The notes below the pieces were generated by a model. The model was not told the origin of the DNA. It saw only the letters and a list, made by a program, of their open reading frames with translations, and ran no database searches. The position numbers were made by a program, and so were the translations under genes. DNA of 64,000 nt, taken from an uncultured Candidatus Rokubacteria bacterium (GTDB lineage Bacteria; Methylomirabilota; Methylomirabilia; Rokubacteriales; DASRDR01). Position 1 is the first letter of the stretch. Each line of letters begins with the position of its first letter. The stretch spans positions 32,001 to 96,000 of the forward strand of contig CAWGVS010000010.1 of the NCBI GenBank assembly GCA_963826115.1. The letters are read 5' to 3'. Of the stretch, positions 1 through 64,000 are shown one piece after another.

Positions 1-1
1 G

Positions 2-995
2 GACGTCGCGGTGCTGAGCCGCACGGTGGCCCCGGAGATGGACCGGGAGGGCTACGACCGGGCGTTCACGGCTGCGCTCATCGCGTCGGCGTCGACGATG
101 GCGAACCTCATCCCGCCGAGCATCATGGCGGTCGTGTACGGCGCGACGGGCAACGTCTCGATCGGCGGGCTGTTCCTCGGCGGCATCGTGCCCGGCCTGG
201 TGGTCGGCATGGGGCTCATGGTCTACAGCCACTTCTTCGGCCCGGTCGGCGTCAAGAAGCAACGCGCCGGCCTCGGCGAGATCGGGGAGGCGGCCCGCGG
301 GGCGGCGCTCCCGCTGGTGATCCCGATCATCATCCTGGGCGGGATCCTGACCGGCTGGTTCACGCCGACCGAGGCCGGGATGATCGCGTCCGTGTACATC
401 CTGTTCGTGGTCATCCCGCTGATCCGGCCCGGGCACATCCGCAGGCTGCCCGCGGATTTCATGTACACGGGCATGCTCTACGCGATTCCGCTGGCCGCCG
501 TGGCGGGGGCGTCCGCCTTCGGGTGGATGCTGGCGTACCTCCGGGGGCCCGACGTCATCGCCGGCTACATTTTGGCGTGGGCGGGCGCCGATCCCGCCAA
601 GATCATGTTCCTGCTGGTCGTCCTGTTCGTGGTCCTGGGGGACTTCATCGACGCCGTGCCCGCCATCATCATCTTCATGCCGGTCATCAACAAGCTCACC
701 GAGGTCGGGCGGGATCAATCCGGTGCACATGGGCGTGGTGCTCATCACGACCCTCGTGTTCGGGCTCATCACGCCGCCCTACGGGCTGTCGCTCCTGGTG
801 GCGTCGAAGTTCGTGGGGGTGCCGTTCGGACGCGCGATGCTCCGGTCGCTCCCGCTCTACGTCGTCTTCTTCGTGACGATCGCCTTCGCGGTCCTCTTTC
901 CGAAGGCCGTGCTCTTCCTGCCGAAGACGTTCCTGCCCGAGTCCGTCGGCTGCTTCCGAAACCCGAGCGGGACCGGCTACATCTGCCCGCCCTGA
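2..995 (+). CDS. dctM: TRAP transporter large permease (DctM), 5'-truncated by window edge, with a +1 frameshift at ~707-709
   Basis: ORF 11..1012 has DctM motifs (LIPPSI, SIGGLFLGGIVPG, GWFTPTEAG). The DctM C-terminus (INPVHMGVVL..GLITPPYG) continues in ORF 723..995. Removing one G from GGG at 707-709 restores EVGGINPVHM. Confidence 0.85.
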
Positions 996-1020
996 GCGAC
1001 GCTCGCCGATAGCGCACCGC

Positions 1021-1122
1021 GCGCCGCTCTCGAGCGGCCACGCCGCCTGGGTGGTGGGCGACGAGCCGGTGGTGGTCGTCGACTGGCTCGGGGCGCCCGA
1101 AAACGACGCCCGGCGCGCCTGA
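1021..1122 (+). pseudogene. C-terminal remnant of a small cupin-domain protein
   Basis: Frame from 1021 reads APLSSGHAAWVVGDEPVVVVDWLGAPENDARRA*, resembling the GHDAWVVGDEPVVVVDW end of small cupins. No start or N-terminal part is visible. Confidence 0.55.
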
Positions 1123-1171
1123 GCGCCGAGTGGGTCCGGCCGCGCGGGATCGCGCGGCCGGGCAGCCCGGT

Positions 1172-3760
1172 CTAGGCTCGCACGACGAGAGGGCGACCGG
1201 GCCGGATCACCGCGGGCGGGTCGAGCTGGTGGATCCGGTCCCCGATCTCGAGCCGGGCGAGGGTGAGCTCGCCCGCCTCGACGCGGAGCTCCGTCTCGCG
1301 CGCCGTGATCCGGACGGTGCCCCACGCCGTCCCCGCGGTGAAGAGGCTGCGGAAGTCCGACGCCGCGACGCGCGGGGCGAAGCGGAGGCGCCGGGCGGGC
1401 GCGCTGTACGCGTAGCCCGACAGGGCCAGCAGCAGCGACCACGACGAGAGCGCCCGCGCGTAGTGGTGACCGCACTCGAACTCGTCCCAGGGATTCCGGC
1501 GCACGCCGTCGTGGCGGTCCCGGACGGCGCGCACGACCGCCAGGCCCGCGTCGACCTCGCCCTCGTACATGAGGAGCCCCGCGACCGCGTACTCGGACCC
1601 CGTCCAGGCCTCGTCCGCGTAGGGGAAGGGGTAGCGCGGCCGGCCGCCCCGCGGCCACGTGCACTGGAGGACCGCGCCCTCCTCGTTCACCGCGTAGGCG
1701 CGCTGGCAGCTCTCGTGCTCGGTGAGCGACGGCCTGAAGTTGTGCCGGAAGATCGAGCGCGCCGCGACGCGCACGTGCTCGCCGGGCAGGAGGTGCCCCA
1801 GCCCCACCACGTGGGCGAACCACTGGCCGAGCAGCTGGTCGGCGAGGCACCCGGGCCCGTACTGGTAGCGGGGCGTGTCCTCGCCGTCGCGGATGGCCGG
1901 CGGGTGCCGCTGCGGGTACTTCCCCTTCGTCACCTCGTGGGGCGCGGGCATCCGCACGTGCTGCTCGTAGTACTCGCCGTTCCACAGCTCGCGGTCGTAC
2001 CGGGCCCGGCCCGACGCGTAGAGGCGCGCGTACTCGGCGGCGTCGGGGTCGCCGAGGTGCCGCGCCATCTCCTCGCACGCCCGGAGCGCGCCCAGGTAGA
2101 GGGCGCCGCACATCGTGTTGGGGCCGTAGAACTCGATGTCGTAGGTGTTGTGCTGCTCGCCCTCCATGACCCCGTCGCGGTCCGGGTCCCACAGCTGCCA
2201 CGCGTAGGCGAGCGTCTTCTTGGCCTGGGGCCAGAGGGACCGGAGGTAGGCGTCGTCGCCCGACACGAGCCACTCCCGGTAGAGCTTCATGAGCGTGCCC
2301 ATCTGGCCGTCGGCCGCCGCCACGTAGTTCCAGGTGACGCCGGCCTGGAGCGGGAGCATGGTCCGGAACTTCTGCTCGCCGTCGGGCAGGGTGTTGAACT
2401 GGTAGTCGGTCAGCCGCACCGTGCGCTCGAGCTGGGGGAACAGGAACGCGAGCGCCTGCGCGTAGTTCCACACGTGCGTGCAGTTCATCGGGCAGCAGCC
2501 CGCGTTGTCGTCGCAGCCCTCGAAGGCGTGGAAGCGCCCGTCGGCCGTCCGGAGACACGTCGTCGTCCGGATGATGGACATCTGGCTCGACACGGCGTCG
2601 AGCACCTCGGCGGGGAGCGTCGAGCCGAAGAGCGCGTCGCGGAACGCGTGCGTCCGGGCCGTCAGGTCGGGCAGCCGCTCGAGCGTCTCCGTCGCGGCGG
2701 CCCAGGCGTCCGGCCACTGGGTGGCGAACCAGTTGGTCATCCGTCCGCCCACGACCGACTGGCCGGGCAAGGTCTCGAACGGCCCCCAGTAGTTCACCAG
2801 GCTCGGGAAGTGCCACGCGAGGACGACGGGCAGCTCGATCGTCTGCCCGGGCTCGATCCGCGCGCGGAGGCCGAGGGTGCCGGCGTCCGTCTCGCCGGCG
2901 GGGCTCAGCGTGCCCTCGGCCCGGTCCGGCAGGCGGCCGTCGGCGCGAAAGTCGTCCCAGAAGTTCTGGATGTCGTCGAACCAGCCGCTCCGCTCCCAGT
3001 GCTCGGAGAACGTGACGTCACGCCAGGTCGTCGCCACCGCGACGGTGCCGGACCCGGGGTGGGTCGGATCGAAGCCGGGGCGGCTCATGCGGAGGCCGCG
3101 GACTCCGCCCTCGTCGGTCCACTGGTTCAGGTTGCCGCCGAACATCGCGTGCCGCCGGCCGCGCGGGAGCGTCGTGACCCCGTCGTACCCGACCGCGTTC
3201 AGCTGCGTGTAGGCGAGGGTGACCTCGACGGGCCGGCTCGACGGGTTCCGGAGCCGCCAGAGGAAGACGGCCACCGGCAGGCCCGAGACGCGGTCGTCCA
3301 TCGGCGCGAACGGCGTGAAGGCCTCGAGCTCCGCCTCGACCGGCAGGCTCGCGTCGGTGAAACGGATCGTCGCCGTCGGATACGTGCCGACGAACGTCGC
3401 CTCCTCGAGGCGCGGGAGGGATGCGACCGCCCAGGGCGAGAGGCCGCGGTCCGCCACGAACGGCGGCAGGAGCCGGCGCTCGAGGATCCGCGCCACCGCC
3501 TCGTCACCGTCGCGGCGGGCCCAGAGGGCGAAGAAGCAGAGCGGGAGATCGTGGCCCTTGGCGGGCCGGTTGAAGACCTCCCAGTCCCGCAGCTGGCCGC
3601 GGCCGCCCAGCGAGACCGTGCCCGTCCCGATCCCGCCCAGCGGGAAGGCGATCTCCTTGAGCGCCGCGCCGGTGAAGCGCCGCGGGGGCGGCCCCGCCGC
3701 GCCGGCATGGCCGGACGTGCTCGAGGGGGTGGCGGCGCCGGGCGTGGTCGTCGTGGACAT
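1172..3760 (-). CDS. GH116-family glycoside hydrolase (non-lysosomal glucosylceramidase-like)
   Basis: 862 aa; FPLGGIGTG N-terminal motif, CTHVWNYAQ, DGQMG, QHNTYDIEF, DQLLGQW, NPWDEFECGHHYAR. Confidence 0.9.
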   Translation of the reverse strand: MSTTTTPGAATPSSTSGHAGAAGPPPRRFTGAALKEIAFPLGGIGTGTVSLGGRGQLRDWEVFNRPAKGHDLPLCFFALWARRDGDEAVARILERRLLPPFVADRGLSPWAVASLPRLEEATFVGTYPTATIRFTDASLPVEAELEAFTPFAPMDDRVSGLPVAVFLWRLRNPSSRPVEVTLAYTQLNAVGYDGVTTLPRGRRHAMFGGNLNQWTDEGGVRGLRMSRPGFDPTHPGSGTVAVATTWRDVTFSEHWERSGWFDDIQNFWDDFRADGRLPDRAEGTLSPAGETDAGTLGLRARIEPGQTIELPVVLAWHFPSLVNYWGPFETLPGQSVVGGRMTNWFATQWPDAWAAATETLERLPDLTARTHAFRDALFGSTLPAEVLDAVSSQMSIIRTTTCLRTADGRFHAFEGCDDNAGCCPMNCTHVWNYAQALAFLFPQLERTVRLTDYQFNTLPDGEQKFRTMLPLQAGVTWNYVAAADGQMGTLMKLYREWLVSGDDAYLRSLWPQAKKTLAYAWQLWDPDRDGVMEGEQHNTYDIEFYGPNTMCGALYLGALRACEEMARHLGDPDAAEYARLYASGRARYDRELWNGEYYEQHVRMPAPHEVTKGKYPQRHPPAIRDGEDTPRYQYGPGCLADQLLGQWFAHVVGLGHLLPGEHVRVAARSIFRHNFRPSLTEHESCQRAYAVNEEGAVLQCTWPRGGRPRYPFPYADEAWTGSEYAVAGLLMYEGEVDAGLAVVRAVRDRHDGVRRNPWDEFECGHHYARALSSWSLLLALSGYAYSAPARRLRFAPRVAASDFRSLFTAGTAWGTVRITARETELRVEAGELTLARLEIGDRIHQLDPPAVIRPGRPLVVRA

Positions 3761-3769
3761 GCTGATCTC

Positions 3770-4471
3770 CTAGCGAGGGGTCGATGCGCGTCGCACGGCA
3801 TCGGCGTATCCCGCGATGAGCGGGTGCGGCCGGCCGGGCGCCGAGCGGGTCTGGGGCAAGAAGAGCGTGGCGAGGTAGAAGGGGTGGCTGGGCAGCTCGA
3901 CGATGCGCACCTCGCCCTCGTCGCCGAGCCCGCTGACGCGGAGGCCGCCCTTCTCCAGCGCCGCCCGGTAGTCCGGGTTGACGCCGTACGAGCAGTAGTA
4001 GTCCTCGATCACGCGGCCGGGGCCGCCGTACAGCTGGGCGGCCGTCGTCCCGGGGAGCACGGTCACGGCCTGCTCCGTGCCCACCAGCGCGCAGGCGAGC
4101 GCCGTCACCACGGCGCGGGGCGCGTCGGGGTTCGTCTCGGCATGGTCGGCGTCCTCGATCCCGAGGACGTTGCGCGCGAACTCGACGATCGCGTGCTGGA
4201 AGCCCCCTCAGGTCCCGACGAGCGGCACGCCGCGCTCGCGCGCGTACCGGACCGCGCGGAGCGCGCCCTCCATGTCCCGGTACGGGCTGGCGGGCGCGAT
4301 CCAGAGCCCCGCGTACCGGCCGAGCCGCGTGGCGGGGTGGTCGCCCACCGCGTCGGTCGGCACCCAGTCGAAGGGGAGACCCGCGTGTCCGAAGGCTTCG
4401 TTGGTGGCCACGTGCGTCGAGTTCCGCGGGTTGAAGTCGCCCACGACGCCGACGACCCCTCGGGTGCTCAT
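3770..4471 (-). CDS. CTP-synthase C-terminal-like class I glutamine amidotransferase; in-frame TGA (4208-4210) at the catalytic Cys, probable selenoprotein
   Basis: One frame from ATG 4471: MSTRGVVGVVGDF..WIAPASPY..GVPLVGT-TGA-GGFQHAIVEFARNVLG..YCSYGVNP..HPFYLATLFLPQ. TGA occupies the Cys of the G-T-C-G-G-F-Q nucleophile motif. Confidence 0.85.
4162..4207 (-). promoter_or_regulatory. Candidate bacterial SECIS hairpin directly 3' of the UGA
   Basis: mRNA UGA GGGGGCUUCCA GCACGCGAUC GUC GAGUUCGCGCGC. The stem GCACGCGA/UCGCGCGC closes a G-starting apical loop about 21 nt after the UGA (folded by eye). Confidence 0.5.
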
Positions 4472-5154
4472 GGGGTGGGACCTCCGTGACGCGCGAGTCG
4501 GTCGGTGCTGGCGACGGCCAGCGCCGCGACCGCGGCCGGCAGGATGATGAGCGGCGCCCCGGCGAGCGACCAGGCGAGCACGCCCGCCGCGATGGCCGTC
4601 ACGAGGATGGCCGCGGTCGGCCCGGGGTGCCGCGCCGCGAGGACGAAGCCGTTGCGCGTCGCCTCGCGGGCGCCCTGGCCGTGAAGGCCGACCAGCGGGA
4701 ACGCGTGGACGGCGACCATGGCGCCGAGGACCAGGAGCGCGACCTGGGCGGCCCAGAGGGCGATCGCCGCGGCGCTCGCCGGGTGGGCCATCACCGCGTG
4801 GAGGGCGGCGAGCTGCGCGTGCCAGGCGAGGAGGAGGGCCGCGGCGAGGAGCGCGCCGGTCCGGCCGCGCCGGAGATCGAGGGCGGCCGGGCGCGCGCGC
4901 TCGCCCCGGACGATGCGCGCCGCGGCGGTCGCGAGGCCGGCCGCCCCGGGACCCACGGTCAGCGGCAGGACGGCGAGCGCGAGCCCGGGAAACCCGAGAA
5001 GCGCCAGGAGCCCGTAGGGCGCGCCCCACGCGAGGAAGACGAGGTTCGCCGCGAGCAGGACGGGGAGGCTCTCCCAGAGCCGGCGGGCCTGGGCGACCGC
5101 GACGGGGACGGCCGGCGGCGTGACGGACGGCGCGGCCCCGCCGGGACCGGTCAT
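4468..5154 (-). CDS. Membrane protein associated with the sugar ABC operon (DUF624/YesL-like)
   Basis: Hydrophobic ORF from ATG 5154 (MTGPGG..LWESLPVLLAANLVFLAW); ATGA overlaps with both neighbours. Confidence 0.65.
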   Translation of the reverse strand: MTGPGGAAPSVTPPAVPVAVAQARRLWESLPVLLAANLVFLAWGAPYGLLALLGFPGLALAVLPLTVGPGAAGLATAAARIVRGERARPAALDLRRGRTGALLAAALLLAWHAQLAALHAVMAHPASAAAIALWAAQVALLVLGAMVAVHAFPLVGLHGQGAREATRNGFVLAARHPGPTAAILVTAIAAGVLAWSLAGAPLIILPAAVAALAVASTDRLARHGGPTP

Positions 5155-6038
5155 CCCTTCATCCCCGTGAGCGTCACGCCTTCGATCAGGTACCGCTGCG
5201 CGAGCAGGAACACCACCAGGACCGGGAGGATCCCCATCGACACGCCGGCCATGATGGCGGCGACGTTGCCGACCCCCAGGAAGCCCTTCATGATCGTGAG
5301 CCCGAGCGGGAGCGTCATCCGCTCCCACGTGCTGATGAAGAGGAGCGGCCGGAAGAACTCGTTCCAGTAGAAGTTGAAGGTGAAGATCGTCAGGGTCGCG
5401 AGCGCCGGCCCGGCGAGCGGCAGGATGATCTGGACGAAGGTCCGCACGTAGCCGGCCCCGTCGACCCGCGCCGCGTCCTCGAGCTCGTTCGGGATGGTGA
5501 GGAAGAACTGGCGCAGGAGGAACGTGCCGAACGCGCTGAAGAGGGCGGGCAGGACCAGCGCCCAGTGCGTGTCGAGGAGGCCGAACACGCGGATCAGGAC
5601 GAAGACCGGGATGATCGTCACCTGCTGCGGGACCATCAGCTGGGACAGGAACACGAGGAACAGGACGTCCCGGCCCCGGAACCGGAGCCGCGCGAAGGCG
5701 TAGGCGGCCATCGAGCACGTCACCAGCTGGCCGAGGGTGATCAGCACCGTCACCTGGAGGCTGTTCAGGACGAAGGCGACGAACGGGATGTTGTCCAGGA
5801 CCTCGCGGTAGTTCTCCACGTGCCAGGCCGTCGGCCACCACACGGGCGGCAGCGAGAAGGAGTCCTTCGCGAGCCGCCAGGACGTCGAGAACATCCAGGC
5901 GAACGGGAGCATCATCACCACGCCGCCCACCAGCAGGAGGGCCACGACGAGCCGGTCGACCGCGCGCCCGCGCCCGAGATCGGCGGCGCCCCCCGGCTCT
6001 CGCGCCCGTCGCTCGGCGCGGGCCGCCGTCCGGCTCAC
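5151..6038 (-). CDS. Carbohydrate ABC transporter permease (MalG-like)
   Basis: GTG start overlaps the upstream stop; AAYAFARLRFRGRD, EAA loop ELEDAARVDGAG, WNEFFRPL. Confidence 0.92.
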   Translation of the reverse strand: MSRTAARAERRAREPGGAADLGRGRAVDRLVVALLLVGGVVMMLPFAWMFSTSWRLAKDSFSLPPVWWPTAWHVENYREVLDNIPFVAFVLNSLQVTVLITLGQLVTCSMAAYAFARLRFRGRDVLFLVFLSQLMVPQQVTIIPVFVLIRVFGLLDTHWALVLPALFSAFGTFLLRQFFLTIPNELEDAARVDGAGYVRTFVQIILPLAGPALATLTIFTFNFYWNEFFRPLLFISTWERMTLPLGLTIMKGFLGVGNVAAIMAGVSMGILPVLVVFLLAQRYLIEGVTLTGMKG

Positions 6039-6937
6039 TGGTAGAAGACCCAGACCCGGCTGAGCCGGAACTGCACGAGGGTCAGGGCGACGACGATCAG
6101 GAAGAGCGAGAGCGCGATCGTCGAGGCGTAGCCCATCTGGAAGAAGCGGAACCCGGTCTCGTAGATGTACATGACGACGGTGCGGCTCGCGTCGCCGGGG
6201 CCGCCGCTGGTCAGGATGTACGGCGAGTCGAAGATCTGGAAGGCGTTGATGAGCCCCCACACGATCGAGAAGAACAGGACCGGGGTGAGCGAGGGCAGGG
6301 TCACGTAGCGGAACCCCGCCCACCGGCCGGCGCCGTCGATCGCCGCGGCCTCGTAGAGGTGCCGGGGGATGCTCTGGAGCCCGGCGAGGAACAGGACGAA
6401 GTTGAAGCCGAGGTTCTTCCACACGCCCAGGATCACGAGCGACGTCACGGCCCACTGGCTCGACGTCAGCCACGGGATGCGGGGGACGCCGATCCGCCCG
6501 AGGTAGTAGTTGATGATGCCGAAGTCGGTGTTGTAGAGGTACTGCCACACGATGGAGACCGAGGCGAGCGACGTCAGGACCGGGAAGAAGTACGTGGTCC
6601 GGATGAGATAGCGCCAGACGCCCAGCATCGGACGGTGGGCGGCGACGGCCAGGACGACGCCGAGGACGGTCGTGGCGCCCACGTACCAGACCACGTAGAC
6701 GAGGGTGTTCAGGTAGATCCGCGGCAGCCGCGCGTCCCGGAAGAACTGGGCGTAGTTGGCGAGCCCGACCCAGCGCGGCGACGTCAGGACGTCGTAGTCG
6801 TAGAAGCTCAGCGCGACGGCCGCCAGCGCCGGGCCGAGGACGAACACCAGGAACCCGACGATGGCCGGGCTGAGGAAGGCGAAGGCGACCCACGTCTCCC
6901 GGCGGCGGGCGCGGCCGCTGGACCTCATCGGTGGCAT
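6035..6937 (-). CDS. Carbohydrate ABC transporter permease (MalF/UgpA-like)
   Basis: WVGLANY, WKNLGFNFVLFLAGLQSIP, LYEAAAIDGAG, MGYASTIA. Confidence 0.93.
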   Translation of the reverse strand: MPPMRSSGRARRRETWVAFAFLSPAIVGFLVFVLGPALAAVALSFYDYDVLTSPRWVGLANYAQFFRDARLPRIYLNTLVYVVWYVGATTVLGVVLAVAAHRPMLGVWRYLIRTTYFFPVLTSLASVSIVWQYLYNTDFGIINYYLGRIGVPRIPWLTSSQWAVTSLVILGVWKNLGFNFVLFLAGLQSIPRHLYEAAAIDGAGRWAGFRYVTLPSLTPVLFFSIVWGLINAFQIFDSPYILTSGGPGDASRTVVMYIYETGFRFFQMGYASTIALSLFLIVVALTLVQFRLSRVWVFYQ

Positions 6938-7003
6938 GTGACCGTGACCGTCGGATCCACGCCCGGCGCGGCGCGCCGGAGGGGCCGCGGGCGCGGCGGG
7001 GCC

Positions 7004-7040
7004 CCGGCGGACGCGGGTCGCCGGCGACCCCGCCCGCCGG
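7004..7040. repeat. GC-rich inverted repeat between the binding-protein and permease genes
   Basis: ccggcgg-acgc-gggtcgc-cg-gcgaccc-cgc-ccgccgg; typical position for an mRNA-stabilising hairpin. Confidence 0.5.
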
Positions 7041-7057
7041 AGCGGTCCGCGCTCGTC

Positions 7058-8356
7058 CTACCGGCTCGCGAGGATGGTGGTGAACTCCTTGTCCGCCTCC
7101 TCGAGGGCCGCGGCCGGCGCCATCTCGTTGGCGAGCACGCGACCGAGGTACCGGCGCCACGTCGCCTCGATCCGGTTGTACGTCCCGGGCGACGGCACCG
7201 GCTTGGCGTTCGGGCCCTCGATCGTCTCGTAGAAGATCTTGGCGTTCTTCGGCGGCAGCTCGAACATGGCGGGGCTGACCGCCACCGAGCGCCGCGCGGG
7301 GATCGCCTGGCCGACCTTGGTCAGGATCTCGTGCGCCCCCTTGGTGGTGAGGAACTTGGCCCACTTCCAGGCTTCCTGGGGGTACTTGGTGCTCTTCATG
7401 ATGACGAAGCCGCCGACCCCGTACTCCGTGACCTGGGCCTTCCAGCGCGGGAAATACTGGATGTCGAAGTCGGAGAACCCGGCCTTCGTCATCTGGAGCA
7501 CCGGCCAGCGGCCGCCGCCCGCCATCGCGATCTTGCCCGCCGCCATCAGGGAGTAGATGTCGGTGTGGGACGCCGGCGGCTTCGGCGAGACCTTGTACTT
7601 CCACACGAGGTCCTGCATGAACTGCAGGACCTCGAGGACCTTCGGGTCCTGGAGGTTCGACTTGGTCCAGTCGTCGCTCAGGATGTTGGTGGCGTTGGCG
7701 AACATCCACGGCATCGTGCCGGAGAAGTACTGGACGGCGAAGCCGAAGCCGAACACCTCGGGCTCGCCCGAGGGGGTGCGCTTCGTCAGCTTGTCGGCCA
7801 GCGTGAGGAACTCGTCCTTGGTCCACTCCTTCTTCGGCGCCGCGAGCTTCTCCTGCTCGATCATCTTGGTGTTGTAGTACATGATCATGTTGTTCCAGTC
7901 GAACGGCAGCTCGTACGTCTTGCCGTCGACCCGGAACACCTCGAGGAGGCGCGGGCTCACGTCCTTCATGTACTCGTCGATCTCGGCGTCGCCCTTCATG
8001 AAGTCGTCGAGGGGCACGGCGAGCCCGCGGGTCACGACGAGGCGCGCGCCCTCGATGGCCACGCGGCTCACGTCGGGCGGATTGCCGCCCGCGATCATCG
8101 TCGCCAGCTTGTCGAAGTAGTCGCCCCAGCTCTCGCCGGGGATCGGCTGGTAGCGGATCACGATGTTGGGGTTGGCCTTCGAGAACTCGCCGATCAGGCT
8201 GTCCCACATCGGCTTGTCCAGCCCCGCGCTGTAGTTGACGTACGTCAGCGTCACCTTCGCCTGGGCGGAGGCGAGCCTCGCTCGACCGACGGCCCCGGCG
8301 GCGGCGGTGGCTCCGAGACCCTTCAGGACCTGCCGGCGCGACACCCTGGTCTTCAC
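7058..8356 (-). CDS. Sugar ABC transporter substrate-binding protein with Tat signal
   Basis: GTG 8356 preceded by GGAGGA; SRRQVLK twin-arginine motif; GNPPDV, LPFDWNNMIMYYN, AWKWAKFL. Confidence 0.92.
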   Translation of the reverse strand: MKTRVSRRQVLKGLGATAAAGAVGRARLASAQAKVTLTYVNYSAGLDKPMWDSLIGEFSKANPNIVIRYQPIPGESWGDYFDKLATMIAGGNPPDVSRVAIEGARLVVTRGLAVPLDDFMKGDAEIDEYMKDVSPRLLEVFRVDGKTYELPFDWNNMIMYYNTKMIEQEKLAAPKKEWTKDEFLTLADKLTKRTPSGEPEVFGFGFAVQYFSGTMPWMFANATNILSDDWTKSNLQDPKVLEVLQFMQDLVWKYKVSPKPPASHTDIYSLMAAGKIAMAGGGRWPVLQMTKAGFSDFDIQYFPRWKAQVTEYGVGGFVIMKSTKYPQEAWKWAKFLTTKGAHEILTKVGQAIPARRSVAVSPAMFELPPKNAKIFYETIEGPNAKPVPSPGTYNRIEATWRRYLGRVLANEMAPAAALEEADKEFTTILASR

Positions 8357-8428
8357 TGGCTCTCCTCCGTGTGGGGGACCGTGACGGTGCACCGCGAGCG
8401 GGGGCCACGCCCCTGTCGTGGTACCGTC

Positions 8429-8458
8429 TGCATATCAGGCAAGTCGATGCGGTGTCAA
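8429..8458 (-). promoter_or_regulatory. sigma-70-type promoter candidate for the ABC/GH116 operon
   Basis: TTGACA-18nt-TATGCA with TG at the extended -10 position, minus strand. Confidence 0.5.
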
Positions 8459-8535
8459 CGGCAGCAGCCGTGATGCGCGATGTTGTTGCGCAACAGGCGC
8501 CGGCCGGCCTCGCGCACGCCGCCGGGAGGTTACGG

Positions 8536-9006
8536 ATGATCCGCTTTCACGTGCACGTGACGACCCTGGACCTCGCGAGCAGCATCCGGACCTACTCCCA
8601 GGTCTTCGGCCCCCCGGCCGTCGAGAAGCCCGACTACGCGAAGTGGGAGCCCGACGGATTCCCGGTGATCTTCGCCGTGTCGACGCGCAAGGGCGTGGCG
8701 GGCATCGACCACCTGGGGATCAAGGCCGACTCGGAGGCGGAGCTCGCCGCCATGCGCGCGGGTCTCCAGGCCGAGGGGCTCCCGAGCTCCGAGCAGCGCG
8801 ACGCCGAGTGCTGCTACGTGCGCGCCGACAAGGTGTGGGTGACCGACCCGAACGGCGTGCCGTGGGAGCTCTACGTCGGCAAGGGCTCCATCGAGGTGTT
8901 CGGGGGCGACGGGCGCCCGGCGGACGAGGCGGCGTGCTGCGTGGCCGACCCCGGCGCGGCCCCCGCGCGCCCGACCTTCCTGACACTCGGTCCGTCGCGG
9001 GGCTGA
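8536..9006 (+). CDS. ArsI/CadI-like VOC (glyoxalase) family protein
   Basis: MIRFHVHV, KPDYAKW, GIDHLGI, ECCYVRADKVWVTDPNGVPWE, C-terminal CC. Confidence 0.85.
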   Translation: MIRFHVHVTTLDLASSIRTYSQVFGPPAVEKPDYAKWEPDGFPVIFAVSTRKGVAGIDHLGIKADSEAELAAMRAGLQAEGLPSSEQRDAECCYVRADKVWVTDPNGVPWELYVGKGSIEVFGGDGRPADEAACCVADPGAAPARPTFLTLGPSRG

Positions 9007-9039
9007 GCACCGGCGCCCGCGCGGCCCCGGGGCGCCCCT

Positions 9040-9960
9040 CTAGCCGAGCGCCTCGGCGGCGATCCGGTCGCGAAGCCGCGCGTCCGGCAGCCGTCCGTGG
9101 GCGGCCTTCATGTTGTCGCGGAGGTGCGCCACCCGCGACGTCGCGGGGATCGCGCACGTGACGGCGGGATGCGAGACGACCCACTTCAGGAGGACCTGCG
9201 CCCAGCTGTCGCAGTCGATCTCGGCCGCCCACGCCGGCAGCGGCGTCCGGCGCAGCCGGGCGAAGAGGTCTCCGCCCGCGAAGGGCCGGTTCGCGATCAT
9301 CGCCGCGCCGCGCTCCGCCGCGAGCGGCAGGAGGCGCCGCTCGGCCTCTCGCTCGCCGACCGAGTAGTTGATCTGGACGAAGTCGACCGGGCGCGCGGCG
9401 ATGAGGCGGGCGACGGCGTCGTGGCTCCCCGCCGTGTAGTGGGTGACGCCGACGTAGCGGACGCGCCCCTCGCGCTTCCACGCCGCGAGCGTGGCGAGGT
9501 GGGTGTCGGCGTCCACGAGGTTGTGCACCTGCATCAGGTCGACACGCGCCGCGCGGAGCCGGCGGAAGGACTCCTCCATCTGACGGATGCCCGCCGCCTT
9601 GCCCGTCGTCCAGACCTTGGTGGCGAGGAAGAGCTTCGACTGGGCGCCGAGCTTGGCGGCCGCGTCGCCGACGACTGCCTCGGCGCGCCCGTACATGGGC
9701 GACGAGTCGACGAGCGTGCCGCCGACCTCGACGAACGCGCCCAGCACCTCCTCGACCGCGGCGCGCTCGGCCGCGCCGGCGCCGACGTCGAAGGTCTGCC
9801 AGGTCCCGAGCCCGACGAGGGGCAGCGCCTCGCCGGTCGCGGGGATCGGCCGCGTGAGGATCGCGGAGCCCGCCGCCGCTGCGCCTGCCGTGCGCGGGTC
9901 TCCCATCGCCGCTCCCACGCTCGCCGCGCCCAGGAGGCGCAGCGCGTCTCGTCGTGTCAT
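9040..9960 (-). CDS. Aldo/keto reductase with Tat-like N-terminus
   Basis: TRRDAL; VGLGTW, DSSPMYG, LATKVW, DLMQVHNL, QINYS, IPATS. Confidence 0.9.
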   Translation of the reverse strand: MTRRDALRLLGAASVGAAMGDPRTAGAAAAGSAILTRPIPATGEALPLVGLGTWQTFDVGAGAAERAAVEEVLGAFVEVGGTLVDSSPMYGRAEAVVGDAAAKLGAQSKLFLATKVWTTGKAAGIRQMEESFRRLRAARVDLMQVHNLVDADTHLATLAAWKREGRVRYVGVTHYTAGSHDAVARLIAARPVDFVQINYSVGEREAERRLLPLAAERGAAMIANRPFAGGDLFARLRRTPLPAWAAEIDCDSWAQVLLKWVVSHPAVTCAIPATSRVAHLRDNMKAAHGRLPDARLRDRIAAEALG

Positions 9961-9985
9961 TCCGCGGCCGGACCGGCGCGGTGGG

Positions 9986-10684
9986 CTAGTCGCCGGCTCC
10001 GGCGATGTGGGCGCTCCAGTAGTGGTGCGTCTTCGCCACCACGGTGATCACGCTCTTCACCTCGTCGGTGAGCTTGAAGCCGGGATCCGCCGGCACCAGG
10101 AGCCGCTCCTCGTCGCAGCGCGCGTCGACATTCTCGAGGATGATCGTGGCGCAGAGCCAGGCGGCCATCTTCGGCGAGTCGCAGGTGACCGCGAGCCACC
10201 CGGGCGCCGCCGGCTCGGCGAAGAGCCCGGTCGTCTCCCAGATCCCCCGGCGGATCTCCGCGACCGCGTCCGGGCCATCGGACGCCGGCCGCGCGGTCGG
10301 CTCGACCCGGAGGGTGCTGTCCGGTCCGCGGTGCGGCGGCCCGCCGAAGAGCGCCAGCTCGCAGAAGCTGCTCCACATGGCGCGCCAGTCGGGCCGGCCG
10401 TCGGGCCGCCAGACGAAAGGCGCCGCCGACATCGGCGCGGCCGCCGACGGGCCGGGCTCGATGACCTCCGTGCGTCCCGGCGGGAGACCGCCGAGCGCGG
10501 CCGCGGCCTCGGGCCCGGGAGCGCCGTCGAGCCGGCAGAGCTCCACGGGGCCGCCGAGGAACTCCGCGAGGAGCCGGCACTGTCCGCGCCAGTCGTCCAG
10601 AATCGTGTACGGGAGCTCGGCCGGAGAGACGAGGACCACGCGCGTCGGCATCGCACTGTCCTGGTTGGAGTACGATGGAGCCAT
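9986..10684 (-). CDS. Conserved hypothetical protein (W..MW.SFC.LAL.GGPPHRG motif, possibly metal-binding)
   Basis: Coding-like frame with FCELALFGGPPHRG, IILENV and KTHHYW. Start is 10684 or 10651. Confidence 0.7.
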   Translation of the reverse strand: MAPSYSNQDSAMPTRVVLVSPAELPYTILDDWRGQCRLLAEFLGGPVELCRLDGAPGPEAAAALGGLPPGRTEVIEPGPSAAAPMSAAPFVWRPDGRPDWRAMWSSFCELALFGGPPHRGPDSTLRVEPTARPASDGPDAVAEIRRGIWETTGLFAEPAAPGWLAVTCDSPKMAAWLCATIILENVDARCDEERLLVPADPGFKLTDEVKSVITVVAKTHHYWSAHIAGAGD

Positions 10685-10708
10685 CACGGGATCCGAGGAG
10701 CGCGCGTC

Positions 10709-10945
10709 ATGGCCCTGTACGACTTCCGCTGCACCGTCTGCGGCCTCGAGTTCGAGGTCTCGCGGCCCATGGCCCAGGCCGCCGATCCCGCGCGCTGCCC
10801 GGTCGACGGCGCGGAGAGCCGCCGCTTCTTCACGATGCCCATGACGTTCTCCAAGGGGAGCGGCGCGTCCCTGGCCGCGCGGCCCCAGGCGTGGCGCCAC
10901 CACGGCCACCGCCACGGGCCGGGAGTCGGCCAGCACTCACACTGA
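10709..10945 (+). CDS. FmdB-family zinc-ribbon protein with His-rich tail
   Basis: MALYDFRCTVCGLEFEV..RCPVDG; GAGGAG RBS; tail HHGHRHGPGVGQHSH. Confidence 0.85.
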   Translation: MALYDFRCTVCGLEFEVSRPMAQAADPARCPVDGAESRRFFTMPMTFSKGSGASLAARPQAWRHHGHRHGPGVGQHSH

Positions 10946-11044
10946 CCGCTGCGCGGCGCCGCCGGCCGCCGGACCGGCGAGAGGCGGCCGTCCACCGCGC
11001 CAGTGTACACGTCGCGCGCCGGGGCCCCGGCGCGGCCGTCCGGA

Positions 11045-11422
11045 TCAGCTCTTGCCGCCCGCGCGGCGTCGCATCGAGTCGAGGAACGCGTCGAACTCGC
11101 CGTCGGTCGCGAACACGTCCGTCGACGGCAGGGCCTTCACGATCTCGAACACCTGACGCACCAGGGGCTGGAGGTTCGCCACCGCCACGCCGCCGCCCCG
11201 CGCCTCGAGGACCTTCCGCGATCTGACCAGCACGCGGATGCCGGCGCTCCCGATGTACTCGAGGCCGGCGAGATCGAACAGGAAGGCGGTGATGTCGGGC
11301 GACTCGAGAAGCGGCTCGAGCCGCGCCTCGAGCGCCGGCGCGGTCTCCGTGTCGAGGCGCCCGCGGAGCGCGACGCGACGGCCGCCGGAGCCCACCGCGG
11401 TGATCTGGATGTCCAGCCCCAT
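11045..11422 (-). CDS. STAS-domain anti-sigma factor antagonist
   Basis: LRGRLDTETAP, DLAGLEYIGSAGIRVL, VRQVFEI. Confidence 0.88.
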   Translation of the reverse strand: MGLDIQITAVGSGGRRVALRGRLDTETAPALEARLEPLLESPDITAFLFDLAGLEYIGSAGIRVLVRSRKVLEARGGGVAVANLQPLVRQVFEIVKALPSTDVFATDGEFDAFLDSMRRRAGGKS

Positions 11423-11543
11423 GCCGCCTCCCCGCGCGCCGCGTGGTCGCGCCCCGGTGGATCGTCCCGTCCTGGCCGTCGTCCCGGCCCGCCAGACCAG
11501 TCTACGCGAGAAGTCGCGGACCGCTCCGCCCGCCGACGCGCCC

Positions 11544-12587
11544 TCAGTATCCGTCCCGGCCGCGCGCCGCGACGACCTTCCCGCGATGCAGCCGGAAGAG
11601 CAGGACGAAGTAGGCGACGGCCAGGGGGGCGCCGATGATCCACCAGCGAAGCGCGATCACCAGGCTCGCCGCCGGCACGCTCGCGTTGTGAACGGTGAGG
11701 GAGGCGCCCTCGCCGATCGCGCGCAGCATCACCGGGAAGACGCACGCCGCCGTCGCGCCCAGCATGCCGGCCACGAAGGCGCAGGAGCCCAGGAACGCCC
11801 GGAGCGGCCGGTCTCCGCGCAGGCCCCGATGGACGGCGAGGAGACCCGCCACGGCCACGAGGAGCGCGAGCCACGCCACGGGCCGCCCGGGCACCGCCGC
11901 CAGCATCGGCGCGTTCACGAGCCAGGTCGCCACCGTCAGGAGGGGCCAGAGGACGGCGACCGCGCCGTAGAGCCATCCGGCCGCGCGCCGGCTCCGCTCG
12001 TGCACCGGCCCGTCCGTCTTCCACAGGAGGAACGTCGCCCCGTGGCCGGCGAGCGCGACCAGCGCGAACACGCCGGCGAGGATCGTGTACCAGTCGAGGA
12101 TGCCGACCGGCGCCCGCGCCGTGAAGTCGGTGAAGAGCGGCAGCTCGAACCAGCCCTCCTGGTCGAGGGGCAGGCCGCGCACGAGGTTCCCGAACGCGGC
12201 GCCGAACAGGACCGGCAGGAGCGCGCTCGCGACGACGAAGCCCGCGTCCCAGCCCGCGCGCCACAGGGGGTGGTCCACGTCGCTGCGGAATTTGACCGAG
12301 ATCCCGCGCAGGACGAGGATCCAGAGCACGAGGAAGAACGCGACGTAGAACCCCGAGAGGCCCGACGCGAGCGCCCGGGGGAAGGCCACGAACAAGGCGC
12401 CGCCGGCCGCGAGCAGCCAGACCTCGTTCCCGTGCCAGTAGGGCCCGATGGCGCCGAGGACTTGCCGGCGCTCCGGGTCGCTTCGAGCGACGAACAGGTG
12501 GAGCGCGCCGGCGCCGAGGTCGAAGCCGTCGAGCACGACGTACGCGGTCAGCATCCCCGCCGTGATGGCGAACCAGAGCTCAGCCAC
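11544..12587 (-). CDS. cydB: Cytochrome bd ubiquinol oxidase subunit II
   Basis: YVVLDGFDLG, IGPYWHGNEVWL, FAFP-like segment, GNLVRGLP. Confidence 0.92.
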   Translation of the reverse strand: MAELWFAITAGMLTAYVVLDGFDLGAGALHLFVARSDPERRQVLGAIGPYWHGNEVWLLAAGGALFVAFPRALASGLSGFYVAFFLVLWILVLRGISVKFRSDVDHPLWRAGWDAGFVVASALLPVLFGAAFGNLVRGLPLDQEGWFELPLFTDFTARAPVGILDWYTILAGVFALVALAGHGATFLLWKTDGPVHERSRRAAGWLYGAVAVLWPLLTVATWLVNAPMLAAVPGRPVAWLALLVAVAGLLAVHRGLRGDRPLRAFLGSCAFVAGMLGATAACVFPVMLRAIGEGASLTVHNASVPAASLVIALRWWIIGAPLAVAYFVLLFRLHRGKVVAARGRDGY

Positions 12588-13953
12588 GGGACACCGCGCC
12601 GGTGCCGAGCGGGGACGGCGAGGCGCGGTCGTCGAGCGGCCCCGGCCCGTGGGCGATCTCGCGCCCGATCAGGAAGAGGAAGAGGATGCCCAGCACGAGG
12701 TAGAGGCCGGTGAAGCCGATGAGCGTGAAGAGCGCGGTTCCGGAGTGCACCTTCGGGCTCACGCCGTCCGCGGTGCGCATGAGGCCGTAGACGAGCCACG
12801 GCTGACGCCCGAGCTCGGCCGTCATCCACCCGGTGGTGGTGGCGATGTACGGGAAGGGGAAGGCCAGCATGAGCGTCCACAGCATCGCCCGTGACCGGAC
12901 GAGCGCGCCGCGCGCCTCGAGCCAGGCCGCGAGGCCCATGACGAGGATGAACAGGGTCCCGAGACCCGCCATGATGTGGAACGCGTAGTAGAGCAGCTCG
13001 ATGTTGTCGGGCCACAGGTCCTCGGGGAACTCGGTCAGGCCCTTCACGTTGCTGTGGAAGGTCCCGTAGGCGAGGAAGCTCAAGAAGCCGGGGAGGACGA
13101 TGGGGTTGTCGAGCCGGCGCTCCCGGACGTTCGGCTGGCCGATCATCACGATGCCGGCGCCGCGCTCGCTCTCGAAGTGCCCCTCCATCGCGGCCAGCGC
13201 CACCGGCTGGTAACGCGCGACGAGCTTGGCCTGGTGGTCCCCCGTCGGGAACGCGACCAGGACGCTCGACACGAGGCCGGCCACGACGCCGACCCGGAGG
13301 AAGCGCGGCGCGTAGTCAGGATGGAGCCCCTGGAGCGCGTAGTAGGCGCCGACCGCCGCCACCACGAAGGAGGCGGTGACCACGCTGGCCGCCATGTTGT
13401 GGGCGTACTGCGCCAGCGCCCACGGGTTCAGGAGGAACTCCCAGAAGTCGGCGAGCTGGAGCGTGCCGTCGGCGGCGACCACGTGGCCCACCGGGTGCTG
13501 CATGAAGGCGTTGGTCGCGATGATGAAGTACCCGGACAGCCAGCTGCCGACGAAGAGCGCCAGGGCGGCCAGGAAGTGCCCGCGCCGGCCGAGACGGCGC
13601 TCGCCGAAGACCAGGAGCCCGAGGAAGCTCGACTCCAGGAAGAACGCGAACAGGCCCTCCATCGCGAGGGTCTGGCCGATGACGCCGCCCGCGTAGCGGG
13701 AGAAGTTCGCCCAGTTGGTGCCGAACTGGAACTCCATCGGGATGCCCGTGACCACGCCGACCGCGAAGTTCAGACCAAAGATCTTGATCCAGAAGCGCGC
13801 CGCGTCGTTCCACCGCTCGCCCGACGCGCGGAGGCCGAGGGTCTTCATCACCACGATGAGGAGGGCGAGGCCCATCGTGAGCTGCGGGAACAGGTAGTGG
13901 AAGACGATGGTGAACGCGAACTGGAGGCGGTGCCACAGGAGCGGGTCGGACAT
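12580..13953 (-). CDS. cydA: Cytochrome bd ubiquinol oxidase subunit I
   Basis: RLQFAFT..FHYLF, GIPMEFQFGTNW, EGLFAFFLES, GWMTAELGRQPW. Confidence 0.95.
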   Translation of the reverse strand: MSDPLLWHRLQFAFTIVFHYLFPQLTMGLALLIVVMKTLGLRASGERWNDAARFWIKIFGLNFAVGVVTGIPMEFQFGTNWANFSRYAGGVIGQTLAMEGLFAFFLESSFLGLLVFGERRLGRRGHFLAALALFVGSWLSGYFIIATNAFMQHPVGHVVAADGTLQLADFWEFLLNPWALAQYAHNMAASVVTASFVVAAVGAYYALQGLHPDYAPRFLRVGVVAGLVSSVLVAFPTGDHQAKLVARYQPVALAAMEGHFESERGAGIVMIGQPNVRERRLDNPIVLPGFLSFLAYGTFHSNVKGLTEFPEDLWPDNIELLYYAFHIMAGLGTLFILVMGLAAWLEARGALVRSRAMLWTLMLAFPFPYIATTTGWMTAELGRQPWLVYGLMRTADGVSPKVHSGTALFTLIGFTGLYLVLGILFLFLIGREIAHGPGPLDDRASPSPLGTGAVSRG

Positions 13954-14033
13954 GCGGCGGTCCCTCCGTGCCGGGGTCGGGCGCCCGTCAGAGTAGACGA
14001 GTCGCCAGGCGGTGGCCAGAGGGGGCGGGGAGT

Positions 14034-14063
14034 CCGGACCCGGGCGGGGTCGCCCGGGTCCGG
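14034..14063. terminator. Perfect 13-bp hairpin between nirK and cydA
   Basis: ccggacccgggcg-gggt-cgcccgggtccgg. No U-tract, so it may be a terminator or a stabiliser. Confidence 0.5.
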
Positions 14064-14082
14064 CTTGGAGCGACCGGCGCGA

Positions 14083-15564
14083 CTAGTGCCCGGTCATGCT
14101 CGGGGCGCCGTCGCCGTGGAACACCTGCGGATTGTCCGGGCCCTCGACGACCAGGAACCCGGCAAGCCCCCGCTCGAGGCGCGACAGGGCATGGTCCACG
14201 AGGATGTAGCGGCCCGGCACCTGGAGCTTGAACTCGACGATCGCGGCGCCGCCGGCGGGGACCAACGTCGTCTGCACGTTGGTGGCCCCCGGCGAGCCGA
14301 CGGCGGCCTGGTCGTAGACCCGGTCGAAGATTTCCCCGATCACGTGGAACGAGGAGGTCGCGTTCGGGCCGCCCACGCCGAAGAAGATCCGCACCGTCTC
14401 CCCGACCTTTGCCTTCATCGGGTGCTCGGTCGTGAGCGCGCCCACCGCGCCGTTGAAGACGAAGTACTCGGCGCGCTCGGCGAGGAGCTTCTCGACGCTG
14501 AACTCGTCGTGTCCCCGCTGCCCGAAGGCCCGGTCGGTGTAGATCTCGCCCTGCATCACGTAGAACTCGCGGTCCACCTTCGGGAGCCCCTCGGCCGGCT
14601 CCACGAGGATGAGCCCGTACATGCCGCTGGTGATGTGGTTGGCCACCATCGGCGTTGCGCAGTGGTAGACGTACAGGCCCGGGTTCAGCGCCTTGAAGCG
14701 GAACGCCTTCGTCTCGCCCGGCGGCGTCTGGGTCAAGACCGCGCCGCCCCCGGGTCCCGTGACCGCGTGCAGGTCGACGGAGTGGATCATCCGGCTCGTG
14801 TCGCGGTTCTTGAACGTGAGCTGGACCGTGTCGCCGACGCGCACGCGGAGGAACGGCCCCGGAACCTTGCCGTTGAAGGTCCAGTAGGTGTACGTGGTCT
14901 CGTTCGCGAGCTTCCCGACGAGCTCCACCGCCTCCAGCTCGACCGACACCGTGCGGGGCGCCGCCGCCGCCGGGAGCGGGCCCGGGAGGTCCGCAGGATC
15001 CCGCACGATGCTGACCGACGGCGGCAGCGCGGCAACCGCGGGCTTGCCGCCGCCCACGACGATCTTGCCCTCCATGCCCGCCTGGCGATGCCCGGGCAGG
15101 GAGCAGAAGTACGCGAACTCACCGGCCTTGTCCGCGCGGAACACGGTGACGCTGCTGGCGCCCTTTCGGTTCACGCGGTCGGTGGCCGCCTTGAAGTCCG
15201 GAAGCACCACGTCGTGCTCGACGCCGTCGCCGTTGATCAGGCCGAGCTGCACGACGTCGCCCTCGGCGACGCGGAGGGTCGGGTTCACGACGCCCTCGAT
15301 GTCGCCGCCGACGCCCACGAAGGCCATCTTGCCCTCCGCCAGCTCGGTGCGGAGGCGGAAGCGGACGGTCGGCGTGTATTCCACGCCTGGGCTCTGCTTG
15401 GACGCCTTCGCGGCGGGAGCCTGGCGCGGGGGCGCCGCGGGCCGGCCGCCCTGGGCCATGTGCGGCTTCCCCTCCATGTGGGGCATCTGGGCGCCCACCA
15501 TGGGGACGAGGGCCGGCGCGAGCAGCGCGACGGCGCAGAGGAGAGACGTCACGACGGCGATCAT
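14083..15564 (-). CDS. nirK: Copper-containing nitrite reductase with an extra N-terminal cupredoxin domain
   Basis: Signal peptide; N-domain EHD..YFCSLPGHRQAGM; core HSVDLHAV, YHCATPMVANHITSGM, SSFHVIGEIFD, LVDH. Confidence 0.92.
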   Translation of the reverse strand: MIAVVTSLLCAVALLAPALVPMVGAQMPHMEGKPHMAQGGRPAAPPRQAPAAKASKQSPGVEYTPTVRFRLRTELAEGKMAFVGVGGDIEGVVNPTLRVAEGDVVQLGLINGDGVEHDVVLPDFKAATDRVNRKGASSVTVFRADKAGEFAYFCSLPGHRQAGMEGKIVVGGGKPAVAALPPSVSIVRDPADLPGPLPAAAAPRTVSVELEAVELVGKLANETTYTYWTFNGKVPGPFLRVRVGDTVQLTFKNRDTSRMIHSVDLHAVTGPGGGAVLTQTPPGETKAFRFKALNPGLYVYHCATPMVANHITSGMYGLILVEPAEGLPKVDREFYVMQGEIYTDRAFGQRGHDEFSVEKLLAERAEYFVFNGAVGALTTEHPMKAKVGETVRIFFGVGGPNATSSFHVIGEIFDRVYDQAAVGSPGATNVQTTLVPAGGAAIVEFKLQVPGRYILVDHALSRLERGLAGFLVVEGPDNPQVFHGDGAPSMTGH

Positions 15565-15625
15565 GGCTCCGTCCTTTCCGCCGGGGCCTGGTGCTCCCGG
15601 CTTCGTCGGTCCGACGGACGGGGAG

Positions 15626-15641
15626 TGCACCGACGGTGCCA
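15626..15641 (-). promoter_or_regulatory. sigma-54 -24/-12 promoter candidate for nirK
   Basis: TGGCACCGTCGGTGCA (GG-N10-GC), about 60 bp upstream of the ATG. Confidence 0.6.
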
Positions 15642-15745
15642 GCACAGGGCACGAGGGCGAGCGTGGGTTTACGCGGAGATGCAGAGCGGGCGTCCGGGGC
15701 GGTTGGCCCACGCGCGCCCCACTGGGGCCGGACGGGGGCAGCGGT

Positions 15746-16672
15746 TCAGCCGGATGTCGCGGTGGCGTCCGGGACGCCCGGGCCGACCGTGAGGACGGCG
15801 CAGGGCGAGGCCTGCACGACGTGCTCCGCGACGGAGCCGAGCGCCCAGCGTGCGAGCGCCGAGCGTCCGTGCGTGCCCATCACGGTGACGTCGGCGGCGC
15901 GGAGCGCGGTCCACCGGAGGATCTCCTCCGCCGGCCAGCCCCGCGCGATGAGGATGTCGGGCCGCCGTGCCAGCGCGCGGTGCGCGTGGAGGAACCGCTC
16001 GACGCGGTCGACTGCCTGCTCGTGGATGTGCTGCGCGATCCGCCCGAGCGCGCCGGCCGGGAAACCCGGCTCGGCGGCCGGCAGCGCGGCGACGTGAAGG
16101 ACGTCGATCTCCGCGCCCGCGGCCTCGGCGATCGCGACCGCCCAGGGCCAGGCGGCGGTCGCCGCCGGCGAAAAATCGGTCGCGTAGGCGATTCGCGCGA
16201 TCCGACTCGCCGGCCGCGGCGCGGCGCCCGCCCCGGGCGGCACCGTGAGGACCGGGCCGCACGCCTCGGCCAGGATCCGTCCGGCACCGCGCCCGAGGAC
16301 GCTCTCGCGCAGCGGGTCCCGCGCCGAGGACCCGAGGACGATGACGGCGCCCGGACGCTCGCGGGCGATCGCGAGGACTCGCCTCGCCGGCGGGCCGAGC
16401 TCGATCCGCGGCGTGACCGTGACGCAGCGGTGGGTCCGGCTCGCGACGAGGCGGTCCAGCTCGCGGCGGGCCGCGCGATACCTGTCCTTGTCGACGTCGT
16501 CGATCAGGATCGGGGGCAGGCCCGGCCCGACCGGCGTGACGGGCGCCGACAGGACATGGAGGAGCACCACGTCGGCATGGAAGAGGCGCCCGAGCCGCTG
16601 GGCCTGCTCGAGCGCCGCGTGCGCGCCCGGCGAGAGGTCGGTCGCGCACAGGATCCACTGGACCGTCGTCAC
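15746..16672 (-). CDS. Universal stress protein (tandem USP domains)
   Basis: ILCATDLS..VVLLHV; IAYATDFS..VMGTHGRS..LGSVAEHVVQASPCAVLTV. Confidence 0.9.
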   Translation of the reverse strand: MTTVQWILCATDLSPGAHAALEQAQRLGRLFHADVVLLHVLSAPVTPVGPGLPPILIDDVDKDRYRAARRELDRLVASRTHRCVTVTPRIELGPPARRVLAIARERPGAVIVLGSSARDPLRESVLGRGAGRILAEACGPVLTVPPGAGAAPRPASRIARIAYATDFSPAATAAWPWAVAIAEAAGAEIDVLHVAALPAAEPGFPAGALGRIAQHIHEQAVDRVERFLHAHRALARRPDILIARGWPAEEILRWTALRAADVTVMGTHGRSALARWALGSVAEHVVQASPCAVLTVGPGVPDATATSG

Positions 16673-17136
16673 GATGCGCGGGCCGCCTTCGTCCCGCCGG
16701 CGGTCGCCCGGAACAGGAGGACGGGGACGGGCGAGGCCCGCAGCACCGCCTCCGCCACCGAGCCGAAGAGGAGGCGACCCACCCCCGAGCGTCCGTGGGT
16801 GGTCATCGCGATGAGATCGGCGCCGGCCGCGGCGGCGACGGCGACGATCTCGTCGGCGGCCCGCCCGAGCTGGAGGCGGCGCTGGACGCGCAGGCCCTTC
16901 TGCACCAGGCGTCGCTCGAGCGTGGCCAGGTACTGCTTGGCCTCCAGCTCCTGCACGAGCAGCGCGTCCGGCGCCACGATCCCGGCGCTCGCCATCACCT
17001 CGCCCGCCGACGGCCATTCGATCACGCGGAGGAGCACGACCTCCGCGTCGAGGGGACCGGCCACCTTCTCGACGAACGGGAGGATGGCTTCGGCCTGCTC
17101 GGACCCATCCAGCGGCACCAAGACGCGCGCGTACAT
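16669..17136 (-). CDS. Universal stress protein
   Basis: VLVPLDGS, DLIAMTTHGRSG, FGSVAEAVLRASPVPVL. Confidence 0.93.
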   Translation of the reverse strand: MYARVLVPLDGSEQAEAILPFVEKVAGPLDAEVVLLRVIEWPSAGEVMASAGIVAPDALLVQELEAKQYLATLERRLVQKGLRVQRRLQLGRAADEIVAVAAAAGADLIAMTTHGRSGVGRLLFGSVAEAVLRASPVPVLLFRATAGGTKAARAS

Positions 17137-17183
17137 GCTCGACCTCCGTCGCGCCCGCCCCGACGGTCGCGGGCGTCCTGTCG

Positions 17184-17199
17184 TGCAACCGGAGTGCCG
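17184..17199 (-). promoter_or_regulatory. sigma-54 promoter candidate for the usp-usp unit
   Basis: CGGCACTCCGGTTGCA, a near-consensus match about 48 bp upstream of ATG 17136. Confidence 0.7.
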
Positions 17200-17236
17200 G
17201 CAGGGAGGCGGGGAGAACTCCGCGACTTTCCGCGCG

Positions 17237-18568
17237 TCAGCGCGGACGGGCGACCTGGCGGACCGGCGCGCGGGGTGGGGCGGGCGTGACCCGGTCCGGG
17301 CGCAACCGCCCCACGAGGAGGCCGACGACCGCCAGGGCGGCGGTGGCGGCGAGGCTTGGCAAGCCGGTGTGAAGGAGGAGCCACCCGCAGAGCGCGACCG
17401 CCAGGAGCGGCAGCGCGAGGTCCATGGCGCGCCGGGCGCGCGTCCCGCCGGCCACCCGACGCGCCGCGAGCCACGGCAGGCTCAGGTTCACGAGGACGAA
17501 GCTCGCCAGGACCGCGCCGTCGGTGAGACTCGCGGCCCGCGCGAGATCGCCGATGAGGACGAGGGCGACCGTGACCGCGAGGACGGCGAGCGTTGCGCAC
17601 AACGGCACGCGGCGGCCGCCGATGCGCCCGAGGGCCGCCGGCAGCACGCCGGCCGCGGCCATGCCGTGGACGGAGCGGGCCGCCGCGACGAGGAGGAGCA
17701 GGACGGTGTTCCCGGTCGCGGCCAGCGCGACCACGCTGATGGCGGCGTCCGCCCGGTCGCCTAGGACCTGCTGGGCGACGAGGGCGAGCGGCGCGGCGGA
17801 GGCGGCGAGGTCACGCCATGGGACCGCCGCCGTCGCCGAGAGGGCCACCAGGACGTAGATCAGCGTGGCGCCGACCATCGAGACGGCGAGCGCCCGCGGC
17901 AGGTCCCGTTCGGGCCGCTCCATCTCCTCGGCGAGGTTTCCCAGCTCGTCGAAGCCGAGGTAGGCGAAGAAGATGAGCGCGGCCGCCGCGGACAGGCCGC
18001 CGAAGCCCTCGGGCGCGTCCAAATAGTCGAGACGGGGCCAGCCGGGCAGCCCGATCACGATCACGAACAGGAGGCCCGCCGCCTCCACCAGGGTCAGCGC
18101 GAGCGCGAGGCCGATCGACTCCCCGATGCCGACGAGCACGACGAGCCCCGAGACCAGGACGACGCCGACGGCGCTCGCCACGACGGGAGTCCCGACGAGG
18201 TGCGCGAGGTAGCCGCCGAATCCGAGCGCGACCGTCGCGATCGCGAGGAGGTCGGCGATCAGCATGAGCCAGCCCGCGACGAACCCGACCCGCGGCCCGA
18301 ACGCGAGCGACGTGTACTGGAACTCGGGGGAGTTCTTCGGCCGGAGCGAGCCGAGCCGGGCGTACGAGTAGGCGGTGAGGCCCGCGGCGGCGCCCGCGAG
18401 GACGAAGGCGAGCCACAGTGCGCCGCCCGCTCGCGCGGCGGCAGGGCCGATGAGCGCGTAGACACCGGCCCCGAGGATGACTCCGATCCCGGCGAGCGAG
18501 ACCTGCCACAGGCGGAGCGTCCGCCGGAGCGTGGGCCCGGAGGGCGCCGGCCCTGAGGCGGACGTCGT
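17237..18568 (-). CDS. APC-family amino acid permease; no canonical start codon (ACG after RBS)
   Basis: The frame is open from the usp stop: TLRRTLRLWQ..GIGVILGAGVYAL..YSYARL..FFAYLGFDELGNLAEE. AGGAG lies 6 nt before ACG at 18568; the first in-frame ATG is at 18265. Confidence 0.85.
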   Translation of the reverse strand, partial: TTSASGPAPSGPTLRRTLRLWQVSLAGIGVILGAGVYALIGPAAARAGGALWLAFVLAGAAAGLTAYSYARLGSLRPKNSPEFQYTSLAFGPRVGFVAGWLMLIADLLAIATVALGFGGYLAHLVGTPVVASAVGVVLVSGLVVLVGIGESIGLALALTLVEAAGLLFVIVIGLPGWPRLDYLDAPEGFGGLSAAAALIFFAYLGFDELGNLAEEMERPERDLPRALAVSMVGATLIYVLVALSATAAVPWRDLAASAAPLALVAQQVLGDRADAAISVVALAATGNTVLLLLVAAARSVHGMAAAGVLPAALGRIGGRRVPLCATLAVLAVTVALVLIGDLARAASLTDGAVLASFVLVNLSLPWLAARRVAGGTRARRAMDLALPLLAVALCGWLLLHTGLPSLAATAALAVVGLLVGRLRPDRVTPAPPRAPVRQVARPR

Positions 18569-18577
18569 GACGCGCTC

Positions 18578-19024
18578 CTACCGCCCGCGGACGGTGAGGA
18601 CCGGGCACGGCGCGGTGGCGACCACCCGCGCCGCCACGCTGCCGAGGATCATCCGCGTGAGCCCGGTGTGCCCGTGGGTGCCCATCACGATGAGGCCCGC
18701 CCGCTTGGCGCGCGCCGCGCGGACGATCCGCTCGGGCGGCACGCCCTCGAGCAGGAGCACGCCGGCTCGGACGCCGGCGGCCTTCGCTCGGAGAGCCATC
18801 TGGCGGAGCTGCTTCCGCGCCCGCGTCTGGAGGTCGGTCGCGATCTGGTCGTAGAGCTGGGGCGAGACGTACCCGTCCCCGACGTACGGGATGGCGGGGC
18901 TCAACACGTGGGCGATCACCAGCTGGGCGCGCGTCAGCCGGGCGAACTCGATGGCCCGGACGAAGGCCCGTCGGGACGGCCGAGAGAAATCCGAGGCGAA
19001 CAGAATGCGATGGATGCGCGGCAT
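18578..19024 (-). CDS. Universal stress protein
   Basis: ILFASDFS, LIVMGTHGHTG, LGSVAARVVATAPCPVLTV. Confidence 0.93.
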   Translation of the reverse strand: MPRIHRILFASDFSRPSRRAFVRAIEFARLTRAQLVIAHVLSPAIPYVGDGYVSPQLYDQIATDLQTRARKQLRQMALRAKAAGVRAGVLLLEGVPPERIVRAARAKRAGLIVMGTHGHTGLTRMILGSVAARVVATAPCPVLTVRGR

Positions 19025-19042
19025 GTGGTTCTCCTCCCCGGC

Positions 19043-19246
19043 CTACCTCTCCGGGAGCCGGCCCTTCCGGCGGCCCCGCAGCACGCGGGGCCCCGCGGGG
19101 GCCTGGTACAGCGTGGTGTCCTTCCGGACCGCGACGTGCGCCGTCTTCCGGCGCCGCTGGACCCGCGCGGGCACGCGGACGTCCTCCGGCGGGCGGCCGG
19201 CCTTGGCCGATCGCGGACCTCGCACGGGCGGCTTCCCCTGACCCAT
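19043..19246 (-). CDS. Small basic hypothetical protein
   Basis: 67 aa with an AAGGAGAGG RBS; no recognisable motif. Confidence 0.45.
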   Translation of the reverse strand: MGQGKPPVRGPRSAKAGRPPEDVRVPARVQRRRKTAHVAVRKDTTLYQAPAGPRVLRGRRKGRLPER

Positions 19247-19389
19247 GGACCTCTCCTTCTAGTATCGTGCCAGTATCGCGCGCTGCGGGGTCGACCGGCC
19301 ACCCCCACGCCCGGCGGGACCCGGAGCCGAAGGGAGCGATCGGCGCGCCAGCGTCCAGGCCTGGGGAACTCGCGGGTTGGCTCGGGGTG

Positions 19390-19729
19390 CGAGCATCGTG
19401 ACGAGGCGCACGCTCCGCGACTGCCGCACGCCGCCCCGCCGGCCCTCGGGGCGCGGCCGCGCAGGCTCAGACGCGCTCGGCGGTCGACTCGATGACGCTC
19501 GACCTGGTGGTCACCGATCTCCGGCTCCCGTGCGCCGACGGCCGCGCGGTCGGGCGGCGCGCGCTCGCGCGTCCCGCCGATTCCGGTGACCAGGATCGCC
19601 GCCTACGTCTCGACCTGGGCGCGGCGCGACGCCTGGCAGGCGAGCGTGGCCGCGTACCTGCCCAAGCCGTTCACCGACGCCGCCTTGCTCGACGTCGTCC
19701 GGCGCGTGCTGGCGCAGAAGATGGGCTGA
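19390..19729 (+). pseudogene. Degenerate single-domain response regulator
   Basis: DLVVTDLRLP..DG in one frame; PIPV..AAYLPKPFTDAALLDVVRRVL* in another frame after a shift near 19575. The N-terminus is eroded. Confidence 0.7.
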
Positions 19730-19839
19730 CGCCAGCGGCGCCCGCGCGCGCCGGGCGCGCCGGGCAGTATCATGTCGGAGCTGGCGCGTGGGCCTTGCGG
19801 GCGATCGGCCGGCGGCCCGGGCCGGGGAACGGGCGGGCG

Positions 19840-20264
19840 GTGAGCGACAAGCCTCGAATCCTCATCGTGGACGACGAGCCGGACTTCGGCGCCAACTGGC
19901 GTCGGGTGCTGGAGCGTGACGGCTACCCGTGCGCCACGGCGACCGACGGCGAGCGTGCGCTCACGCTCCTCGACTCGGAGCACCCGTGATCGAGCGGGCG
20001 TGCGTGCTGGCCGACGGCCCCCGCATCCGGGCGCGGGACCTGCCCGAGCACGTCCGGGGCCGGGCGCGCGCGACGCCGACCATCCCTGGCCGCGACCTCC
20101 CGCTTGCCGAGGCGCGCGAGGCCTGGCTCGGCGCCTTCGCGCAGGAGTACCTGACGGACCTCCTCCGCCGGCACGGGGGAACCATCTCGCGGGCGGCGAA
20201 GACCGCCGGCGTCGACCGGAAGACCCTCCACCGCCTGCTCGCCAAGCACCGGATCCGGCCCTGA
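19840..20264 (+). pseudogene. NtrC-type sigma-54 activator with an internal deletion (receiver N-half joined out of frame to the Fis-HTH tail)
   Basis: VSDKPRILIVDDEP..ALTLLDSEHP* is followed directly by VIERACVLADG..DLP..GGTISRAAKTAGVDRKTLHRLL. The whole AAA+/GAFTGA region is absent. Confidence 0.8.
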
Positions 20265-21322
20265 TGCCGGGGACCGGCCCCGCCGCGATGACACCGTCCT
20301 GGATGGAATCCGAGGTGCGGAGCCAGCCCGCGATGCTCGCGCGGCTCGCCGAGGACGCCGCTCCGCTGGTCGCGGAGCTCGGGCGGGCGATCGCGCGCCG
20401 GCGGCCGCGCTTCGCCGTCCTGGCGGCGCGCGGGTCGTCGGACCACGCGGCGATCTACGGCAAGTACCTCCTCGAGACCGAGGTGGGCCTGGTCGCGTCG
20501 CTGGCCGCGCCGTCCGTGTACTCGCTCTACGGCCGGAGCCCCGACGTGCGCGACGCGCTCGCCATCGGCATCTCCCAGTCGGGCCAGTCTCCCGACATCG
20601 TCGCGGCGATCGAGGGCGCCGGGCGCGCCGGCGCCCTCACTCTCGCGGTGACCAACGACGAGGCGTCGCCGCTCGCGCGGGTTGCCGACCTCGTGCTGCC
20701 GCTCCGGGTCGGCCCCGAGCGGAGCGTCGCCGCCACGAAGACGTTCACGTCGGAGCTGCTCGCCCTGTGGCTGCTCGTGACCGCCGTCACCGGAGCCGAC
20801 CCGGCCGCCGCCGCCCGCGTCGGCGGGCAGGTGGGCGACGCGCTGGCCGCGGCCGCGACCGCGCTCCCCGGGCTCGCGCTGGGCGAGGCCGCGAGCCCGG
20901 TCGTCGTGGTCGGCCGCGGCTACAGCTTCCCGATCGCGCTCGAGATCGCGCTGAAGCTCCGTGAGGTCGGCGTCCGGAACGCGCAGGGGTTCTCGGCCGC
21001 GGACCTGCTGCACGGCCACATCGCCGCCGTGCAGCCCGGCACGTGGGCGGTCCTCGTCGGCACCGCCGGGCCCACGCTCGCGAGCCTCGTCGATTGCGCG
21101 GCGGCGCTCCGGGCGCGAGGCGCCCGGACCGTCGCGATCAGCGACGCGCCCGAGCTCCTCGGGCCGGCGGACGTGGGTGTGCGGGTCGGGGCGACCGTCG
21201 AGAGTCTGGCCCCGCTGCCCATCACCGCGGCCGGCCAGTGGCTCACGATCCAGGACGCGGTCGCGCGAGGGTTGGATCCCGATCGGCCGCCCGGCCTCTC
21301 GAAGATCGTCCGCACGGTCTGA
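20264..21322 (+). CDS. SIS-domain sugar-phosphate isomerase/deaminase (GlmS C-terminal-like)
   Basis: ARGSSDHAA, ISQSGQSPD, SVAATKTF, EIALKLRE, LDPDRPPGLSKI. Confidence 0.88.
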   Translation: MPGTGPAAMTPSWMESEVRSQPAMLARLAEDAAPLVAELGRAIARRRPRFAVLAARGSSDHAAIYGKYLLETEVGLVASLAAPSVYSLYGRSPDVRDALAIGISQSGQSPDIVAAIEGAGRAGALTLAVTNDEASPLARVADLVLPLRVGPERSVAATKTFTSELLALWLLVTAVTGADPAAAARVGGQVGDALAAAATALPGLALGEAASPVVVVGRGYSFPIALEIALKLREVGVRNAQGFSAADLLHGHIAAVQPGTWAVLVGTAGPTLASLVDCAAALRARGARTVAISDAPELLGPADVGVRVGATVESLAPLPITAAGQWLTIQDAVARGLDPDRPPGLSKIVRTV

Positions 21323-21365
21323 CGGCTGCGGCCGGACGTCGGGCGGCGCCGCCCGGCGGGGCGGC

Positions 21366-21394
21366 TTGTCGAACGGGGCGCGGCCCTCTATCTT
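21366..21394 (+). promoter_or_regulatory. sigma-70-type promoter candidate
   Basis: TTGTCG-17nt-TATCTT upstream of the hydratase gene. Confidence 0.5.
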
Positions 21395-21447
21395 CGGGAG
21401 GCGCCCGCCGTCGGGCCGCCACTCACGCGAGGAGGCCGGACATCGCC

Positions 21448-22194
21448 ATGCTCGACCGCTTGCTCGAGACGCGCCGCACCCACCGGAAGGCCCCGCTGCC
21501 GTCGCCGCCCATCGCGCTGGATGCCGCCTATCGTCTCCAGGACCAGCTGCGGGAGGCGCTCGTGGCTCGCGGCGAGCGAGTCGTCGGATGGAAGACCGGC
21601 CTGACCAGCCGGGTTGTGCAGCAAACCATGGGCATCCACCACCCCGTCTCGGGCTTCCTCCTCGGCGACGGCGTCTACGCGAGCGGGGACCCGGTGCCGC
21701 TGTCGCGGTTCGCGGAGCTCGTGGTGGAGGCCGAGATCGCCTTCGTGATGAAGCGCGACCTGGCGGGGCCGGGCGTGACATCGGCGACCGCGCTGCTCGC
21801 CGTGGAGGGCGCGCTCCCCGCCCTCGAGCTGCCGGACCTCCGCTGGGACGGCAAGCCCACGGGCGGCGACCTCGTCGCCGACGGCGTGGCGGGGAACGCC
21901 ATCGTGCTCGGCCAGCCCCTCACGCCCGTGGTCGGGCTCGACCTCGCGCTCGAGGGCGTCGTGTACGAGATGAGCGGCCAGATCGTGGCGACCAACACGG
22001 CCGCCGAGGTCCTCGGCAATCCCCTGAACTCGCTCGCCTGGCTCGCCAACAACCTCGGGGAGCGCGGCCTGGGGCTCCGGGCCGGCGATCTCGTGATGAG
22101 CGGCTCGATCTGTCCCTTGCTGCGCCCGAAAGCGGGCGACGTCGTGACCGCGCGCTTCACCCGGCTCGGGTCGGTCAGCGCGCGCTTCGTGTGA
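21448..22194 (+). CDS. 2-keto-4-pentenoate hydratase / FAH-superfamily protein
   Basis: AYRLQ, GWKTGLTS, VEAEIAF, VLGNPLNSLAWLAN, LRAGDLVMSGS. Confidence 0.88.
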   Translation: MLDRLLETRRTHRKAPLPSPPIALDAAYRLQDQLREALVARGERVVGWKTGLTSRVVQQTMGIHHPVSGFLLGDGVYASGDPVPLSRFAELVVEAEIAFVMKRDLAGPGVTSATALLAVEGALPALELPDLRWDGKPTGGDLVADGVAGNAIVLGQPLTPVVGLDLALEGVVYEMSGQIVATNTAAEVLGNPLNSLAWLANNLGERGLGLRAGDLVMSGSICPLLRPKAGDVVTARFTRLGSVSARFV

Positions 22195-22201
22195 GGAGAC
22201 G

Positions 22202-23047
22202 ATGAGAAAGCTACTGAACGCGGAGCAGGTCGAGCGCTACCAGCGGGACGGGATCCTGTTCCCGATTCCGGTCCTGTCACCCGAGGAGACCGCGCACTTC
22301 CGCGCGGCGTTCGAGGAGGTGGCGGCGCGCCTCGGCGGCCGGCCGGTGGCGCAGGAGCTTGGGCACGCGCACGCCCACTTCCGGTGGGCGTACGACCTGG
22401 CGACCCACCCGAGGATCGTGGACGCCGTCGAGGACGTCCTGGGGCCCGACGTGCTCGTGTGGACCGTCTCGATCTTCCCGAAGTACCCGCGGGACCCGGG
22501 GTTCATCTCCTGGCACCAGGACGGCACGTACTGGGGGCTCGACTCGACCCAGGTCACGACGGCCTGGGTGGCGCTGACCGACAGCAGCGTCGACAACGGC
22601 TGCATGCGAGTCGTCCCGGGGTCGCACCGCCGGGCCATCCTCCCGCACCGCGACACCTACGCGGCCGACAACCGCCTGAGCCGCGGGCAGGAGATCGCGG
22701 TCGCCGTGGAGGAGGCCGAGGCCGTCGACGTCGTCCTGCGCGCCGGGGAGATGTCCCTCCACCACGTGAACATCATCCATGGCTCGAATCCGAACCCGTC
22801 GGACCGCTCGCGGATCGGCTTCGCGCCCCGCTACACGACGCCGCGGACCCGCCAGATCGACGGGGAATCGCCGACCGCGGTGCTGGCGCGCGGGCGCGAT
22901 GACTACGGCCACTTCAAGCTCCTGCCCGAGCCGCCGGCGCTCGACCTCGAGGCGGCGCTGGCCACCCAGCAGGCCGCAGCGGCGCGGTTCCTGTCCGAGG
23001 TCCGCAAGACGCGCGGGCACTACGCGGCGGGAGAGCGCCCGGCCTGA
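22202..23047 (+). CDS. Phytanoyl-CoA dioxygenase (PhyH) family Fe(II)/2OG enzyme
   Basis: WHQDGTYW, NGCMRVVPGSH, HGSNPN..R. Confidence 0.9.
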   Translation: MRKLLNAEQVERYQRDGILFPIPVLSPEETAHFRAAFEEVAARLGGRPVAQELGHAHAHFRWAYDLATHPRIVDAVEDVLGPDVLVWTVSIFPKYPRDPGFISWHQDGTYWGLDSTQVTTAWVALTDSSVDNGCMRVVPGSHRRAILPHRDTYAADNRLSRGQEIAVAVEEAEAVDVVLRAGEMSLHHVNIIHGSNPNPSDRSRIGFAPRYTTPRTRQIDGESPTAVLARGRDDYGHFKLLPEPPALDLEAALATQQAAAARFLSEVRKTRGHYAAGERPA

Positions 23048-23127
23048 GACGTCCGGCGGGTCCGGGCTCCGCGTCGCCGGGCGCCCCTCGGACCCACTGT
23101 CGCCGGCCCGGGCCTGGTCGAGCCCGC

Positions 23128-23171
23128 CGCCTGCACAGTCCACTGTGCAGGGTGCACTGTGGACTGTGCAC
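23128..23171. promoter_or_regulatory. Double-dyad element copy 1 (candidate enhancer/UAS)
   Basis: TGCACAGT-CC-ACTGTGCA (23132-23149) and TGCACTGT-GG-ACTGTGCA (23153-23170), 21 bp apart; 40/44 identical to the reverse complement of 28381-28424. Confidence 0.75.
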
Positions 23172-23329
23172 TCGTCGTAGCCCGTTGAATCTTAAGGCGC
23201 TCTGGCCCCCCCGTTCCCCCTAGCCCCGCGCCCTGCCCAGTGGGGAGTGCACCGGCCCCCCCGATCCCTGAGCCGTGGTGTGCCCTCCAACTCCGCGTCG
23301 TCATGGGCGCGCGCCCTTCGTCGCCGGAC

Positions 23330-23345
23330 CGGCACGGGCCGTGCA
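23330..23345 (+). promoter_or_regulatory. sigma-54 promoter candidate for the 23438-27865 unit
   Basis: CGGCACGGGCCGTGCA (GG-N10-GC), about 160 bp downstream of dyad element 1. Confidence 0.55.
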
Positions 23346-23437
23346 CCCCGGGGCTCCCGCGGGACCGGATCCAGGCGTCGTCGCGGCGCCGGGATCGCCT
23401 GCTGTCGGAGGCCACGCACGCGGCGAGGAGGCCGAGC

Positions 23438-24346
23438 ATGGGCTGGCTCGACGATCTGAGGAAGTGGCTGGGCAGCGGGGAGCGGCCGGCGCCGAACGGA
23501 TCGCCCGCGCCGCCACCCGCATTCACGGTCGGCCCACGCCCCTTCGGGGTGGGCCGGGACGTCGCCGGCGTCGAGTGGCAGACCGACAAGCGCACGAGCG
23601 CGCTGGTGCGCTATCGCGCCGCGGGCGCGGAGCCGTGGAGCGAGGTGGTCGACGAGAGCCGCCAGCGCGACCACCAGCGCACGCTGTCGCCGCTGACGCC
23701 GGACACGGAGTACCAGGTCGAGGTGACCGCGACCGTGCCACAGCGCGGCGGCGGCATGGTGTCGCGGACGATCACGCTCCGGACCCTGCCCGTGGCCGCG
23801 CCTCCCCCCCCGCCACCCGACCACGTCCCGCCGTCTCCGCCGCCCGACGACGGCGGCGAGCCCATCCCGCATCCGCCCATGACCGTGAGCGTGCTCGCGG
23901 AGCAGGCGGTGTGGCTCCCGGGCACGCTCACCCGGGTCGATCCGGCCTTCGCGTCGTGGCTCCGGCGCACCTGTGTCGGCGGCGCGACTCGGCTCGTGCT
24001 CGCCGATCTCGGCCAGATCCCCGGCCGGATGCGCCAGGCCGGCTTCCGGGGTCGGGACAACGCGCTCTGGTACACCCTGTCGCGCTCCTACGCGGAGTGG
24101 AACTGGCACGGGGACCCGCACGACCCCGACCGCCACCTGAGCGACCAGCGGCGGGAGCTCCACGACTTCTGGTCGAACTACATCGACGCCGTGCTCGCGG
24201 CCATGACGGCCGCGCCCCAGACGACCGCGCTCATCCTCGACAACGATGGCCCCGACCGCTGCGGCAAGGAGCTGGGGGAGTACACACAGCGCCAGATGCG
24301 CAACGCGGCCGGGCGCGTCGAGCTGGGCCGCTTCCACCACGACTGA
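23438..24346 (+). CDS. Hypothetical protein: FN3-like domain, poly-Pro linker, unknown C-terminal domain
   Basis: GAGGAGG RBS; VEWQTD..ALVRY..H..TLSPLTPDTEYQVEV is FN3-like; PPPPPPDHVPPSPPP linker. Confidence 0.7.
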   Translation: MGWLDDLRKWLGSGERPAPNGSPAPPPAFTVGPRPFGVGRDVAGVEWQTDKRTSALVRYRAAGAEPWSEVVDESRQRDHQRTLSPLTPDTEYQVEVTATVPQRGGGMVSRTITLRTLPVAAPPPPPPDHVPPSPPPDDGGEPIPHPPMTVSVLAEQAVWLPGTLTRVDPAFASWLRRTCVGGATRLVLADLGQIPGRMRQAGFRGRDNALWYTLSRSYAEWNWHGDPHDPDRHLSDQRRELHDFWSNYIDAVLAAMTAAPQTTALILDNDGPDRCGKELGEYTQRQMRNAAGRVELGRFHHD

Positions 24347-24386
24347 CCGCGCGGCCGCGGGCGCGGCCGCCACGGAGGGCGATCGG

Positions 24387-24629
24387 ATGGTGCGCGCCTA
24401 TCTCCTCGTCGAAGCCGATCCGGCCGGGGCCACGAACCTCCTGGCGCGCGTGCGGAGCGTGAGCCTGGGCAACTGCCTCCTGCTCGCCGAGGAGCTGATG
24501 CCCGGCGAGATCATCGCGCATCTGCACTGCACCGAGCGGGCGGACGTCACCCGGGCCGTCGTCGAGGACATCGCCCGGCTCGACGGTGTCCGGCGCACCA
24601 CGCTCCTGCTCCTGACGGACCAGGGGTAG
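24387..24629 (+). CDS. Small alpha/beta protein resembling a stand-alone Lrp/AsnC ligand-binding (RAM) domain
   Basis: MVRAYLLVE...IARLDGVRRTT pattern; 80 aa. Confidence 0.6.
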   Translation: MVRAYLLVEADPAGATNLLARVRSVSLGNCLLLAEELMPGEIIAHLHCTERADVTRAVVEDIARLDGVRRTTLLLLTDQG

Positions 24630-24661
24630 CGTCTCCCGCGCGCCACCCGGGAAGGGCGACC

Positions 24662-26692
24662 ATGGCGAGCAAGCGCACGCACGCCGGGCGGCCGCAGCGG
24701 CTCGACCGGGATCTCATGGAGCAGCTCCTCTTCGGGACCGGCCGGGCGCGCCGGTTCACGCAGGACTCGCCGGTGCTGCCCGACGTGTGGCTCGAGTACG
24801 CGAAGCAGCCGGCCGAGGACGGTGGGCCCCCCGCGGGGACGGCCCGCGGCCGGAGCCCCGCCGCGCTCCTGCCGCCCGTGAAGCTCCTCCTGACACCCTA
24901 CCGCGAGGTGGCGGCGGGCGAGGTCCGCCGCACCGTCCGCGAGCGCCTGACCGCCGAGCGCCAGACCGCCGCGTGGCGCGCCTTCGGCCACGCGCCGTCG
25001 CCCTTGCCCCGGGTCGTCTACAACCTGTCCACGGTGGCCGCGACGCTCCACTTCGAGGACCTGGTGCGCGTCGTGCTGCCGATGACGGAATGGTGGCACC
25101 GTCTCACCCGGGAATGGAGCGTCGACGACATCCGGGACGAGACCTCGCAGCGCTGGCTCGCGCAGGCGATCCGCGACCCCGAGCACCCGCCGATCGCGCC
25201 GGGGCCGGCGAGCGTGAAGCGGCGGCTCCGGGTGCGCTCCGATCTCCTGTGGATGATCCGCGTGGTGGGGGCGCTCGCGATCGTGCGACGGGGCGGCCGG
25301 CTGCCCCGCGTCTTCACCGAGTCGAAGGAGGGTGTCGCGGCGGCGACGGAGGCCGACTGGCTCCAGCTGATCCGGGCCGTCGCCGACCTGGTGCGCGGGG
25401 TCGCGTCGGAGGCGCGCCCCATGGTCTACTCCGTCAGCATCAACCGCGAGGCGTCGCCCACCGTGGCGCGCTCGACCCTGGCCATCAAGGCCGACGCCGC
25501 TCGCCGCCTCTTCGCCATCTCGTGCCGGGAGATCACGTGGGCGGTCATCGACAGCGGAGTCGACGCCCGCCATCCGGCCTTCCGCGCGCGCGACCCGAAG
25601 AGCGAGGCGCCGGTGAGCGACCGGCCGTTCGTCGACGCGGCCGGGCGCGCCGGGAACTGCACCCGCGTGGTCGAGACCTACGACTTCACGGAGATCGACC
25701 TCCTCCTCGACCCCGACTCGCCCGACGTGCCCGCCGAGCTCCGGAAGCGGCTCGGCGACGGGTCGCCCGACGCCCGAAAGCTTCGCCAGCAGCTCGAGGA
25801 GCTGTACGGCGCCCTGAGCCGGGGCCGCGCGATCGACTGGGGCCAGGTCGCCCCCTTCATCCGCGTGCCGCACGCGGACGGCCAGTACCGCCGGCCGGAG
25901 AACGACCACGGCACGCACGTGGCCGGGATCCTGGCCGGCGACTGGCGGAAGGGGGAGGCGGGCGGGCTCCTCGAGGAGGACCTGATCGGCGTCTGCCCCG
26001 ACCTGCGCCTCTACGACTTCCGGGTCCTGGACGAAGCTGGCCGCGGGGACGAGTTCGCGGTCATGGCGGCGCTCCAGTTCGTGCGCTACCTGAATTCCAC
26101 GAACGAGTACGTCGTCGTGCACGGCGCCAACCTGAGCCTCTCGATCCCCCACGAGATCTCGAACTACGCGTGCGGCCGCACGCCGGTGTGCGACGAGTGC
26201 GACCGGGTGGTGTCGTCGGGGGTGGTGGTGGTCGCGGCGGCCGGCAACCAGGGCCGCCAGCGGTACACGACGGAACAGGGACGGGTCGCCGAGGCCTATC
26301 TCTCCATCAGCATCACCGACCCCGGCAACGCCGAGCAGGTCATCACCGTCGGCGCCACCCACCGGTACCGGCCGCACACGTACGGCGTCAGCTACTTCTC
26401 GAGCCGCGGCCCGACCGGCGACGGCCGGATCAAGCCGGACCTGGTGGCCCCCGGCGAGAAGATCACGGCGCCGGTGCCCGAGGGCGCCTTCGGCCTGAAG
26501 GACGGGACCAGCATGGCGGCGCCGCACGTGAGCGGCGCGGCCGCGCTCCTCATGGCCCGGCACAACGAGCTGGTCGGCCGGCCGGGCCGCCTGAAGCAGA
26601 TCCTCTGCGAGACGGCGACCGACCTCGGCCGCGAGCGCTACTTCCAGGGGGCCGGGATGCTCGACGTCCTCCGCGCGCTCCAGTCGGTCTGA
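24662..26692 (+). CDS. S8 (subtilisin-like) serine peptidase with long N-terminal region, no signal peptide
   Basis: Triad motifs AVIDSGV, HGTHVAGIL, GTSMAAPHVSG; AAAGNQG; KPDLVAPG. Confidence 0.93.
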   Translation: MASKRTHAGRPQRLDRDLMEQLLFGTGRARRFTQDSPVLPDVWLEYAKQPAEDGGPPAGTARGRSPAALLPPVKLLLTPYREVAAGEVRRTVRERLTAERQTAAWRAFGHAPSPLPRVVYNLSTVAATLHFEDLVRVVLPMTEWWHRLTREWSVDDIRDETSQRWLAQAIRDPEHPPIAPGPASVKRRLRVRSDLLWMIRVVGALAIVRRGGRLPRVFTESKEGVAAATEADWLQLIRAVADLVRGVASEARPMVYSVSINREASPTVARSTLAIKADAARRLFAISCREITWAVIDSGVDARHPAFRARDPKSEAPVSDRPFVDAAGRAGNCTRVVETYDFTEIDLLLDPDSPDVPAELRKRLGDGSPDARKLRQQLEELYGALSRGRAIDWGQVAPFIRVPHADGQYRRPENDHGTHVAGILAGDWRKGEAGGLLEEDLIGVCPDLRLYDFRVLDEAGRGDEFAVMAALQFVRYLNSTNEYVVVHGANLSLSIPHEISNYACGRTPVCDECDRVVSSGVVVVAAAGNQGRQRYTTEQGRVAEAYLSISITDPGNAEQVITVGATHRYRPHTYGVSYFSSRGPTGDGRIKPDLVAPGEKITAPVPEGAFGLKDGTSMAAPHVSGAAALLMARHNELVGRPGRLKQILCETATDLGRERYFQGAGMLDVLRALQSV

Positions 26693-26713
26693 CGCGGGTC
26701 AGGGAAGGCCGCG

Positions 26714-27865
26714 ATGCTGGTGCTCGAGGCACTGCGCGCGCGGTTCGGCGACGCGCTCCTCCTGCACTCCGGCACCACGGCGAAGCCACAGCTCACCGTC
26801 ATCGACGGCGGACCGCCCGGCGTCTACAACGATGCGCTCCGGCCGAGGCTCGAGGCGCTCCGGGCCGAACGCGGCCTCGACGACCGGACGCCCCTCGACA
26901 TCGAGCTCATGATGGTGAGCCACATCGACGACGACCACATCTCGGGCCTCCTCGAGCTGGCGCAGAAGCTCAACGAGCGTCGGGAGAGCGGCCAGCCGCT
27001 CCCGTGGCGGATCCGCCGCGTCTGGCACAATTCGTTCGACGACATCCTCGACAACGACGACCTCAAGGTCGGCGGCGGGGCGTCCACCATGAGCCCCGCG
27101 TCGCTCGACGATTTCCTGGCGCCCGAGGGCTCGCTGATCCTGGCCAGCGTCCCGCAGGGACGGCAGCTCCGGAAGCTGCTCGGCGCCCTGACTCTCGGCG
27201 GCAACCCCCCCTTCAAGGGTCTGGTCTCGGCGGATGGCCTCGCGAAAGCCGTGACGGTGGGCGACCTCAGGATCACGGTGGTGGCGCCCCGGAAGGCCGA
27301 GCTGGCGGCGCTCCAGAAGAAGTGGAACAAGGAGATCGCGCCGCTCCTCGAGAAGGAGCGGAGCCGGCCGCGGCTCGCGGAGATCGCCGCCTACGTGGAC
27401 ACGTCGGTGCACAACCTGTCCAGCATCGTCGTCCTCGTCGAGTCGCAGGGGAAGCGCATCCTCCTGACCGGCGACGGGCGCGGCGACCACACGCTCGCGG
27501 GGCTCAGGAGCGCGAAGCTCCTCGAGGACGGCAAGCTCCGTCTCGATGTGCTGAAGCTGCCGCACCACGGTAGCGAGCGCAACGTCGCCCCCGACTACTT
27601 CGAGACGGTCGTCGCGAAGCACTACGTCGTCTCGGCGGACGGAAAGTTCGACAATCCCGACGTCGGGACGCTCCAGATGATCTCCGCGGCGCGCCGGGAC
27701 GACGACTTCACCATCCACCTCACGTATCCGACAGGCGAGTTCGACGTCCCCCGGATCGGCGAGAAGGTCGAGACGTTCTTCGCGGGCGAGCGGCGAGCCG
27801 GCCGCGCCTACCGCGTGGTGGCGCGGCCGCCGGGCGAGCTGTCGGTGCGCGTTGCGGTCGCGTAG
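26714..27865 (+). CDS. Metallo-beta-lactamase-fold hydrolase (ComEC-like)
   Basis: GDALLL, IDGGP, SHIDDDHISG, NLSSIV, LLTGDG, KLPHHGS. Confidence 0.88.
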   Translation: MLVLEALRARFGDALLLHSGTTAKPQLTVIDGGPPGVYNDALRPRLEALRAERGLDDRTPLDIELMMVSHIDDDHISGLLELAQKLNERRESGQPLPWRIRRVWHNSFDDILDNDDLKVGGGASTMSPASLDDFLAPEGSLILASVPQGRQLRKLLGALTLGGNPPFKGLVSADGLAKAVTVGDLRITVVAPRKAELAALQKKWNKEIAPLLEKERSRPRLAEIAAYVDTSVHNLSSIVVLVESQGKRILLTGDGRGDHTLAGLRSAKLLEDGKLRLDVLKLPHHGSERNVAPDYFETVVAKHYVVSADGKFDNPDVGTLQMISAARRDDDFTIHLTYPTGEFDVPRIGEKVETFFAGERRAGRAYRVVARPPGELSVRVAVA

Positions 27866-27893
27866 CCGCCGGCGGGCGGTCGTGCGCGGGCGG

Positions 27894-28298
27894 TCAGGAC
27901 CGAGAGCGACGCGGACCCGACCGGGCGGGGCGCGGCGCGCCCGGCGGCACGACCATGAAGCCGAGCACGCGCATGAGCGCCTCGGTGGGATCGGACGCCG
28001 CGCGACGTCGGTCGCTGTGCCGCCGGTCGTCGTCGACCCGGCGCGGCAACCGGCGCCGCTCACCGACGCGCCGGTCCACGATCACGCGCCCGCGCCCGGC
28101 GGACTCCTGGCGCTCCCGGAGGAAGTCGGCGAGGTCGGTGAGGGCCCGGCTGACGATCACGAGATCGCTGGCGGCGGGGCCCAGCCGGGGACGGCGGCGT
28201 GGCGCGCGCGCGCGGGTCACGCCCGCGCGCTTCGCCGTCCGACGCAGGGACCCCGAGCGATGAGTCGGCGAAGCGTGCCGGCGGCGCGCGCGTTTCAT
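27894..28298 (-). CDS. Basic hypothetical protein
   Basis: ATG 28298; LVIVSR..VIVDRRVGERRR..DRRRAA..LGFMVV. Confidence 0.55.
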   Translation of the reverse strand: MKRARRRHASPTHRSGSLRRTAKRAGVTRARAPRRRPRLGPAASDLVIVSRALTDLADFLRERQESAGRGRVIVDRRVGERRRLPRRVDDDRRHSDRRRAASDPTEALMRVLGFMVVPPGAPRPARSGPRRSRS

Positions 28299-28380
28299 CC
28301 TTCGAGGATGCCAAAGGAGTCGCCGACGGCCAAAGCTTATCGGCTCTCGCCGCCGTCGACCCGAGGACGCCCGCGCGCGG

Positions 28381-28424
28381 GTGCACAGTCCACAGGGCAC
28401 CCTGCACAGTCCACAGTGCAGGCG
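28381..28424. promoter_or_regulatory. Double-dyad element copy 2 (candidate enhancer/UAS)
   Basis: TGCACAGT-CC-ACAGGGCA (28382-28399) and TGCACAGT-CC-ACAGTGCA (28403-28420); inverted relative to copy 1. Confidence 0.75.
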
Positions 28425-28568
28425 TGGTAAGCGCCCGCCACATATAGCGTCTCCCGCCGTCTCCGCGCGGCCGTGAGCGGGACCTGCCACCCAGGCAGTG
28501 CAGGTGCCGCTCCGGCGGGCCCCCGGCTAACTCCGCGTACCGTCAAGCGTCCCGAGCCCCGAGGGCCG

Positions 28569-28584
28569 TGGCACTCGGGTTGCT
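28569..28584 (+). promoter_or_regulatory. sigma-54 promoter candidate for the patatin/heme-enzyme unit
   Basis: TGGCACTCGGGTTGCT matches consensus TGGCAC-N5-TTGCW; about 150 bp after dyad element 2 and about 50 bp before the patatin GTG. Confidence 0.75.
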
Positions 28585-28635
28585 CCGCCGATCCACGCGG
28601 TCGCGTCGTTCCGAGACCGTTCCGGAGGAGGCGCT

Positions 28636-29751
28636 GTGCCGTTCGGCGTCGAGGGAGTCGAGTCCGGCGTGGGCCTCGCGCTGTCGGGGGGAGGGTTCCG
28701 CGCGACCCTGTTCCACTGCGGCGCGCTCTGGCGTCTCGACGAGCTCGGCTTCCTCCCGAAGCTCGACCGCGTCTCGAGCGTGTCCGGCGGCTCGATCACG
28801 GCGGGCGTCCTGGCGACGCGCTGGACGGAGCTGCGCTTCGCCGGCGCCACGGGCGCGAACCTCCGGGAGACGGTCATCGCGCCGCTGCGGGCGTTCTGCC
28901 ACCGCACCGTGGACGTCCCGGCCATCGGGATCGGGACCCTCCTGCCGGGCCGGCGTCCGGCCGACCTGCTCCAGGCCGCGTACGCGGAGCACCTCTTCGG
29001 GGCGGCCGCGCTCCACGACCTGCCCGACCGCCCGCGCTTCGTGTTCAACGCGACGAACCTCGCGACGGGGGTGAGCTTCCGGTTCTCGAAGCCGTACGCC
29101 GGCGACTACCGGATCGGCCTCATCCCGAAGCCGACGTTCCCGGTCGCGCTCGCGGTGACCGCGTCGAGCGCCTTCCCGCCGTTCCTCTCGCCGGTCGTCG
29201 TCCGGCCGGACCCCGACGCGTTCCAGCGAGTTCCGGGCGCCGACCTCTTCGACCAGGTCGCGTACCGCGAGCGGCTGCTCCTGACCGACGGCGGCGTCTA
29301 CGACAACCTCGGGCTCGAGACCGTGTGGAACCGCTACGACACGGTGCTGACGAGCGACGCCGGCGCGCCGTTCGGCCTGGCGCTCGACCCCGAGACGTCG
29401 TGGCACGGTCAGGTGCTCCGCGCGCTCGACATCGCGACCAACCAGGCGCGCGCGCTTCGCAAGCGGATCCTGATCGACGACTACACGCGGGGCGTGCGGA
29501 AGGGCGCGTACTGGGGCATCGCCACCGACATCCGGGCGTACGGGCTCGCCGACGCGCTGCCGGTGTTGCCGGCGCGCATCGCGGAGCTCGCTGCCCTGCG
29601 CACCCGGCTCGACGACTTCTCCGACGTGGAACAGGGCCGGCTCATCAACTGGGGATACGCCGTGTGCGACGCCGCCATGCGCCGGCACGTCACCGCCGGC
29701 GCCGGCCCCGCCCCGGCATGGCCCGTGCCCGAGCTTCGGCTGGACCAGTAG
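28636..29751 (+). CDS. Patatin-like phospholipase
   Basis: LALSGGGFRA, VSSVSGGS, ASSAFP, DGGVYDNLG; GGAGGAGG RBS. Confidence 0.92.
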   Translation: MPFGVEGVESGVGLALSGGGFRATLFHCGALWRLDELGFLPKLDRVSSVSGGSITAGVLATRWTELRFAGATGANLRETVIAPLRAFCHRTVDVPAIGIGTLLPGRRPADLLQAAYAEHLFGAAALHDLPDRPRFVFNATNLATGVSFRFSKPYAGDYRIGLIPKPTFPVALAVTASSAFPPFLSPVVVRPDPDAFQRVPGADLFDQVAYRERLLLTDGGVYDNLGLETVWNRYDTVLTSDAGAPFGLALDPETSWHGQVLRALDIATNQARALRKRILIDDYTRGVRKGAYWGIATDIRAYGLADALPVLPARIAELAALRTRLDDFSDVEQGRLINWGYAVCDAAMRRHVTAGAGPAPAWPVPELRLDQ

Positions 29752-29898
29752 GCAGCCGCAGGAACCGGAGGACCGTCTGATGAAGCGCTCCGCGTCCCGC
29801 CCGTCTTCCCGCGCGCCTCGATCGCCCGCGCCCCCGGCTCCCGCCGCCGGTCCCGGCCGGCTCCGCCGGATGTGCAGCATCCGCGAGGGCTCGCCGCG

Positions 29899-31269
29899 GT
29901 GAGCGGGGCGCGGGCCCTCGTACTCGGCGTGCTCCTGTGCGCCGTCCTCCTCGGGGCGGCGCCCGGGCGGGCGCAGGACGCCGATGCGGACAAGCGGGCG
30001 GCCCTCAAGCGCATCGCGGGCTTCGCCGCGCTCATCGACAAGACGGACGTCGAGATCCGGCGGAAGCAGTGGGAGTACCGGCTCCTCCTGTCGTTCGCGC
30101 TCGCCGTCGGCATCCTCGGCGCGGCGAGCGCGGCGGCCCAGAAGTTCGAGGGCACGAAGGCGCGGGTCGCCACGCTCGCCATGGGCGTGCTGATCTCCGC
30201 CCTGACCTTCTCGACGAACACGCTCTTCCCGGACGACCACCGGGCGCTCAAGCGCAACGTCGAGCGGGCGCGCCACGAGCGCGACGTGGGCAAGGTGGTG
30301 GCCGACTCCGCGGACCTGTCGGTCAGCACCGAGGCGCTCCTCCAGCTCGAGCAGCAGGTGCAGGCGCGGTACGCGGCGATCGTCTCCGCGCTGGGGCCGG
30401 ACTCGAAGCAGGCGTCGCTCGCGCCGGCGAGCGCGTGGGCGGCGGCGCCGGGAGCCCCGGAATCCCCGGAGTGCCAGCGCTGGCCGTCGAGCGGCGGCCT
30501 GTGCTTCTCCGGGATCGGCCGCAGCGCGTACCCCGAGCAGGCGCGGCAGAACGCGCTCCAGATCGCGGTCGACCAGGCCTCCCAGTACGTCGCGCGGCAG
30601 GTCGGGAGCCAGCGCCCGCCGGAGGCGTTCCGGGACTACGTCGAGCGGTTCGCGCGCGTGGAGGAGGTGTACCCGAGCCGGGACCTCCGCGCCGGCCGGG
30701 AGTTCGGGTACGTCGCCATCCTCACGCTGAACTCGCGCTTCGCCGACCCGAAGGCCGTGGCCGCCTCGAGCATCGAGCCCCGGACGATCACCTCCGGCGA
30801 CCCCGTGCTCATCCGCGGCTGGCGCGCTCCGCCGGGCGGCCGCCTGCCGGGCGACCCCGCCGGCGAGGCCTGGTTCCGGATCGAGGGACAGGATGTGCGC
30901 GCCGACCGCGGCGCGGACGGGGCGAGCTCGTGGGTGTTCGGGAAGCGTGGCGGCGCGCGGGGCCCTCTCCAGCACGGCGACCTCGTCTCGCTGCGCGGCG
31001 TGTGGGGCGATCCCTACGTCACCGTCGAGCCCGACGGGCGGCTCCTCGCGTACCGCGGTCCCTCGGAGGCCGCGCTCTTCCGCCTCGAGCGGCGCGGCGG
31101 TGGGGAGCTGGTCCGCGAGGGCGACGCCTTTGCGCTCGTGGATCCCCGGAGCGGGCGCGTCCTCCGGGCGGACCGCGGACGCCTGGTGATGAGGCCTCCG
31201 GAGGATGCCGCGTCCACGCGCTTCGCGGCCGTGCTCGTGCCGCGCATCGGCACGGCTGCGAAGTACTGA
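29899..31269 (+). CDS. Exported/membrane multidomain hypothetical protein
   Basis: Signal-like N-terminus, two internal TM helices, a GIGRS..ARQNAL segment, and a beta-rich C-terminus (GDLVSLR..YVTVE..LFRLER) resembling fascin/beta-trefoil repeats. Confidence 0.6.
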   Translation: MSGARALVLGVLLCAVLLGAAPGRAQDADADKRAALKRIAGFAALIDKTDVEIRRKQWEYRLLLSFALAVGILGAASAAAQKFEGTKARVATLAMGVLISALTFSTNTLFPDDHRALKRNVERARHERDVGKVVADSADLSVSTEALLQLEQQVQARYAAIVSALGPDSKQASLAPASAWAAAPGAPESPECQRWPSSGGLCFSGIGRSAYPEQARQNALQIAVDQASQYVARQVGSQRPPEAFRDYVERFARVEEVYPSRDLRAGREFGYVAILTLNSRFADPKAVAASSIEPRTITSGDPVLIRGWRAPPGGRLPGDPAGEAWFRIEGQDVRADRGADGASSWVFGKRGGARGPLQHGDLVSLRGVWGDPYVTVEPDGRLLAYRGPSEAALFRLERRGGGELVREGDAFALVDPRSGRVLRADRGRLVMRPPEDAASTRFAAVLVPRIGTAAKY

Positions 31270-31305
31270 ACCCGCGCTGCCCAGGCCCGAGGGAGGGAGA
31301 ACGCG

Positions 31306-31755
31306 ATGGCGACGACCAAGACCCGGAAGGGCCCGTGCAATCCGGCCTGCACCACGATCGTCCGGTTCATGACCGACAAGGAGGTCCCGCCCAACGTCGG
31401 GGTCAGCATCCCCGGCTACAAGTCAGTGGACGGCTACCGCCACCTGAACGTCTTCGTCCGCTTCAGCCAGGAGACGTCGGGCGAGCCGCCAGTGGACCTG
31501 GGCGTGCTCTTCGCCTTCGACGTCCAGGGGACCCTGAGCGCCCGCCGCTACGTGAACCTCGAGGCGAACGTGCCGGGCCCCCAGAGCACGAACTTCATCG
31601 AGGTGTCGGGGAGCGGCTCGTGGCACGGCAGCCCGCACAACATCAGCAGCTACATGGCGCGGCTGCCGGTCATGGGGCCCTTCGCATGGGTGGTCGTCTA
31701 CAACCGCGCGCTGGTCAAGCGCGTCGTGACCGTCTGGGGCTACCTCGTCTCGTGA
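31306..31755 (+). CDS. Hypothetical beta-rich protein
   Basis: 149 aa with good codon pattern and a GGAGGGAG RBS. Confidence 0.7.
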   Translation: MATTKTRKGPCNPACTTIVRFMTDKEVPPNVGVSIPGYKSVDGYRHLNVFVRFSQETSGEPPVDLGVLFAFDVQGTLSARRYVNLEANVPGPQSTNFIEVSGSGSWHGSPHNISSYMARLPVMGPFAWVVVYNRALVKRVVTVWGYLVS

Positions 31756-31790
31756 GTGCCCCGCGTCCCGTTCCCGACAAGGAGACCCTC

Positions 31791-34256
31791 ATGGCCGACC
31801 ACGGTGTGTCCGGGCGTCGGGTGTGGCTGTCCGCGTGCGCCGCCCTCCTCCTGCTGCTCGGCGGGTGCGGGAAGGACGCGCCCCGGCCGGGCACGGTCCT
31901 CGACGAGGCCAGCCGCGCGGGCCGCACCGCGGCGTCGTTCCCGGCGGCGGCCGAGGACTACTTCCACGACATGGACGGCGGCGGCGCCTTGACCCGTGAG
32001 GAGATCCAGGGCCGCAACACCTGGCTCGTGTGGACGGGCGGCAACGACCGCTTCTGGGACACGATCGGCGTCTCGAGCTTCGGGCTCTTCGACCTGCTGA
32101 AGATCCTCTCGTCGCACCCCGACAAGAGCGTCGCGCACCTGAACCGGAGCACCCGCTGGCAGTACCTCGGCCTGGTCAACGAGCCCTGCTTCGACAAGCC
32201 GACCGGCCCGGACCCCCAACGCCATGGCCTGTGGCTCGACAAGCGCCGCGCCGACTGCCCGCCCGACCCGTTCGAGAACGAGGCGCGGTACCCGGGCGTT
32301 CGGATCGGGGCGCGCGGCGCCAACATGCCCCTCGGCTCCTACTACGGGTACGCGTCGGGGATCGTCGGCCTTCGGCTGTTCCCGAACCCGGACTTCGACG
32401 AAGCGGCCGCGAAGCGGTGGGATCCCGTCCGCTACTACGCGGACGAGTCGTACTACGACTCGAAGGACCTCGTGCGGCCGTACCGGGTCGGGATGTCGTG
32501 CGCGTTCTGCCACGTCGGCCCCAACCCCATCCGCCCGCCCGCCGACCCCGAGAACCCCAAGTGGGAGAACCTCGCGTCCAACGTCGGCGCCCAGTACTAC
32601 TGGGTCGACCGCATCTTCAGCTGGAAGAACGACAAGTCCAACTACATGTTCCAGCTGCTCCACACCTCCCGCCCCGGCGCCCTCGACACGTCGCTGGTGT
32701 CGACCGACTACATCAACAACCCCCGCACCATGAACGCCGTGTACCTCCTCGGGCCGCGGCTCCAGGTCGGGAAGCGCTGGGGGAAGGAGACCCTCGCCGG
32801 CGGCGGTCTGAGCAACGCCCAGCTGAACGACTACGTCAAGGACGGGCCGCTGACGCAGTTCTTCGAGAAGCCCGGCACGGTGTGGACGCCCCGCGTCCTG
32901 AAGGACGGCTCGGACTCGGTGGGCGCGCTGGGGGCGCTGAACCGCGTCTACCTGAACATCGGTCTGTTCAGCGAGGAGTGGATGCTCCACTTCAACGCGC
33001 TCGTCGGCGGCAAGCCCATCAGCCCCATCGAGATCGCCGTCGCCCGCAAGAACTCCGCCTACTGGCTGGCGACCGAGGCCCAGACGCCGAGCCTCGCGCT
33101 CTTCTTCCTCCGCACGGCCGTGCCGCACCGCCTGAAGGATGCGCCGGGCGGGAGCGCCTACCAGACCAAGAACCAGGCGGTGCTCCGCCGCGGGAAGATC
33201 GCGTTCGCCGAGCGCTGTGCCCGCTGCCACTCGAGCAAGACGCCCGAGCCCGCCGTCGGCGTCGACCCCGGCGGCTGCGCGGGCTCCGGCTACCTGACCT
33301 GCTGGACGCGGTACTGGGAGTCGACCCAGACCGACGCCTACAAGCAGGCCATGCGCCGGATCGTCCTGGCCGACGACTTTCTCGACAACAACTACCTGTC
33401 CACCGAGCTGCGCGTGCCGGCGACCCTCCTCGAGACCAACGCGTGCAGCCCGCTCGCGACGAACGCGATCGCCGGCAACATCTGGGACAATTTCTCGTCG
33501 CAGTCCTACAAGGACCTCCCGTCGGTCGGGACCATCACCGTCCACGACCCCTTCACCGGCCAGCCGCGACCCTACCAGATGCCGGCGGGCGGCCGGGGCT
33601 ACACGCGGCCGGCGTCGCTCGTCAGCGTGTGGTCGACCGCCCCCTTCTTCCAGAACAACAGCCTCGGGCGGTTCGAGTGGAGCCCGTCGGTCGAGGCCCG
33701 GATGCGCTCGTTTCAGGACTCGGTCGAGAAGCTGCTCTGGCCGGAGCGGCGCCTCAAGGATGCGGTGCTCGGGGACAAGGTGCCGGGCCGCATCGATCGG
33801 ACGACGGACCGGAGCTACATCCGCATCGCCGCCGGCTACCTGCCGGACGAGCTCCAGCCGCTGCTCGGCCGGGCCAACCGCTACGCGCCGTGGCTCTTCG
33901 GCGCGGGCGGCATCCGGATCGGACCCATTCCGCCCGGCACGCCGGTGAACCTGATCGCCAACCTGGACCTGATGCCGGACGGGGCCGACCTGGCCGGGCG
34001 CGCCGCGCACGTGCGGAAGCTCCTGCCGCTGCTGCACGAGCTCGCGCAGGCCCTCAAGAAGGGCGGCGACTCCGCGACCGACGACGAGCTGCGCCGGAGC
34101 TTCGCCCCCGTGGTGCCGATGCTGCTCGAGATGAGCAAGTGTCCGGACTTCGTCGTCGACCGCGGCCACTACTTCGGCACGAGCCAGTTCAAGGAGGAGC
34201 CGGGCTTGAGCGACGAGGACAAGACCGCCCTGATCGAGTTCATGAAGACCTTCTAG
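31791..34256 (+). CDS. Large diheme c-type cytochrome lipoprotein (RoxA/CcP-MauG superfamily-like)
   Basis: AAGGAG RBS; lipobox LLLGGC; CAFCH and CARCH; GYTRPASLVSVWSTAPFFQNNS; C-terminal GHYFG..LSDEDKTALIEFMKTF. Confidence 0.8.
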   Translation: MADHGVSGRRVWLSACAALLLLLGGCGKDAPRPGTVLDEASRAGRTAASFPAAAEDYFHDMDGGGALTREEIQGRNTWLVWTGGNDRFWDTIGVSSFGLFDLLKILSSHPDKSVAHLNRSTRWQYLGLVNEPCFDKPTGPDPQRHGLWLDKRRADCPPDPFENEARYPGVRIGARGANMPLGSYYGYASGIVGLRLFPNPDFDEAAAKRWDPVRYYADESYYDSKDLVRPYRVGMSCAFCHVGPNPIRPPADPENPKWENLASNVGAQYYWVDRIFSWKNDKSNYMFQLLHTSRPGALDTSLVSTDYINNPRTMNAVYLLGPRLQVGKRWGKETLAGGGLSNAQLNDYVKDGPLTQFFEKPGTVWTPRVLKDGSDSVGALGALNRVYLNIGLFSEEWMLHFNALVGGKPISPIEIAVARKNSAYWLATEAQTPSLALFFLRTAVPHRLKDAPGGSAYQTKNQAVLRRGKIAFAERCARCHSSKTPEPAVGVDPGGCAGSGYLTCWTRYWESTQTDAYKQAMRRIVLADDFLDNNYLSTELRVPATLLETNACSPLATNAIAGNIWDNFSSQSYKDLPSVGTITVHDPFTGQPRPYQMPAGGRGYTRPASLVSVWSTAPFFQNNSLGRFEWSPSVEARMRSFQDSVEKLLWPERRLKDAVLGDKVPGRIDRTTDRSYIRIAAGYLPDELQPLLGRANRYAPWLFGAGGIRIGPIPPGTPVNLIANLDLMPDGADLAGRAAHVRKLLPLLHELAQALKKGGDSATDDELRRSFAPVVPMLLEMSKCPDFVVDRGHYFGTSQFKEEPGLSDEDKTALIEFMKTF

Positions 34257-34271
34257 CCGGCGCGGACTCCC

Positions 34272-36167
34272 ATGGACCCCGTGGCATCGCGTTCCGCGGA
34301 TTGCGAGTACGTGGTGGTCGGCTCGGGCGCCGGCGGCGGCACGCTCGCCGCCCGGCTGGCCGAGGCGGGTCGCACCGTCGTGCTGCTCGAGGCCGGCGGG
34401 GACCCGCGCCGCCTGGCCGGCGGCGACCCCCTCGACCCGGGCGGCAATCGCCTGCCCGACTCGTACGACGTCCCGGCCTTCCACGCGTTCGCGTCGGAGA
34501 ACGAGGCGCTGGCGTGGAACTTCTTCGTCCGCCACTACGAGAGCGACGCGCGGCAGCGCGAGGACCCGAAGTACCGGGAGACGTGGGAGGGCAGGAAGGT
34601 CGACGGCGTCCTGTACCCGCGCGCGGCGGCGCTCGGCGGTTGCACCGCGCACAACGCGCTGATCTTCGTCTCCCCCCACGACGCCGACTGGGACGGCATC
34701 GCCGCGCTAACCGGCGACCCCTCGTGGAGCGCGGCACGGATGCGCCGGTACTTCCAGCGGCTCGAGAACTGCCGCCACCGCCCGGTGTATCGCGTCCTGG
34801 CCCGGCTGGGCCTCGACCCCACGGGGCATGGCTGGAACGGCTGGCTCCACACCGAGCGCGCGGACATCCGGCCGGTCTTCCGCGACCGGGCCCTGAAGAA
34901 GGTGATGAAGCGGTCGGCGCGCCAGGCGCTCCGCGACGTCGCCCCGCCGTTCACGCGGCTCTGGTGGCTGCTCCAGGGCAAGGCCGACCCGAACGACTGG
35001 CGGCTCGTGCGGAACAACGCCGTGGGGATCGGCTACCTGCCGCACACCACGCGCGAGCACGCGCGGATGGGCGCGCGCGAGCGGGTCCTGAGCGTGGCCG
35101 CCCGCCATCCCGACCGGCTGCGGGTCGAGCTGAACGCCCTGGCGACGCGCGTGCTCTTCGACGCGGAGCAGCGGGCGGTCGGCGTCGAGTACCTGTCGGG
35201 CGAGCGGCTCTACCGGGCGCACGGCGATCCGAGCCGCGAGGCGGGGGAGCGCCGCGAGGTCCGCGCGTCGGCGGAGGTCATCCTGGCGGGGGGCGCGTTC
35301 AACACGCCCCAGCTCCTCATGCTGTCGGGCGTCGGCCCCCCCGAGGTCCTGGAGCGCCACGGCGTCCCCGTCCGGGTGGCGCTTCCCGGCGTCGGCCGGA
35401 ACCTCCAGGACCGCTACGAGATCGGCGTGGTGAGCCGCATGGCCTTCGACCGCTGGAAGGTGCTGGAGGGGGCCCGTTTCGCGCGCGGGGACCCGCAATA
35501 CCGCGAGTGGGCGAACCGCCGGCGCGGCGTGTACGCGAGCAACGGCGCGATCCTCGGGGCGATCGCGCGCTCGTCCCCGGCGCGCCCGCTCCCGGACCTC
35601 TACTGCTTCGGGCTCCTGGCGCGGTTCGAGGGCTATTTTCCCGGGTACTCGAAGCCCATCGCCGAGCGCCAGGACTACCTCACGTGGGCCATCCTCAAGG
35701 CGCACACCGCCAACCGCGCGGGCGAGGTGACGCTCCGCTCCGCCGATCCGCGGGAGCCGCCCCACGTCAACTTCCGGTACTTCGACGAGGGGAGCGACCG
35801 GGCGGGGGAGGACCTCGAGTCGGTCGTCTCGGGGATCCGCCTCGCCCGGCGCATCAACGCGCGGCTCGAGCGGGCGGGGCTCGTCGCCGAGGAGGAAGAG
35901 CCCGGCGCGCGCGTCCAGTCGGACGGCGAGCTGCGCGACTACGTGCGGGCCCGGGCGTGGGGTCACCACGCCGCCTGCACGTGCCCGATCGGCCCGCGGG
36001 AGCGCGGCGGCGTGCTGACCTCCGACTTCCGCGTGCACGGCACCCGGGGGCTCCGCGTGGTCGACGCGTCCGTGTTCCCGAGGATCCCCGGCTTCTTTCC
36101 GGTCAGCGCGATCTACATGGTCGCCGAGAAGGCGGCCGACGACATCCTCGCCCCGGCGGGCCGGTGA
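34272..36167 (+). CDS. GMC-family flavin oxidoreductase
   Basis: VVGSGAGG, RAAALGGCTAHN, GGAFNTPQLLMLSGVG, VGRNLQD, WGHHAACTC, LRVVDASVFP. Confidence 0.92.
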   Translation: MDPVASRSADCEYVVVGSGAGGGTLAARLAEAGRTVVLLEAGGDPRRLAGGDPLDPGGNRLPDSYDVPAFHAFASENEALAWNFFVRHYESDARQREDPKYRETWEGRKVDGVLYPRAAALGGCTAHNALIFVSPHDADWDGIAALTGDPSWSAARMRRYFQRLENCRHRPVYRVLARLGLDPTGHGWNGWLHTERADIRPVFRDRALKKVMKRSARQALRDVAPPFTRLWWLLQGKADPNDWRLVRNNAVGIGYLPHTTREHARMGARERVLSVAARHPDRLRVELNALATRVLFDAEQRAVGVEYLSGERLYRAHGDPSREAGERREVRASAEVILAGGAFNTPQLLMLSGVGPPEVLERHGVPVRVALPGVGRNLQDRYEIGVVSRMAFDRWKVLEGARFARGDPQYREWANRRRGVYASNGAILGAIARSSPARPLPDLYCFGLLARFEGYFPGYSKPIAERQDYLTWAILKAHTANRAGEVTLRSADPREPPHVNFRYFDEGSDRAGEDLESVVSGIRLARRINARLERAGLVAEEEEPGARVQSDGELRDYVRARAWGHHAACTCPIGPRERGGVLTSDFRVHGTRGLRVVDASVFPRIPGFFPVSAIYMVAEKAADDILAPAGR

Positions 36168-36209
36168 CGGCGCGGCGCGGGCGGTCAGACCACAGAGGAG
36201 GCTGCCGAG

Positions 36210-36641
36210 ATGGGATATGACGTGCCCCAGCTCTTGACGATGTCCCAGAAGGAGCTCGATGACCTGTTCACGCGAAGCGCGCCGGGCGACATCCCCGACG
36301 GCGAGGCCGAGGGGACCGCGATCGTGGCCCCGGGGACGACCTACAGCGGCGACATCGCCAAGATCCTCAACCACTTCGCCTGGCAGGGGAAGACCTTCGA
36401 CGCGGCGAAGGGGCAGCTGAAGAACCGGATCCTGCCGTTCGGGCTCAACGCCATCATCGCGCGGATCTACAAGGAGCCGAGCTGGCTCGACGGCAAGGAG
36501 TGCATCGTCCTCGACTACTCGGACACCTCGCTGGTGGCGCAGTGGATCCGCGACGAGATCCGCCAGATCGGGCCCGGGCTCTACCTGGGCAAGGTCTACT
36601 GGAACAAGAAGCGCCTCATCGATTTCGCGCTCAAGTTCTGA
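36210..36641 (+). CDS. Conserved hypothetical protein
   Basis: 143 aa; MSQKELDDLF, WQGKTF, LDYS, IRDEIRQI.PGLYLG; GAGGAGG RBS. Confidence 0.8.
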   Translation: MGYDVPQLLTMSQKELDDLFTRSAPGDIPDGEAEGTAIVAPGTTYSGDIAKILNHFAWQGKTFDAAKGQLKNRILPFGLNAIIARIYKEPSWLDGKECIVLDYSDTSLVAQWIRDEIRQIGPGLYLGKVYWNKKRLIDFALKF

Positions 36642-36648
36642 GGGTCCC

Positions 36649-37950
36649 GTGACCCCGCAATCGAGCTTCGCGGTGGTGGCGCCGGTCGAGACGGGCCGGG
36701 TGGAGGCCCTGCGGACCCTCCTCGCCACCATGAACCACCGGCCGGGGGTGGTGGACCCGGAGAACGCGCTCGTGCCGTTCGGCCGGTTCGAGCAGATCCA
36801 CTTCGCCCGCTTCGTCGTCCTCGACGACCCGACCGCCGACGACATCGCGGCCCACGGCGTCACGCCGCCTCGCTTTCCCGTGGCACTCGCCTTCGTCGGG
36901 GATTGCGACGGGCCCGCCGAGGAGTGTCTCGCCGACCTCGCGGCGCGGGCTGGGCCGGGCCTCCGGCGCATCTTCGCGCACTGCCGCGGGCTGCCGGCGG
37001 ACGGAGACCTCGGCGCCTGGCTCAGGGCGCATGACGTCCCGGCGGCGACGCACTACGTGAACTGGGTGGGGCGCACGGTGGGGCAGGCTCGCGAGGAGAG
37101 CGCCCTCCGCCGGGCGCTCGAGGCGTACCTGGACGCGAACGCCCGCGCGCTCGCGTCGCGTGCGCCCGCCCAGGTCTTCGACGACCTGCGGGCCTTCGTC
37201 GCGCGGGAGCGCCAGGCCGGCCGCCTGAGCCTGACGCCCCCGGCACCGACCCCGGGCGCCTGGCGCCTCCGGAAACTCGTCCACCTGGTCGGCGTGCCCC
37301 TCGTCCTGCTGCTCGCCGCCCCGCTCCTCCTCGTGTACCTCCCGATCTTCGCGATCGTCCTCCGGCGCCGCGAGCGGTCCGACCCGGAGATCGCGCCGCG
37401 CCCGGATCCCGAGCACGTCAAGCGCCTCGCCGACCTCGAGGACCACGACATCACCAACCAGTTCAGCGCCATGGGCACGCTGAAGCCGGGCCTGTTCCGC
37501 CGGACGACGCTGGTCTTCGTGCTCTGGATCGTCGCCTACACGACGCGGCACATCTACACGCACGGGTTCCTCGCGCGGGTCGGGACGATCCACTTCGCGC
37601 GGTGGACCTTCCTGGACGGCAAGCGCCGGCTCCTGTTCGCCAGCAACTACGACGGGAGCCTGGAGAGCTACATGGACGACTTCATCAACAAGGTGGCCTT
37701 CGGGCTGAACGTCGTGTTCACGAACGGCGTGGGCTACCCGCGCACGCGCTGGCTCGCGCTCGACGGCGCCAAGGACGAGCAGAAGTTCAAGTACTTCATC
37801 CGCCGGCACGAGCTGGCCACCGAGGTCTGGTACAACGCGAACCCCGGTCTCACGGCCGTCGAGCTCGAGCGGAACGGCCGCATCCGCGCGGGCCTCGAGC
37901 GGCCGACGATGACCGACGCCGAGGCGCGCGAGTGGCTGCGGCTCCTGTGA
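36649..37950 (+). CDS. DyP-associated hypothetical protein with a duplicated IHFAR domain and a central TM segment
   Basis: QIHFARFVVL..DCDG and TIHFARWTFL..SNYDGSLESYMDDF flank a hydrophobic helix. Confidence 0.75.
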   Translation: MTPQSSFAVVAPVETGRVEALRTLLATMNHRPGVVDPENALVPFGRFEQIHFARFVVLDDPTADDIAAHGVTPPRFPVALAFVGDCDGPAEECLADLAARAGPGLRRIFAHCRGLPADGDLGAWLRAHDVPAATHYVNWVGRTVGQAREESALRRALEAYLDANARALASRAPAQVFDDLRAFVARERQAGRLSLTPPAPTPGAWRLRKLVHLVGVPLVLLLAAPLLLVYLPIFAIVLRRRERSDPEIAPRPDPEHVKRLADLEDHDITNQFSAMGTLKPGLFRRTTLVFVLWIVAYTTRHIYTHGFLARVGTIHFARWTFLDGKRRLLFASNYDGSLESYMDDFINKVAFGLNVVFTNGVGYPRTRWLALDGAKDEQKFKYFIRRHELATEVWYNANPGLTAVELERNGRIRAGLERPTMTDAEAREWLRLL

Positions 37951-37963
37951 GGGAGGCCCGACG

Positions 37964-39454
37964 ATGACAGGGGACGCGGTCGACTACGGCGACGTCCAGG
38001 GGCTCGTGCGCTACGCCTACGCGCACATGACCGAGGCGCGCTTCCTCCTCGTCCGCGTGGCGGACCCCGCGGCCGCGCGCGCGTGGCTGCGCGCCGCGCC
38101 CGTCACGACGGCCGCCCGGTCGGCGCCGCGGCCGACCACGGCGCTCCAGGTGGCCTTCACGCGCGAGGGGCTCGAGGCGCTCGGCGTGCCCGCCGGCGTC
38201 CTCCAGGGGTTCTCCGCGGAGTTCCAGTCGGGGATGGCCGGAGAGGAGAGCCGGTCCCGCCGCCTCGGCGACGTCGGGGTCAGCAGCCCGGCCGAGTGGC
38301 AGTGGGGCGGGCCCGGGGCGGTGCCGCACGCCGTCGTGATGCTGTACGCCGAGCTCGGCCGGCTGGAGCCCTGGACGTCGTCGGTGACCCGCGACCCCTG
38401 GAACGCGGCATTCCGGGTGCTGCCCAGCCCGCCGCCGATCCCGCTCGATCGCCTGGAGCCGTTCGGCTTCGTCGACGGCATCAGCCAGCCCGTCCTCGAC
38501 TGGGCCCAGCGCCGCATCGTCGACGGGCGCGACCAGATCGAGTACGGGAACGTCCTGTCGCTCGGCGAGGTCCTGCTCGGCTACCCGAACGAGTACGGCA
38601 AGGTCACCGACCGCCCGCTGATCGACGGCGGGAACGCGCGGGGCGCCGGCCTCCCGGCCGCTACCGGCGCGCCCGGTCAGGCCGACCTGGGGCTGAACGG
38701 CAGCTATCTCGTCGTCCGCCAGCTCCGCCAGGACGTCGACGGCTTCTGGCAGTTCCTGCGCCGGCAGGGGAACGGCGACCCGCAGGCCGGTCAGGTGCTC
38801 GCGGAGGCCATGGTGGGCCGCGCGCTCACCGGCGAGCCGCTGCTCGCCGCCGGCGGGCCGCCCATCGCGGGCGTCGACGCCCGCACGCCCGACGAGGTCC
38901 GGTACAACCAGTTCACCTTCGACGCCGACGCGAACGGCACCCGGTGCCCGATCGGCGCCCACATCCGGCGGGCGAACCCGCGGAACGCCGACGTACCCGG
39001 CCGGCCGTCCGGGCTCCTCGGCCGGCTGGTCCGCACCCTCGGCTTCGGCCGGAAGAGCTTCCGCGAGGACGCGGTCGCCTCGGCCCGTTTCCACCGCCTC
39101 CTGCGGCGCGGGCGCGCGTACGGCCCCTGGCCGCCGGGAACAGCCGGCGACGGCGAGCGCGGCATCTACTTCATCGCGCTCAACGGGAACATCGCGCGCC
39201 AGTTCGAGTTCGTGCAGAGCGCCTGGATGATGGGCACCAAGTTCGACGGGCTCGGCGAGGAGAGCGACCCCCTCATCGGCGCGCGCGACCCCCTGCCGGG
39301 GTGCCCGGTCACGAGCGTGTTCTCGCTCCCCCAGGCCGGCGGGCTCCGGCGCCGCGTCACGGGCCTCCCGCGGTTCGTCACGGTCCGGGGCGGCGCGTAC
39401 TTCTTCCTGCCGGGGCTGCGCGCGCTCCGCTACCTCACGAGCTTCGGGAGCTGA
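37964..39454 (+). CDS. Dye-decolorizing (DyP-type) peroxidase
   Basis: DVQGLV, EPFGFVDGISQP (GxxDG), CPIGAHIRRANPR, LLRRGRAYG, RQFEFVQ. Confidence 0.9.
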   Translation: MTGDAVDYGDVQGLVRYAYAHMTEARFLLVRVADPAAARAWLRAAPVTTAARSAPRPTTALQVAFTREGLEALGVPAGVLQGFSAEFQSGMAGEESRSRRLGDVGVSSPAEWQWGGPGAVPHAVVMLYAELGRLEPWTSSVTRDPWNAAFRVLPSPPPIPLDRLEPFGFVDGISQPVLDWAQRRIVDGRDQIEYGNVLSLGEVLLGYPNEYGKVTDRPLIDGGNARGAGLPAATGAPGQADLGLNGSYLVVRQLRQDVDGFWQFLRRQGNGDPQAGQVLAEAMVGRALTGEPLLAAGGPPIAGVDARTPDEVRYNQFTFDADANGTRCPIGAHIRRANPRNADVPGRPSGLLGRLVRTLGFGRKSFREDAVASARFHRLLRRGRAYGPWPPGTAGDGERGIYFIALNGNIARQFEFVQSAWMMGTKFDGLGEESDPLIGARDPLPGCPVTSVFSLPQAGGLRRRVTGLPRFVTVRGGAYFFLPGLRALRYLTSFGS

Positions 39455-39518
39455 CCATCCGTACCGGCGATGGGGCCCTGGCACTCCGGACGGCGCGGCC
39501 GAGACGGGAGAGAGCCGG

Positions 39519-40754
39519 GTGCTGCTGAAGAGGTTCCACGACGCGGCCCTCGAGCTGATGAAGCTGGAGCGCCGCGTCGATCCGTTCTTCCGCCCGCCGC
39601 TCGACGCCATCTTCCAGGAGCCCGTGGCCTGGTTCCTCCAGGTCCTGATCAACCGCCGCCGCCCGGCCGAGGGGCTCGCGCTCGCCGAGGAGAGGCTTCT
39701 GCCCGGCGAGGACGCCTTTCTCGACTCGATCATCCGGGACATGGCCGCCTACATGCGCGCGCACTACGCGCCGGGCGGGTTCCAGCGCGCGGGGAACACG
39801 AAGACGCACGGCGTGCTCCGCGGCGAGTTCACCGTGCGTCCCGACGTGCCGGTCGAGTGGCGGCACGGCGTTCTCGCCGAGCCCCGGACCTTCCGGGCCT
39901 GGGTCCGGTTCGCCGGGCCCGGACCGGCGAGCCCACCAGACATCGAGGAGGTCGGCGTCCTCAGCATCGGCGTCAAGCTGATGGGCGTACCGGGCCCGAA
40001 GCTCCTCGACGACGAGCGCTTCACGCAGGACTTCACGGGCATCAGCGCCCCCACCTTCACGACGCCCGACGTGCGCGAGAACGCGAAGCTCCAGGCCGCG
40101 AGTCTTCGCGGAACGCCGCTCTTCTACTTCATCAACCCGTTCGACTCCCACCTGCTGGACGGGCTCATGCAGGGGCTGTGGGCGCGGACGCAGACCAGTC
40201 CGCTCGAGACCCCGTACTGGGGCTGCGTGCCCTTCCTCCTCGGCGAGGGGCGCGCCATGCAGTACTCCTTCCGCCCGCGGCTGACGACGCGGAGCCGGGT
40301 GCCGCGCCTGCCGCGGCGGCCGCCCGACCACTACCTCCGCGAGGCCATGGCGGCCACGCTCGCGCGGCAGGACGTCGAGTTCGACTTCCTGATCCAGATC
40401 CAGACCGACGCCCACCGCATGCCCATCGAGCACGCGTCGGTCCGCTGGCCGGAGCGGCTCTCGCGCCCGGTGCCGGTGGCGACGCTGCGGCTCCCGCGCC
40501 AGACGTTCGACTCCCCCGCTCAGCTCGCGTTCGCCCACAACCTCTCCTTCAATCCCTGGCACACGGTCGCCGCCCACCGGCCCCTCGGGAACCAGAACCG
40601 GGGCCGCCGGCGCCTCTACGTGGAGCTCTCGCGGCTCCGGCAGTCCATGAACGCCACGCCGCACGTGGAGCCGACCGGCGACGAGATGTTCGAGCATGCC
40701 GCGCGCGGGTCCGACGGGCCGCCCGACCGGACGCGTCCACGGAGTCGAGCGTGA
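39519..40754 (+). CDS. Catalase-fold heme protein with Asn in place of the distal His
   Basis: RAGNTKTHG where RxxHxKxHG is expected; WVRF, MPIEHASVRW, LSFNPWH, RPLGNQNRGRRRLY (proximal Tyr). Confidence 0.85.
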   Translation: MLLKRFHDAALELMKLERRVDPFFRPPLDAIFQEPVAWFLQVLINRRRPAEGLALAEERLLPGEDAFLDSIIRDMAAYMRAHYAPGGFQRAGNTKTHGVLRGEFTVRPDVPVEWRHGVLAEPRTFRAWVRFAGPGPASPPDIEEVGVLSIGVKLMGVPGPKLLDDERFTQDFTGISAPTFTTPDVRENAKLQAASLRGTPLFYFINPFDSHLLDGLMQGLWARTQTSPLETPYWGCVPFLLGEGRAMQYSFRPRLTTRSRVPRLPRRPPDHYLREAMAATLARQDVEFDFLIQIQTDAHRMPIEHASVRWPERLSRPVPVATLRLPRQTFDSPAQLAFAHNLSFNPWHTVAAHRPLGNQNRGRRRLYVELSRLRQSMNATPHVEPTGDEMFEHAARGSDGPPDRTRPRSRA

Positions 40755-43609
40755 CGCGGCGGGGGCCCGCGATCGGGCTTCTCCTCGGGGCTGCGCTCCT
40801 TGCGGGCGGGTGCGACGACGGGCCGGGTGACGTGGAAGCCTGTCTCCGCGCCGCGTGGGCCGGCATCCGCTCGATCGCCGAGGACCGCGCCCACCGGTTC
40901 CTCGGCAAGGTGGGGGAGGACCGCGCCCGGTGCCGCGGCGGCGCCCGGGCGGTTGCGCGGCGGCCCGGGCCGTGGGTGGACTGGCCGAACTACTGGGCCA
41001 CGGGCGACGCCGGCAGCCGAGCCGCGCGGTGGGGCGACCGCACGCGGTTCCTCCGCCCGGACGGGCGCGGTCTCGACGGCGCGCTCATCGACCTCGAGTA
41101 CCAGCGCGTCGAGCTCCTGCGCTTCAACCTCCTGGACAACAGCGGCACCTATCCCGACTACGCCCGCGGCCGCGACGGGGTCGCGGGACCCGCGCTTCGC
41201 GTCTGGCCCGCGATGCGGTTGCCGCCGGAGCACCCGAGCTACGCGGCGGTGGGCGGCGCCGGCGAGCAGCGCTGCGCCGGCGCGCTGATCCGGCATCGCG
41301 CGCTGACCGGGATCTGCAACGACCTCCGCAACCCGCTCATGGGATCGGCGGGCATGCCGTTCGCGCGGAACGTCGAGTTCGAGGCGACCTTCCCGGACCT
41401 CGGCCGGACCGAGCTCGCCCGGAACCGCCACGGCGGGCGCCTCGGTCTCCTCCGGCCCGACCCGCAGGTGGTGAGCCGCCGCCTTCTGAGCCGAGAGACG
41501 GCGTCGCCCGACACGTGCCACGAGGGCCGCGGCCTCCCTGGCCACGCGGCCGCGGCGCGGTGCCCCTACAAGGCCGCGCCCACGCTCAACGTCCTGGCGG
41601 CGTTCTGGATCCAGTTCATGACGCACGACTGGTTCTCCCACCTGACCGAGGGCCGGAACGCGACGGCGACGATCTCCACGGGCTGCGCGGTCGCCCGTGC
41701 CGGCGGCGTGGAGCGCCCGCTGACGGCCACCGACGTGGCCGGGCTCGGGTGCCGCCCCGCGGACCGGGCCGGGGCGGCGGCGGTCGACCAGGCCGCCGAC
41801 CCGCCGGTCTTCGAGCATCGTGGACAGACGCGCGTGGCCCGCGCCTACCGGACCACGCGCAACACCGTCACCGCGTGGTGGGACGCCTCCCAGCTCTACG
41901 GCCACGACGAGACGTCGCGGCGGCGCGTGAAGCGCGACCCCGAGGATCCGGCGAAGCTCCGCCTCCTGGTGCTGGGCGGCCGCGTGGCCGCGGGCGACCG
42001 GCTCGGCTACCTGCCGGTCTTCGAGACCGGGGATCCGATCAACCCGCTCTGGGCGGGGCAGGAGGCGACCGCGTTCCCCGACAACTGGAGCATCGGCCTC
42101 TCCTTCTTCCACAACGTGTTCGCGCGCGAGCACAACCTCGTGGTCGACGCGTTCCGGGCGGCGGGGCGCGCCACGCCCGACGCCGACTCGGGCCTCCGGG
42201 ATCCGGCGAAGCCCGCGCGGGTTCTCCGCTACCGCGACCTGTCGGACGACGAGCTGTTCGAGGTGGCGCGCCTCGTGATCGCGGCGGAGATCGCGAAGAT
42301 CCACACCGTCGAGTGGACGCCGCAGCTCCTCTACGACGAGCCCCTGCGCCTCGCGATGTCGGCGAACTGGTCGGGCCTCCTGGCCGACGACGCCCGCGCC
42401 CGGGCGGCGCTCGCCGGCGTCCTCCGCGCGCTCGCCGGGTCCCGGGACGCCGACCGCGCCGCCGCGTGGTACTCGGTCTTCGCCTCGGGCCCCGGGATCG
42501 TCGGGCTCGGCAGCCGCGTCTACGCCGACGGTCCGGTCGGCACGGTGGACGTCTGGAGCCTCGCGAACTCCGAGCACGTGAACGGCGGGACCCACCACTT
42601 CGGCTCGCCGTTCAACTTCCCCGAGGAATTCGTCACCGTCTACCGCCTGCACCCGATGCTCCCGGACCTCCTCGAGCTCCGGACGCTCGCGCCGGACCCG
42701 AACGTCGTCCGCCTCCGGATCCCGCTCCGCGACACGGTCCGCGTCGGGGCGACGCCCGCGATGCGGGAGCTCGGCCTCGCGACCTGGGCCCTGTCCCTGG
42801 GCCGCCAGCGCCTGGGCCGGCTCGCGCTTCGGAACCACCCGCGATTCCTGCAGGCCCTCGACCTGCCGGGCGCCAGCGGGAGCGGGAAGCTCGACGTCGT
42901 CGCCCTCGACCTCATCCGGGATCGCGAGCGCGGCGTGCCCCGCTTCAACGAGTTCCGCCGCCAGTACGGCCTCCGGCAGCTGACCAGCTTCGAGGACTTC
43001 GTGGACCGCACGCTTCCCCCGGGCGCGCCCGACCGCGTCGAGCAAGAGCGGCTGGTCGGGGTCCTGCGCGAAGTGTACGGACAGCACCGGTGCGACGCGG
43101 GGAAGCCGATCACCACCGCCCAGGTGAACGCGGACGGCACGCCCATCGACGACTGCCTGGGGCATCCCGACGGCAGCCCGGTCGACAACGTGGAGGATCT
43201 CGACACCGTGGTCGGCTGGCTCGCGGAGCCCACGCGGCCCCACGGGTTCGCGATCTCCGAGACGCAGTTCCAGGTGTTCGTCCTGAACGCCTCGCGGCGT
43301 CTCTTCAGCGACCGCTTCTTCACCTCGAGCTTCCGGCCCGAGTTCTACGGCCACCTCGGCCTCCGCTGGGTCGCCGACAACGGTCCCGACGGGCCGATGC
43401 AGGAGCGCGCCGCGCCGGGGGCGCCCGCGGCCCGAGCGGTGGATGTCTCTCCGCTGAAGCGGGTGCTCCTGCGGACGATCCCGGAGCTCGCGCCCGAGCT
43501 CGCCCACGTGGTCAACGTCTTCGACCCGTGGGCGCGCGCCAGAGCGGACTACTACTCCGTGGCCTGGCGGCCCCGGCCCGACGCCGAGGCCGACGAGGCC
43601 TTCCGCTAG
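40751..43609 (+). CDS. Peroxidase-cyclooxygenase superfamily lipoprotein, fatty-acid alpha-dioxygenase-like
   Basis: Lipobox LLAGGC; FWIQFMTHDW, WWDASQLYG, IAKIHTVEWT, EEFVTVYRLH, DRERGVPRFNEFRR, ASRRLFSDRFFT. Confidence 0.88.
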   Translation: MTRRGPAIGLLLGAALLAGGCDDGPGDVEACLRAAWAGIRSIAEDRAHRFLGKVGEDRARCRGGARAVARRPGPWVDWPNYWATGDAGSRAARWGDRTRFLRPDGRGLDGALIDLEYQRVELLRFNLLDNSGTYPDYARGRDGVAGPALRVWPAMRLPPEHPSYAAVGGAGEQRCAGALIRHRALTGICNDLRNPLMGSAGMPFARNVEFEATFPDLGRTELARNRHGGRLGLLRPDPQVVSRRLLSRETASPDTCHEGRGLPGHAAAARCPYKAAPTLNVLAAFWIQFMTHDWFSHLTEGRNATATISTGCAVARAGGVERPLTATDVAGLGCRPADRAGAAAVDQAADPPVFEHRGQTRVARAYRTTRNTVTAWWDASQLYGHDETSRRRVKRDPEDPAKLRLLVLGGRVAAGDRLGYLPVFETGDPINPLWAGQEATAFPDNWSIGLSFFHNVFAREHNLVVDAFRAAGRATPDADSGLRDPAKPARVLRYRDLSDDELFEVARLVIAAEIAKIHTVEWTPQLLYDEPLRLAMSANWSGLLADDARARAALAGVLRALAGSRDADRAAAWYSVFASGPGIVGLGSRVYADGPVGTVDVWSLANSEHVNGGTHHFGSPFNFPEEFVTVYRLHPMLPDLLELRTLAPDPNVVRLRIPLRDTVRVGATPAMRELGLATWALSLGRQRLGRLALRNHPRFLQALDLPGASGSGKLDVVALDLIRDRERGVPRFNEFRRQYGLRQLTSFEDFVDRTLPPGAPDRVEQERLVGVLREVYGQHRCDAGKPITTAQVNADGTPIDDCLGHPDGSPVDNVEDLDTVVGWLAEPTRPHGFAISETQFQVFVLNASRRLFSDRFFTSSFRPEFYGHLGLRWVADNGPDGPMQERAAPGAPAARAVDVSPLKRVLLRTIPELAPELAHVVNVFDPWARARADYYSVAWRPRPDAEADEAFR

Positions 43610-43620
43610 GAGGGAACGCC

Positions 43621-44232
43621 ATGCTGGACCCCCAGTCGATCGGCCTCGCGGCGCGCCACGTCGAGGGACTCGCCATCCTCTTGTCCGGCAGCTTCGCGAT
43701 CTGGCTCGGGTACCGCCTGAGCCTCGGCATGCCGCTTGCGGCGCGCGGCAAGGGCCGGCTCCCGCTCCCGGGCGGCCGGTGGCTCGCCGTCCCCGGCGTC
43801 GGACCCGGGATGCTCTTCACCCTGTTCGGCGCCGGCGTGCTCGCCTCCGGGCTCGACCACGAGACGCAGGAGACCCGGCGTCCCGCCGCGGCCGCGGTGC
43901 GCGCCCTCCCGTCGCCCGGCTCACCGAGCCCGGCGTTCGAGGGCGTCTTCGAGGGCCGTGTGACCGATACGGCACGGGCGCTGCCGGCGCGCACCGTGCT
44001 CTGGCGCGAGGGCGACCGCGTGACCGGCGTGTACAGCTACGGCCTGGGCCAGGGCGAGCTGTCGGGAGTCGTCCAGGACGGCACGCTCACCGTCGTCTGG
44101 CAGTCGGGCGGGCGCCACGGCCTCGCCCGGATTTGGACGGCGGCGGGCGGTGTCGAGTTCGACGGAACCTGGGGCTATGGCGAGGCGGCCGCCGGCGGCG
44201 GCACGTGGACCGGGGCGCGACGTGGCCGGTGA
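43621..44232 (+). CDS. Hypothetical membrane protein with a C-terminal beta domain
   Basis: Two TM segments (LGYRL; GPGMLFTLFGAGVL), then VTGVYSY..FDGTWGYG..GTWTG. Confidence 0.65.
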   Translation: MLDPQSIGLAARHVEGLAILLSGSFAIWLGYRLSLGMPLAARGKGRLPLPGGRWLAVPGVGPGMLFTLFGAGVLASGLDHETQETRRPAAAAVRALPSPGSPSPAFEGVFEGRVTDTARALPARTVLWREGDRVTGVYSYGLGQGELSGVVQDGTLTVVWQSGGRHGLARIWTAAGGVEFDGTWGYGEAAAGGGTWTGARRGR

Positions 44233-44331
44233 CGCGGGCGGCGTGCGCGCCAGCGGCGACCGGCCCGACCCGGCCGCGGCGCCCATGACCTCGAGCTGCC
44301 GTCGCAAGCCGGCAGAGGCGGGAGGCATCCG

Positions 44332-47300
44332 ATGAACCCGATGACCGCTGGCATCGTCCTGTCGACCGTGCTGCTCCTCGTGCAGGGCACGCGGTGCCTG
44401 ATCCGCCAGGGCGCGCCGCCGTTCGTGCGCCGCTTCGGCGCGCTCACGCTGCTCCTCGCGGGGCTGAGCGCGGTCCTCTTCGTCCTGCTCCACTTCGGCG
44501 AAGCCGTGCTGAGCCCCGAGTTCGACGCGGTCATGGCGCGAGGTCACCGGCGGGGCCTGGCGGCCCTCGTCCTCGGGATGGCGCTCGCGGCCAGCCTGGG
44601 TCTCCACGTGCAGCGCCTCAAGGCGGAGCGGCCGGGGCGCCTGGCCGCCCTCGTGATCCTGGGCCTCGGGGTGGGCGTGCTCGCGACGATGCGGATCACG
44701 ACCCTCAACCCGGACGAGACCGAGACGTTCCGCATCTACGCGTACGACCTCTGGTGGCCGCCGCTCCTCGTGTGGGTGAGCGCCTGCTTCGTGGACGGCG
44801 CCATCACGATCCTGGGCGTGACCGACCACCGGGTGCGGGTCGGGGCATTCGCAGCCTTGCTCCTCGGCCTCGCCCGCGGGTCGTGGCGACGGGCCTCCTT
44901 CGGCGATCCCACGTCCGAGTGGCTCTGGAGCTGGGTCTTCTGGGTCGGCGTCGCCCTGGCCGTCGCGCTCCTGGTGCTGATGGTCCGCGCGGCGCCCGGC
45001 GGCGTGCGGGGCGCCTGGGCGTGGCTCGGGACCGCGCCGAGCCGTCTCCGCCGGGCGGCCGCGAAGGCGTGGCAGGAGATCGTGGTCGACGGCTGGGAGG
45101 ACGAGCTGCAGATGGTCCGCGAGCAGATCTCGCGGGCCTCCGGGCGTCTCCTCGGGCTCCTGGCCATCGCGACGATCGCCGGGATCCTGGTCGACATCTT
45201 CTACATCGGCCGCCTCTCCAACGTCACCGCGCTGATCGTGCTCGCCGTCGCCTGGACCTGTCTCGCCGAGATCACCGCCGAGGGCCCGCTGCGGGTGTTC
45301 GTCCTCAACACCGTGCCGGCGGCCTACGAGGCGCTCGCGAGCCAGCAGTCGCGCCTGGGGGCGGTGTGGTCGACGCTGCGCACATGGCTCGCCGCGCCGT
45401 TCCGGACCCTCCGCGGCGCCGCGGTGCGTCTCCTGAGCCTGCGTCCCCTCCCGGAGGGCATCCTGAAGCTTGCCTTCCTCCTGGTGGCGGCCGTCGTGCT
45501 CTTCGAGATTCCGAATCGCGGCAAGACGCTGCTCCAGCCGTTCAAGGCCGCCGTCGTCAGGCCCAAGGAGGGCGAGGTCCCCGGGGTCGAGCAGCAGGCC
45601 GCCATCGGCCAGGCGGTGTTCGATCACCTCGTGAACACGCTCGGGGCCCTCACGCAGGACCTCCAGCCCGACGTGATCCTCCTGCTCCCGCCCGACCCGC
45701 TGCGCGGCGCGCAGTTCCGGACGATCGCGGCCGGCGGCTCCGGCAGTATCGACCCGTTCCTCTCCGGCCCGTCCGACATCGACCTGGGCGTGGGGGTCAA
45801 GATTCCGCTCGGGTTCGTCCTCACGCCCATCGTGAAGCCGATCCGCTGGGTGCTCGGCGTGCGGATCATCGAGGGCAGCGTGCTGGCCGATCCGCAGGGC
45901 TACACCGTGCTCGTCCGGTCCAGCTCGGGCGAGGTGTGGCAGGCGCGTCTGCGCCGCCCGGACCTGGCGCCGGACCGGGCGTTCCGCGATCTCGCCCTCG
46001 AGCTCGCGTTCCGGATCATGAGCGCCGAGCCCGCCCTGGCGAGCGTCGGCATGACCCGCTCGTGGGAGGCGTTCGAGAAGTTCCGGATCGGGCTCGAGTC
46101 CTGGCAGCGCTACGCCGTTCAGAGCGGCGAGCAGGATCCGGACGCCCTGACCCAGGCGATCCGCGGCTTCCGCGCGGCCATCGGGGTGGACCCCGCCTTC
46201 GCCCTCGCGCACTACCGGCTCGGCCTCGCGCTCCAGAAGGATCGCCAGCCCCTCGCCGCCGCCGAGGCGCTCCGGAACAGCCTGAAGGCGAACCCCGGGT
46301 TCGTCCCGGCGCGAGTCGCGCTCGCGTCGGTGCTCTACGGTCTCGAGAGCCGGTCTCTCGCGCTGTCACTCGGTCCGTCCGAGCGGTGGAGAGGGAAGGT
46401 CAGGGCGGCGGTCGACACCGAGGGTCTCCAGGCGCCCATGCTCGAGGAGGCGCGGACCCTCTGGCAATCCGTGGTCACGTCCGGCGAGTCCGTCTCGCCG
46501 CTCGACCGCGCGGCCTCGTGGGCGGGCCTGTGCCGCTATTCGTTCGAGCGCGGCGCGCGCGACCTGGCGGTCGACCTCGGGTCGGGCGCCGGTCCGCGCT
46601 GGATCTGGCCGACGGGGGCCGGCCCGCGCCTGCTCCACGCGGCCTACTTCCATTGCCAGCAGGCGGACCGCTTCTACGGCTCGCTTCTCGGGACGCGGTG
46701 GGAAGACGTCCGTCTCCGGACGGCGCGCGCCTCCGTCCTGGCCTCGATCGGCCTCCTGCTCGAGCAGCACGGGCCCCCAGGCAACCGTCACGACGTGGAC
46801 GGCTGGCAGTGCTCCGCGGACGCTGTGGTGCCGGCGACGCTCATCCCGGGCGCGCGCGTGACGCGGAGCGTCCTCGTGGGCCGCTTCACCCGGCCGGCGC
46901 TCCGCTACTACCGGCGCGCGATCGCGCTGCTGCCGGAGGACACGGTCCTCCGGTGCCGGGAAGCCACGGCCACGCTGGCGCTCGACCCGGCGTACCGCGA
47001 CGACCGGCTCATGCGGGCGCTGGAGAACGTCGCGACCGCGCACGTCAATCTGGCCGATTCCTACTTCGACCTCGGAACCCGATATCTCGAGCGCGCGCGG
47101 TCCGGCAGCTCCCGGCCCGCCGCGCCCGGCGTCGCCCCTCAGCCGGAGCCGGGGCAGGTCGCGGCGTCGTTCTACCGGCTCGCACTCGACGAGTACCGCG
47201 AGGCGCTGAAGCGGGACCCGACCAGCGCGACGTCGCTGCTCCAGTTCTCCCGCGTGTTCTGGGACTGGCGTCAGGCAGCGGCGGACAAGGTCGTGCCCCG

Positions 47301-48336
47301 GGAGCCCGGGCTACCGCTCGCGCACGAGGCGGAGTGGTATGCGCGTCGCGCCGTCGCGATGGTCGAGGCCAAGCTCGACTCCGCGACGCCGGGTCTGACC
47401 GTGGCCGATCGTTCCGAGGACACCCAGAAGGCGCTGATCGAGTCCGTGCCGACGAACCTCCGCCCTCCGGCGGCCACTGCGCTGGCGAGCCTCGGCTCGG
47501 TGCTCCTCGGCCAGGCGCGGGCCCACGAAGCGCTCGGCGTGCTCGGGTCCGCGCAGGCGCTCGCGCCGGGGCACCCGGCGTTCGACGACGTGCGCTGGAT
47601 GCACGGCCAGGCCCTGCTCTGCGCCGCGTCCCGGCAATGGCGCGCGGACCTCTCGCAGGAGGTGCGCCAGGCGGATCCGAACTGGCGGGAGACGCACCGG
47701 TCCCAGCTGGACGCGATCGAGGGTCTGCGTCAGGAGGCTGCGGCCGCGCTCGACCGCGTGCGGGACAGCGAGCGGGCCCGCGAGGAGCGGCCGTTCGCCG
47801 GCCGCACGGACATCACCGGCTCGCTGAACGTGTGTCATGCGGACTGGCTCACGATGATGAGCGAGCAGGAAGGCCAGATCCGGTATTCCCTCAAGCAGAC
47901 CCAGGGGCAGGGGCGCAGCTACCTGTGCGGACGGCTCGGCGTCCGGGCGCCGAAGCTGCCGAACGAGGAGCGCGCCTACCTCCGCGTGTGGGGCGGTGGG
48001 GCGGAGCGCCTGCGCCTCGACTCCCGCGGCGAGGGTGAGCGGGGCTCGGACGTGATCTCGCTGGCGCCCACGACGAGCCGCTTCTACTACCTCGCCCAGC
48101 TCGAGAGCGAGGACGGCCGGCCCCTCTCGCCGCCGCTCCCGCTCGACCCGAACGCCACGCCCGCGCGGGCGCCGTCGGCCTCGGCCACCCGGTGCGCCGA
48201 TGCCCGGACGCTGATCACGCTGACGGCGGGGCCGCCCGAGGAGCCCGCGCCCGCGCGCACGGGCGGTCGCCGGTCTCGCGACGGCTCGCCGGCGGCGCGC
48301 GGCGGCGGGCCCGTGCCCGGTACCGTGGTGCCCTGA
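44332..48336 (+). CDS. Large multi-pass membrane protein with TPR repeats
   Basis: 1334 aa; many TM helices in the N-terminal third; TPR-like DPAFALAHYRLGLAL, AHVNLADSY, EYREALKRDP. Confidence 0.75.
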   Translation: MNPMTAGIVLSTVLLLVQGTRCLIRQGAPPFVRRFGALTLLLAGLSAVLFVLLHFGEAVLSPEFDAVMARGHRRGLAALVLGMALAASLGLHVQRLKAERPGRLAALVILGLGVGVLATMRITTLNPDETETFRIYAYDLWWPPLLVWVSACFVDGAITILGVTDHRVRVGAFAALLLGLARGSWRRASFGDPTSEWLWSWVFWVGVALAVALLVLMVRAAPGGVRGAWAWLGTAPSRLRRAAAKAWQEIVVDGWEDELQMVREQISRASGRLLGLLAIATIAGILVDIFYIGRLSNVTALIVLAVAWTCLAEITAEGPLRVFVLNTVPAAYEALASQQSRLGAVWSTLRTWLAAPFRTLRGAAVRLLSLRPLPEGILKLAFLLVAAVVLFEIPNRGKTLLQPFKAAVVRPKEGEVPGVEQQAAIGQAVFDHLVNTLGALTQDLQPDVILLLPPDPLRGAQFRTIAAGGSGSIDPFLSGPSDIDLGVGVKIPLGFVLTPIVKPIRWVLGVRIIEGSVLADPQGYTVLVRSSSGEVWQARLRRPDLAPDRAFRDLALELAFRIMSAEPALASVGMTRSWEAFEKFRIGLESWQRYAVQSGEQDPDALTQAIRGFRAAIGVDPAFALAHYRLGLALQKDRQPLAAAEALRNSLKANPGFVPARVALASVLYGLESRSLALSLGPSERWRGKVRAAVDTEGLQAPMLEEARTLWQSVVTSGESVSPLDRAASWAGLCRYSFERGARDLAVDLGSGAGPRWIWPTGAGPRLLHAAYFHCQQADRFYGSLLGTRWEDVRLRTARASVLASIGLLLEQHGPPGNRHDVDGWQCSADAVVPATLIPGARVTRSVLVGRFTRPALRYYRRAIALLPEDTVLRCREATATLALDPAYRDDRLMRALENVATAHVNLADSYFDLGTRYLERARSGSSRPAAPGVAPQPEPGQVAASFYRLALDEYREALKRDPTSATSLLQFSRVFWDWRQAAADKVVPREPGLPLAHEAEWYARRAVAMVEAKLDSATPGLTVADRSEDTQKALIESVPTNLRPPAATALASLGSVLLGQARAHEALGVLGSAQALAPGHPAFDDVRWMHGQALLCAASRQWRADLSQEVRQADPNWRETHRSQLDAIEGLRQEAAAALDRVRDSERAREERPFAGRTDITGSLNVCHADWLTMMSEQEGQIRYSLKQTQGQGRSYLCGRLGVRAPKLPNEERAYLRVWGGGAERLRLDSRGEGERGSDVISLAPTTSRFYYLAQLESEDGRPLSPPLPLDPNATPARAPSASATRCADARTLITLTAGPPEEPAPARTGGRRSRDGSPAARGGGPVPGTVVP

Positions 48337-48367
48337 GCGCGATGCTCGACGGATCGGTGGCGCTCGC

Positions 48368-49153
48368 ATGACTGCCGGGAGACGACCCATGTCCCTGGTG
48401 CTGCTCCTCGCCGGCTGGCTCCTCGCGTCCCTCGCCCACGCGCAGGCCCCGGCCCCGCCGGGCGAGCTTCCCGGTACCTACGCGGTCGAGACCCCGCGCG
48501 GCAACATCGTCGTGCGGCTCGACGTCGTCGGCGGCCGCGTCACCGGGACCCTCGACTCGACGGGGAGCCGCACCATCCTGCTGTCGGGCAGCGCGCTCGG
48601 CCGGTACGCGCGCGGCACGATGTCCTCGGGGGTCGACACCGGCGAGTTCGAGGCCCTGGTCGAGGGGGACACGCTCAAGATGCGGCTCTCCCAGGGGACC
48701 GATTCGCTGCCGCTCACACTCCAGCGGATGAGCGCGAGCGCGGACGCGCCGCCGCCGGGTGTGGGCCCGCCACCCGGTCCGCCCCCCGAGGCGGGGCCGC
48801 CCGCCCCGGGCCAGGGAGGCGACCCGCGTCTGGTCGGCACGTGGGTCAGCCAGACCCTCATCACCAGCGGCGACGCCTCGATGGCGTCCGAGGAGTTCCT
48901 GGTCTTCCGCGCCGACGGCTCGTACGCCTACGGCAAGGGCCGGTCGGTGGCCGGCGGATCGGGCTGGTCCTTCGAGGGCGGGGGCGGACCGACGGAGAGC
49001 GGCCGCTGGCGCGCCGAGGAGAGCGTCTTCTACGTGCTCCAGCCGGATGGGCAGTGGAAGCGGGTCGGCCGGTACGGCATGACGGACGACGGGCAGACCA
49101 TGCGGATCATCTACGACCGGGGCGGGCGGAAGCTCTGGAGCCGCCGCCGCTAG
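48368..49153 (+). CDS. Secreted hypothetical protein with two beta-barrel-like domains
   Basis: Signal peptide (ASLAHAQ); Pro-rich linker; DPRLVGTW..LVFRADGSY..GRWRAE. Confidence 0.7.
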   Translation: MTAGRRPMSLVLLLAGWLLASLAHAQAPAPPGELPGTYAVETPRGNIVVRLDVVGGRVTGTLDSTGSRTILLSGSALGRYARGTMSSGVDTGEFEALVEGDTLKMRLSQGTDSLPLTLQRMSASADAPPPGVGPPPGPPPEAGPPAPGQGGDPRLVGTWVSQTLITSGDASMASEEFLVFRADGSYAYGKGRSVAGGSGWSFEGGGGPTESGRWRAEESVFYVLQPDGQWKRVGRYGMTDDGQTMRIIYDRGGRKLWSRRR

Positions 49154-50261
49154 CCGGGCCGCGGCCCCGCCGCGGCTCGCTCGACGCCGCCGGGTGCGGC
49201 GCGTGGCGGCGCCGCCAGTCGCCGGGGGCTGCGCCGGCGACCTTCTTGAACGCGCGGCTGAACGCGGCCTCCGAGTCGTAGCCGACCTCGCGGGCCACGG
49301 CGGCGACCTTCGGCGCGCCCTCCGTGAGGAGACGGGCGGCCACCTGCATGCGCCAGCGCGTCAGGTACTGCATCGGCGGGTGACCCGCGAAGTGGGCGAA
49401 GCGATCCGCCAGCACGGAGCGCGACGACCCGACCTCGCGCGCGAGATCCTCGATCGTCCACGGGTGACCCGGTCGCGCGTGGAGGTGCGCCAGCGCGCGG
49501 CCGACCAGCGGGTCCCGCAGCCCCGTGAGCCATCCCGCGTCCTCGGCGGGTCGCGCCGCCAGGTACCGCCGGACCACCTCGACGAACATCAGCTCGCTCA
49601 GGCGCAGGCGGACGCACTCGCCGCCCGGACGCCGCTCGCGCGATTCCGCGACGGCGAAATCGATCAGCTGCCCGAGCGGGTCGGCCGGCCGGCGCGCGTC
49701 CCGGCGGAGATGGAGCATCGGCGGCAGCGCCGCCAGCAGCGGATTGAAGGGGCGGAGGTCGCATCCCAGGAAGCCGCAGACGAGGCGCAGACGATCCGGC
49801 CCGCCGCCGCCTTCCCGGACGGTGAACGGCAACCGCCCCGCGGCCATCTCCCGCATGAATTCCAGGACGTCCGCGGCGGCGGGCCCGCCGCCGGCGTCGG
49901 GCGCGATCGACATCGCGTATGCGTCGCCGCGCGGGAACACGAGGACGTCGCCGGACTCGAGCCGCGCCGCCGCGCCGCCGCGCACAGTTCCCCAGCACGA
50001 GCCCCCGGTGACGACGTGGTACGAGATGACGTGCTGGGCCCGCGGCAGGACGGCCGGCGCCAGCGCCCGCCCGTCCGGCAGCGCGATGGTCCAGGGCGCC
50101 GACGCGTCGACGAGGAAGAAGAGCGCCCCCGTGAGCCGGACCGTGCGCAGCACGTCGGAGAGCACGTCGGGGGGCGGCGAGTCGTCGAGTCCGGACGGTG
50201 GAGCAAGCGGTCCGGACGCGCGGGCAAGCCGTCGGGCCGATTCGGACTCGGGAGCGTGCAA
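49107..50261 (-). CDS. AraC-family regulator with N-terminal cupin domain (start uncertain)
   Basis: DVLSDVLRTVRL, YHVVTGG, WTIEDLAREVG, YLTRWRMQ, VGYDSEAAFSRAFKK. Confidence 0.9.
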   Translation of the reverse strand: MHAPESESARRLARASGPLAPPSGLDDSPPPDVLSDVLRTVRLTGALFFLVDASAPWTIALPDGRALAPAVLPRAQHVISYHVVTGGSCWGTVRGGAAARLESGDVLVFPRGDAYAMSIAPDAGGGPAAADVLEFMREMAAGRLPFTVREGGGGPDRLRLVCGFLGCDLRPFNPLLAALPPMLHLRRDARRPADPLGQLIDFAVAESRERRPGGECVRLRLSELMFVEVVRRYLAARPAEDAGWLTGLRDPLVGRALAHLHARPGHPWTIEDLAREVGSSRSVLADRFAHFAGHPPMQYLTRWRMQVAARLLTEGAPKVAAVAREVGYDSEAAFSRAFKKVAGAAPGDWRRRHAPHPAASSEPRRGRGPASGGGSRASARPGRR

Positions 50262-50307
50262 TCCGGACGCTCGATCATCGCGCCGGCCCACGCCGCGATC
50301 ATACACT
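50190..50307 (+). promoter_or_regulatory. Candidate AraC operator array plus -10 box for the methyltransferase
   Basis: TCCGGACG at 50190, 50211 and 50262 and TTCGGACT at 50241 (two pairs 21 bp apart); TACACT at 50302. Confidence 0.5.
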
Positions 50308-50371
50308 GCGCCGCGAGAGGCAGATCGAGGACGGCCGGCGCGCCGCGCCCGGGGCGGTGGAGGAGGACACG

Positions 50372-51169
50372 ATGGGCAGCTCCACGGAGACCTTCCAGCT
50401 GTCGGTGGCCGCGGCGGAGGTCTACGAGTCGCGGTTCGTGCCCGCGCTGTTCGCGGACTGGGCGCCACACCTCGTGGACCTCGCGGGCGTCGGGCCGGGC
50501 CAGGCCGTCCTCGACGTCGCCTGCGGGACCGGGATCGTCGCCCGCGTCGCGGCCGATCGCCTGGCGGGCGCCGGGCGAGTCGTCGGGGTCGACCTCAACG
50601 AGGCGATGCTCACCGTCGCGCGCCGCGTGGGCCCCGGCGTCGAGTGGCGCCAGGGCGACGCGGCGGCGTTGCCGTTCGCGGATGCGTCGTTCGACCGCGT
50701 GCTCTGCCAGATGGCGCTCATGTTCTTCCCCGACCGCGGCGGCGCCCTGCGGGAGATGCGACGGGTCACCGCCCCGAACGGAACGGTCGCCCTCGTGGTC
50801 CCCGGGCGGCTGGACGCCCAGCCGGCGTACGGGCCCTTCGTCGAGATGGCGGCCCGGCACGCCGGGCCGGAGGCCGCGTCGCTCCTGGGCGCGTACTTCG
50901 CCTGCGGCGACCTCTCCGAGTTGACCGGGCTCGTCGAGGCAGCCGGCCTGCGTGTCGCCCAGACCCGAACGCGGAACGGCCGCGTCCGCTTCGGCTCGAT
51001 CGACGAGTTCGTCGCGGCCGAGATCGAGGGCTCGCCCCTCGTCGGCCGCATCGGCGCCGAGACCTACGCGCGCATCCGCGAGGACGCGCGCCCGGCGCTG
51101 CGCGCGTTCCTGACGGCGGAGGGCCTGGAGGTCCCGCTCATCGGACACCTGATCGCCGCCCGCCGCTGA
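50372..51169 (+). CDS. Class I SAM-dependent methyltransferase
   Basis: VLDVACGTG, GVDLNEAML, GDAAALPFADASFD; GGAGGAGG RBS. Confidence 0.92.
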   Translation: MGSSTETFQLSVAAAEVYESRFVPALFADWAPHLVDLAGVGPGQAVLDVACGTGIVARVAADRLAGAGRVVGVDLNEAMLTVARRVGPGVEWRQGDAAALPFADASFDRVLCQMALMFFPDRGGALREMRRVTAPNGTVALVVPGRLDAQPAYGPFVEMAARHAGPEAASLLGAYFACGDLSELTGLVEAAGLRVAQTRTRNGRVRFGSIDEFVAAEIEGSPLVGRIGAETYARIREDARPALRAFLTAEGLEVPLIGHLIAARR

Positions 51170-51206
51170 CGGGCGCGGCCGCGGGCGCCGAACAGCGCGC
51201 CGACCG

Positions 51207-52292
51207 TCAGTCGGCGGGCGGCCGGGCGGGCGCCGACACCGCCTCCTCCGCGAACCGGAGGAGGGCGATGGTGAGGGCGACGATCACCGGACCGATGAAC
51301 ATCCCGATCGCGCCGAACGCCGCGAGCCCGCCCACGAGCCCCAGGAAGACGGGCAGGGTGGAGAGCCCGGCCCGTCCGGACACGACGAGCGGCTTGATGA
51401 AGTTGTCGACCGACGTCACCAGGCCGATCGACCAGAGCGCCAGGAAGAGCGCCGCCCACGTTCGCCCCTGGGCGAGGAGGAGGATGTCCGCGGGGACCCA
51501 CACGAGCGCCGTGCCGACCAGCGGCACCGCCGAGGAGAGCGCGGTCAGGACGCCGAACACGACGGGGGAGGGTAGGCCGACCAGCGCGAAGCCGATCCCG
51601 AGAAGCAGTCCCTGGGCCGCGGCCGTCAGGAGCATCCCCAGCACCAGCGCGCGCGTGACCGACGAGAGGTGCTCGAGGAGCAGCGTCTTGCGTCCGTCGT
51701 CCATCGGCACGAGCCGCATCACCCGGCGGACGATGTCGTGGCCGTCGCGGAGGAAGAAGAACAGCATGAACAGGACCAGGATGAGCCCGACCACCGCCCC
51801 GAGCACGCTCGCCAGCGCGGCGCCGCTCGCGCCCATCAAGGTCAGGAGGAGGCTCCGCCCGTTCTGGAGCAGCCAGACCTTGATCTGCTCGACGGTAATG
51901 GGCACGTAGGGCGAGACCCACGCGAGCGCGTCCTCCGCGAGCGGGATTCGGAGGAGGTCGCTCAGCTTGGCGACGTGATGGCGCTCGGCGAGCTCCTGGG
52001 CTTGCGTGACGAGGTCGCCGGCCTGGGCCGCGAAGACCACGGCGAGAAGCGCGGCGGGCCCGAGGACCAGAATGAGGCCCGCCAGCGTCAGCAGGAGGGA
52101 CGCGAGTCCCCGGCGGCCGTTCAGGACCCGGCCGAGCGCTTCGTTCAGCGGGTGGAGCAGGAAGGCGAGGAGGAGCGCCCACAGGATCGCGCCCGCGAAG
52201 GGCACCGCCATGAGGATCAGCGCGTAGCCGAGGAGGCACGCCGTGAACAGGGCGAAGACCTTGGGGTAGAAGGCGCCGTAGTCGACGTTCAC
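51207..52292 (-). CDS. AI-2E family transporter
   Basis: FFFLRDG, PLVGTALVWVP, VDNFIKP, GGLAAFGAIGMFIGP. Confidence 0.9.
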   Translation of the reverse strand: MNVDYGAFYPKVFALFTACLLGYALILMAVPFAGAILWALLLAFLLHPLNEALGRVLNGRRGLASLLLTLAGLILVLGPAALLAVVFAAQAGDLVTQAQELAERHHVAKLSDLLRIPLAEDALAWVSPYVPITVEQIKVWLLQNGRSLLLTLMGASGAALASVLGAVVGLILVLFMLFFFLRDGHDIVRRVMRLVPMDDGRKTLLLEHLSSVTRALVLGMLLTAAAQGLLLGIGFALVGLPSPVVFGVLTALSSAVPLVGTALVWVPADILLLAQGRTWAALFLALWSIGLVTSVDNFIKPLVVSGRAGLSTLPVFLGLVGGLAAFGAIGMFIGPVIVALTIALLRFAEEAVSAPARPPAD

Positions 52293-52452
52293 AGGCTCTC
52301 CTTCGGGAAGCGCGTCCCCGCCGACGGCGGGCGACCACGACCATACTACACGGCCCGGTTCCGCGGCTCCCGCGAACGGATCGGCGGCCGCGGCGTGGTA
52401 TGAAGTAAAGGCGGCGGCCGTACCGCCGTCGAGCGACACGGGAGGACGCGAG

Positions 52453-52926
52453 ATGAGCCAGGGCGCGACGAAGCCGGTCCCGGACGGATACCACACGGCG
52501 ACCCCCTACCTGGTCGTGGACGGCGCCGCGAAGGCGATCGAGTTCTACGCGCGGGTCTTCGGCGCCACCGAGCGGATGCGGATGCCGGGCCCCGGCGGCA
52601 AGGTGGGCCACGCGGAGATCCGCATCGGCGACTCGGTGATCATGCTGGCCGACGAGCACCCGGAGATGGGCGCGCGGGGCCCGCGCGCGTACGGCGGCGC
52701 GGCCGTGAGCCTCCACCTCTACGTGTCGGACGTGGACGCCACGGTGAAGCGAGCGGTGGCCGCCGGGGCCACGCTTCTCCGGCCGGTGGAGGACAAGTTC
52801 TACGGCGACCGCATGGGGACGATCGAGGACCCCTTCGGGCACCACTGGCACGTGTCGACGCACAAGGAGGACGTGCCGCCCGACGAGATGGCCCGGCGCG
52901 CGGCCTCGCTCGCCAAGTCCGGCTAG
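52453..52926 (+). CDS. VOC/PhnB-like glyoxalase family protein
   Basis: TPYLVVDGAAKAIEFY, HAEIRIGDS, FYGDRMG.IEDPFGHHW. Confidence 0.9.
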   Translation: MSQGATKPVPDGYHTATPYLVVDGAAKAIEFYARVFGATERMRMPGPGGKVGHAEIRIGDSVIMLADEHPEMGARGPRAYGGAAVSLHLYVSDVDATVKRAVAAGATLLRPVEDKFYGDRMGTIEDPFGHHWHVSTHKEDVPPDEMARRAASLAKSG

Positions 52927-52962
52927 GTCGCTCGGGCGGCCGGCGCGCCCGCCCCCGCGAGG

Positions 52963-53952
52963 CTAGAAGCGGACGCCGATCCGGGCGGAGGCGAACGGCC
53001 CGGAGCCGACGTCGATCCGGTTCCGGTCCCGGTCGCCGTAGTCCTCGCCCTCGAAGTAGAGGCGGTCGAAGCTGTACCCCACGGTGAGATCGACGTAGGC
53101 CTGCCGCGCGAGGCCGATGATCGCGCCGGCCCGGATCCGCTTCTCGTAGTAGAAGAGACGGTCGTCCGGGTCGGCCCGCTCGGCGCGCAGGTAGCGCTCG
53201 TTGGTCCAGTCGAAGCCGACCCACACGCGAACGGGTCGGAACACCTGGTAGGTCAGGCGGACGTCGACCGTCCGGACGGCGATGTAGGAGGCCGAGAGGG
53301 TCAGGCCGTCGACCGGCTGGTACGTGAGCGACAGGAGCCCGGTGGTGATGACGGCCTTGAACTGGTCGGACGGCTCGTAGGAGTACCCGAAGCCCGGGAT
53401 CGGGATGTGCGGCAGGAACTCCCGGTTGCTCCCGTAGTTCAGGAAGAAGATCCACGCGTCCCGGTCCCGCGCCGGGACGCGCAGGACGGCGGTGGCGTTG
53501 ATGTCCATCTCGTCGAAGCTCGCGAAGGGCCGATCGCTCGGCGAGCCGACGGTGACGTCGAGGGCCGCGATCCAGCCCGAGTCGAATCGATGCCGGTAGC
53601 CCGATCCGATGCGGACGTTCCACAGCTCGTCCGGGAAGGGTTCTCCCGTATCGGGCAGGATCGCGCCCGTGGCGAATTCCTGGTTGCGGACGCGCGCCGA
53701 CGCGTACCACTCGTCGGTCGCGCTCTGCCGGATGGGCCCGGAGAGCGAGAAGTCCTGCTGGAGGAGCCCGAGCTCCGCCGGCTGGCCCGACACGGGCTGA
53801 TCCGGAAAGTACGTGACCCGGTAGTCGGAGCGGATCCGGACCTGTCCCAGCTCCGGGGCGAGCAGGTTGAGGAACTCCTCTTGCGCGCGCGCCGGAGCCG
53901 GCCAGAGGGCCACGATGCACGCCGCCACGAGGAGCGGCGCCAGATGCCGGAC
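52963..53952 (-). CDS. Putative outer-membrane beta-barrel-like exported protein (start unclear)
   Basis: Signal peptide ending PARA-Q; alternating beta pattern; C-terminal RIGVRF. Confidence 0.6.
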   Translation of the reverse strand, partial: VRHLAPLLVAACIVALWPAPARAQEEFLNLLAPELGQVRIRSDYRVTYFPDQPVSGQPAELGLLQQDFSLSGPIRQSATDEWYASARVRNQEFATGAILPDTGEPFPDELWNVRIGSGYRHRFDSGWIAALDVTVGSPSDRPFASFDEMDINATAVLRVPARDRDAWIFFLNYGSNREFLPHIPIPGFGYSYEPSDQFKAVITTGLLSLTYQPVDGLTLSASYIAVRTVDVRLTYQVFRPVRVWVGFDWTNERYLRAERADPDDRLFYYEKRIRAGAIIGLARQAYVDLTVGYSFDRLYFEGEDYGDRDRNRIDVGSGPFASARIGVRF

Positions 53953-54002
53953 GCGACGGGCGCGGCCGGCCGGTCGGTCCCAGGCCCGTCCGGGTTCGTG
54001 GC

Positions 54003-54758
54003 CTAGCTGGGATCGGTGACGGAGGGCGCCGCAGTCAGCGTTGCCGCCGCGGCCAAGACCAGCGGCTCGGTCGGTGGGCCGGCGGGGATCGCGGCGAGCA
54101 GGGCCTCGGGCGCGCCCACCGCCGGAGCGACCTGGAGCGCGCGCAGGAGGCGCGGACTCGAGCCGACCGCCCAGATCGTCGCGGCGAGATAGGCGAAGCC
54201 GAGCGTGGCGCCGCCCACGAGGTCCGAGAGGAAGTGGGCCTCGAGGTACATCCGGCTGTAGGCGACGGTGACGACGACGACCGCGTACGCGCCGAGCGCG
54301 CGCCGCGTCCACGCCCGGTCGGTCGACAGGCTCACGACGTACACGAGGTAGCCGCCGAGCACGACGAGGCTCATGACGTGCGCGCTCGGGAAGCCCCAGG
54401 GATCGAGGTTCGGACGGGGCCGGTCCATCGCCAACTTGGCCGCGTGCTGGACGAGCCCGATTCCCGCCATGGCTACCGGGAGGCCGAGCGCCCAGCGCCG
54501 CCGTCGGCTCCACAGCATCGCCACGGTGGCCACGATCACCGCGACCTGACCTGGCTGACCACCAAGGTAGGAGGCCCTCGCCATGACGCTCAGGAGCGCC
54601 GGATGCCGGGTCTCCTGGACCAGGGCCCGGGCGTCGCGGTCGATGTCGTCGAGGCGGTGCTGCGCGACGGCTAGCGCGAGGAGCAGGAAGCCGAAGAGGC
54701 AGACCAGACCGCCATGGAGCAGTACCCGGTCCGCGATCGCGCCGGCTCTCTGTGACAT
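54003..54758 (-). CDS. PAP2-family phosphatase
   Basis: K..MDRPRP, FPSAH, SRMYLEAHFLSDL. Confidence 0.88.
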   Translation of the reverse strand: MSQRAGAIADRVLLHGGLVCLFGFLLLALAVAQHRLDDIDRDARALVQETRHPALLSVMARASYLGGQPGQVAVIVATVAMLWSRRRRWALGLPVAMAGIGLVQHAAKLAMDRPRPNLDPWGFPSAHVMSLVVLGGYLVYVVSLSTDRAWTRRALGAYAVVVVTVAYSRMYLEAHFLSDLVGGATLGFAYLAATIWAVGSSPRLLRALQVAPAVGAPEALLAAIPAGPPTEPLVLAAAATLTAAPSVTDPS

Positions 54759-54819
54759 CGAAGTGATTCATCCAACTTAGCACGGGCGAGCCGTCGTGCA
54801 ACCCGGGTCCATCCGGGCA

Positions 54820-54835
54820 GGGCACGGGTCTTGCT
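54820..54835 (+). promoter_or_regulatory. sigma-54 promoter candidate
   Basis: GGGCACGGGTCTTGCT, 14 nt before ATG 54850. Confidence 0.55.
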
Positions 54836-54849
54836 GGGTCCCAGGCCAT

Positions 54850-55833
54850 ATGCGCCTCCTCCGGGTTCTCCCGCTTGCCGGCGGTCTGCTGGCCCTCGTG
54901 CTCGTCGTGCGCCACGTCGGACTCGACGCGCTGACCAGCGCGCTGACCCGCATCGCGTGGTGGCAGTTCGCCCTCGTGTGCCTCGTCAGCGGGCTCACCC
55001 TCGTGCTGGACACGCTCGGCTGGCGCGCCACGCTCGTCACGGAACGCCCACCGTTCCGGAAGCTCCTGGCGGCACGGTGCGCCGGACAAGCCGTGAACGT
55101 CGTCACCGCGCTGGGGGGCCTCGGGGGCGAGGCGACCAAGGCGTGGCTGCTTCGCCGCGAATTGCCCTACGAGGCGAGCGTGCCGTCCCTGATCCTCGCG
55201 AAGACCGCCGAGGTCGTGGGGCAGACGCTCCTCCTCGCCACCGGCATCGCGGTCGCGTGGGCCACCGGCGTCGTCGGCGGAGCGCTCCTCGCCTCGATGT
55301 GCTACCTGCTCCTCGTCGAGGTGATCTGCGTCGGCGGCTTCATCCTGGCCCAGGTGGCCGGCGGCGTCGGTCGGGTCGGTCGGCTCCTGGCCTGGGTGGG
55401 CGCCGGGGCCGGCGCCCGTCGGGTGGACGGCGCCGTGCGGGACTTCTATCGCTCGCACTGGCGGGCGCTCGCCGCGTCGATCGGATACCACTTCGCGAGT
55501 TGGCTCATGGGAACCATCGAGGTGCTCCTCATCCTGTGGAGCCTCCAGGTGCCCGGCTCCCTTCCGACGGCCCTCGTGATCGAGGCGCTCGGGACCGGGG
55601 TGCGCTTCGCCACCTTCTTCGTCCCGGCGAGCCTCGGGACGCTGGAGGGCGCGTACGCCGCCGCCTTCGCCGCTCTCGGATGGGCGTCGGGGGACGGCCT
55701 CGCCTTCAGCCTGGTGCGCCGGGGTCGCCAAGTCGTGTGGATCGGCATCGGACTCGCGGTCCTGGCGGTGCTTGGCGTCGCGCGGGCGACGGCGGACGAG
55801 CCCGCGGAGGCCATGCCCGCCCGCGCCGACTGA
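54850..55833 (+). CDS. Lysylphosphatidylglycerol-synthase TM / flippase-like (UPF0104) protein
   Basis: GQAVNVVT..LGGEATK, FVPASLGTLEG, LVRRGRQ. Confidence 0.8.
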   Translation: MRLLRVLPLAGGLLALVLVVRHVGLDALTSALTRIAWWQFALVCLVSGLTLVLDTLGWRATLVTERPPFRKLLAARCAGQAVNVVTALGGLGGEATKAWLLRRELPYEASVPSLILAKTAEVVGQTLLLATGIAVAWATGVVGGALLASMCYLLLVEVICVGGFILAQVAGGVGRVGRLLAWVGAGAGARRVDGAVRDFYRSHWRALAASIGYHFASWLMGTIEVLLILWSLQVPGSLPTALVIEALGTGVRFATFFVPASLGTLEGAYAAAFAALGWASGDGLAFSLVRRGRQVVWIGIGLAVLAVLGVARATADEPAEAMPARAD

Positions 55834-55840
55834 GGCGCCG

Positions 55841-56818
55841 TCACGCCACCAGGGCGGGAGCCGGCGGATGATCCGCCACCCGCCGCCCGAGACCTCGCTC
55901 GAGGGCCGCGAGCGCTTCCGGCGAGACGATGACGGGGAGCTGTCGCGGCAGGGCCTCGAGCTCATCGTGAATCGAGCCGCCCGACACCGAGACGCGTCGG
56001 CCACGACCGCGGAAGACGCCGGGCCCCGCGCCCGGGATCCGCAGGTGACGCCGCAGGAGCTTGGCGAACACCCGGCGGCGGCTCGCGGCGCGGATGACGA
56101 ACACGTCCAACAGGCCGTCGAGGGGGGACGCGTCGGGCGTGAGCGGAAGCCATGCGCCGTACGTGTTCACGTTGGCGACGATGACGAGCGCGGCTTCCGT
56201 GGCGACGACGCGACCGTCCACCACGACACGCAGCCGCGCCGGCTGAGTCCCCCGTAGATGGCGGACCGCCGCTCGATAATAGGCGAGCCCGCGCAGCCAC
56301 CGGGACCGCGGCGCGGCGGCGGCCGCCTCGACCGCGGCCTGGACCTCGGCGATCAGGCCGTAGCTCTGCTGGCACAGGAAGAGCTCGCCGTTGCACTGGC
56401 CCACGTCGGCGTGGACGATCCGCCCGCGGGTCAGGAGATCGAGCGCGCCTTCCACGGTCGCCGGATGGTCGAAGGCCTGGGCGAAGAGATTCCCGAAGCC
56501 CGAGGACACGGGCAGGAACGGCACTCCACGGCGGACGGCGGCGAGCGCCGTGGTGCTCTGCGTGCCGTCACCGCCAACGCACACCAGGGCCGAGAAGCGG
56601 CCGCTCTGAGCGGCGGCCCAGCGATGGAGCGTGTCGAGATCCGAGAAGACCTCGAGGCTCGTTCGCCGATGCCGCGCCGCGAGCGCATCGCGGAGCCGGA
56701 GCGCGGTGGTCATGGCGTGGCCGTTGCCGGAGCCCGGCGTGACCACGACCTGTACCGGATGAGGATCGATCGCGCGGGCGCCACGCGTCCGCGACGTCTT
56801 GCGAAGGAGCGTTCTCAT
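55841..56818 (-). CDS. Diacylglycerol/lipid kinase family protein
   Basis: TPGSGNG, VGGDGT, SGFGNLFA, DGLLDV. Confidence 0.85.
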   Translation of the reverse strand: MRTLLRKTSRTRGARAIDPHPVQVVVTPGSGNGHAMTTALRLRDALAARHRRTSLEVFSDLDTLHRWAAAQSGRFSALVCVGGDGTQSTTALAAVRRGVPFLPVSSGFGNLFAQAFDHPATVEGALDLLTRGRIVHADVGQCNGELFLCQQSYGLIAEVQAAVEAAAAAPRSRWLRGLAYYRAAVRHLRGTQPARLRVVVDGRVVATEAALVIVANVNTYGAWLPLTPDASPLDGLLDVFVIRAASRRRVFAKLLRRHLRIPGAGPGVFRGRGRRVSVSGGSIHDELEALPRQLPVIVSPEALAALERGLGRRVADHPPAPALVA

Positions 56819-56844
56819 GGCGTCATCCCCTCGGGAGGGGAGCG

Positions 56845-56860
56845 AGCAAGCGAGGTGCCA
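56845..56860 (-). promoter_or_regulatory. sigma-54 promoter candidate
   Basis: TGGCACCTCGCTTGCT, a consensus match upstream of the lipid kinase. Confidence 0.7.
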
Positions 56861-56979
56861 GAGGCGCCCAGGGTGTTCGGGCCGTCGTCAGGAGAGCGGG
56901 CGCGCGCGCACGATCGCGCGCGACGCCGACGCCATGTCCGCGCGGCGACACGCTGACGCCGGCGCGATCGGGCTGGGCG

Positions 56980-57696
56980 CTAGGCGGGGCGGAGGCGGAG
57001 CGCGGCCACGAGCGGCAGGTGGTCGGACGCGCGTCGGGCCAGGCGTGTCCGGTGGACGCGCAGCGATTCGCAGCGGAGCGTGTGGTCCCAGTAGATGCGG
57101 TCCAGCGCCCACAGCGGGAGGAACGCGGGGTGGGTCCGCCGGCGCCGCAGGCTGGTGAACTCCCGGCGGAGCGCCCGGCCCACGCGGCCCGGGAACCACT
57201 CGTTCAGGTCGCCGACCACGATCCGCGGGCCCGTGCGGTCGTCCCACAGGATGTGGCGCTCGACCAGCCACTTCACCTGCGCGGCGCGCTCGTGTCCTCG
57301 CAGGCCGAGGTGGACGTTGAAGACGTGCAGGACCTGCTCGCCGAGTCCGAGGTCGACCCGGATGCCCCCGCGGGCCTCGCGCGCCCGGACGGAGAGATCG
57401 AAGGTGACCACGCCGCGGAGCGGAAGCCGGGAGAGGACGGCGTTCCCGCACGCGCCGTCCTGGCGATGGACGGTAACGCCCGTGACCGGCTGCATGCCGA
57501 GGTCCTTCGCGAGGTGCTCGGCCTGCGCCTCGTAGATCTCCTGGACGCCGACGACGTCGGCGTCGACCTCCTGGAGCACGTCCGCGATCCGCCGCATGCT
57601 GACGCGTCCGTCGAGACCGCGACCTCGGTGGATGTTGTAGGTCGCCACGCGCAGCACGTCCGGCGCGGCGGCATGCGAGGCTCTCGACGCTGACAC
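56980..57696 (-). CDS. Endonuclease/exonuclease/phosphatase (EEP) family protein
   Basis: ATYNIH, DVVGVQE, GNAVLSR, GDLNEW, LDRIY, SDHLPL. Confidence 0.9.
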   Translation of the reverse strand: MSASRASHAAAPDVLRVATYNIHRGRGLDGRVSMRRIADVLQEVDADVVGVQEIYEAQAEHLAKDLGMQPVTGVTVHRQDGACGNAVLSRLPLRGVVTFDLSVRAREARGGIRVDLGLGEQVLHVFNVHLGLRGHERAAQVKWLVERHILWDDRTGPRIVVGDLNEWFPGRVGRALRREFTSLRRRRTHPAFLPLWALDRIYWDHTLRCESLRVHRTRLARRASDHLPLVAALRLRPA

Positions 57697-57862
57697 GGTG
57701 TCCCCGGTCCAGGATAGAGGCAGGCGGCGGGATCGGCAACGAAGCGGATGTCTCGCCGTTGCGCGAGGCCACGCGGGCGTCAGCGTGTCGTTCGCGCGAC
57801 ATCGCGTCGCCGGAAGCGACGCACCACCCTCGTAGGGTCCGCATCCCGACGACCCGGTCGCG

Positions 57863-57878
57863 TGGCATGGCGCTTGCG
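57863..57878 (+). promoter_or_regulatory. sigma-54 promoter candidate
   Basis: TGGCATGGCGCTTGCG, upstream of ORF 57890 and rlpA-mlaC. Confidence 0.6.
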
Positions 57879-57889
57879 ACCACCCGGGC

Positions 57890-58219
57890 ATGATTCGCAT
57901 GAGCTCGAACCAGTCGCGCTCCGGCTCTTCAATGCATGTCCTCCGAATCGCGCCAGCGCCGACGGCGTCTGCGCTCGCGCTGTGCGTCGCCGGTCCGCGG
58001 CGCCGACCGCTTGCGCGGGTGGGCCTCCTCCGTCGCGCTCCGCGCCTCTCGGTCCGAGGCGAGCGGCGGGGGACGGAGTGGCGCGCGATCGCCAACGGGA
58101 TCGGTGGGGCCCTCGACGGCGTCCGGACGGCTCCCGTGGCCGGCGCTCCGCGCGAGTGGTGGCACGCGGAGTCGATCCCGGACGGGTGGCCGTGGGGTCC
58201 CGGCGCCGACTGCGCCTGA
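57890..58219 (+). CDS. Hypothetical protein (doubtful)
   Basis: 109-aa ORF after the sigma-54 motif; no motif recognised. Confidence 0.3.
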   Translation: MIRMSSNQSRSGSSMHVLRIAPAPTASALALCVAGPRRRPLARVGLLRRAPRLSVRGERRGTEWRAIANGIGGALDGVRTAPVAGAPREWWHAESIPDGWPWGPGADCA

Positions 58220-58250
58220 CCGATGACACCGTGAGACCGGAGCGGCCGGT

Positions 58251-58676
58251 GTGACGCGTGCTCCGGCGTGCGCCCTCGTCCTGGGGATCCTGGCGCTGTG
58301 CGGGTGCGCGGTCAGCCGGCCGCCGGCGACACCCGTGACGGGCGAGGGTCGCGCGTCCGCGGAGCGCTCGGGCCCGCCGCGCACCGAGGTGGGCCTCGCG
58401 TCCTGGTACGGGGAGTTCCATCACGGTCAGCCGACGGCGTCGGGCGAGGTCTTCGACATGAGTGGGCTCACGGCCGCGCACCGGACCCTCCCGCTCGGCA
58501 CCCGGATCCGCGTGGTGAACGTCGACAACGGCCGGAGCGTCCAAGTGCGTATCAACGACCGGGGGCCGTACGTCGCCGGCCGGATCCTCGACCTGAGCCG
58601 GGGGGCGGCGCGCGCTCTCGACATGGTGGAGCGCGGCGTGGCGTGGGTCCGTGTCGACGTGATCGGGCTGCCGTGA
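58251..58676 (+). CDS. rlpA: RlpA-family lytic transglycosylase lipoprotein
   Basis: Lipobox LCGC; GLASWYG, TASGEVFD, TAAHRTLPLGT, INDRGPY..RILDLS. Confidence 0.92.
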   Translation: MTRAPACALVLGILALCGCAVSRPPATPVTGEGRASAERSGPPRTEVGLASWYGEFHHGQPTASGEVFDMSGLTAAHRTLPLGTRIRVVNVDNGRSVQVRINDRGPYVAGRILDLSRGAARALDMVERGVAWVRVDVIGLP

Positions 58677-58708
58677 CCCGGCGTGCGGGTCGAGGAAGGG
58701 AGAACGAG

Positions 58709-59338
58709 ATGAGACCACGGGCATGGCTGTCCCTGGCGGCGGTCGTCGCGAGCGTGATGATGCTGGGGAGCGTCGCCGCCGCCGGGGTGCCGACCGACCA
58801 GCTGCGCGGCGCGACGGACCGGGTGCTGAAGGTCCTCCAGGACCCGGAGCTCAAGCAGCCGGCCAAGACGGACGCCCGCCGCCAGCAGATCCGCGCCATC
58901 GCGGACGAGATCTTCGACTGGGGGGAGACGGGCAAGCGCGCCCTGGCGCGGCACTGGCAGGGGCGCAACCCGGCCGAGCGCCAGGAGTTCTCGACGCTCT
59001 TCGCGGATCTGATCGAGCGCTCCTACGTCTCGAAGATCGAGCAGTACTCCGGCGAGCGCATCGCCTATGTCGGCGAGACGGTCGAGGGGGACCAGGCCAC
59101 CGTTCGGACGAAGCTCATCACGAAGTCGAACACCGAGATCCCCATCGACTATCGCATGCAGAAGGAGGGCGACCGCTGGCGCGCCTACGACGTCGTGATC
59201 GAGGGCGTCAGCCTGGTCTCGAACTACCGGACGCAGTTCAACCGGATCATCCAGCAGTCGGGCTACGCCGAGCTGGTGAACAAGCTCAAGGCCAAGCAGG
59301 AGGAGCTCCAGTTCGAGGCCGGCCAGGGCAAGGGCTGA
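58709..59338 (+). CDS. MlaC/Ttg2D phospholipid-binding periplasmic protein
   Basis: Signal peptide; ALARHW, IDYRM, YDVVIEGVSLVSNYRTQF. Confidence 0.9.
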   Translation: MRPRAWLSLAAVVASVMMLGSVAAAGVPTDQLRGATDRVLKVLQDPELKQPAKTDARRQQIRAIADEIFDWGETGKRALARHWQGRNPAERQEFSTLFADLIERSYVSKIEQYSGERIAYVGETVEGDQATVRTKLITKSNTEIPIDYRMQKEGDRWRAYDVVIEGVSLVSNYRTQFNRIIQQSGYAELVNKLKAKQEELQFEAGQGKG

Positions 59339-59398
59339 GGGGCGCCGGCGGGACCGCGTGATGGAGGCGAGCGCGCGAGCCTCCTCGCAAGACGCGGT

Positions 59399-59818
59399 AT
59401 GACCAGGGCCCAGATCCATTTCATCCGGCAGTACACGCCGGTCCTGAAGGGGCAGGGCGGGGAGGCCTACGTCGCGCGCGCGTACATGGACCGGCAGCCG
59501 GGCGGCCTCTGGGAGGCGTGGCTCGTCTTCTTCTCGCTGCGGACGGGGCGGGCGATCGCCACCGACCGGGAGACCACGCAGGGGAAGCGGGAGCACGTCC
59601 TCTACTGGGCGACGGGCCTGGGCCCCACGTACCTTCAGGGGGCGCTCGAGCGGGCGCTGGTGCTCCAGCCGGAGGCCCAGCTCGCCCGCCGAATCGCGCG
59701 CGCGGAGCGCCAGGAGGCCTACGCCCTGCTCGAGGCGGAGGTCTACGCCGCGGCGACGGCGAGCGCGCTCCGGCGCGCGGCCGCCGCCCGGGATCGCGTG
59801 GTGCGAGGCGCCCGATGA
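59399..59818 (+). CDS. Conserved hypothetical protein
   Basis: WEAWLVF..TDRETTQ..YWATGL.PTYLQGALERA. Confidence 0.7.
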   Translation: MTRAQIHFIRQYTPVLKGQGGEAYVARAYMDRQPGGLWEAWLVFFSLRTGRAIATDRETTQGKREHVLYWATGLGPTYLQGALERALVLQPEAQLARRIARAERQEAYALLEAEVYAAATASALRRAAAARDRVVRGAR

Positions 59819-60741
59819 TTCCGCCGGCCGACGGCGGCGTCGAGAGGACGCCAGGCCCCCTCCCGTCGGCGGCGCCGCCAAGCGGGACGGGAGCCGAGCG
59901 CGGCGTGCGGCTCTGGCCTCGGAAGGGCGGCGGCGTGCTGGTGCGTGACGGGGAGGGCACCGGGGACGCGGTCCTCGGGATGCCGACGCAGGGGCAGCAC
60001 GTCGCACAGCTGTACACCGAGCCGGCGGTCCTGGCGCGCGCCGTGGCGCGGTTCGCCGCCGCAGGCCTTCGGTCCGGCGAGGCCGTCCTCCTCGTGGCGA
60101 CGGCCGGTCACCGTCCGGCGATCCTGCGCTGCCTCCGGGCCGTGGGGTACGAGCCCAGCGAGCTCGCGCGCGCCGGGCAGCTCGTCTTCCTGGACGCCGT
60201 CGACACGCTGGGGGCCCTCCTGGCGGACGGCGAGCCGGACCGCGCGCGTTTCCAGGCCGTGATCGGCGGCGCCGTCGACGCGGCCGAGGCCGCCGGCTAT
60301 CCGCGCGTGCGCGCCTTCGGAGAAATGGTGAACGTTCTCCGGCAGGCGCGCTTCGGCGCGGCGCTCCGGCTGGAAGCCCTGTGGGCCGAGCTGATCGCGG
60401 CGCGGCGGATCGCGCTCCTCTGTGGCTACTCCATCGACGCCTTCGATCCCTGGGCCTACGAGGGGGTCCTCCAGCGGGTCACCGCCACCCACTCCCACCT
60501 CGTGCCCGTCGAGGACTACGCCCTCCTCGGTCGGGCCGTCGCCCAGGCATACGGAGAGGTGTTCGGGGTCGGCTACGACGCCGGGCTCCTGCGCCGCATG
60601 TTCCTTGCCCAATACCCGAGGCCGACGGCGATGCCGGACGCGCAGGCGGCGATCCTCGCGGTTCAGGAGTTCGTGCCGGAAGCGGCGGCGGCGCTGCTCG
60701 ACCGGATCCGGCACCACTACCGGATCGCGGCGACGATCTGA
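59815..60741 (+). CDS. MEDS-domain protein (stand-alone)
   Basis: HVAQLY, GEAVLLVAT, VRAFGEMVNVL, LEALW, LLCGY. The start could be 59980. Confidence 0.8.
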   Translation: MIPPADGGVERTPGPLPSAAPPSGTGAERGVRLWPRKGGGVLVRDGEGTGDAVLGMPTQGQHVAQLYTEPAVLARAVARFAAAGLRSGEAVLLVATAGHRPAILRCLRAVGYEPSELARAGQLVFLDAVDTLGALLADGEPDRARFQAVIGGAVDAAEAAGYPRVRAFGEMVNVLRQARFGAALRLEALWAELIAARRIALLCGYSIDAFDPWAYEGVLQRVTATHSHLVPVEDYALLGRAVAQAYGEVFGVGYDAGLLRRMFLAQYPRPTAMPDAQAAILAVQEFVPEAAAALLDRIRHHYRIAATI

Positions 60742-60777
60742 TCCTCGGCGCGCCGGACCGTGCCCGGCGGGCCCGCG

Positions 60778-61140
60778 TCAGGTCAACCGGCCGAGCGGAC
60801 CGAGGTCGAGCTTGAGGTCCTCCAGCGTGAGGCCGAACCGGCGGGCGAGCTCGCGAAGCGCCTTCTCGATCCGCATCAGCGCCAGCCCCACGGCCTCGGT
60901 CTCCGCCGCGGTCAGCGTCCCCTCGTCGAGGCGGCGGATCGCCTGGCGCTCGAGCAGCTGGCGCAGGAAATCGACGAGCGTCAGGACCAGCTGCGCGAGC
61001 GACCGCTGCACGTCGTCGGGATCGGCGTTCCAGCGCGCGGGCGCCGACGCGCGCGTCCGCCGCCGGAGTTCGGCGCGCAGCGCGCGGAGCTCCTTGGCCC
61101 GCACCGCCTTCACGCTCACCCGGCGGCGCTTCGCGGTCAT
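60778..61140 (-). CDS. gvpK: Gas vesicle protein GvpK
   Basis: LAQLVLTLVDFLRQLLERQAIRR, DLKLDLGPLG. Confidence 0.92.
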   Translation of the reverse strand: MTAKRRRVSVKAVRAKELRALRAELRRRTRASAPARWNADPDDVQRSLAQLVLTLVDFLRQLLERQAIRRLDEGTLTAAETEAVGLALMRIEKALRELARRFGLTLEDLKLDLGPLGRLT

Positions 61141-61823
61141 GGGTCGACTCCGAACGCGTATGGCGGCCACGGTCCGCTGATCGTGAGGCGGAGGGGGGCG
61201 AGCTGCCGGGCCGCCTGGCTCACGCGTGTCCGGTACTGCGCGCGGCGCTCGCGCGGTACCAGGTGGTAGACGCTCGCGAGGAGCGGTGGGGTCCGGTGGC
61301 GCTGGACGCGCTCCTCAACCACGAGATCGCCGAGGAGCGGGCGGATCGGGTCGAGCTCGGGCGCCGCGGCCGGGTCGTGGCGGCGACGCTGTGCCGCGAG
61401 GTATCGGGTCCCGGGGCCCGCGGCGGCGGCCCTGGCCTTCCGGGCGGGTGGGGCATCCGGCGTGGTGGCGGCGGGGACGCCGAACACGCGGAGGGTCATC
61501 TGCTCGTGCCCGCGCACCCGGTCGAGCCGCGCCAGAAGCTCGGGCGCGCGAGTCGCGAGGATGCGGGTCGCGGTCGCCGCGTCGGGGACCACGGAGGCGA
61601 AGCGGATCGGCAGGAGGGCGTCCACGGTCGCGGCGATACGCCGGACCACGGCGTCGTGGCGCCGGAGGGTCGTCGCCGTGGGGTCCGGGGCGGTGGCCAT
61701 CCGGCCCGCGACGATCTGGAATCCCGGGCCCGGGAGGACCTCGAGGGCCTCGCGGCGGAGCCCGCGTCCCGCGTCGCCCCGCGGCGGGGTCCCGATCAGC
61801 GCGTAGAGGTAGAGGACGCTCAC
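61137..61823 (-). CDS. GvpL/GvpF-family gas vesicle protein
   Basis: YLYAL, LLPIRF, GPGTRYL, SGPWPPYAF. Confidence 0.85.
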   Translation of the reverse strand: MSVLYLYALIGTPPRGDAGRGLRREALEVLPGPGFQIVAGRMATAPDPTATTLRRHDAVVRRIAATVDALLPIRFASVVPDAATATRILATRAPELLARLDRVRGHEQMTLRVFGVPAATTPDAPPARKARAAAAGPGTRYLAAQRRRHDPAAAPELDPIRPLLGDLVVEERVQRHRTPPLLASVYHLVPRERRAQYRTRVSQAARQLAPLRLTISGPWPPYAFGVDP

Positions 61824-62065
61824 CGCCGGCCCGTTCGCGACGTCAGGCGGTCCACGGCGCACAGGAGCACCGAGAGGCGCAGGTAGACGAGGTCCACGTC
61901 GGCGAGCGCGAGGACGACGTCCCCCGACACGACCACGCCCTTGGTCAGCACGTGGTCGACGATGTCGAGGAGCGACGCGTTCGCCTCGGCGTCCCGCGGA
62001 GCGGCGCGCCGCTTCCGCGGCCGCCTCTTCAGAGGCGGCCGGCCACGAAGCTGTACGGAGGCCAT
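61820..62065 (-). CDS. GvpA/J/S-family small gas vesicle protein
   Basis: SLLDIVDHVLTKGVVVSGDVVLALADVDLVYL. Start is ATG 62065 or CTG 62032. Confidence 0.85.
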   Translation of the reverse strand: MASVQLRGRPPLKRRPRKRRAAPRDAEANASLLDIVDHVLTKGVVVSGDVVLALADVDLVYLRLSVLLCAVDRLTSRTGRR

Positions 62066-62859
62066 GGGCCGGTCAGGCGGACGCGGAGCCCGCGGTCCGC
62101 CGCGCCGGACGCGAGCGCCCGCACCGCCTGGCGGAACCGCGCGGCGCGCGCCGTCGGCACGAGGAAGGCCGCGTCGAGGAGGAGGGCCGGCCGGCCGTCC
62201 GCCGAGACCAGGGGCCGCTGGCGGGCCTCGTCGGCGTGGCCGGCCAGCGCCCGGTAGAGCGCGCCCGCCGCCGCGCGGGCGCCGACCGCCAGCTCCCGGT
62301 GCGCCTCGCGATGGCGCCGCCGCCGCTCGAGAAATCGGGTTCCCGGACTGAGCTCCGCCGTCTCGCGCCGCGCCGTCGCCCGCGCCTGGCGGGCGGCCGG
62401 CCCGCCCGCCGCGTCGGGCCGCACCTGGACGCCCCACTCCGCCCGGCCCGCGACGCGACCCAGACCCTTGGCCATTGCGGAGCCGCGACGCCGCACGGCC
62501 GCGGCCGCGCGCGTGTCGCTCGCGAACAGGGTGAAGAGCCGCATGGGCAGCGTGGGGTAGCGCCGCGCGCAGTGGGCGACGACTGCCGAGTGGGAGACCG
62601 CGCTCCGCGAGACCTGGTCGAGGTCGCGGACGGCGCGCGCCAGCGCGGCCTCGCCGTAGCGCGGCAGCGGCGCGGTGGCGACGACGAGCCAGAGGGCGGG
62701 CACCGCGGCCACCGCCCGGGGGCGGCCCGTGCCCGGGAGTCCTGCCGGCGCCTTCCCGAGGTCCGGGGGCCTCGCGCTCCGGACGACGCAGTACACGTAG
62801 GTGGCCGCGCGAGCGGGGGAGGGGCGGCGGGACGGGGTCACGAGGCCGCCCGTGTCCAA
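62029..62859 (-). CDS. GvpL/GvpF-family gas vesicle protein
   Basis: YVYCVV, LPMRLFT, EWGV, LLDAAFLV, TGPWPPYSF. Confidence 0.88.
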   Translation of the reverse strand: MDTGGLVTPSRRPSPARAATYVYCVVRSARPPDLGKAPAGLPGTGRPRAVAAVPALWLVVATAPLPRYGEAALARAVRDLDQVSRSAVSHSAVVAHCARRYPTLPMRLFTLFASDTRAAAAVRRRGSAMAKGLGRVAGRAEWGVQVRPDAAGGPAARQARATARRETAELSPGTRFLERRRRHREAHRELAVGARAAAGALYRALAGHADEARQRPLVSADGRPALLLDAAFLVPTARAARFRQAVRALASGAADRGLRVRLTGPWPPYSFVAGRL

Positions 62860-62895
62860 GTGCGGGTCATGGCCGGCGCGCGCCGCCGGGTCGCC

Positions 62896-63225
62896 TCACC
62901 GTCGGGAGCGCCGCCGCCTGGGGACCTCGGCGGGCGCGTCGTCGACGCCCACGACGCTCGCTTCCACGCCCGTCACGCGGAAGGCGCCGGGCGGCTCCGG
63001 CGGGCCCTGCTCGCGCTCGCGGACCTCCCGGATCCGGGCCAGTAGCTCGCGCTCGACCTTCAGGAACTGCGCCTCGGTGATCTCGCCGAGCTCGAGGCGC
63101 ATCTGCGCGGCCAGGAGCTCCTCGCGCCACACCGTGTCGTCGCTCATCTCGGCGTCGACCGCCGTGGCGATCTTGTCCAACACGAATCGGAGGCCACCCA
63201 CGAGCAGCGAGTCGATGAGGATCAC
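62896..63225 (-). CDS. gvpG: Gas vesicle protein GvpG
   Basis: GLRFVLDKI, LELGEITEAQF..E.ELL.R. Confidence 0.8.
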   Translation of the reverse strand: MILIDSLLVGGLRFVLDKIATAVDAEMSDDTVWREELLAAQMRLELGEITEAQFLKVERELLARIREVREREQGPPEPPGAFRVTGVEASVVGVDDAPAEVPRRRRSRR

Positions 63226-64000
63226 TCGGATTCCCGCGCGCGCTCGAGCTTGAGGCGGATGTTCACGAAGTTGTAGGGCGGCCAGGGCCCGGTGTACCGG
63301 AAGTTCAGCTTGTCGTAGAGGGCGCCGACCTCCTTGACCTTGGCGTCGAAGGCCGTCTCCTTGTCTCGGGAGACCAGGAAGGCCGCGTTCATGATCATCT
63401 TGTCACCGATGGGCTTGTTGGCCCGCGCGGCCACCGAGACGTCGCGGAGCTGGTCGAAGATGTCGGCGACGTACTGCTCGCTCCGCGTCTGGAGGGCGGC
63501 GTCGATCTGCCGGCCGTACTGCATGCGGGCGAAGTAGGTCGAGCCCGACACCGTCGAGATCTCGTTCTTGAGCCGGCGAATGTCCTCGTCGTCGTTCTCG
63601 ATCTCGCGGATCATGACGTCGCGGTCCCACAGGACCTTGAGGCCGAACTCCACCTTGTCCTGCATCTTGTCGAGCACGTCGCGGAACGCGTCGTACGCGC
63701 CGCGCAGGAGCTCCACGATGTCGTCGCGCGTCTTGAACACGGTCCCGAAGGACATCGGGATCACGGTGAAGCTCCGCATGACGGTCTCGTTGACGCGCTC
63801 GTGAGCGAGCACGTTCTCGCGCGTCGCGTCCAGCACCTCCTCCGGCGTGTCGGAGATGACCGCGGCGATCTCGCGGAAGCTGACCGTCTGGACCTCGGTC
63901 GGCTCGGTCCCGAGCCCGATGGACCCGAAGCGGCGGGACTCGGCGCTCCGGATGATGCAGTAGACGTACTTGGCGCGGCTGGCGGTCGTCGCGCCGGCCG
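63222..64000 (-). CDS. gvpF: GvpF/GvpL-family gas vesicle protein, truncated by window edge
   Basis: KYVYCII, HERVNE, VIPMSFGTVF, MNAAFLV, TGPWPPYNFV. Confidence 0.88.
   Translation of the reverse strand, partial: AGATTASRAKYVYCIIRSAESRRFGSIGLGTEPTEVQTVSFREIAAVISDTPEEVLDATRENVLAHERVNETVMRSFTVIPMSFGTVFKTRDDIVELLRGAYDAFRDVLDKMQDKVEFGLKVLWDRDVMIREIENDDEDIRRLKNEISTVSGSTYFARMQYGRQIDAALQTRSEQYVADIFDQLRDVSVAARANKPIGDKMIMNAAFLVSRDKETAFDAKVKEVGALYDKLNFRYTGPWPPYNFVNIRLKLERARESE

Follow-up and report, generated by a model that had tools for sequence, protein, structure and literature searches.

The stretch of DNA analysed (the window, 64 kb in length) belongs to a soil genome of Rokubacteria type and carries two runs of genes on the forward strand, to which all of the genes below belong unless stated otherwise. 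The first unit opens with a 302-aa protein whose N-terminal part is weakly fibronectin-III-like (fn3; 23438-24346) and an 80-aa protein of no family (24387-24629), both of which are found in close relatives only, the latter on the opposite strand in one of these (L002). They are followed by a 676-aa S8 subtilase (24662-26692), in which an N-terminal 290-aa domain of no known family precedes a catalytic domain at residues 292-665 (DSG at 297, HGTH at 416 and GTSM at 615), and by an MBL-fold hydrolase of the Avs1a/LmuA/RTasMBL type (26714-27865) with intact HxDxDH (70) and HHGS (284) motifs. The hydrolase matches Avs1a in NCBIfam (5.6e-41) and the PADLOC models LmuA, Avs1a and RTasMBL, scoring 140.6 bits with the Avs1a model against a curated cut-off of 420, and is predicted to be a latent nuclease. 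A 770-bp spacer, containing a conserved arginine-rich small ORF of 134 aa on the reverse strand (27894-28298), divergent from the next gene, separates the MBL from a 371-aa patatin-like phospholipase (28636-29751; GGGxR at 18, SxSxG at 48, DGG at 218) that matches no PADLOC model. The catalytic motifs are intact in the protease, the MBL and the patatin, and Walker A is absent from every protein of the units.

Behind the patatin lie two proteins of no family (465 aa with a signal peptide, and 149 aa; 29872-31755), in a segment whose gene content differs among relatives, an 834-aa lipoprotein-type di-haem protein (31752-34256; CxxCH at 250 and 489) with a weak match to di-haem cytochrome c peroxidase, a GMC family FAD oxidoreductase (34272-36167) and two more no-family proteins, of 143 aa and 433 aa (36210-37950), conserved with the array in L002-L004. 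There follow a DyP-type peroxidase-like protein (37964-39454), a catalase-related haem protein of the small-catalase/allene-oxide-synthase-like family (39519-40754) and an alpha-dioxygenase-like member of the animal-haem-peroxidase family with a lipoprotein-type signal (40751-43609); codon-position GC resolves the ORF at 39470-43609 into these last two genes. The catalase-related protein has profile matches to 3e4w (7.8e-16), catalases (near 1e-7) and coral AOS (3e-7), and its neighbour to 4kvj (3.7e-57), with the plant fatty-acid alpha-dioxygenases as its best solved relatives. The array ends with a 203-aa membrane protein, a 1334-aa multi-pass TPR protein lacking Walker A and a 261-aa secreted protein (43621-49153). 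Every enzyme family named in the original prediction was recovered and its two runs lie on the strands proposed, but the second ends at 49153, not at 43609. From the promoter region ahead of the patatin to 49153 the genes form a one-strand array with gaps of at most 121 bp and no internal sigma-54-like motif, and no terminator-like site was found in 22900-32000.

The two units are preceded by intergenic regions of the same construction, P1 (23132-23345) and P2 (28382-28584), each comprising three 18-bp dyads, which have no strand, a short box and a GG-N10-GC sigma-54-type element. The first two dyads occupy 23132-23149 and 23153-23170 in P1, and 28382-28399 and 28403-28420 in P2, with a start-to-start spacing of 21 bp in both; the P1 pair is kept in L003 and L004 and the P2 pair in L002, L003 and L004. 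A third, weaker dyad lies 102 or 103 bp past the first. In P1 (23234-23251, 81 bp past dyad 2) its counterpart at the same position is a perfect TGCAC-N8-GTGCA in L003 and has one mismatch in L004, and in P2 (28485-28502, 82 bp past dyad 2) there are stronger copies in L002 and L004. The conserved box, C[CT]AACTCC on the forward strand, stands at 23287-23294 and 28527-28534, 44 and 43 bp, respectively, ahead of the -24 GG. The P1 element itself, CGGCACGGGCCGTGCA (23330-23345, forward; GG 23331-2, GC 23343-4), has two mismatches to the 16-nt consensus and keeps its GGCACG-N3-CGTGCA in L003 and L004, and P2 (28569-28584, forward; GC 28582-3) is TGGCAC-N5-TTGCT, with an exact TGGCAC-N5-TTGC at 28569-28583; transcription would be expected to start near 23356 and 28595. 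The double dyad followed by GG-N10-GC had been predicted for both units, at a distance of 150-160 bp, and is indeed present, with 161 and 150 bp between the end of the double dyad and the GG; the third dyad and the box are additions to that description.

The dyads are unlikely to be there by chance. The 12-mer core TGCACAGTCCAC, allowing one mismatch, has four copies in the 64-kb window (23132, 23159 on the reverse strand, 28382 and 28403) where 0.11 are expected, and four or more were found in 0/100 shuffles. Likewise TGCAC-N8-GTGCA, again with up to one mismatch, has six matches in the window, confined to 23132-23251 and 28382-28420, against 1.13 expected and with no shuffle out of 100 reaching six. 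As inverted copies the 47-nt blocks of P1 and P2 are 89% complementary, and as direct copies 75% identical. Half-site positions 4-8 have the consensus A (34 of 42), C (39), A/T (37), G (35) and T (37). Position 9 varies freely, and positions 1-3 were fixed or constrained by the search pattern itself. To our knowledge, the half-site TGCACWGT in an 18-bp dyad matches no site that can be named.

Three related Methylomirabilota/Rokubacteria genomes show the same layout, with invariant motifs amid flanks that have diverged. For instance, 68 of the 81 motif columns of P2 are invariant over four genomes as against 60 of 260 other columns, and for P1 the figures over three genomes are 61/81 and 102/305. 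Across all seven promoter regions of the four genomes the spacing is fixed, at 21-22 bp from dyad 1 to dyad 2, 81-82 bp from dyad 2 to dyad 3 and 42-44 bp from box to GG. The patatin promoter region is kept in all three relatives with upstream DNA and the P1 region in two of three; L002 is without it, and the fn3 gene there stands directly behind two other genes. The possibility that the dyad is a dispersed repeat is argued against because nine of the ten exact TGCAC-N8-GTGCA sites in 1.34 Mb of fetched loci sit in these promoter regions of L002-L004. One enhancer-type site common to both units, as originally proposed, is therefore conserved in the relatives, and from the invariance of the three-dyad, box and sigma-54 layout amid diverging flanks, co-regulation of the two units by one enhancer-binding protein (bEBP) is well supported.

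Could the dyads instead bind an ordinary repressor or activator as operators of a sigma-70-type promoter, with the GG-N10-GC strings incidental? The P1 match is imperfect, having GTGCA at -12 in place of TTGCA; it also forms a short palindrome (GCACG-N3-CGTGC) and could be a protein site and not a promoter. DNA of 73% GC yields about 3.4 sigma-54-like strings per window by chance, a level that is not negligible against the nine observed, although seven of the nine fall in intergenic DNA, which makes up only some 12% of the window, and are thus enriched there. Neither a bEBP nor rpoN is seen in the window or in the fetched loci L001-L004. Operators nevertheless seem quite improbable, given that the P2 element matches the consensus exactly and does so in three relatives too despite their diverging flanks (TGGCAY-N5-TTGCT is retained 5' of the patatin in L002-L004), that the P1 and P2 elements are equidistant from the conserved box, and that the dyads stand some 85-200 bp upstream, usual for enhancers and distant for operators. 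Furthermore, a crude scan built for other organisms gave no sigma-70-like promoter in 22900-32000, and the TGCAC...GTGCA ends appear similar to NtrC-type sites, which also counts against operators.

The original prediction had also stated that the window contains no intact activator, and this is correct. The best AAA+ sigma-54 domain match by tblastn has an E-value of 0.77, and all that is present is the wreck of an NtrC-type activator (19430-20264, forward), consisting of receiver fragments and then an out-of-frame AAA-lid and HTH_8 end, with the AAA+ core missing, which is probably not the cognate activator. Because neither activator nor rpoN occurs in the window or in L001-L004, we infer the use of sigma-54 by this organism only from the motifs and the decayed activator gene.

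The conservation of the genes was followed in 80 patatin-anchored loci, the best-scoring of at least 448 relatives. An Avs1a/LmuA-type MBL gene lies within 6 kb of the patatin in 52 of these best 80 of at least 448, in about ten phyla, and the third gene in the 52 is an S8 protease (14), an HExxH protein (16), a CHAT protein (9) or of no identified type (13), with gene order shuffled among loci. Of the 28 of the 80 with no MBL near the patatin (same best-scoring set), three have a protease at a contig end and eight of the other 25 have less than 2.1 kb of flank on one side. The MBL tree tracks protease type (three changes in 40 rows as against a shuffled minimum of 11), placing the window MBL in a clade of 13, all of them S8, that is supported at 99%; the patatin tree, with 43 rows, needs seven changes where no shuffle gave fewer than 14. 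With an MBL and a swappable protease so often beside the patatin, the shared enhancer therefore joins the parts of one conserved S8-MBL-patatin module, which the earlier division into a protease/MBL unit and a lipase operon had split. The regulation is another matter: it is a peculiarity of the clade and not a property of the module, because the module has a sigma-54 consensus site ahead of it in just three of the best 80 of at least 448 loci, all close relatives.

The co-occurrence search gives a different answer for the oxidases. All eight families had been proposed to form one inducible programme, for example for lipid-derived chemical defence or signalling. Read as a metabolic programme, it would extend from the protease to the alpha-dioxygenase-like protein and make lipid-derived signals or toxins, with the S8 protease and MBL as accessory processing enzymes. 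The enhancer common to both units and the unbroken array behind P2 are real, the array follows the patatin in four out of four close relatives, and the patatin, alpha-dioxygenase-like and catalase-related proteins are chemically coherent; a cyanobacterial haem dioxygenase pairs with a catalase-related hydroperoxide lyase encoded by a separate gene (PMC13049297, available text). However, the di-haem and GMC genes and their neighbours accompany the patatin only in the four closest relatives, L001-L004, and these two and the 143-aa and 433-aa genes are near it in none of the other 76 of the best 80 of at least 448 loci; spaced as they are in the window, the DyP, catalase-related and dioxygenase genes would fall outside the 10-kb flanks. 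The patatin's usual partners are the MBL and a swappable protease, the MBL family is one of nuclease-type defence and not a lipid enzyme, and the interval from patatin to di-haem gene varies in content among five related genomes, as at the junction of two blocks. A single programme is thus improbable, and the oxidase array is a clade-specific downstream addition, possibly co-transcribed with the module, for which lipid oxidation is a reasonable expectation. Its adjacent, overlapping catalase-related and alpha-dioxygenase-like genes resemble the Nostoc 10S-DOX and hydroperoxide lyase and the plant and cyanobacterial alpha-dioxygenases (PMC13049297, available text), but the window protein has 952 aa, with a lipoprotein-type signal and long extra regions, and stands beside DyP, GMC, di-haem and several no-family proteins behind a patatin.

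With an MBL that adjoins a protease and whose phylogeny tracks protease class, the S8-MBL-patatin module represents one variant of a class of defence modules described recently, in which a protease activates an MBL pro-nuclease (HamMAB, Avs1a/Avs1b, Lamassu and DRT variants). The available text of PMC12642450 describes trypsin, caspase-like and S8 clades of protease-associated MBLs, latent effectors freed by proteolysis, and the S8-linked MBL of the window is like the S8-associated 'clade 3', one of the three named; that of PMC12799240 describes nuclease-protease pairs taken up repeatedly by defence systems. In the characterised modules a trypsin-like protease is fused to a sensor or core protein (such as HamA, a STAND protein or LmuA), whereas that of the window has an S8 protease whose N-terminal domain is of no known family, no sensor that could be recognised (STAND, Hachiman and similar domains were not found) and the patatin as a constant third gene. 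The word 'patatin' has no occurrence in the main text of the three papers checked for it, and in the literature searched no such module was found to be partnered by a patatin or controlled by sigma-54. The patatin also resembles the CBASS effectors (CapV), likewise patatin-fold phospholipases within a conflict-type set of genes, but no cyclase or nucleotide-sensing gene is present here.

Sigma-54 promoters require an activating signal and have no basal activity without their activator. Such a signal-dependent switch would suit development, programmed lysis, conflict between kin or the scavenging of nutrients during starvation or stress better than constitutive immunity, and the module could be real without being anti-phage: its neighbours are stress genes (Usp, cytochrome bd, gas vesicles), it has no phage-sensing domain that could be found, and a literature search returned no paper joining 'sigma-54', 'enhancer-binding protein' and 'anti-phage'. 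We regard a role other than phage defence as possible if rather doubtful, given that conflict systems typically show such swapping of protease class and shuffling of gene order, that a caspase-like protease adjoins the module in L002, and that the nearest characterised MBL-protease pairs serve phage defence (PMC12799240, PMC12642450, available text).

The explanation that we favour, and hold to be reasonably probable as a whole, is that one bEBP acts at two sigma-54 promoters to control the S8-MBL-patatin module, with read-through into the oxidase array. The bEBP, encoded elsewhere in the genome, would occupy the dyads about 185-199, 164-178 and 83-97 bp upstream of the -24 GG, and the three dimers could make up one AAA+ hexamer, for which the three-site enhancer of NorR is a precedent (PMC2831303, available text). 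As in NorR at norVW and NtrC-type tandem sites there are three dyads per promoter, 80-200 bp upstream of the -24/-12 element (same source), but here the third is 81-82 bp from the second and not adjacent, and the enhancer is duplicated at promoters 5.2 kb apart. On arrival of a signal P1 and P2 would fire together, P1 yielding the fn3-like small protein, the 80-aa protein, the protease and the MBL, and P2 the patatin. By analogy with the trypsin-MBL modules the protease would be expected to cut the MBL and so unleash the nuclease, with the patatin either a second latent effector or a core component that has acquired a protease-nuclease pair, and the sigma-54 gate would keep these self-harming enzymes off until they are required. 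Transcription from P2 probably runs on, in this clade, into the 19-kb array of extracytoplasmic and cytoplasmic haem and flavin oxidases, which could act on fatty acids set free by the lipase.

The earlier statement that no named system has this composition stands for the composition as a whole only, as the module itself has a named class of relatives (PMC12642450, PMC12799240). Its protease, putative latent nuclease and phospholipase, travelling together in many phyla, may be likened to a cell-suicide defence kit.

The most fitting description of the locus is a sigma-54-type enhancer, particular to one clade, that stands in two copies, one for each half of a conserved, predicted effector module consisting of a patatin-type phospholipase, an S8 subtilase and a metallo-beta-lactamase-fold (MBL) hydrolase, to which, judged from gene neighbourhoods, a lineage-specific haem-oxidase array is attached. 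Gene calling in this DNA (73% G+C in the window) relied on codon-position G+C because antisense frames swamp plain ORF lists. The calls recover both of the same-strand gene runs claimed in the original prediction. The first comprises genes at 23438-24346, 24387-24629, 24662-26692 (S8) and 26714-27865 (MBL), and the second, which begins with patatin at 28636-29751, extends through twelve further genes to 49153 with gaps of no more than 121 bp. The ORF at 39470-43609 resolves into two genes, 39519-40754 and 40751-43609, overlapping by 4 nt. All of the enzyme families that had been named, from S8 to the alpha-dioxygenase-like protein, hold in profile and domain matches. The S8 protein matches Peptidase_S8 at 1.9e-40 and has the triad motifs, while its N-terminal 290 residues fall in no family and recur in 781 proteins with generic names only; patatin has a family match of 4.1e-21, and its closest named relatives, at 84% identity, are from Methylomirabilota/Rokubacteria MAGs. 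Pfam at E up to 5 returned no match for seven unit proteins, and the matches of the 465-aa (E 0.33) and 261-aa (E 0.056) proteins are non-significant. Rfam and tRNA scans of the whole window were empty. A gas-vesicle cluster (GvpK, GvpL/F twice, a GvpA-like gene and GvpG) occupies the window end at 60778-63998.

Sigma-54 recognises the consensus TGGCACG-N4-TTGCW, in which the GG (-24) and GC (-12) are exactly 10 nt apart, and transcription starts about 12 nt past the -12 element in a process that requires RpoN and ATP hydrolysis by an activator. Both -24 and -12 elements are found in the control region before the S8/MBL run (P1, 23132-23345) and in that before patatin (P2, 28382-28584), and both are kept in relatives. 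P2 carries an exact TGGCAC-N5-TTGC; in P1 the GG-N10-GC is in place with two mismatches to the consensus, and the -12 element is atypical and palindromic. Such motifs are not rare in DNA of this kind, with nine in the window against 3.4 expected, although seven of the nine are intergenic when intergenic DNA makes up only about 12% of the window, and the organism therefore appears to use sigma-54-type promoters widely. Other sigma-54-like motifs, mostly intergenic, lie on the reverse strand at 15626-15641, 17184-17199, 19335-19350 and 56845-56860 and on the forward strand at 54820-54835 and 57863-57878; their neighbours are universal-stress-protein, multicopper-oxidase, lipid-kinase and lytic-transglycosylase-like genes. 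At all six the TGCACWGT dyads that characterise P1 and P2 are absent. A terminator and sigma-70 scan of 22900-32000 gave no sites, which is weak evidence either way.

The double dyads reported upstream of both runs are real and far above chance. Within the 64-kb window the 12-mer dyad core occurs four times against 0.11 expected, and TGCAC-N8-GTGCA with at most one mismatch occurs six times (1.13 expected), always inside the P1 and P2 regions, whose dyad blocks align best as inverted copies (47 nt, 89%). Alignment of both upstream regions adds a third, weaker dyad, 102/103 bp past the first, and a short box common to P1 and P2 (CCAACTCC / CTAACTCC), 44/43 bp ahead of the GG. This architecture is constant in all seven promoter regions compared, where the spacing, start to start, is 21-22 bp for dyads 1 and 2 and 81-82 bp for dyads 2 and 3, the box lies 42-44 bp ahead of the GG, and the three dyads lie 83-199 bp from the GG, in keeping with the roughly 80-200 bp typical of sites for a sigma-54 enhancer-binding protein. 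The 42 half-sites give the consensus TGCACWGT with a free centre, positions 1-3 being fixed or limited by the search pattern used to find the sites. Could the 44-mer be no more than a dispersed repeat, the objection that the original prediction had raised against itself? Nine of the ten exact TGCAC-N8-GTGCA sites in 1.34 Mb of fetched loci are confined to these promoter regions, and this, together with conservation and fixed spacing, marks the dyads as predicted functional protein-binding sites and not a dispersed repeat. The tenth, at position 7941 of locus L033, lacks a partner dyad, and the 780 bp downstream of it contain no -24/-12 element; it is taken as chance.

The relatives come from a search of genome contigs with the patatin protein, with 10-kb flanks, which yielded at least 595 pattern matches and at least 448 relatives; the loci discussed here are the best-scoring 80 of these and no census. 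Three close relatives, L002, L003 and L004 (83-86% identity), have DNA upstream of patatin, the fetched L001 locus carrying none, and all three keep both strong dyads, the third dyad and TGGCAY-N5-TTGCT. At P2 the four genomes share the same base in 68 of 81 motif columns, compared with 60 of 260 others; at P1, which L003 and L004 also keep, the invariant columns number 61 of 81 in the motifs and 102 of 305 outside them. L002 lacks the P1 region and has its fn3 gene directly after genes for a caspase-domain protein and an HExxH protein. These two proteins, the former a Peptidase_C14 protein, take the place of the P1 control region at L002:2-3783, and the latter belongs to the HExxH family that supplies the third partner in other loci. 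Among the best 80 of the at least 448 relatives, a sigma-54 consensus precedes the module in three loci (L002-L004) and in none of the 76 more distant loci from other phyla, so that sigma-54-type regulation is, as far as these promoters predict it, limited to one clade.

How the module came to have two control regions is suggested by the spacer between MBL and patatin. In S8-MBL-patatin loci of other phyla this gap is 13-222 bp by ORF bounds, compared with 770 bp in the window and about 960 bp in L002-L004. In these genomes the spacer holds the P2 enhancer and promoter and, on the opposite strand and divergent from patatin, a conserved arginine-rich ORF of 134 aa (27894-28298, core GRGRVILDRR...DRRxSDRR...EALMRVLGF). 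Its 63 homologues are all unnamed 'hypothetical' proteins, the sole organism-named one being from Methylomirabilota, and a conserved TTGGCC-N17-CATCCT immediately ahead of its ATG suggests a leaderless transcript. We infer that the genes originally formed one operon, which in this clade was broken in two when an insertion introduced the P1 control region or made a copy of it. On a more distant Rokuibacteriota contig (L030:414-4310) the MBL-patatin gap is 86 bp and holds no dyads, and a second, longer patatin-domain protein follows MBL and patatin.

The statement that no intact activator lies in the window is upheld. With a Roseateles activator as the tblastn query, the window gave no Sigma54_activat domain (best E 0.77); L001-L004 gave none either, and rpoN was found in neither the window nor these loci. 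The only trace is a decayed activator gene at 19430-20264, with receiver fragments in two frames, next a receiver N-terminus and then an out-of-frame AAA-lid and HTH_8 end, NtrC/NtrX-like, and without the ATPase core. It is unlikely to be the cognate activator, since it adjoins other sigma-54-like motifs that face Usp genes; in L003 and L004 it is not preserved ahead of the SIS gene. A search for an activator beside the locus in relatives likewise gave none upstream of the SIS gene (L003, L004) and none anywhere in L001-L004. Roseateles/Mitsuaria loci that combine patatin-MBL with a divergently oriented CHAT protease gene encode a GAF-AAA+-HTH_8 sigma-54 activator about 7 kb away (L010:18405-20822, reverse strand, and likewise in L008 and L011-L015); the DNA ahead of their module yielded no sigma-54 consensus.

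With respect to gene content, the original prediction had combined eight enzyme families into one inducible programme, and here it stands only in part. The shared sigma-54-type enhancer over two units is retained, but the eight families are not one set: by tblastn among the best 80 loci, the di-haem and GMC genes, like those for a 143-aa and a 433-aa protein, accompany patatin only in L001-L004, and its usual partners are an MBL and a protease. In the same search S8 and MBL are neighbours of patatin, with the order of the genes differing between loci, in phyla that include Acidobacteriota, Actinomycetota, Zixiibacteriota and Thermodesulfobacteriota. By HMM on six-frame ORFs, an MBL of the same family lies within 6 kb of patatin in 52 of the best 80 of at least 448 loci, and the third gene is S8 in 14 of the 52 (two of which also have an HExxH protein), a protein of about 600 aa marked by a conserved signature, HExxH...HExxxD, in 16 loci, a CHAT protease in nine (Roseateles and kin) and not assigned in 13. 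Of the 28 loci without an MBL, three show a protease at the contig end, and eight of the remaining 25 have less than 2.1 kb of flank on one side. Comparison of the S8 N-terminal domain, the HExxH protein and the CHAT protein with hhalign gave no likeness. In the window S8 ends 21 bp before the MBL gene, and the window MBL sits inside a 13-row all-S8 clade with 99% support. Protease class requires three changes on the MBL tree (40 labelled rows; shuffled minimum 11) and the same labels seven on the patatin tree (43 rows; shuffled minimum 14), in both cases on quick trees in which relatedness inflates clustering by protease class. From this difference it seems that each protease evolves together with its MBL, and that patatin has joined several such pairs.

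This pairing brings the locus close to systems already described. A 2025 preprint (PMC12642450) presents protease-associated MBL hydrolases as latent death effectors freed by site-specific proteolysis, grouped into clades by their association with trypsin-like, caspase-like or S8 subtilisin-like proteases, and a second paper (PMC12799240) shows the MBL of Hachiman and AVAST to be a gated pro-nuclease cut by its paired protease, such nuclease-protease pairs having been repeatedly gained by defence systems. The window MBL matches PADLOC profiles for LmuA (2.9e-48), Avs1a (1.6e-30) and RTasMBL (8.5e-29), and the NCBIfam Avs1a model at 5.6e-41, under its curated cut-off (140.6 bits versus 420). 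H70, D72, D74, H75 and HHGS are present and invariant or near-invariant in the family alignment; a single-sequence PDB search gave no match. With an MBL of Avs1a/LmuA/RTasMBL type, an intact metal motif and an adjacent co-evolving protease, the S8-MBL pair fits, by these profiles, the protease-MBL pro-nuclease class. It differs in that the protease of the known modules is fused or linked to a sensor (STAND, Hachiman, Lamassu, DRT and others), whereas Pfam, NCBIfam and PADLOC recognise no such domain in either unit. AVAST type 1 requires Avs1a above the cut-off, a protease-bearing Avs1b and a STAND NTPase, compared with which the window is below the cut-off and without a STAND protein. The TPR protein was dropped as a candidate hidden STAND sensor, as no Walker A/P-loop occurs in it or in the other unit proteins. 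The claim that no named system has this composition thus fails for the S8-MBL pair and holds only for the composition as a whole. Full-text searches gave no paper that connects patatin with such modules, and the main texts of PMC12642450, PMC12799240 and a trypsin-MBL paper do not contain 'patatin', though Fig. 1B of PMC12642450, described as giving 'additional sensor associations' of the S8 group, may mention it. The patatin-S8-MBL locus is a variation on known systems and not a categorically new one. Searches for literature linking Rokubacteria with sigma-54, or sigma-54 and enhancer-binding proteins with anti-phage defence, found none, Methylomirabilis and rpoN being co-mentioned in one paper, by the occurrence counts only in passing.

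The array downstream of patatin encodes a di-haem lipoprotein (two CxxCH motifs; no match in a single-sequence PDB search), a GMC oxidoreductase, a DyP-like protein, a catalase-related haem protein and an alpha-dioxygenase-like protein. For the catalase-related protein a single-sequence PDB search gave no match and a family profile was required, which found 3e4w at 7.8e-16, catalases at about 1e-7 and coral allene oxide synthase at 3e-7. The best solved relatives of the alpha-dioxygenase-like protein are the rice and Arabidopsis alpha-dioxygenases (3.7e-57). The catalase-related gene thus adjoins one for a peroxidase-cyclooxygenase-family dioxygenase. According to a review (PMC13049297), a Nostoc 10S-dioxygenase partners a catalase-related hydroperoxide lyase encoded by a separate gene, and plant and cyanobacterial alpha-dioxygenases yield 2-hydroperoxides. 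Elsewhere, catalase-related homologues (P0125, P0128, P0136, P0174, P0176, P0187) form the C- or N-terminal part of larger proteins (880-1223 aa), which suggests joining to the DyP-like or dioxygenase partners encoded next to them here. It is plausible that transcription from P2 reads through into the array, given the close gene spacing and the lack of a further sigma-54-like motif. The patatin-to-di-haem segment differs in every genome compared, and the window lacks an astacin/matrixin-like metalloprotease that all four close relatives carry; given this variable junction, the array may be a separate block. The metalloprotease gene directly follows patatin at L001:1281-2327, L002:11317-12288, L003:11224-12270 and L004:11242-12285.

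In the proposed mechanism an NtrC-family activator, encoded elsewhere, would bind the three dyads at P1 and at P2, which could seat three dimers, or one hexamer, for which the three-site enhancer of NorR (PMC2831303) offers a precedent. On the activator's signal, sigma-54 transcription from P1 and P2 together would produce S8, MBL and patatin in step. S8 would then cleave MBL to an active nuclease, as expected by analogy with trypsin systems, and patatin would either act as a further effector or represent the core component by which the protease-MBL pair was acquired. The sigma-54 switch would hold basal expression of these cell-harming enzymes near zero. A much bolder version, to which we give only a slim chance, is a sigma-54-gated suicide or alarm response in which a single activator switches on the protease, the protease frees nuclease and phospholipase, haem and flavin oxidases from the same transcript in this Rokubacteria clade turn the fatty acids so released into hydroperoxides and aldehydes, and the patatin family is a core, overlooked so far, to which protease-nuclease pairs of at least three protease classes have been recruited time and again.

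Were that response real, bacterial cell death or kin warning would include lipid peroxidation carried out by enzymes, with a logic like that of the plant response to wounding, in which patatin, alpha-dioxygenase and oxylipins take part. If the main reading above holds, self-harming genes of this kind would stand under an all-or-none sigma-54 switch. Patatin, a swappable protease and an MBL pro-nuclease would form a widespread unnamed three-gene family, in soil phyla poorly covered by defence-system surveys, and the theme of protease-activated effectors would then take in S8 and HExxH proteases as well as a lipase partner. The clean motif of the duplicated three-site enhancer would give a means of tracing the activator and the remaining regulon. 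If a phospholipase is indeed physically linked to a fatty-acid dioxygenase/catalase-related set in these uncultured bacteria, a bacterial oxylipin or lipid-peroxidation response would become testable.

Follow-up and report, generated by a model that had tools for sequence, protein, structure and literature searches.

How a bacterium might use four unrelated kinds of haem protein encoded side by side is the question raised by a gene cluster in the window, a stretch of 64,000 nucleotides from an uncultured Candidatus Rokubacteria bacterium. A first-pass annotation of this DNA proposed an extracytoplasmic line in which a patatin, an alpha-dioxygenase and a catalase-like protein oxidise fatty acids, or else an H2O2-coupled system attacking a hydrophobic polymer. 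Comparison with related loci points to a different conserved unit, centred on a DyP-type peroxidase, proposed to be anchored in the membrane, and a catalase-like protein.

The locus

Gene calling by GC3 frame analysis yields twelve co-directional genes on the plus strand (Table 1). Intergenic gaps across g1-g12 measure 7-120 nt; g9 and g10 share 4 nt, the stop codon of one overlapping the start codon of the other. The eight genes named earlier between 28636 and 43609 are recovered on the plus strand in the same order and with short gaps by GC3 frames and family searches. Two genes between the patatin and the cytochrome, g2 and g3, had been missed, and g11 and g12 lie further downstream. The earlier count of four unrelated haem folds also stands, with CXXCH motifs in g4, a PDB match for g8, a structural model for g9 and Pfam and PDB matches for g10.

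Table 1. Genes of the cluster and its downstream flank, with positions in the window.
Gene	Product	Length (aa)	Position	Strand	Evidence	Status
g1	Patatin-like phospholipase	371	28636-29751	+	Pfam Patatin 4.1e-21	Accessory, lineage-specific
g2	Family-less protein	465	29872-31269	+	GC3 frame	Lineage-specific
g3	Family-less protein	149	31306-31755	+	GC3 frame	Lineage-specific
g4	Dihaem c-type cytochrome lipoprotein	821	31791-34256	+	Two CXXCH and lipobox	Core
g5	GMC-family flavoprotein oxidoreductase	631	34272-36167	+	Pfam GMC_oxred_N/GMC_oxred_C	Core, least constant member
g6	Conserved protein without recognised fold	143	36210-36641	+	Conservation	Core
g7	Two-domain protein, very large unnamed family	433	36649-37950	+	Conservation	Core
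g8	DyP-type haem peroxidase, long class C/V	496	37964-39454	+	PDB match 8re3	Core
g9	Candidate catalase-related haemoprotein	411	39519-40754	+	Predicted fold	Core, position and strand variable
g10	Probable lipoprotein, peroxidase-cyclooxygenase superfamily	952	40751-43609	+	An_peroxidase 1e-61	Accessory
g11	Family-less protein	203	43621-44232	+	GC3 frame	
g12	Membrane/TPR protein	1334	44332-48336	+	TPR_11 1.3e-6	

A conserved six-gene core

Relatives of g7 are encoded at 520 genome loci, of which 80 from about ten phyla were analysed, 53 of them with full 10-kb flanks. Both g7 and g8 occur in all 80, with g8 directly after g7 every time, followed in frequency by g6 (77), g9 (68), g4 (63) and g5 (51). 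The full-flank subset gives 53 each for g7 and g8, 50 each for g6 and g9, 42 for g4 and 37 for g5, in 26 different gene orders. No further neighbour family appears in more than 7 of the 80 loci. The conserved unit is thus the six-gene core g4-g9, found in many phyla, and the window holds an extended, lineage-specific version: in Methylomirabilota/Rokubacteria the core gained g10, the patatin g1 and a few family-less genes. Although widespread, this core is undescribed in the literature searched, where no published account of it was found. Its carriers are mainly soil bacteria, and they include the chemolithoautotrophic, nitrite-oxidising Nitrospira.

The remaining genes are far more restricted. 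Pfam and NCBIfam searches give no family match for g2, g3 or g11. Homologues of g2 and g3 occur in two and one of the 80 loci, respectively, and g11 in four, all of the window's phylum; in close relatives it lies downstream of g10. A g12 homologue is present at one locus, so that this gene is not conserved alongside the cluster, and it may belong to the same transcription unit. At loci L009 and L013 an encapsulin-DyP pair adjoins the cluster.

Within the core, g6 usually lies directly 5′ of g7. It has no Pfam match and no meaningful PDB match, searches with its family profile included; its invariant residues are W58, G60, K61, D102, Y103 and R114-D-E-I-R118.

The g7, DyP and catalase-like proteins

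The g7 family comprises 3241 clusters at 50% identity (E<=1e-3), and g7 finds no match in Pfam, NCBIfam or the PDB. It consists of two homologous domains (hhalign probability 90.5%, E 1.4e-6 for the internal duplication) on either side of a single 34-residue hydrophobic segment (207-240), which is flanked on both sides by positive charges. It carries no signal peptide. The proposed role of g7 is to partner the DyP and anchor it to the membrane. The closest solved relative of g8 is the Deinococcus radiodurans DyP 8re3 (2.9e-38), followed by fungal DyPs and AnaPX. The GXXDG Asp171, the proximal His333 and the distal Arg382 are invariant in 16 homologues; these residues, and the lack of an export signal, are shared with class C/V DyPs such as 8re3 (PMC10820274). 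The available part of that paper regards class C DyPs as cytoplasmic and does not mention for class C/V enzymes the context seen here, where g8 always follows g7 immediately, close to the remaining core genes, and in some organisms is fused to g7.

In other organisms g7 is joined to DyP, catalase-like or P450 partners, and seventeen longer proteins contain it. Eight of these unite g7, DyP and a catalase-like part at 32-64% identity, one of them with a partial DyP only. Several of the fusions are represented by 3-13 member sequences, and genes for P450-g7C-DyP proteins are annotated in finished plasmids. The principle of uniting a haem enzyme that forms or uses hydroperoxides with a second haem enzyme in one protein recalls the fungal dioxygenase-cytochrome P450 fusions of oxylipin synthesis (PMC13049297); the two sets differ in their haem folds and in the order of their domains, and the bacterial proteins are known from sequence alone. 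The genes g7, g8 and g9 thus go together as a unit. Since natural g7-DyP and g7-DyP-catalase-like fusions exist, the conserved partner of g9 is the DyP unit and not g10.

Searches of Pfam, NCBIfam and PDB sequences with g9 itself give no hit, and its similarity to catalase-related enzymes of solved structure falls short of significance (E 0.4). The catalase fold is therefore supported by a predicted model and by fused homologues, one of which (P0253) passes the Pfam Catalase cutoff of 25 bits with a score of 28.4. The AlphaFold model is of moderate confidence (pTM 0.80, pLDDT 73.7). Foldseek ranks coral allene oxide synthase (AOS; 1u5u, 2.7e-11; also 3dy5) and the 33-kDa catalase-related protein of M. 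avium (3e4w, 3.8e-11) first, with TM 0.52-0.69, and then catalases. With catalase-related haemoproteins g9 shares its small size, the Thr-His pair and Arg-x3-Tyr, and T96-H97, R363 and Y367 are invariant in its family. The residue before the distal His is Thr in coral AOS and Val in catalases. In contrast to coral AOS and 3e4w, g9 has an extra helical N-terminus of about 90 residues, and its homologues are joined to DyP and g7, not to a lipoxygenase. NCBI labels the homologues 'catalase family protein'. The model makes g9 a candidate catalase-related haemoprotein.

The dihaem cytochrome and the GMC enzyme

The CXXCH motifs of g4 lie at 237 and 476, a spacing of 239 residues, and its lipobox reads LGGC. 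It scores 5.4e-8 (32.5 bits) against the NCBIfam dihaem cytochrome c peroxidase (CCP) model, far under the cutoff of 150. The Pfam model RoxA-like_Cyt-c is matched by 15 of 25 family members (best 1.1e-6), the window protein remaining below threshold. In the accessible part of PMC4496055 the corresponding spacing is 245 in the fatty-acid dioxygenase PA2077, 235 in the diol synthase PA2078 and 199 in RoxA, so that g4 is likened to the P. aeruginosa oleate-diol synthase pair ('FadCcp') by spacing and not by sequence alignment. All of these are dihaem c-type proteins that are exported and roughly double a canonical CCP in size; g4 is longer than the others and, unlike them, a lipoprotein. Tandem g4 paralogues at eight acidobacterial loci parallel the PA2077-PA2078 tandem. 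In the same part of that paper the Pseudomonas operon consists of the two dihaem genes, and no DyP, g7 or catalase-like partner is mentioned. By its motifs and family matches, g4 is probably a distant relative of RoxA and FadCcp in the CCP-MauG superfamily. The flavoprotein g5 matches GMC_oxred_N (2e-19) and GMC_oxred_C (7.8e-31), and among solved structures choline oxidases (5.8e-40) and fatty acid photodecarboxylase (3e-32) come nearest to it.

Accessory genes: the alpha-dioxygenase-like protein and the lipases

The best PDB matches of g10 are the alpha-dioxygenases (alpha-DOX) of rice (4kvj, 3.7e-57) and Arabidopsis (4hhr, 2.8e-48). These and CalDOX and LepDOX (PMC8720084), plant and cyanobacterial enzymes, are its closest kind and share with it the distal and proximal His, catalytic Tyr, stacking Phe and carboxylate-binding His and Arg. 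Residues H292, H518, W522, T523 and F627 of g10 correspond to H157, H311, W315, T316 and F375 of the rice enzyme, and Y631, H634, F840 and R849/R850 to Y379, H382, F552 and R558/R559; F840 excepted, the set is invariant in six homologues. Known alpha-dioxygenases have about 620-650 residues, whereas g10 has, in addition, a lipoprotein signal and an N-terminal extension of about 260 residues that is conserved and rich in Cys, and it sits in a multi-haem cluster. From its residues g10 is predicted to be a fatty-acid alpha-dioxygenase. It is present in 12 of the 80 loci (10 of the 53 with full flanks). Its association with the core spans three lineages and takes 3 changes on the g7 tree.

The patatin clears the Pfam cutoff of 27.7 bits with a score of 76.5 and has the motifs GGGFR (18-22), SVSGG (48-52) and DGG (218-220). 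The synteny survey proposed earlier, in which homologous clusters should carry a patatin, finds it largely absent: 5 of the 80 loci, and 4 of the 53 full-flank loci, have the window type. Four of the five are close relatives within the window's phylum, and the fifth is a weak 24% match at L012. Lipase-like neighbours of a broader kind (Pfam Patatin, Tle1-like, Abhydrolase_1, ABHD18 and DUF900) accompany at least 27 of the 80 loci, within the core or no more than 300 bp away in 17, and the label changes at least 18 times on the g7 tree across six to seven phyla. The seeded lipase families are lacking at the other 53. Alpha/beta-hydrolases are common genes and not necessarily lipases. Of 34 lipase-like ORFs, 6 are located beyond 4 kb, a weak control, since far flanks total 0.35 Mb whereas near sequence, cores included, amounts to 1.12 Mb.

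Topology

Export signals are confined to g4, g10 and g2, the last with hydrophobic windows at 6-35 (N-terminal, signal or hydrophobic segment) and 69-90; neither a signal peptide nor a hydrophobic segment is present in g1, g5, g6, g8 or g9. The description of the assembly as extracytoplasmic thus applies to three proteins. Since most of the proteins lack export signals, an extracytoplasmic line does not fit, and nor does a secreted polymer-attacking system. With a cytoplasmic patatin and a periplasmic g10, a fatty acid would need to cross the membrane.

Proposed function and alternatives

The cluster could quite possibly, if still tentatively, encode membrane-associated machinery for oxygenating lipids and processing lipid hydroperoxides, working on membrane-derived acyl lipids with a chemistry deduced from its parts. 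Fatty acids would be freed by a lipase, which here is the patatin; at other loci this step would fall to a long patatin, a Tle1-like enzyme or an alpha/beta-hydrolase. In the periplasm, g10 would convert the fatty acids to 2-hydroperoxy fatty acids, which would give Cn-1 aldehydes or 2-hydroxy acids. The cytochrome g4 may be a second oxygenase or a hydroperoxide-converting enzyme, like PA2077/PA2078 of Pseudomonas. At the cytoplasmic face g7 would tether the DyP and the catalase-like protein, where lipid hydroperoxides would be reduced or rearranged. The GMC enzyme might oxidise an alcohol or hydroxy product, or provide peroxide activating the haem enzymes. The link to lipids, already suggested by the first-pass annotation, is plausible because g10 keeps the alpha-DOX residues, the g9 model resembles hydroperoxide enzymes, lipase-like neighbours of five Pfam families recur and the g4 haem-motif spacing is near the PA2077/PA2078 values. 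Counting against it, g10 is missing from 68 of the 80 loci and a seeded lipase from 53, the patatin and g10 are separated by the membrane, 2-hydroperoxy acids break down spontaneously and require no lyase, g4 stays below the RoxA-like and CCP thresholds, and g9 lacks a significant sequence match to solved catalase-related enzymes.

A general defence against peroxide stress, with periplasmic g4 and cytoplasmic DyP and g9 detoxifying H2O2 and organic peroxides and the lipid-related neighbours incidental, is unlikely. Peroxide-removing enzymes are known in all three families, and the weak match of g4 to the CCP model, the NCBI name of the g9 homologues, the spread of the cluster through many aerobic soil phyla and autotrophic Nitrospira, and the encapsulin-DyP pair beside two loci would all suit such a role. 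However, g4 has about twice the size of a canonical CCP and belongs to a family that matches models of RoxA-like oxygenases, the g9 model is nearest to hydroperoxide-rearranging relatives and not to true catalases, and its distal His follows an AOS-like Thr. Detoxification also offers no obvious role for a GMC oxidoreductase and leaves the g7 anchor, the P450 fusions, the recurrent lipases and the alpha-dioxygenase unexplained. The linear route, in which a patatin feeds g10 and its 2-hydroperoxides pass to g9 (with DyP) while the other genes support them, is distinctly improbable as the functional unit. It draws on the overlapping codons of g9 and g10 in the window, the full set of alpha-DOX residues, the patatin in four of the six closest full-flank relatives and a precedent in Nostoc punctiforme, where a linoleate 10S-dioxygenase works with a catalase-related 10S-hydroperoxide lyase (Brash et al. 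2014, as described in PMC13049297). There, as in the window, where the two genes abut, a cyclooxygenase-superfamily haem dioxygenase is encoded with a small catalase-related haemoprotein, but the dioxygenase is of the 10S and not the alpha type, and that description mentions no DyP, g7, GMC or dihaem cytochrome. The pairing is not conserved among the 80 loci: g9 accompanies g7-DyP in 68 and is also fused to them, while g10 occurs in 12 and the patatin in 5. Among 50 full-flank loci with g9, 41 lack g10 and all have g7-g8, and none of the 17 fusion proteins joins g9 to g10. Relative to its five closest relatives, where g9 lies on the strand opposite to g10, the window has g9 inverted; L006 has g10 without g9. 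Moreover, g10 is a lipoprotein and g9 has no export signal.

Two further alternatives concern the substrate. Cleavage of isoprenoid lipids (polyprenols, carotenoids, quinones or hopanoid precursors in place of acyl chains) by g4 and the DyP is very unlikely, even though RoxA acts on poly(cis-1,4-isoprene) (PMC4496055), DyP substrates include beta-carotene (PMC10820274), g8 is related to long fungal-type DyPs and a lipid-soluble substrate would suit a membrane anchor. The haem-motif spacing of g4 fits the fatty-acid enzymes of PMC4496055 and not RoxA, the genes that recur nearby encode ester hydrolases and a fatty-acid alpha-dioxygenase and not isoprenoid enzymes, and the survey of 80 loci found no terpene or carotenoid gene conserved near the core. 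Secreted attack on lignin, rubber or cutin, with GMC-derived H2O2 feeding the DyP and a RoxA-like g4 cleaving the polymer, is highly improbable. GMC and DyP are the classic lignin-active pair, RoxA is a rubber oxygenase (PMC4496055) and the carriers are chiefly soil bacteria, but GMC, DyP, g6, g7 and g9 have no signal peptides, the DyP belongs to a class considered cytoplasmic, the cluster is found in chemolithoautotrophic Nitrospira, and the 80 loci show no transporter or polymer-binding gene conserved alongside the core.

The occurrence of the cluster in nitrite-oxidising Nitrospira disfavours the catabolism of external lipids and not an internal role. A membrane-associated system that oxygenates acyl lipids may serve oxylipin signalling, lipid repair or catabolism.

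Gene organization

Because the G+C content of the window is about 73%, raw ORF lists are crowded with false frames. Genes were delimited by third-position G+C, which follows one frame, always on the + strand, from 28.6 to 48.3 kb, with start codons picked at the frame changes. The resulting twelve genes, g1 to g12, are separated by gaps of 7–120 nt, and the g9 stop codon overlaps the g10 start. All eight genes listed in the first-pass annotation are present, as g1 and g4–g10, but g2 and g3, which lie in between, had been missed. A scan of positions 27600–47500 returned no promoter-like site and two terminator-like sites, where chance alone would give 3.6. A tRNA scan of the window found none, Rfam gave no match at the gathering threshold, and none of the 12 proteins matches a PADLOC anti-phage model, patatin-containing systems included.

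Upstream of the patatin gene, a 770-nt gap contains a minus-strand ORF that fits the codon-position G+C there and could be a divergently transcribed regulator. Further features of the surroundings are included in the table; the subtilase and metallo-beta-lactamase-fold protein genes are likewise found upstream in the related loci L003 and L006.

Coordinates of the features (window positions unless a locus is named). Genes g1–g12 are delimited by their GC3 frame. The last two columns count related loci carrying each gene by tblastn of the window proteins, in the best 80 loci and, at ≥30% identity and coverage, in the 53 loci with complete 10-kb flanks.
Feature	Position	Strand	Description	Loci	Full-flank loci
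g1	28636-29751	+	patatin	5/80	4/53
g2	29872-31269	+		2/80	2/53
g3	31306-31755	+		1/80	1/53
g4	31791-34256	+	dihaem cytochrome	63/80	42/53
g5	34272-36167	+	GMC flavoenzyme	51/80	37/53
g6	36210-36641	+	small conserved protein	77/80	50/53
g7	36649-37950	+	two-domain membrane protein	80/80	53/53
g8	37964-39454	+	DyP	80/80	53/53
g9	39519-40754	+	catalase-related candidate	68/80	50/53
g10	40751-43609	+	predicted alpha-dioxygenase	12/80	10/53
g11	43621-44232	+		4/80	4/53
g12	44332-48336	+		1/80	1/53
g9 inversion	39470-40700		inverted relative to L001-L005
Upstream ORF	27894-28490	-	198 aa, without Pfam family
Upstream genes	22148-27865	+	PhyH-family dioxygenase, FN3-domain protein, subtilase (S8), metallo-beta-lactamase-fold protein
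Membrane-lipid genes	54003-58311	both	PAP2 phosphatase, LPG_synthase_TM, DAGK/YegS-type lipid kinase, EEP-family protein; ~6 kb past g12
Oxidase genes	11544-15879		cytochrome bd oxidase subunits I and II, adjoining a multicopper oxidase/cupredoxin protein
Window end	63222-63998		GvpL/GvpF gas-vesicle gene
L009	28-1900		encapsulin (Linocin_M18) and short class-B-type DyP
L013	1289-3161		encapsulin (Linocin_M18) and short class-B-type DyP
L081	6829-11160		Novosphingobium aromaticivorans DSM 12444 plasmid pNL2 (finished); 1443 aa, g7 part and DyP
L082	6775-11637		Sulfitobacter pontiacus plasmid (finished); 1620 aa, g7 part and DyP

A conserved core with accessory genes

The architecture of the cluster is well supported: a core of g4–g9 that includes a g7–DyP–catalase-like unit, with g10 and lipases as accessories. 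A g7 profile searched against one genome per species gave at least 597 pattern matches, at least 520 of them confirmed, and the best 80 loci were examined with flanks of up to 10 kb. Forty of these belong to Acidobacteriota, 18 to Pseudomonadota, seven to Rokubacteria/Methylomirabilota, five to Verrucomicrobiota, four to Nitrospirota and two to Myxococcota, with four single loci in other groups. The closest loci among these best 80 of at least 520 come from Methylomirabilota/Rokubacteria MAGs, at 77–85% identity, which makes that phylum the most likely origin of the window. The conserved unit is taken to be g4–g9 because the gene counts are high for these genes and because, among 3972 clustered ORFs of the loci (antisense shadow ORFs removed), no further family occurs in more than seven loci. 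The patatin g1 and the alpha-dioxygenase g10 are accessories. The expectation that patatin would belong to homologous clusters was largely not borne out by the synteny survey, in which the window-type gene is confined to five of the 80 loci. The 53 full-flank loci display 26 gene orders; g7 is always followed by g8, and g9 varies in place and strand while remaining in the cluster. FAD_binding_4 oxidases are found in seven loci, among them all four that have g10 without the GMC gene.

A variant in Nitrospira and Betaproteobacteria (L038, L039, L053, L054, L074, L075 and L077) lacks the GMC gene. Its g6 relative is about 300 aa long with a lipoprotein signal, and its g4 relative is only 25–27% identical. 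Most loci of this type carry a gene of about 650–850 aa before g7 in place of GMC (647 aa in L054 and L075), and Pfam assigned no family to the ~650-aa form. In the acidobacterial loci L009 and L013 an encapsulin–DyP pair lies within a few kb of the cluster, so that two different DyP systems stand side by side.

The g7–DyP–catalase-like unit

The g7 protein has a single hydrophobic stretch (residues 207–240) with Arg/Lys on both sides, which may form a hairpin or a monotopic anchor at the cytoplasmic face. Around this segment the protein is internally duplicated, residues 46–159 aligning to ~310–418 (hhalign probability 90.5%, E 1.4e-6). The family comprises 3241 clusters at 50% identity (E≤1e-3) and is without a Pfam model, and the g7 sequence has no significant match in the PDB. 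The idea that g7 is a diverged DyP is not supported, as hhalign against g8 gave a probability of 0.2% over a 15-column piece in the GXXDG region only. The same comparison of g6 with g7 gave 0.1%. The g6 profile matches no Pfam family, and its sole PDB match, a designed coiled coil, is taken as spurious.

Natural fusions join g7, g8 and g9 and thus mark them as one functional unit. Seventeen matches are longer g7-containing proteins. By BLASTP eight of these (P0241, P0242, P0244, P0246, in which the DyP is partial, and P0253–P0256) contain g7, DyP and a catalase-like part in that order, at 32–64% identity to the window proteins. The remainder are mostly g7–DyP, and P0257 combines a P450, the C-terminal half of g7 and a DyP (Pfam). 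Several fusions represent 3–13 member sequences or sit on contigs of 73–185 kb. The model that the ESM Atlas gives for one g7 homologue (pTM 0.90) structurally matches the first ~400 residues of ~1000-aa 'Dyp-type peroxidase' clusters and likewise of ~915-aa P450-domain protein clusters. The giant genes on the two finished plasmids L081 and L082, annotated as DyP-domain protein and cytochrome P450, hold g7 from residue ~213 (the hydrophobic segment and C-domain) followed by DyP; 50 plasmid records in all have such a match. On pNL2 the giant gene directly follows a SARP regulator gene, and genes for an acyl-CoA dehydrogenase and a MaoC dehydratase lie upstream of it. Another g7 homologue, P0288 (692 aa), carries a fused N-terminal endonuclease/exonuclease/phosphatase-family domain; this family includes sphingomyelinase-type phospholipases.

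The best PDB match of g8 by phmmer is unambiguously a DyP (8re3, 2.9e-38) and is followed by fungal DyPs, AnaPX and DyP2. The curated models are divided, Pfam Dyp_perox_C scoring above its cutoff (22.5 bits, cutoff 20) and DyP_N (21.4, cutoff 27.5) and TIGR01413 (70.5, cutoff 100.5) below theirs. The 8re3 structure is a class C/V DyP of Deinococcus radiodurans, and the account of that enzyme lists the distal Asp of GXXDG, the proximal His and a distal Arg as DyP hallmarks (PMC10820274). Residues D171 (GXXDG), H333 (proximal) and R382 of g8 align to these in DrDyP and are invariant in 16 homologues.

The sequence of g9 itself matches nothing in Pfam, NCBIfam or the PDB. Its family is large and well conserved: of 8000 candidates scored, 5234 match at E≤1e-3; the 120 listed are at least 67% identical, and the few named homologues carry the NCBI name 'catalase family protein'. 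An AlphaFold model built with 30 sequences (pTM 0.80, mean pLDDT 73.7) has 177 PDB matches at E≤1e-3 in Foldseek, the top four rows being catalase-related proteins and the other listed rows almost all catalases. The best matches are coral allene oxide synthase (AOS; 1u5u, E 2.7e-11) and the 33-kDa catalase-related protein of M. avium (3e4w, 3.8e-11, TM 0.53/0.69); the sequence profile reaches 1u5u at E 0.4 at best. T96-H97, R363 and Y367 are invariant in 30 homologues. Assigned by motif alone, they would be a distal Thr-His pair as in coral AOS and, as in catalases, a proximal Tyr ligand with an Arg four residues before it (Arg-x3-Tyr). In the fusion P0253 the g9-like part (39% identical to g9, E 1.6e-61) scores 28.4 bits against Pfam Catalase (cutoff 25). 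The catalase fold claimed in the first-pass annotation is accepted on the strength of the predicted model and this match in a fused homologue.

The conserved partner of g9 is DyP, not g10. In the window g9 and g10 adjoin and overlap, recalling the Nostoc tandem in which a COX-like dioxygenase is paired with a catalase-related lyase, yet this pairing is not conserved across relatives: of the 50 full-flank loci with g9, 41 lack g10, and in the five closest loci (L001–L005) g9 lies on the opposite strand, convergent with g8 and divergent from g10. Relative to those loci g9 alone is inverted in the window, with both flanks collinear. Since this inversion creates the stop–start overlap, the overlap is special to the window genome. 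A search for inverted repeats at the breakpoints gave weak GC-rich matches only, with no clear repeats. L006 has g10 but lacks g9.

The dihaem cytochrome and the GMC enzyme

The g4 protein (821 aa, with a lipobox) has two haem motifs that do not vary among 25 homologues, CAFCH at 237 and CARCH at 476. It matches the NCBIfam dihaem cytochrome c peroxidase (CCP) model weakly (32.5 bits, cutoff 150). Searched against the PDB, a profile of the 25 homologues finds nothing beyond haem-site similarity except 4b2n (E 0.084), which is RoxA (PMC4496055). Pfam RoxA-like_Cyt-c (PF21419) is matched by 15 of the 25 homologues (best 1.1e-6), the window copy having no match at E≤1, and by 23–100% of the members of Atlas look-alike clusters. 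PA2077 and PA2078 of P. aeruginosa are described as RoxA-related, periplasmic dihaem enzymes of double the canonical CCP size, the former a fatty-acid 10S-dioxygenase and the latter a 7,10-diol synthase (PMC4496055). Like RoxA/FadCcp in that source, g4 is exported, has two CXXCH motifs and is about twice the canonical CCP size; its motif spacing is 239 residues versus 245 in PA2077, 235 in PA2078 and 199 in RoxA, the comparison with the Pseudomonas pair being by description only (PMC4496055). Tandem g4 paralogues of ~815 and ~725 aa in eight acidobacterial loci (L008, L010, L016, L018, L022, L027, L036 and L057) are reminiscent of the PA2077–PA2078 tandem. In L020 two extra RoxA-like cytochromes lie between g6 and g7.

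The g5 protein exceeds the Pfam cutoffs of GMC_oxred_C (107.9 bits) and GMC_oxred_N (70.7 bits) and matches NAD_binding_8 (25.4 bits), and its N-terminus (...VVVGSGAGGG) contains the dinucleotide-binding GxGxxG. Among solved structures it stands closest to choline oxidases (5.8e-40), with fatty acid photodecarboxylase at 3e-32; no NCBIfam equivalog cutoff is reached.

Accessory predicted dioxygenase and lipase-like genes

The An_peroxidase domain of g10 scores 209.6 bits (1e-61). The nearest solved structures are the alpha-dioxygenases of rice (4kvj, 3.7e-57) and Arabidopsis (4hhr, 2.8e-48), with lactoperoxidase far behind (1.4e-8). The residues described as essential in rice OsDOX are the catalytic Tyr (Y379), the distal (H157) and proximal (H382) His, a carboxylate-binding His (H311) and Arg (R559), a Thr positioning the alpha-carbon (T316) and the stacking Phe residues (F375 and F552) (PMC8720084). 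OsDOX H157, H311, T316, F375, Y379, H382, F552 and R559 correspond to H292, H518, T523, F627, Y631, H634, F840 and R850 of g10, and all of these except F840 are invariant in six homologues (59–75% identity). The same homologues share a Cys-rich N-terminal extension of ~260 residues and a lipoprotein-like N-terminus. With every essential residue matched, g10 is a predicted fatty-acid alpha-dioxygenase.

The small accessory families beside the core are repeatedly lipase-like, but of differing kinds. In the window this is g1, which covers positions 1–190 of the 191 in Pfam PF01734 (76.5 bits, cutoff 27.7, E 4.1e-21). Patatins are marked by an oxyanion motif G-G-x-R/K, a nucleophile elbow x-S-x-G and a catalytic Asp in D-G-G/A; g1 has GGGFR (18–22), SVSGG (48–52, with Ser in place of the first Gly) and DGG (218–220). 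A census by BLAST with seed lipases over all 80 loci, with full Pfam on 115 of 351 near ORFs, found short patatins in at least eight loci and long ones (~900–1000 aa) in at least 11, three loci being common to both lists, Tle1-like phospholipase domains in at least five, Abhydrolase_1 in at least seven, ABHD18 in at least four and DUF900 in at least one. The total is at least 34 ORFs in at least 27 of the 80 loci; these counts are lower bounds because only seeded families, and that share of the near ORFs by Pfam, were counted. Alpha/beta-hydrolases are common and not necessarily lipases, and truncated loci give false absences. In 17 loci a lipase-like gene is found within the core or no more than 300 bp from it; six ORFs are more than 4 kb off, and the near-versus-far control is weak because the far flanks amount to 0.35 Mb versus 1.12 Mb. 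The loci with a lipase-like gene come from six to seven phyla. In a g7 tree (81 rows; quick search, LG+G4), the state 'any lipase-like neighbour' (28 rows, window included) needs at least 18 changes, g10 (12 rows) three.

Cellular location

Export signals are present only in g4 (LGGC), g10 (AGGC, near-canonical) and g2, whereas g1, g5, g6, g8 and g9 have neither a signal peptide nor a hydrophobic segment. The description of the cluster as extracytoplasmic thus suits a minority of its parts: it holds for the three proteins with export signals and fails for the five that lack both features.

Proposed function and significance

The cluster would serve to oxygenate acyl lipids and process hydroperoxides at the membrane. 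Five features suggest this reading: g10 has the residues of an alpha-dioxygenase, g9 a predicted AOS-like fold and g7 a membrane segment, g4 resembles FadCcp, and the lipases are varied. Other explanations are general peroxide defence, isoprenoid cleavage, secreted attack on a polymer and the linear pipeline of the first-pass annotation, from patatin through alpha-dioxygenase to the catalase-like protein, which runs through the accessory genes g1 and g10. Attack on a polymer had been offered as the alternative to that pipeline; the lack of export signals in DyP and GMC and the presence of the cluster in Nitrospira argue against such a secreted attack.

Within the acyl-lipid reading, it is possible, if rather doubtful, that the core of g6, g7, DyP and the catalase-like protein, usually with the dihaem cytochrome and GMC enzyme, is an undescribed multi-haem machine of many phyla, anchored by g7 to the inner membrane and making or processing lipid hydroperoxides (bacterial oxylipins). 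A search of open-access papers and preprints found no description of the cluster, g6 or g7, but only the Nostoc, Pseudomonas and alpha-dioxygenase precedents. The cluster is taken to be akin to bacterial oxylipin-type haem enzyme clusters, with a real chance that the core itself is a new system.

The physiological role and natural substrates of DyPs are still called unclear, and class C enzymes unexplored, in the account of DrDyP (PMC10820274). Here a class C/V DyP stands in a fixed genomic partnership, always beside g7 and usually with a catalase-related protein, the three being fused in some organisms. The DyP–g7 partnership extends over at least 520 genome loci in about ten phyla. The neighbouring genes point to lipid oxygenation, as they encode a RoxA/FadCcp-like cytochrome, a GMC enzyme and lipases of several kinds, in some loci also an alpha-dioxygenase. 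Because cultured bacteria carry the cluster (Paraburkholderia sacchari LMG 19450, Rhodanobacter sp. Soil772 and Acidobacteriaceae bacterium KBS 89), the open question of the DyP role becomes a defined experiment. If the proposed machine is real, it would provide the first physiological substrate and the first partner proteins for cytoplasmic class C/V DyPs and establish two new protein families, g6 and g7. It would also add to the bacterial oxylipin pathways, of which very few are known, and assign a function to the g7 family, which numbers more than 3000 clusters at 50% identity but lacks a Pfam model.
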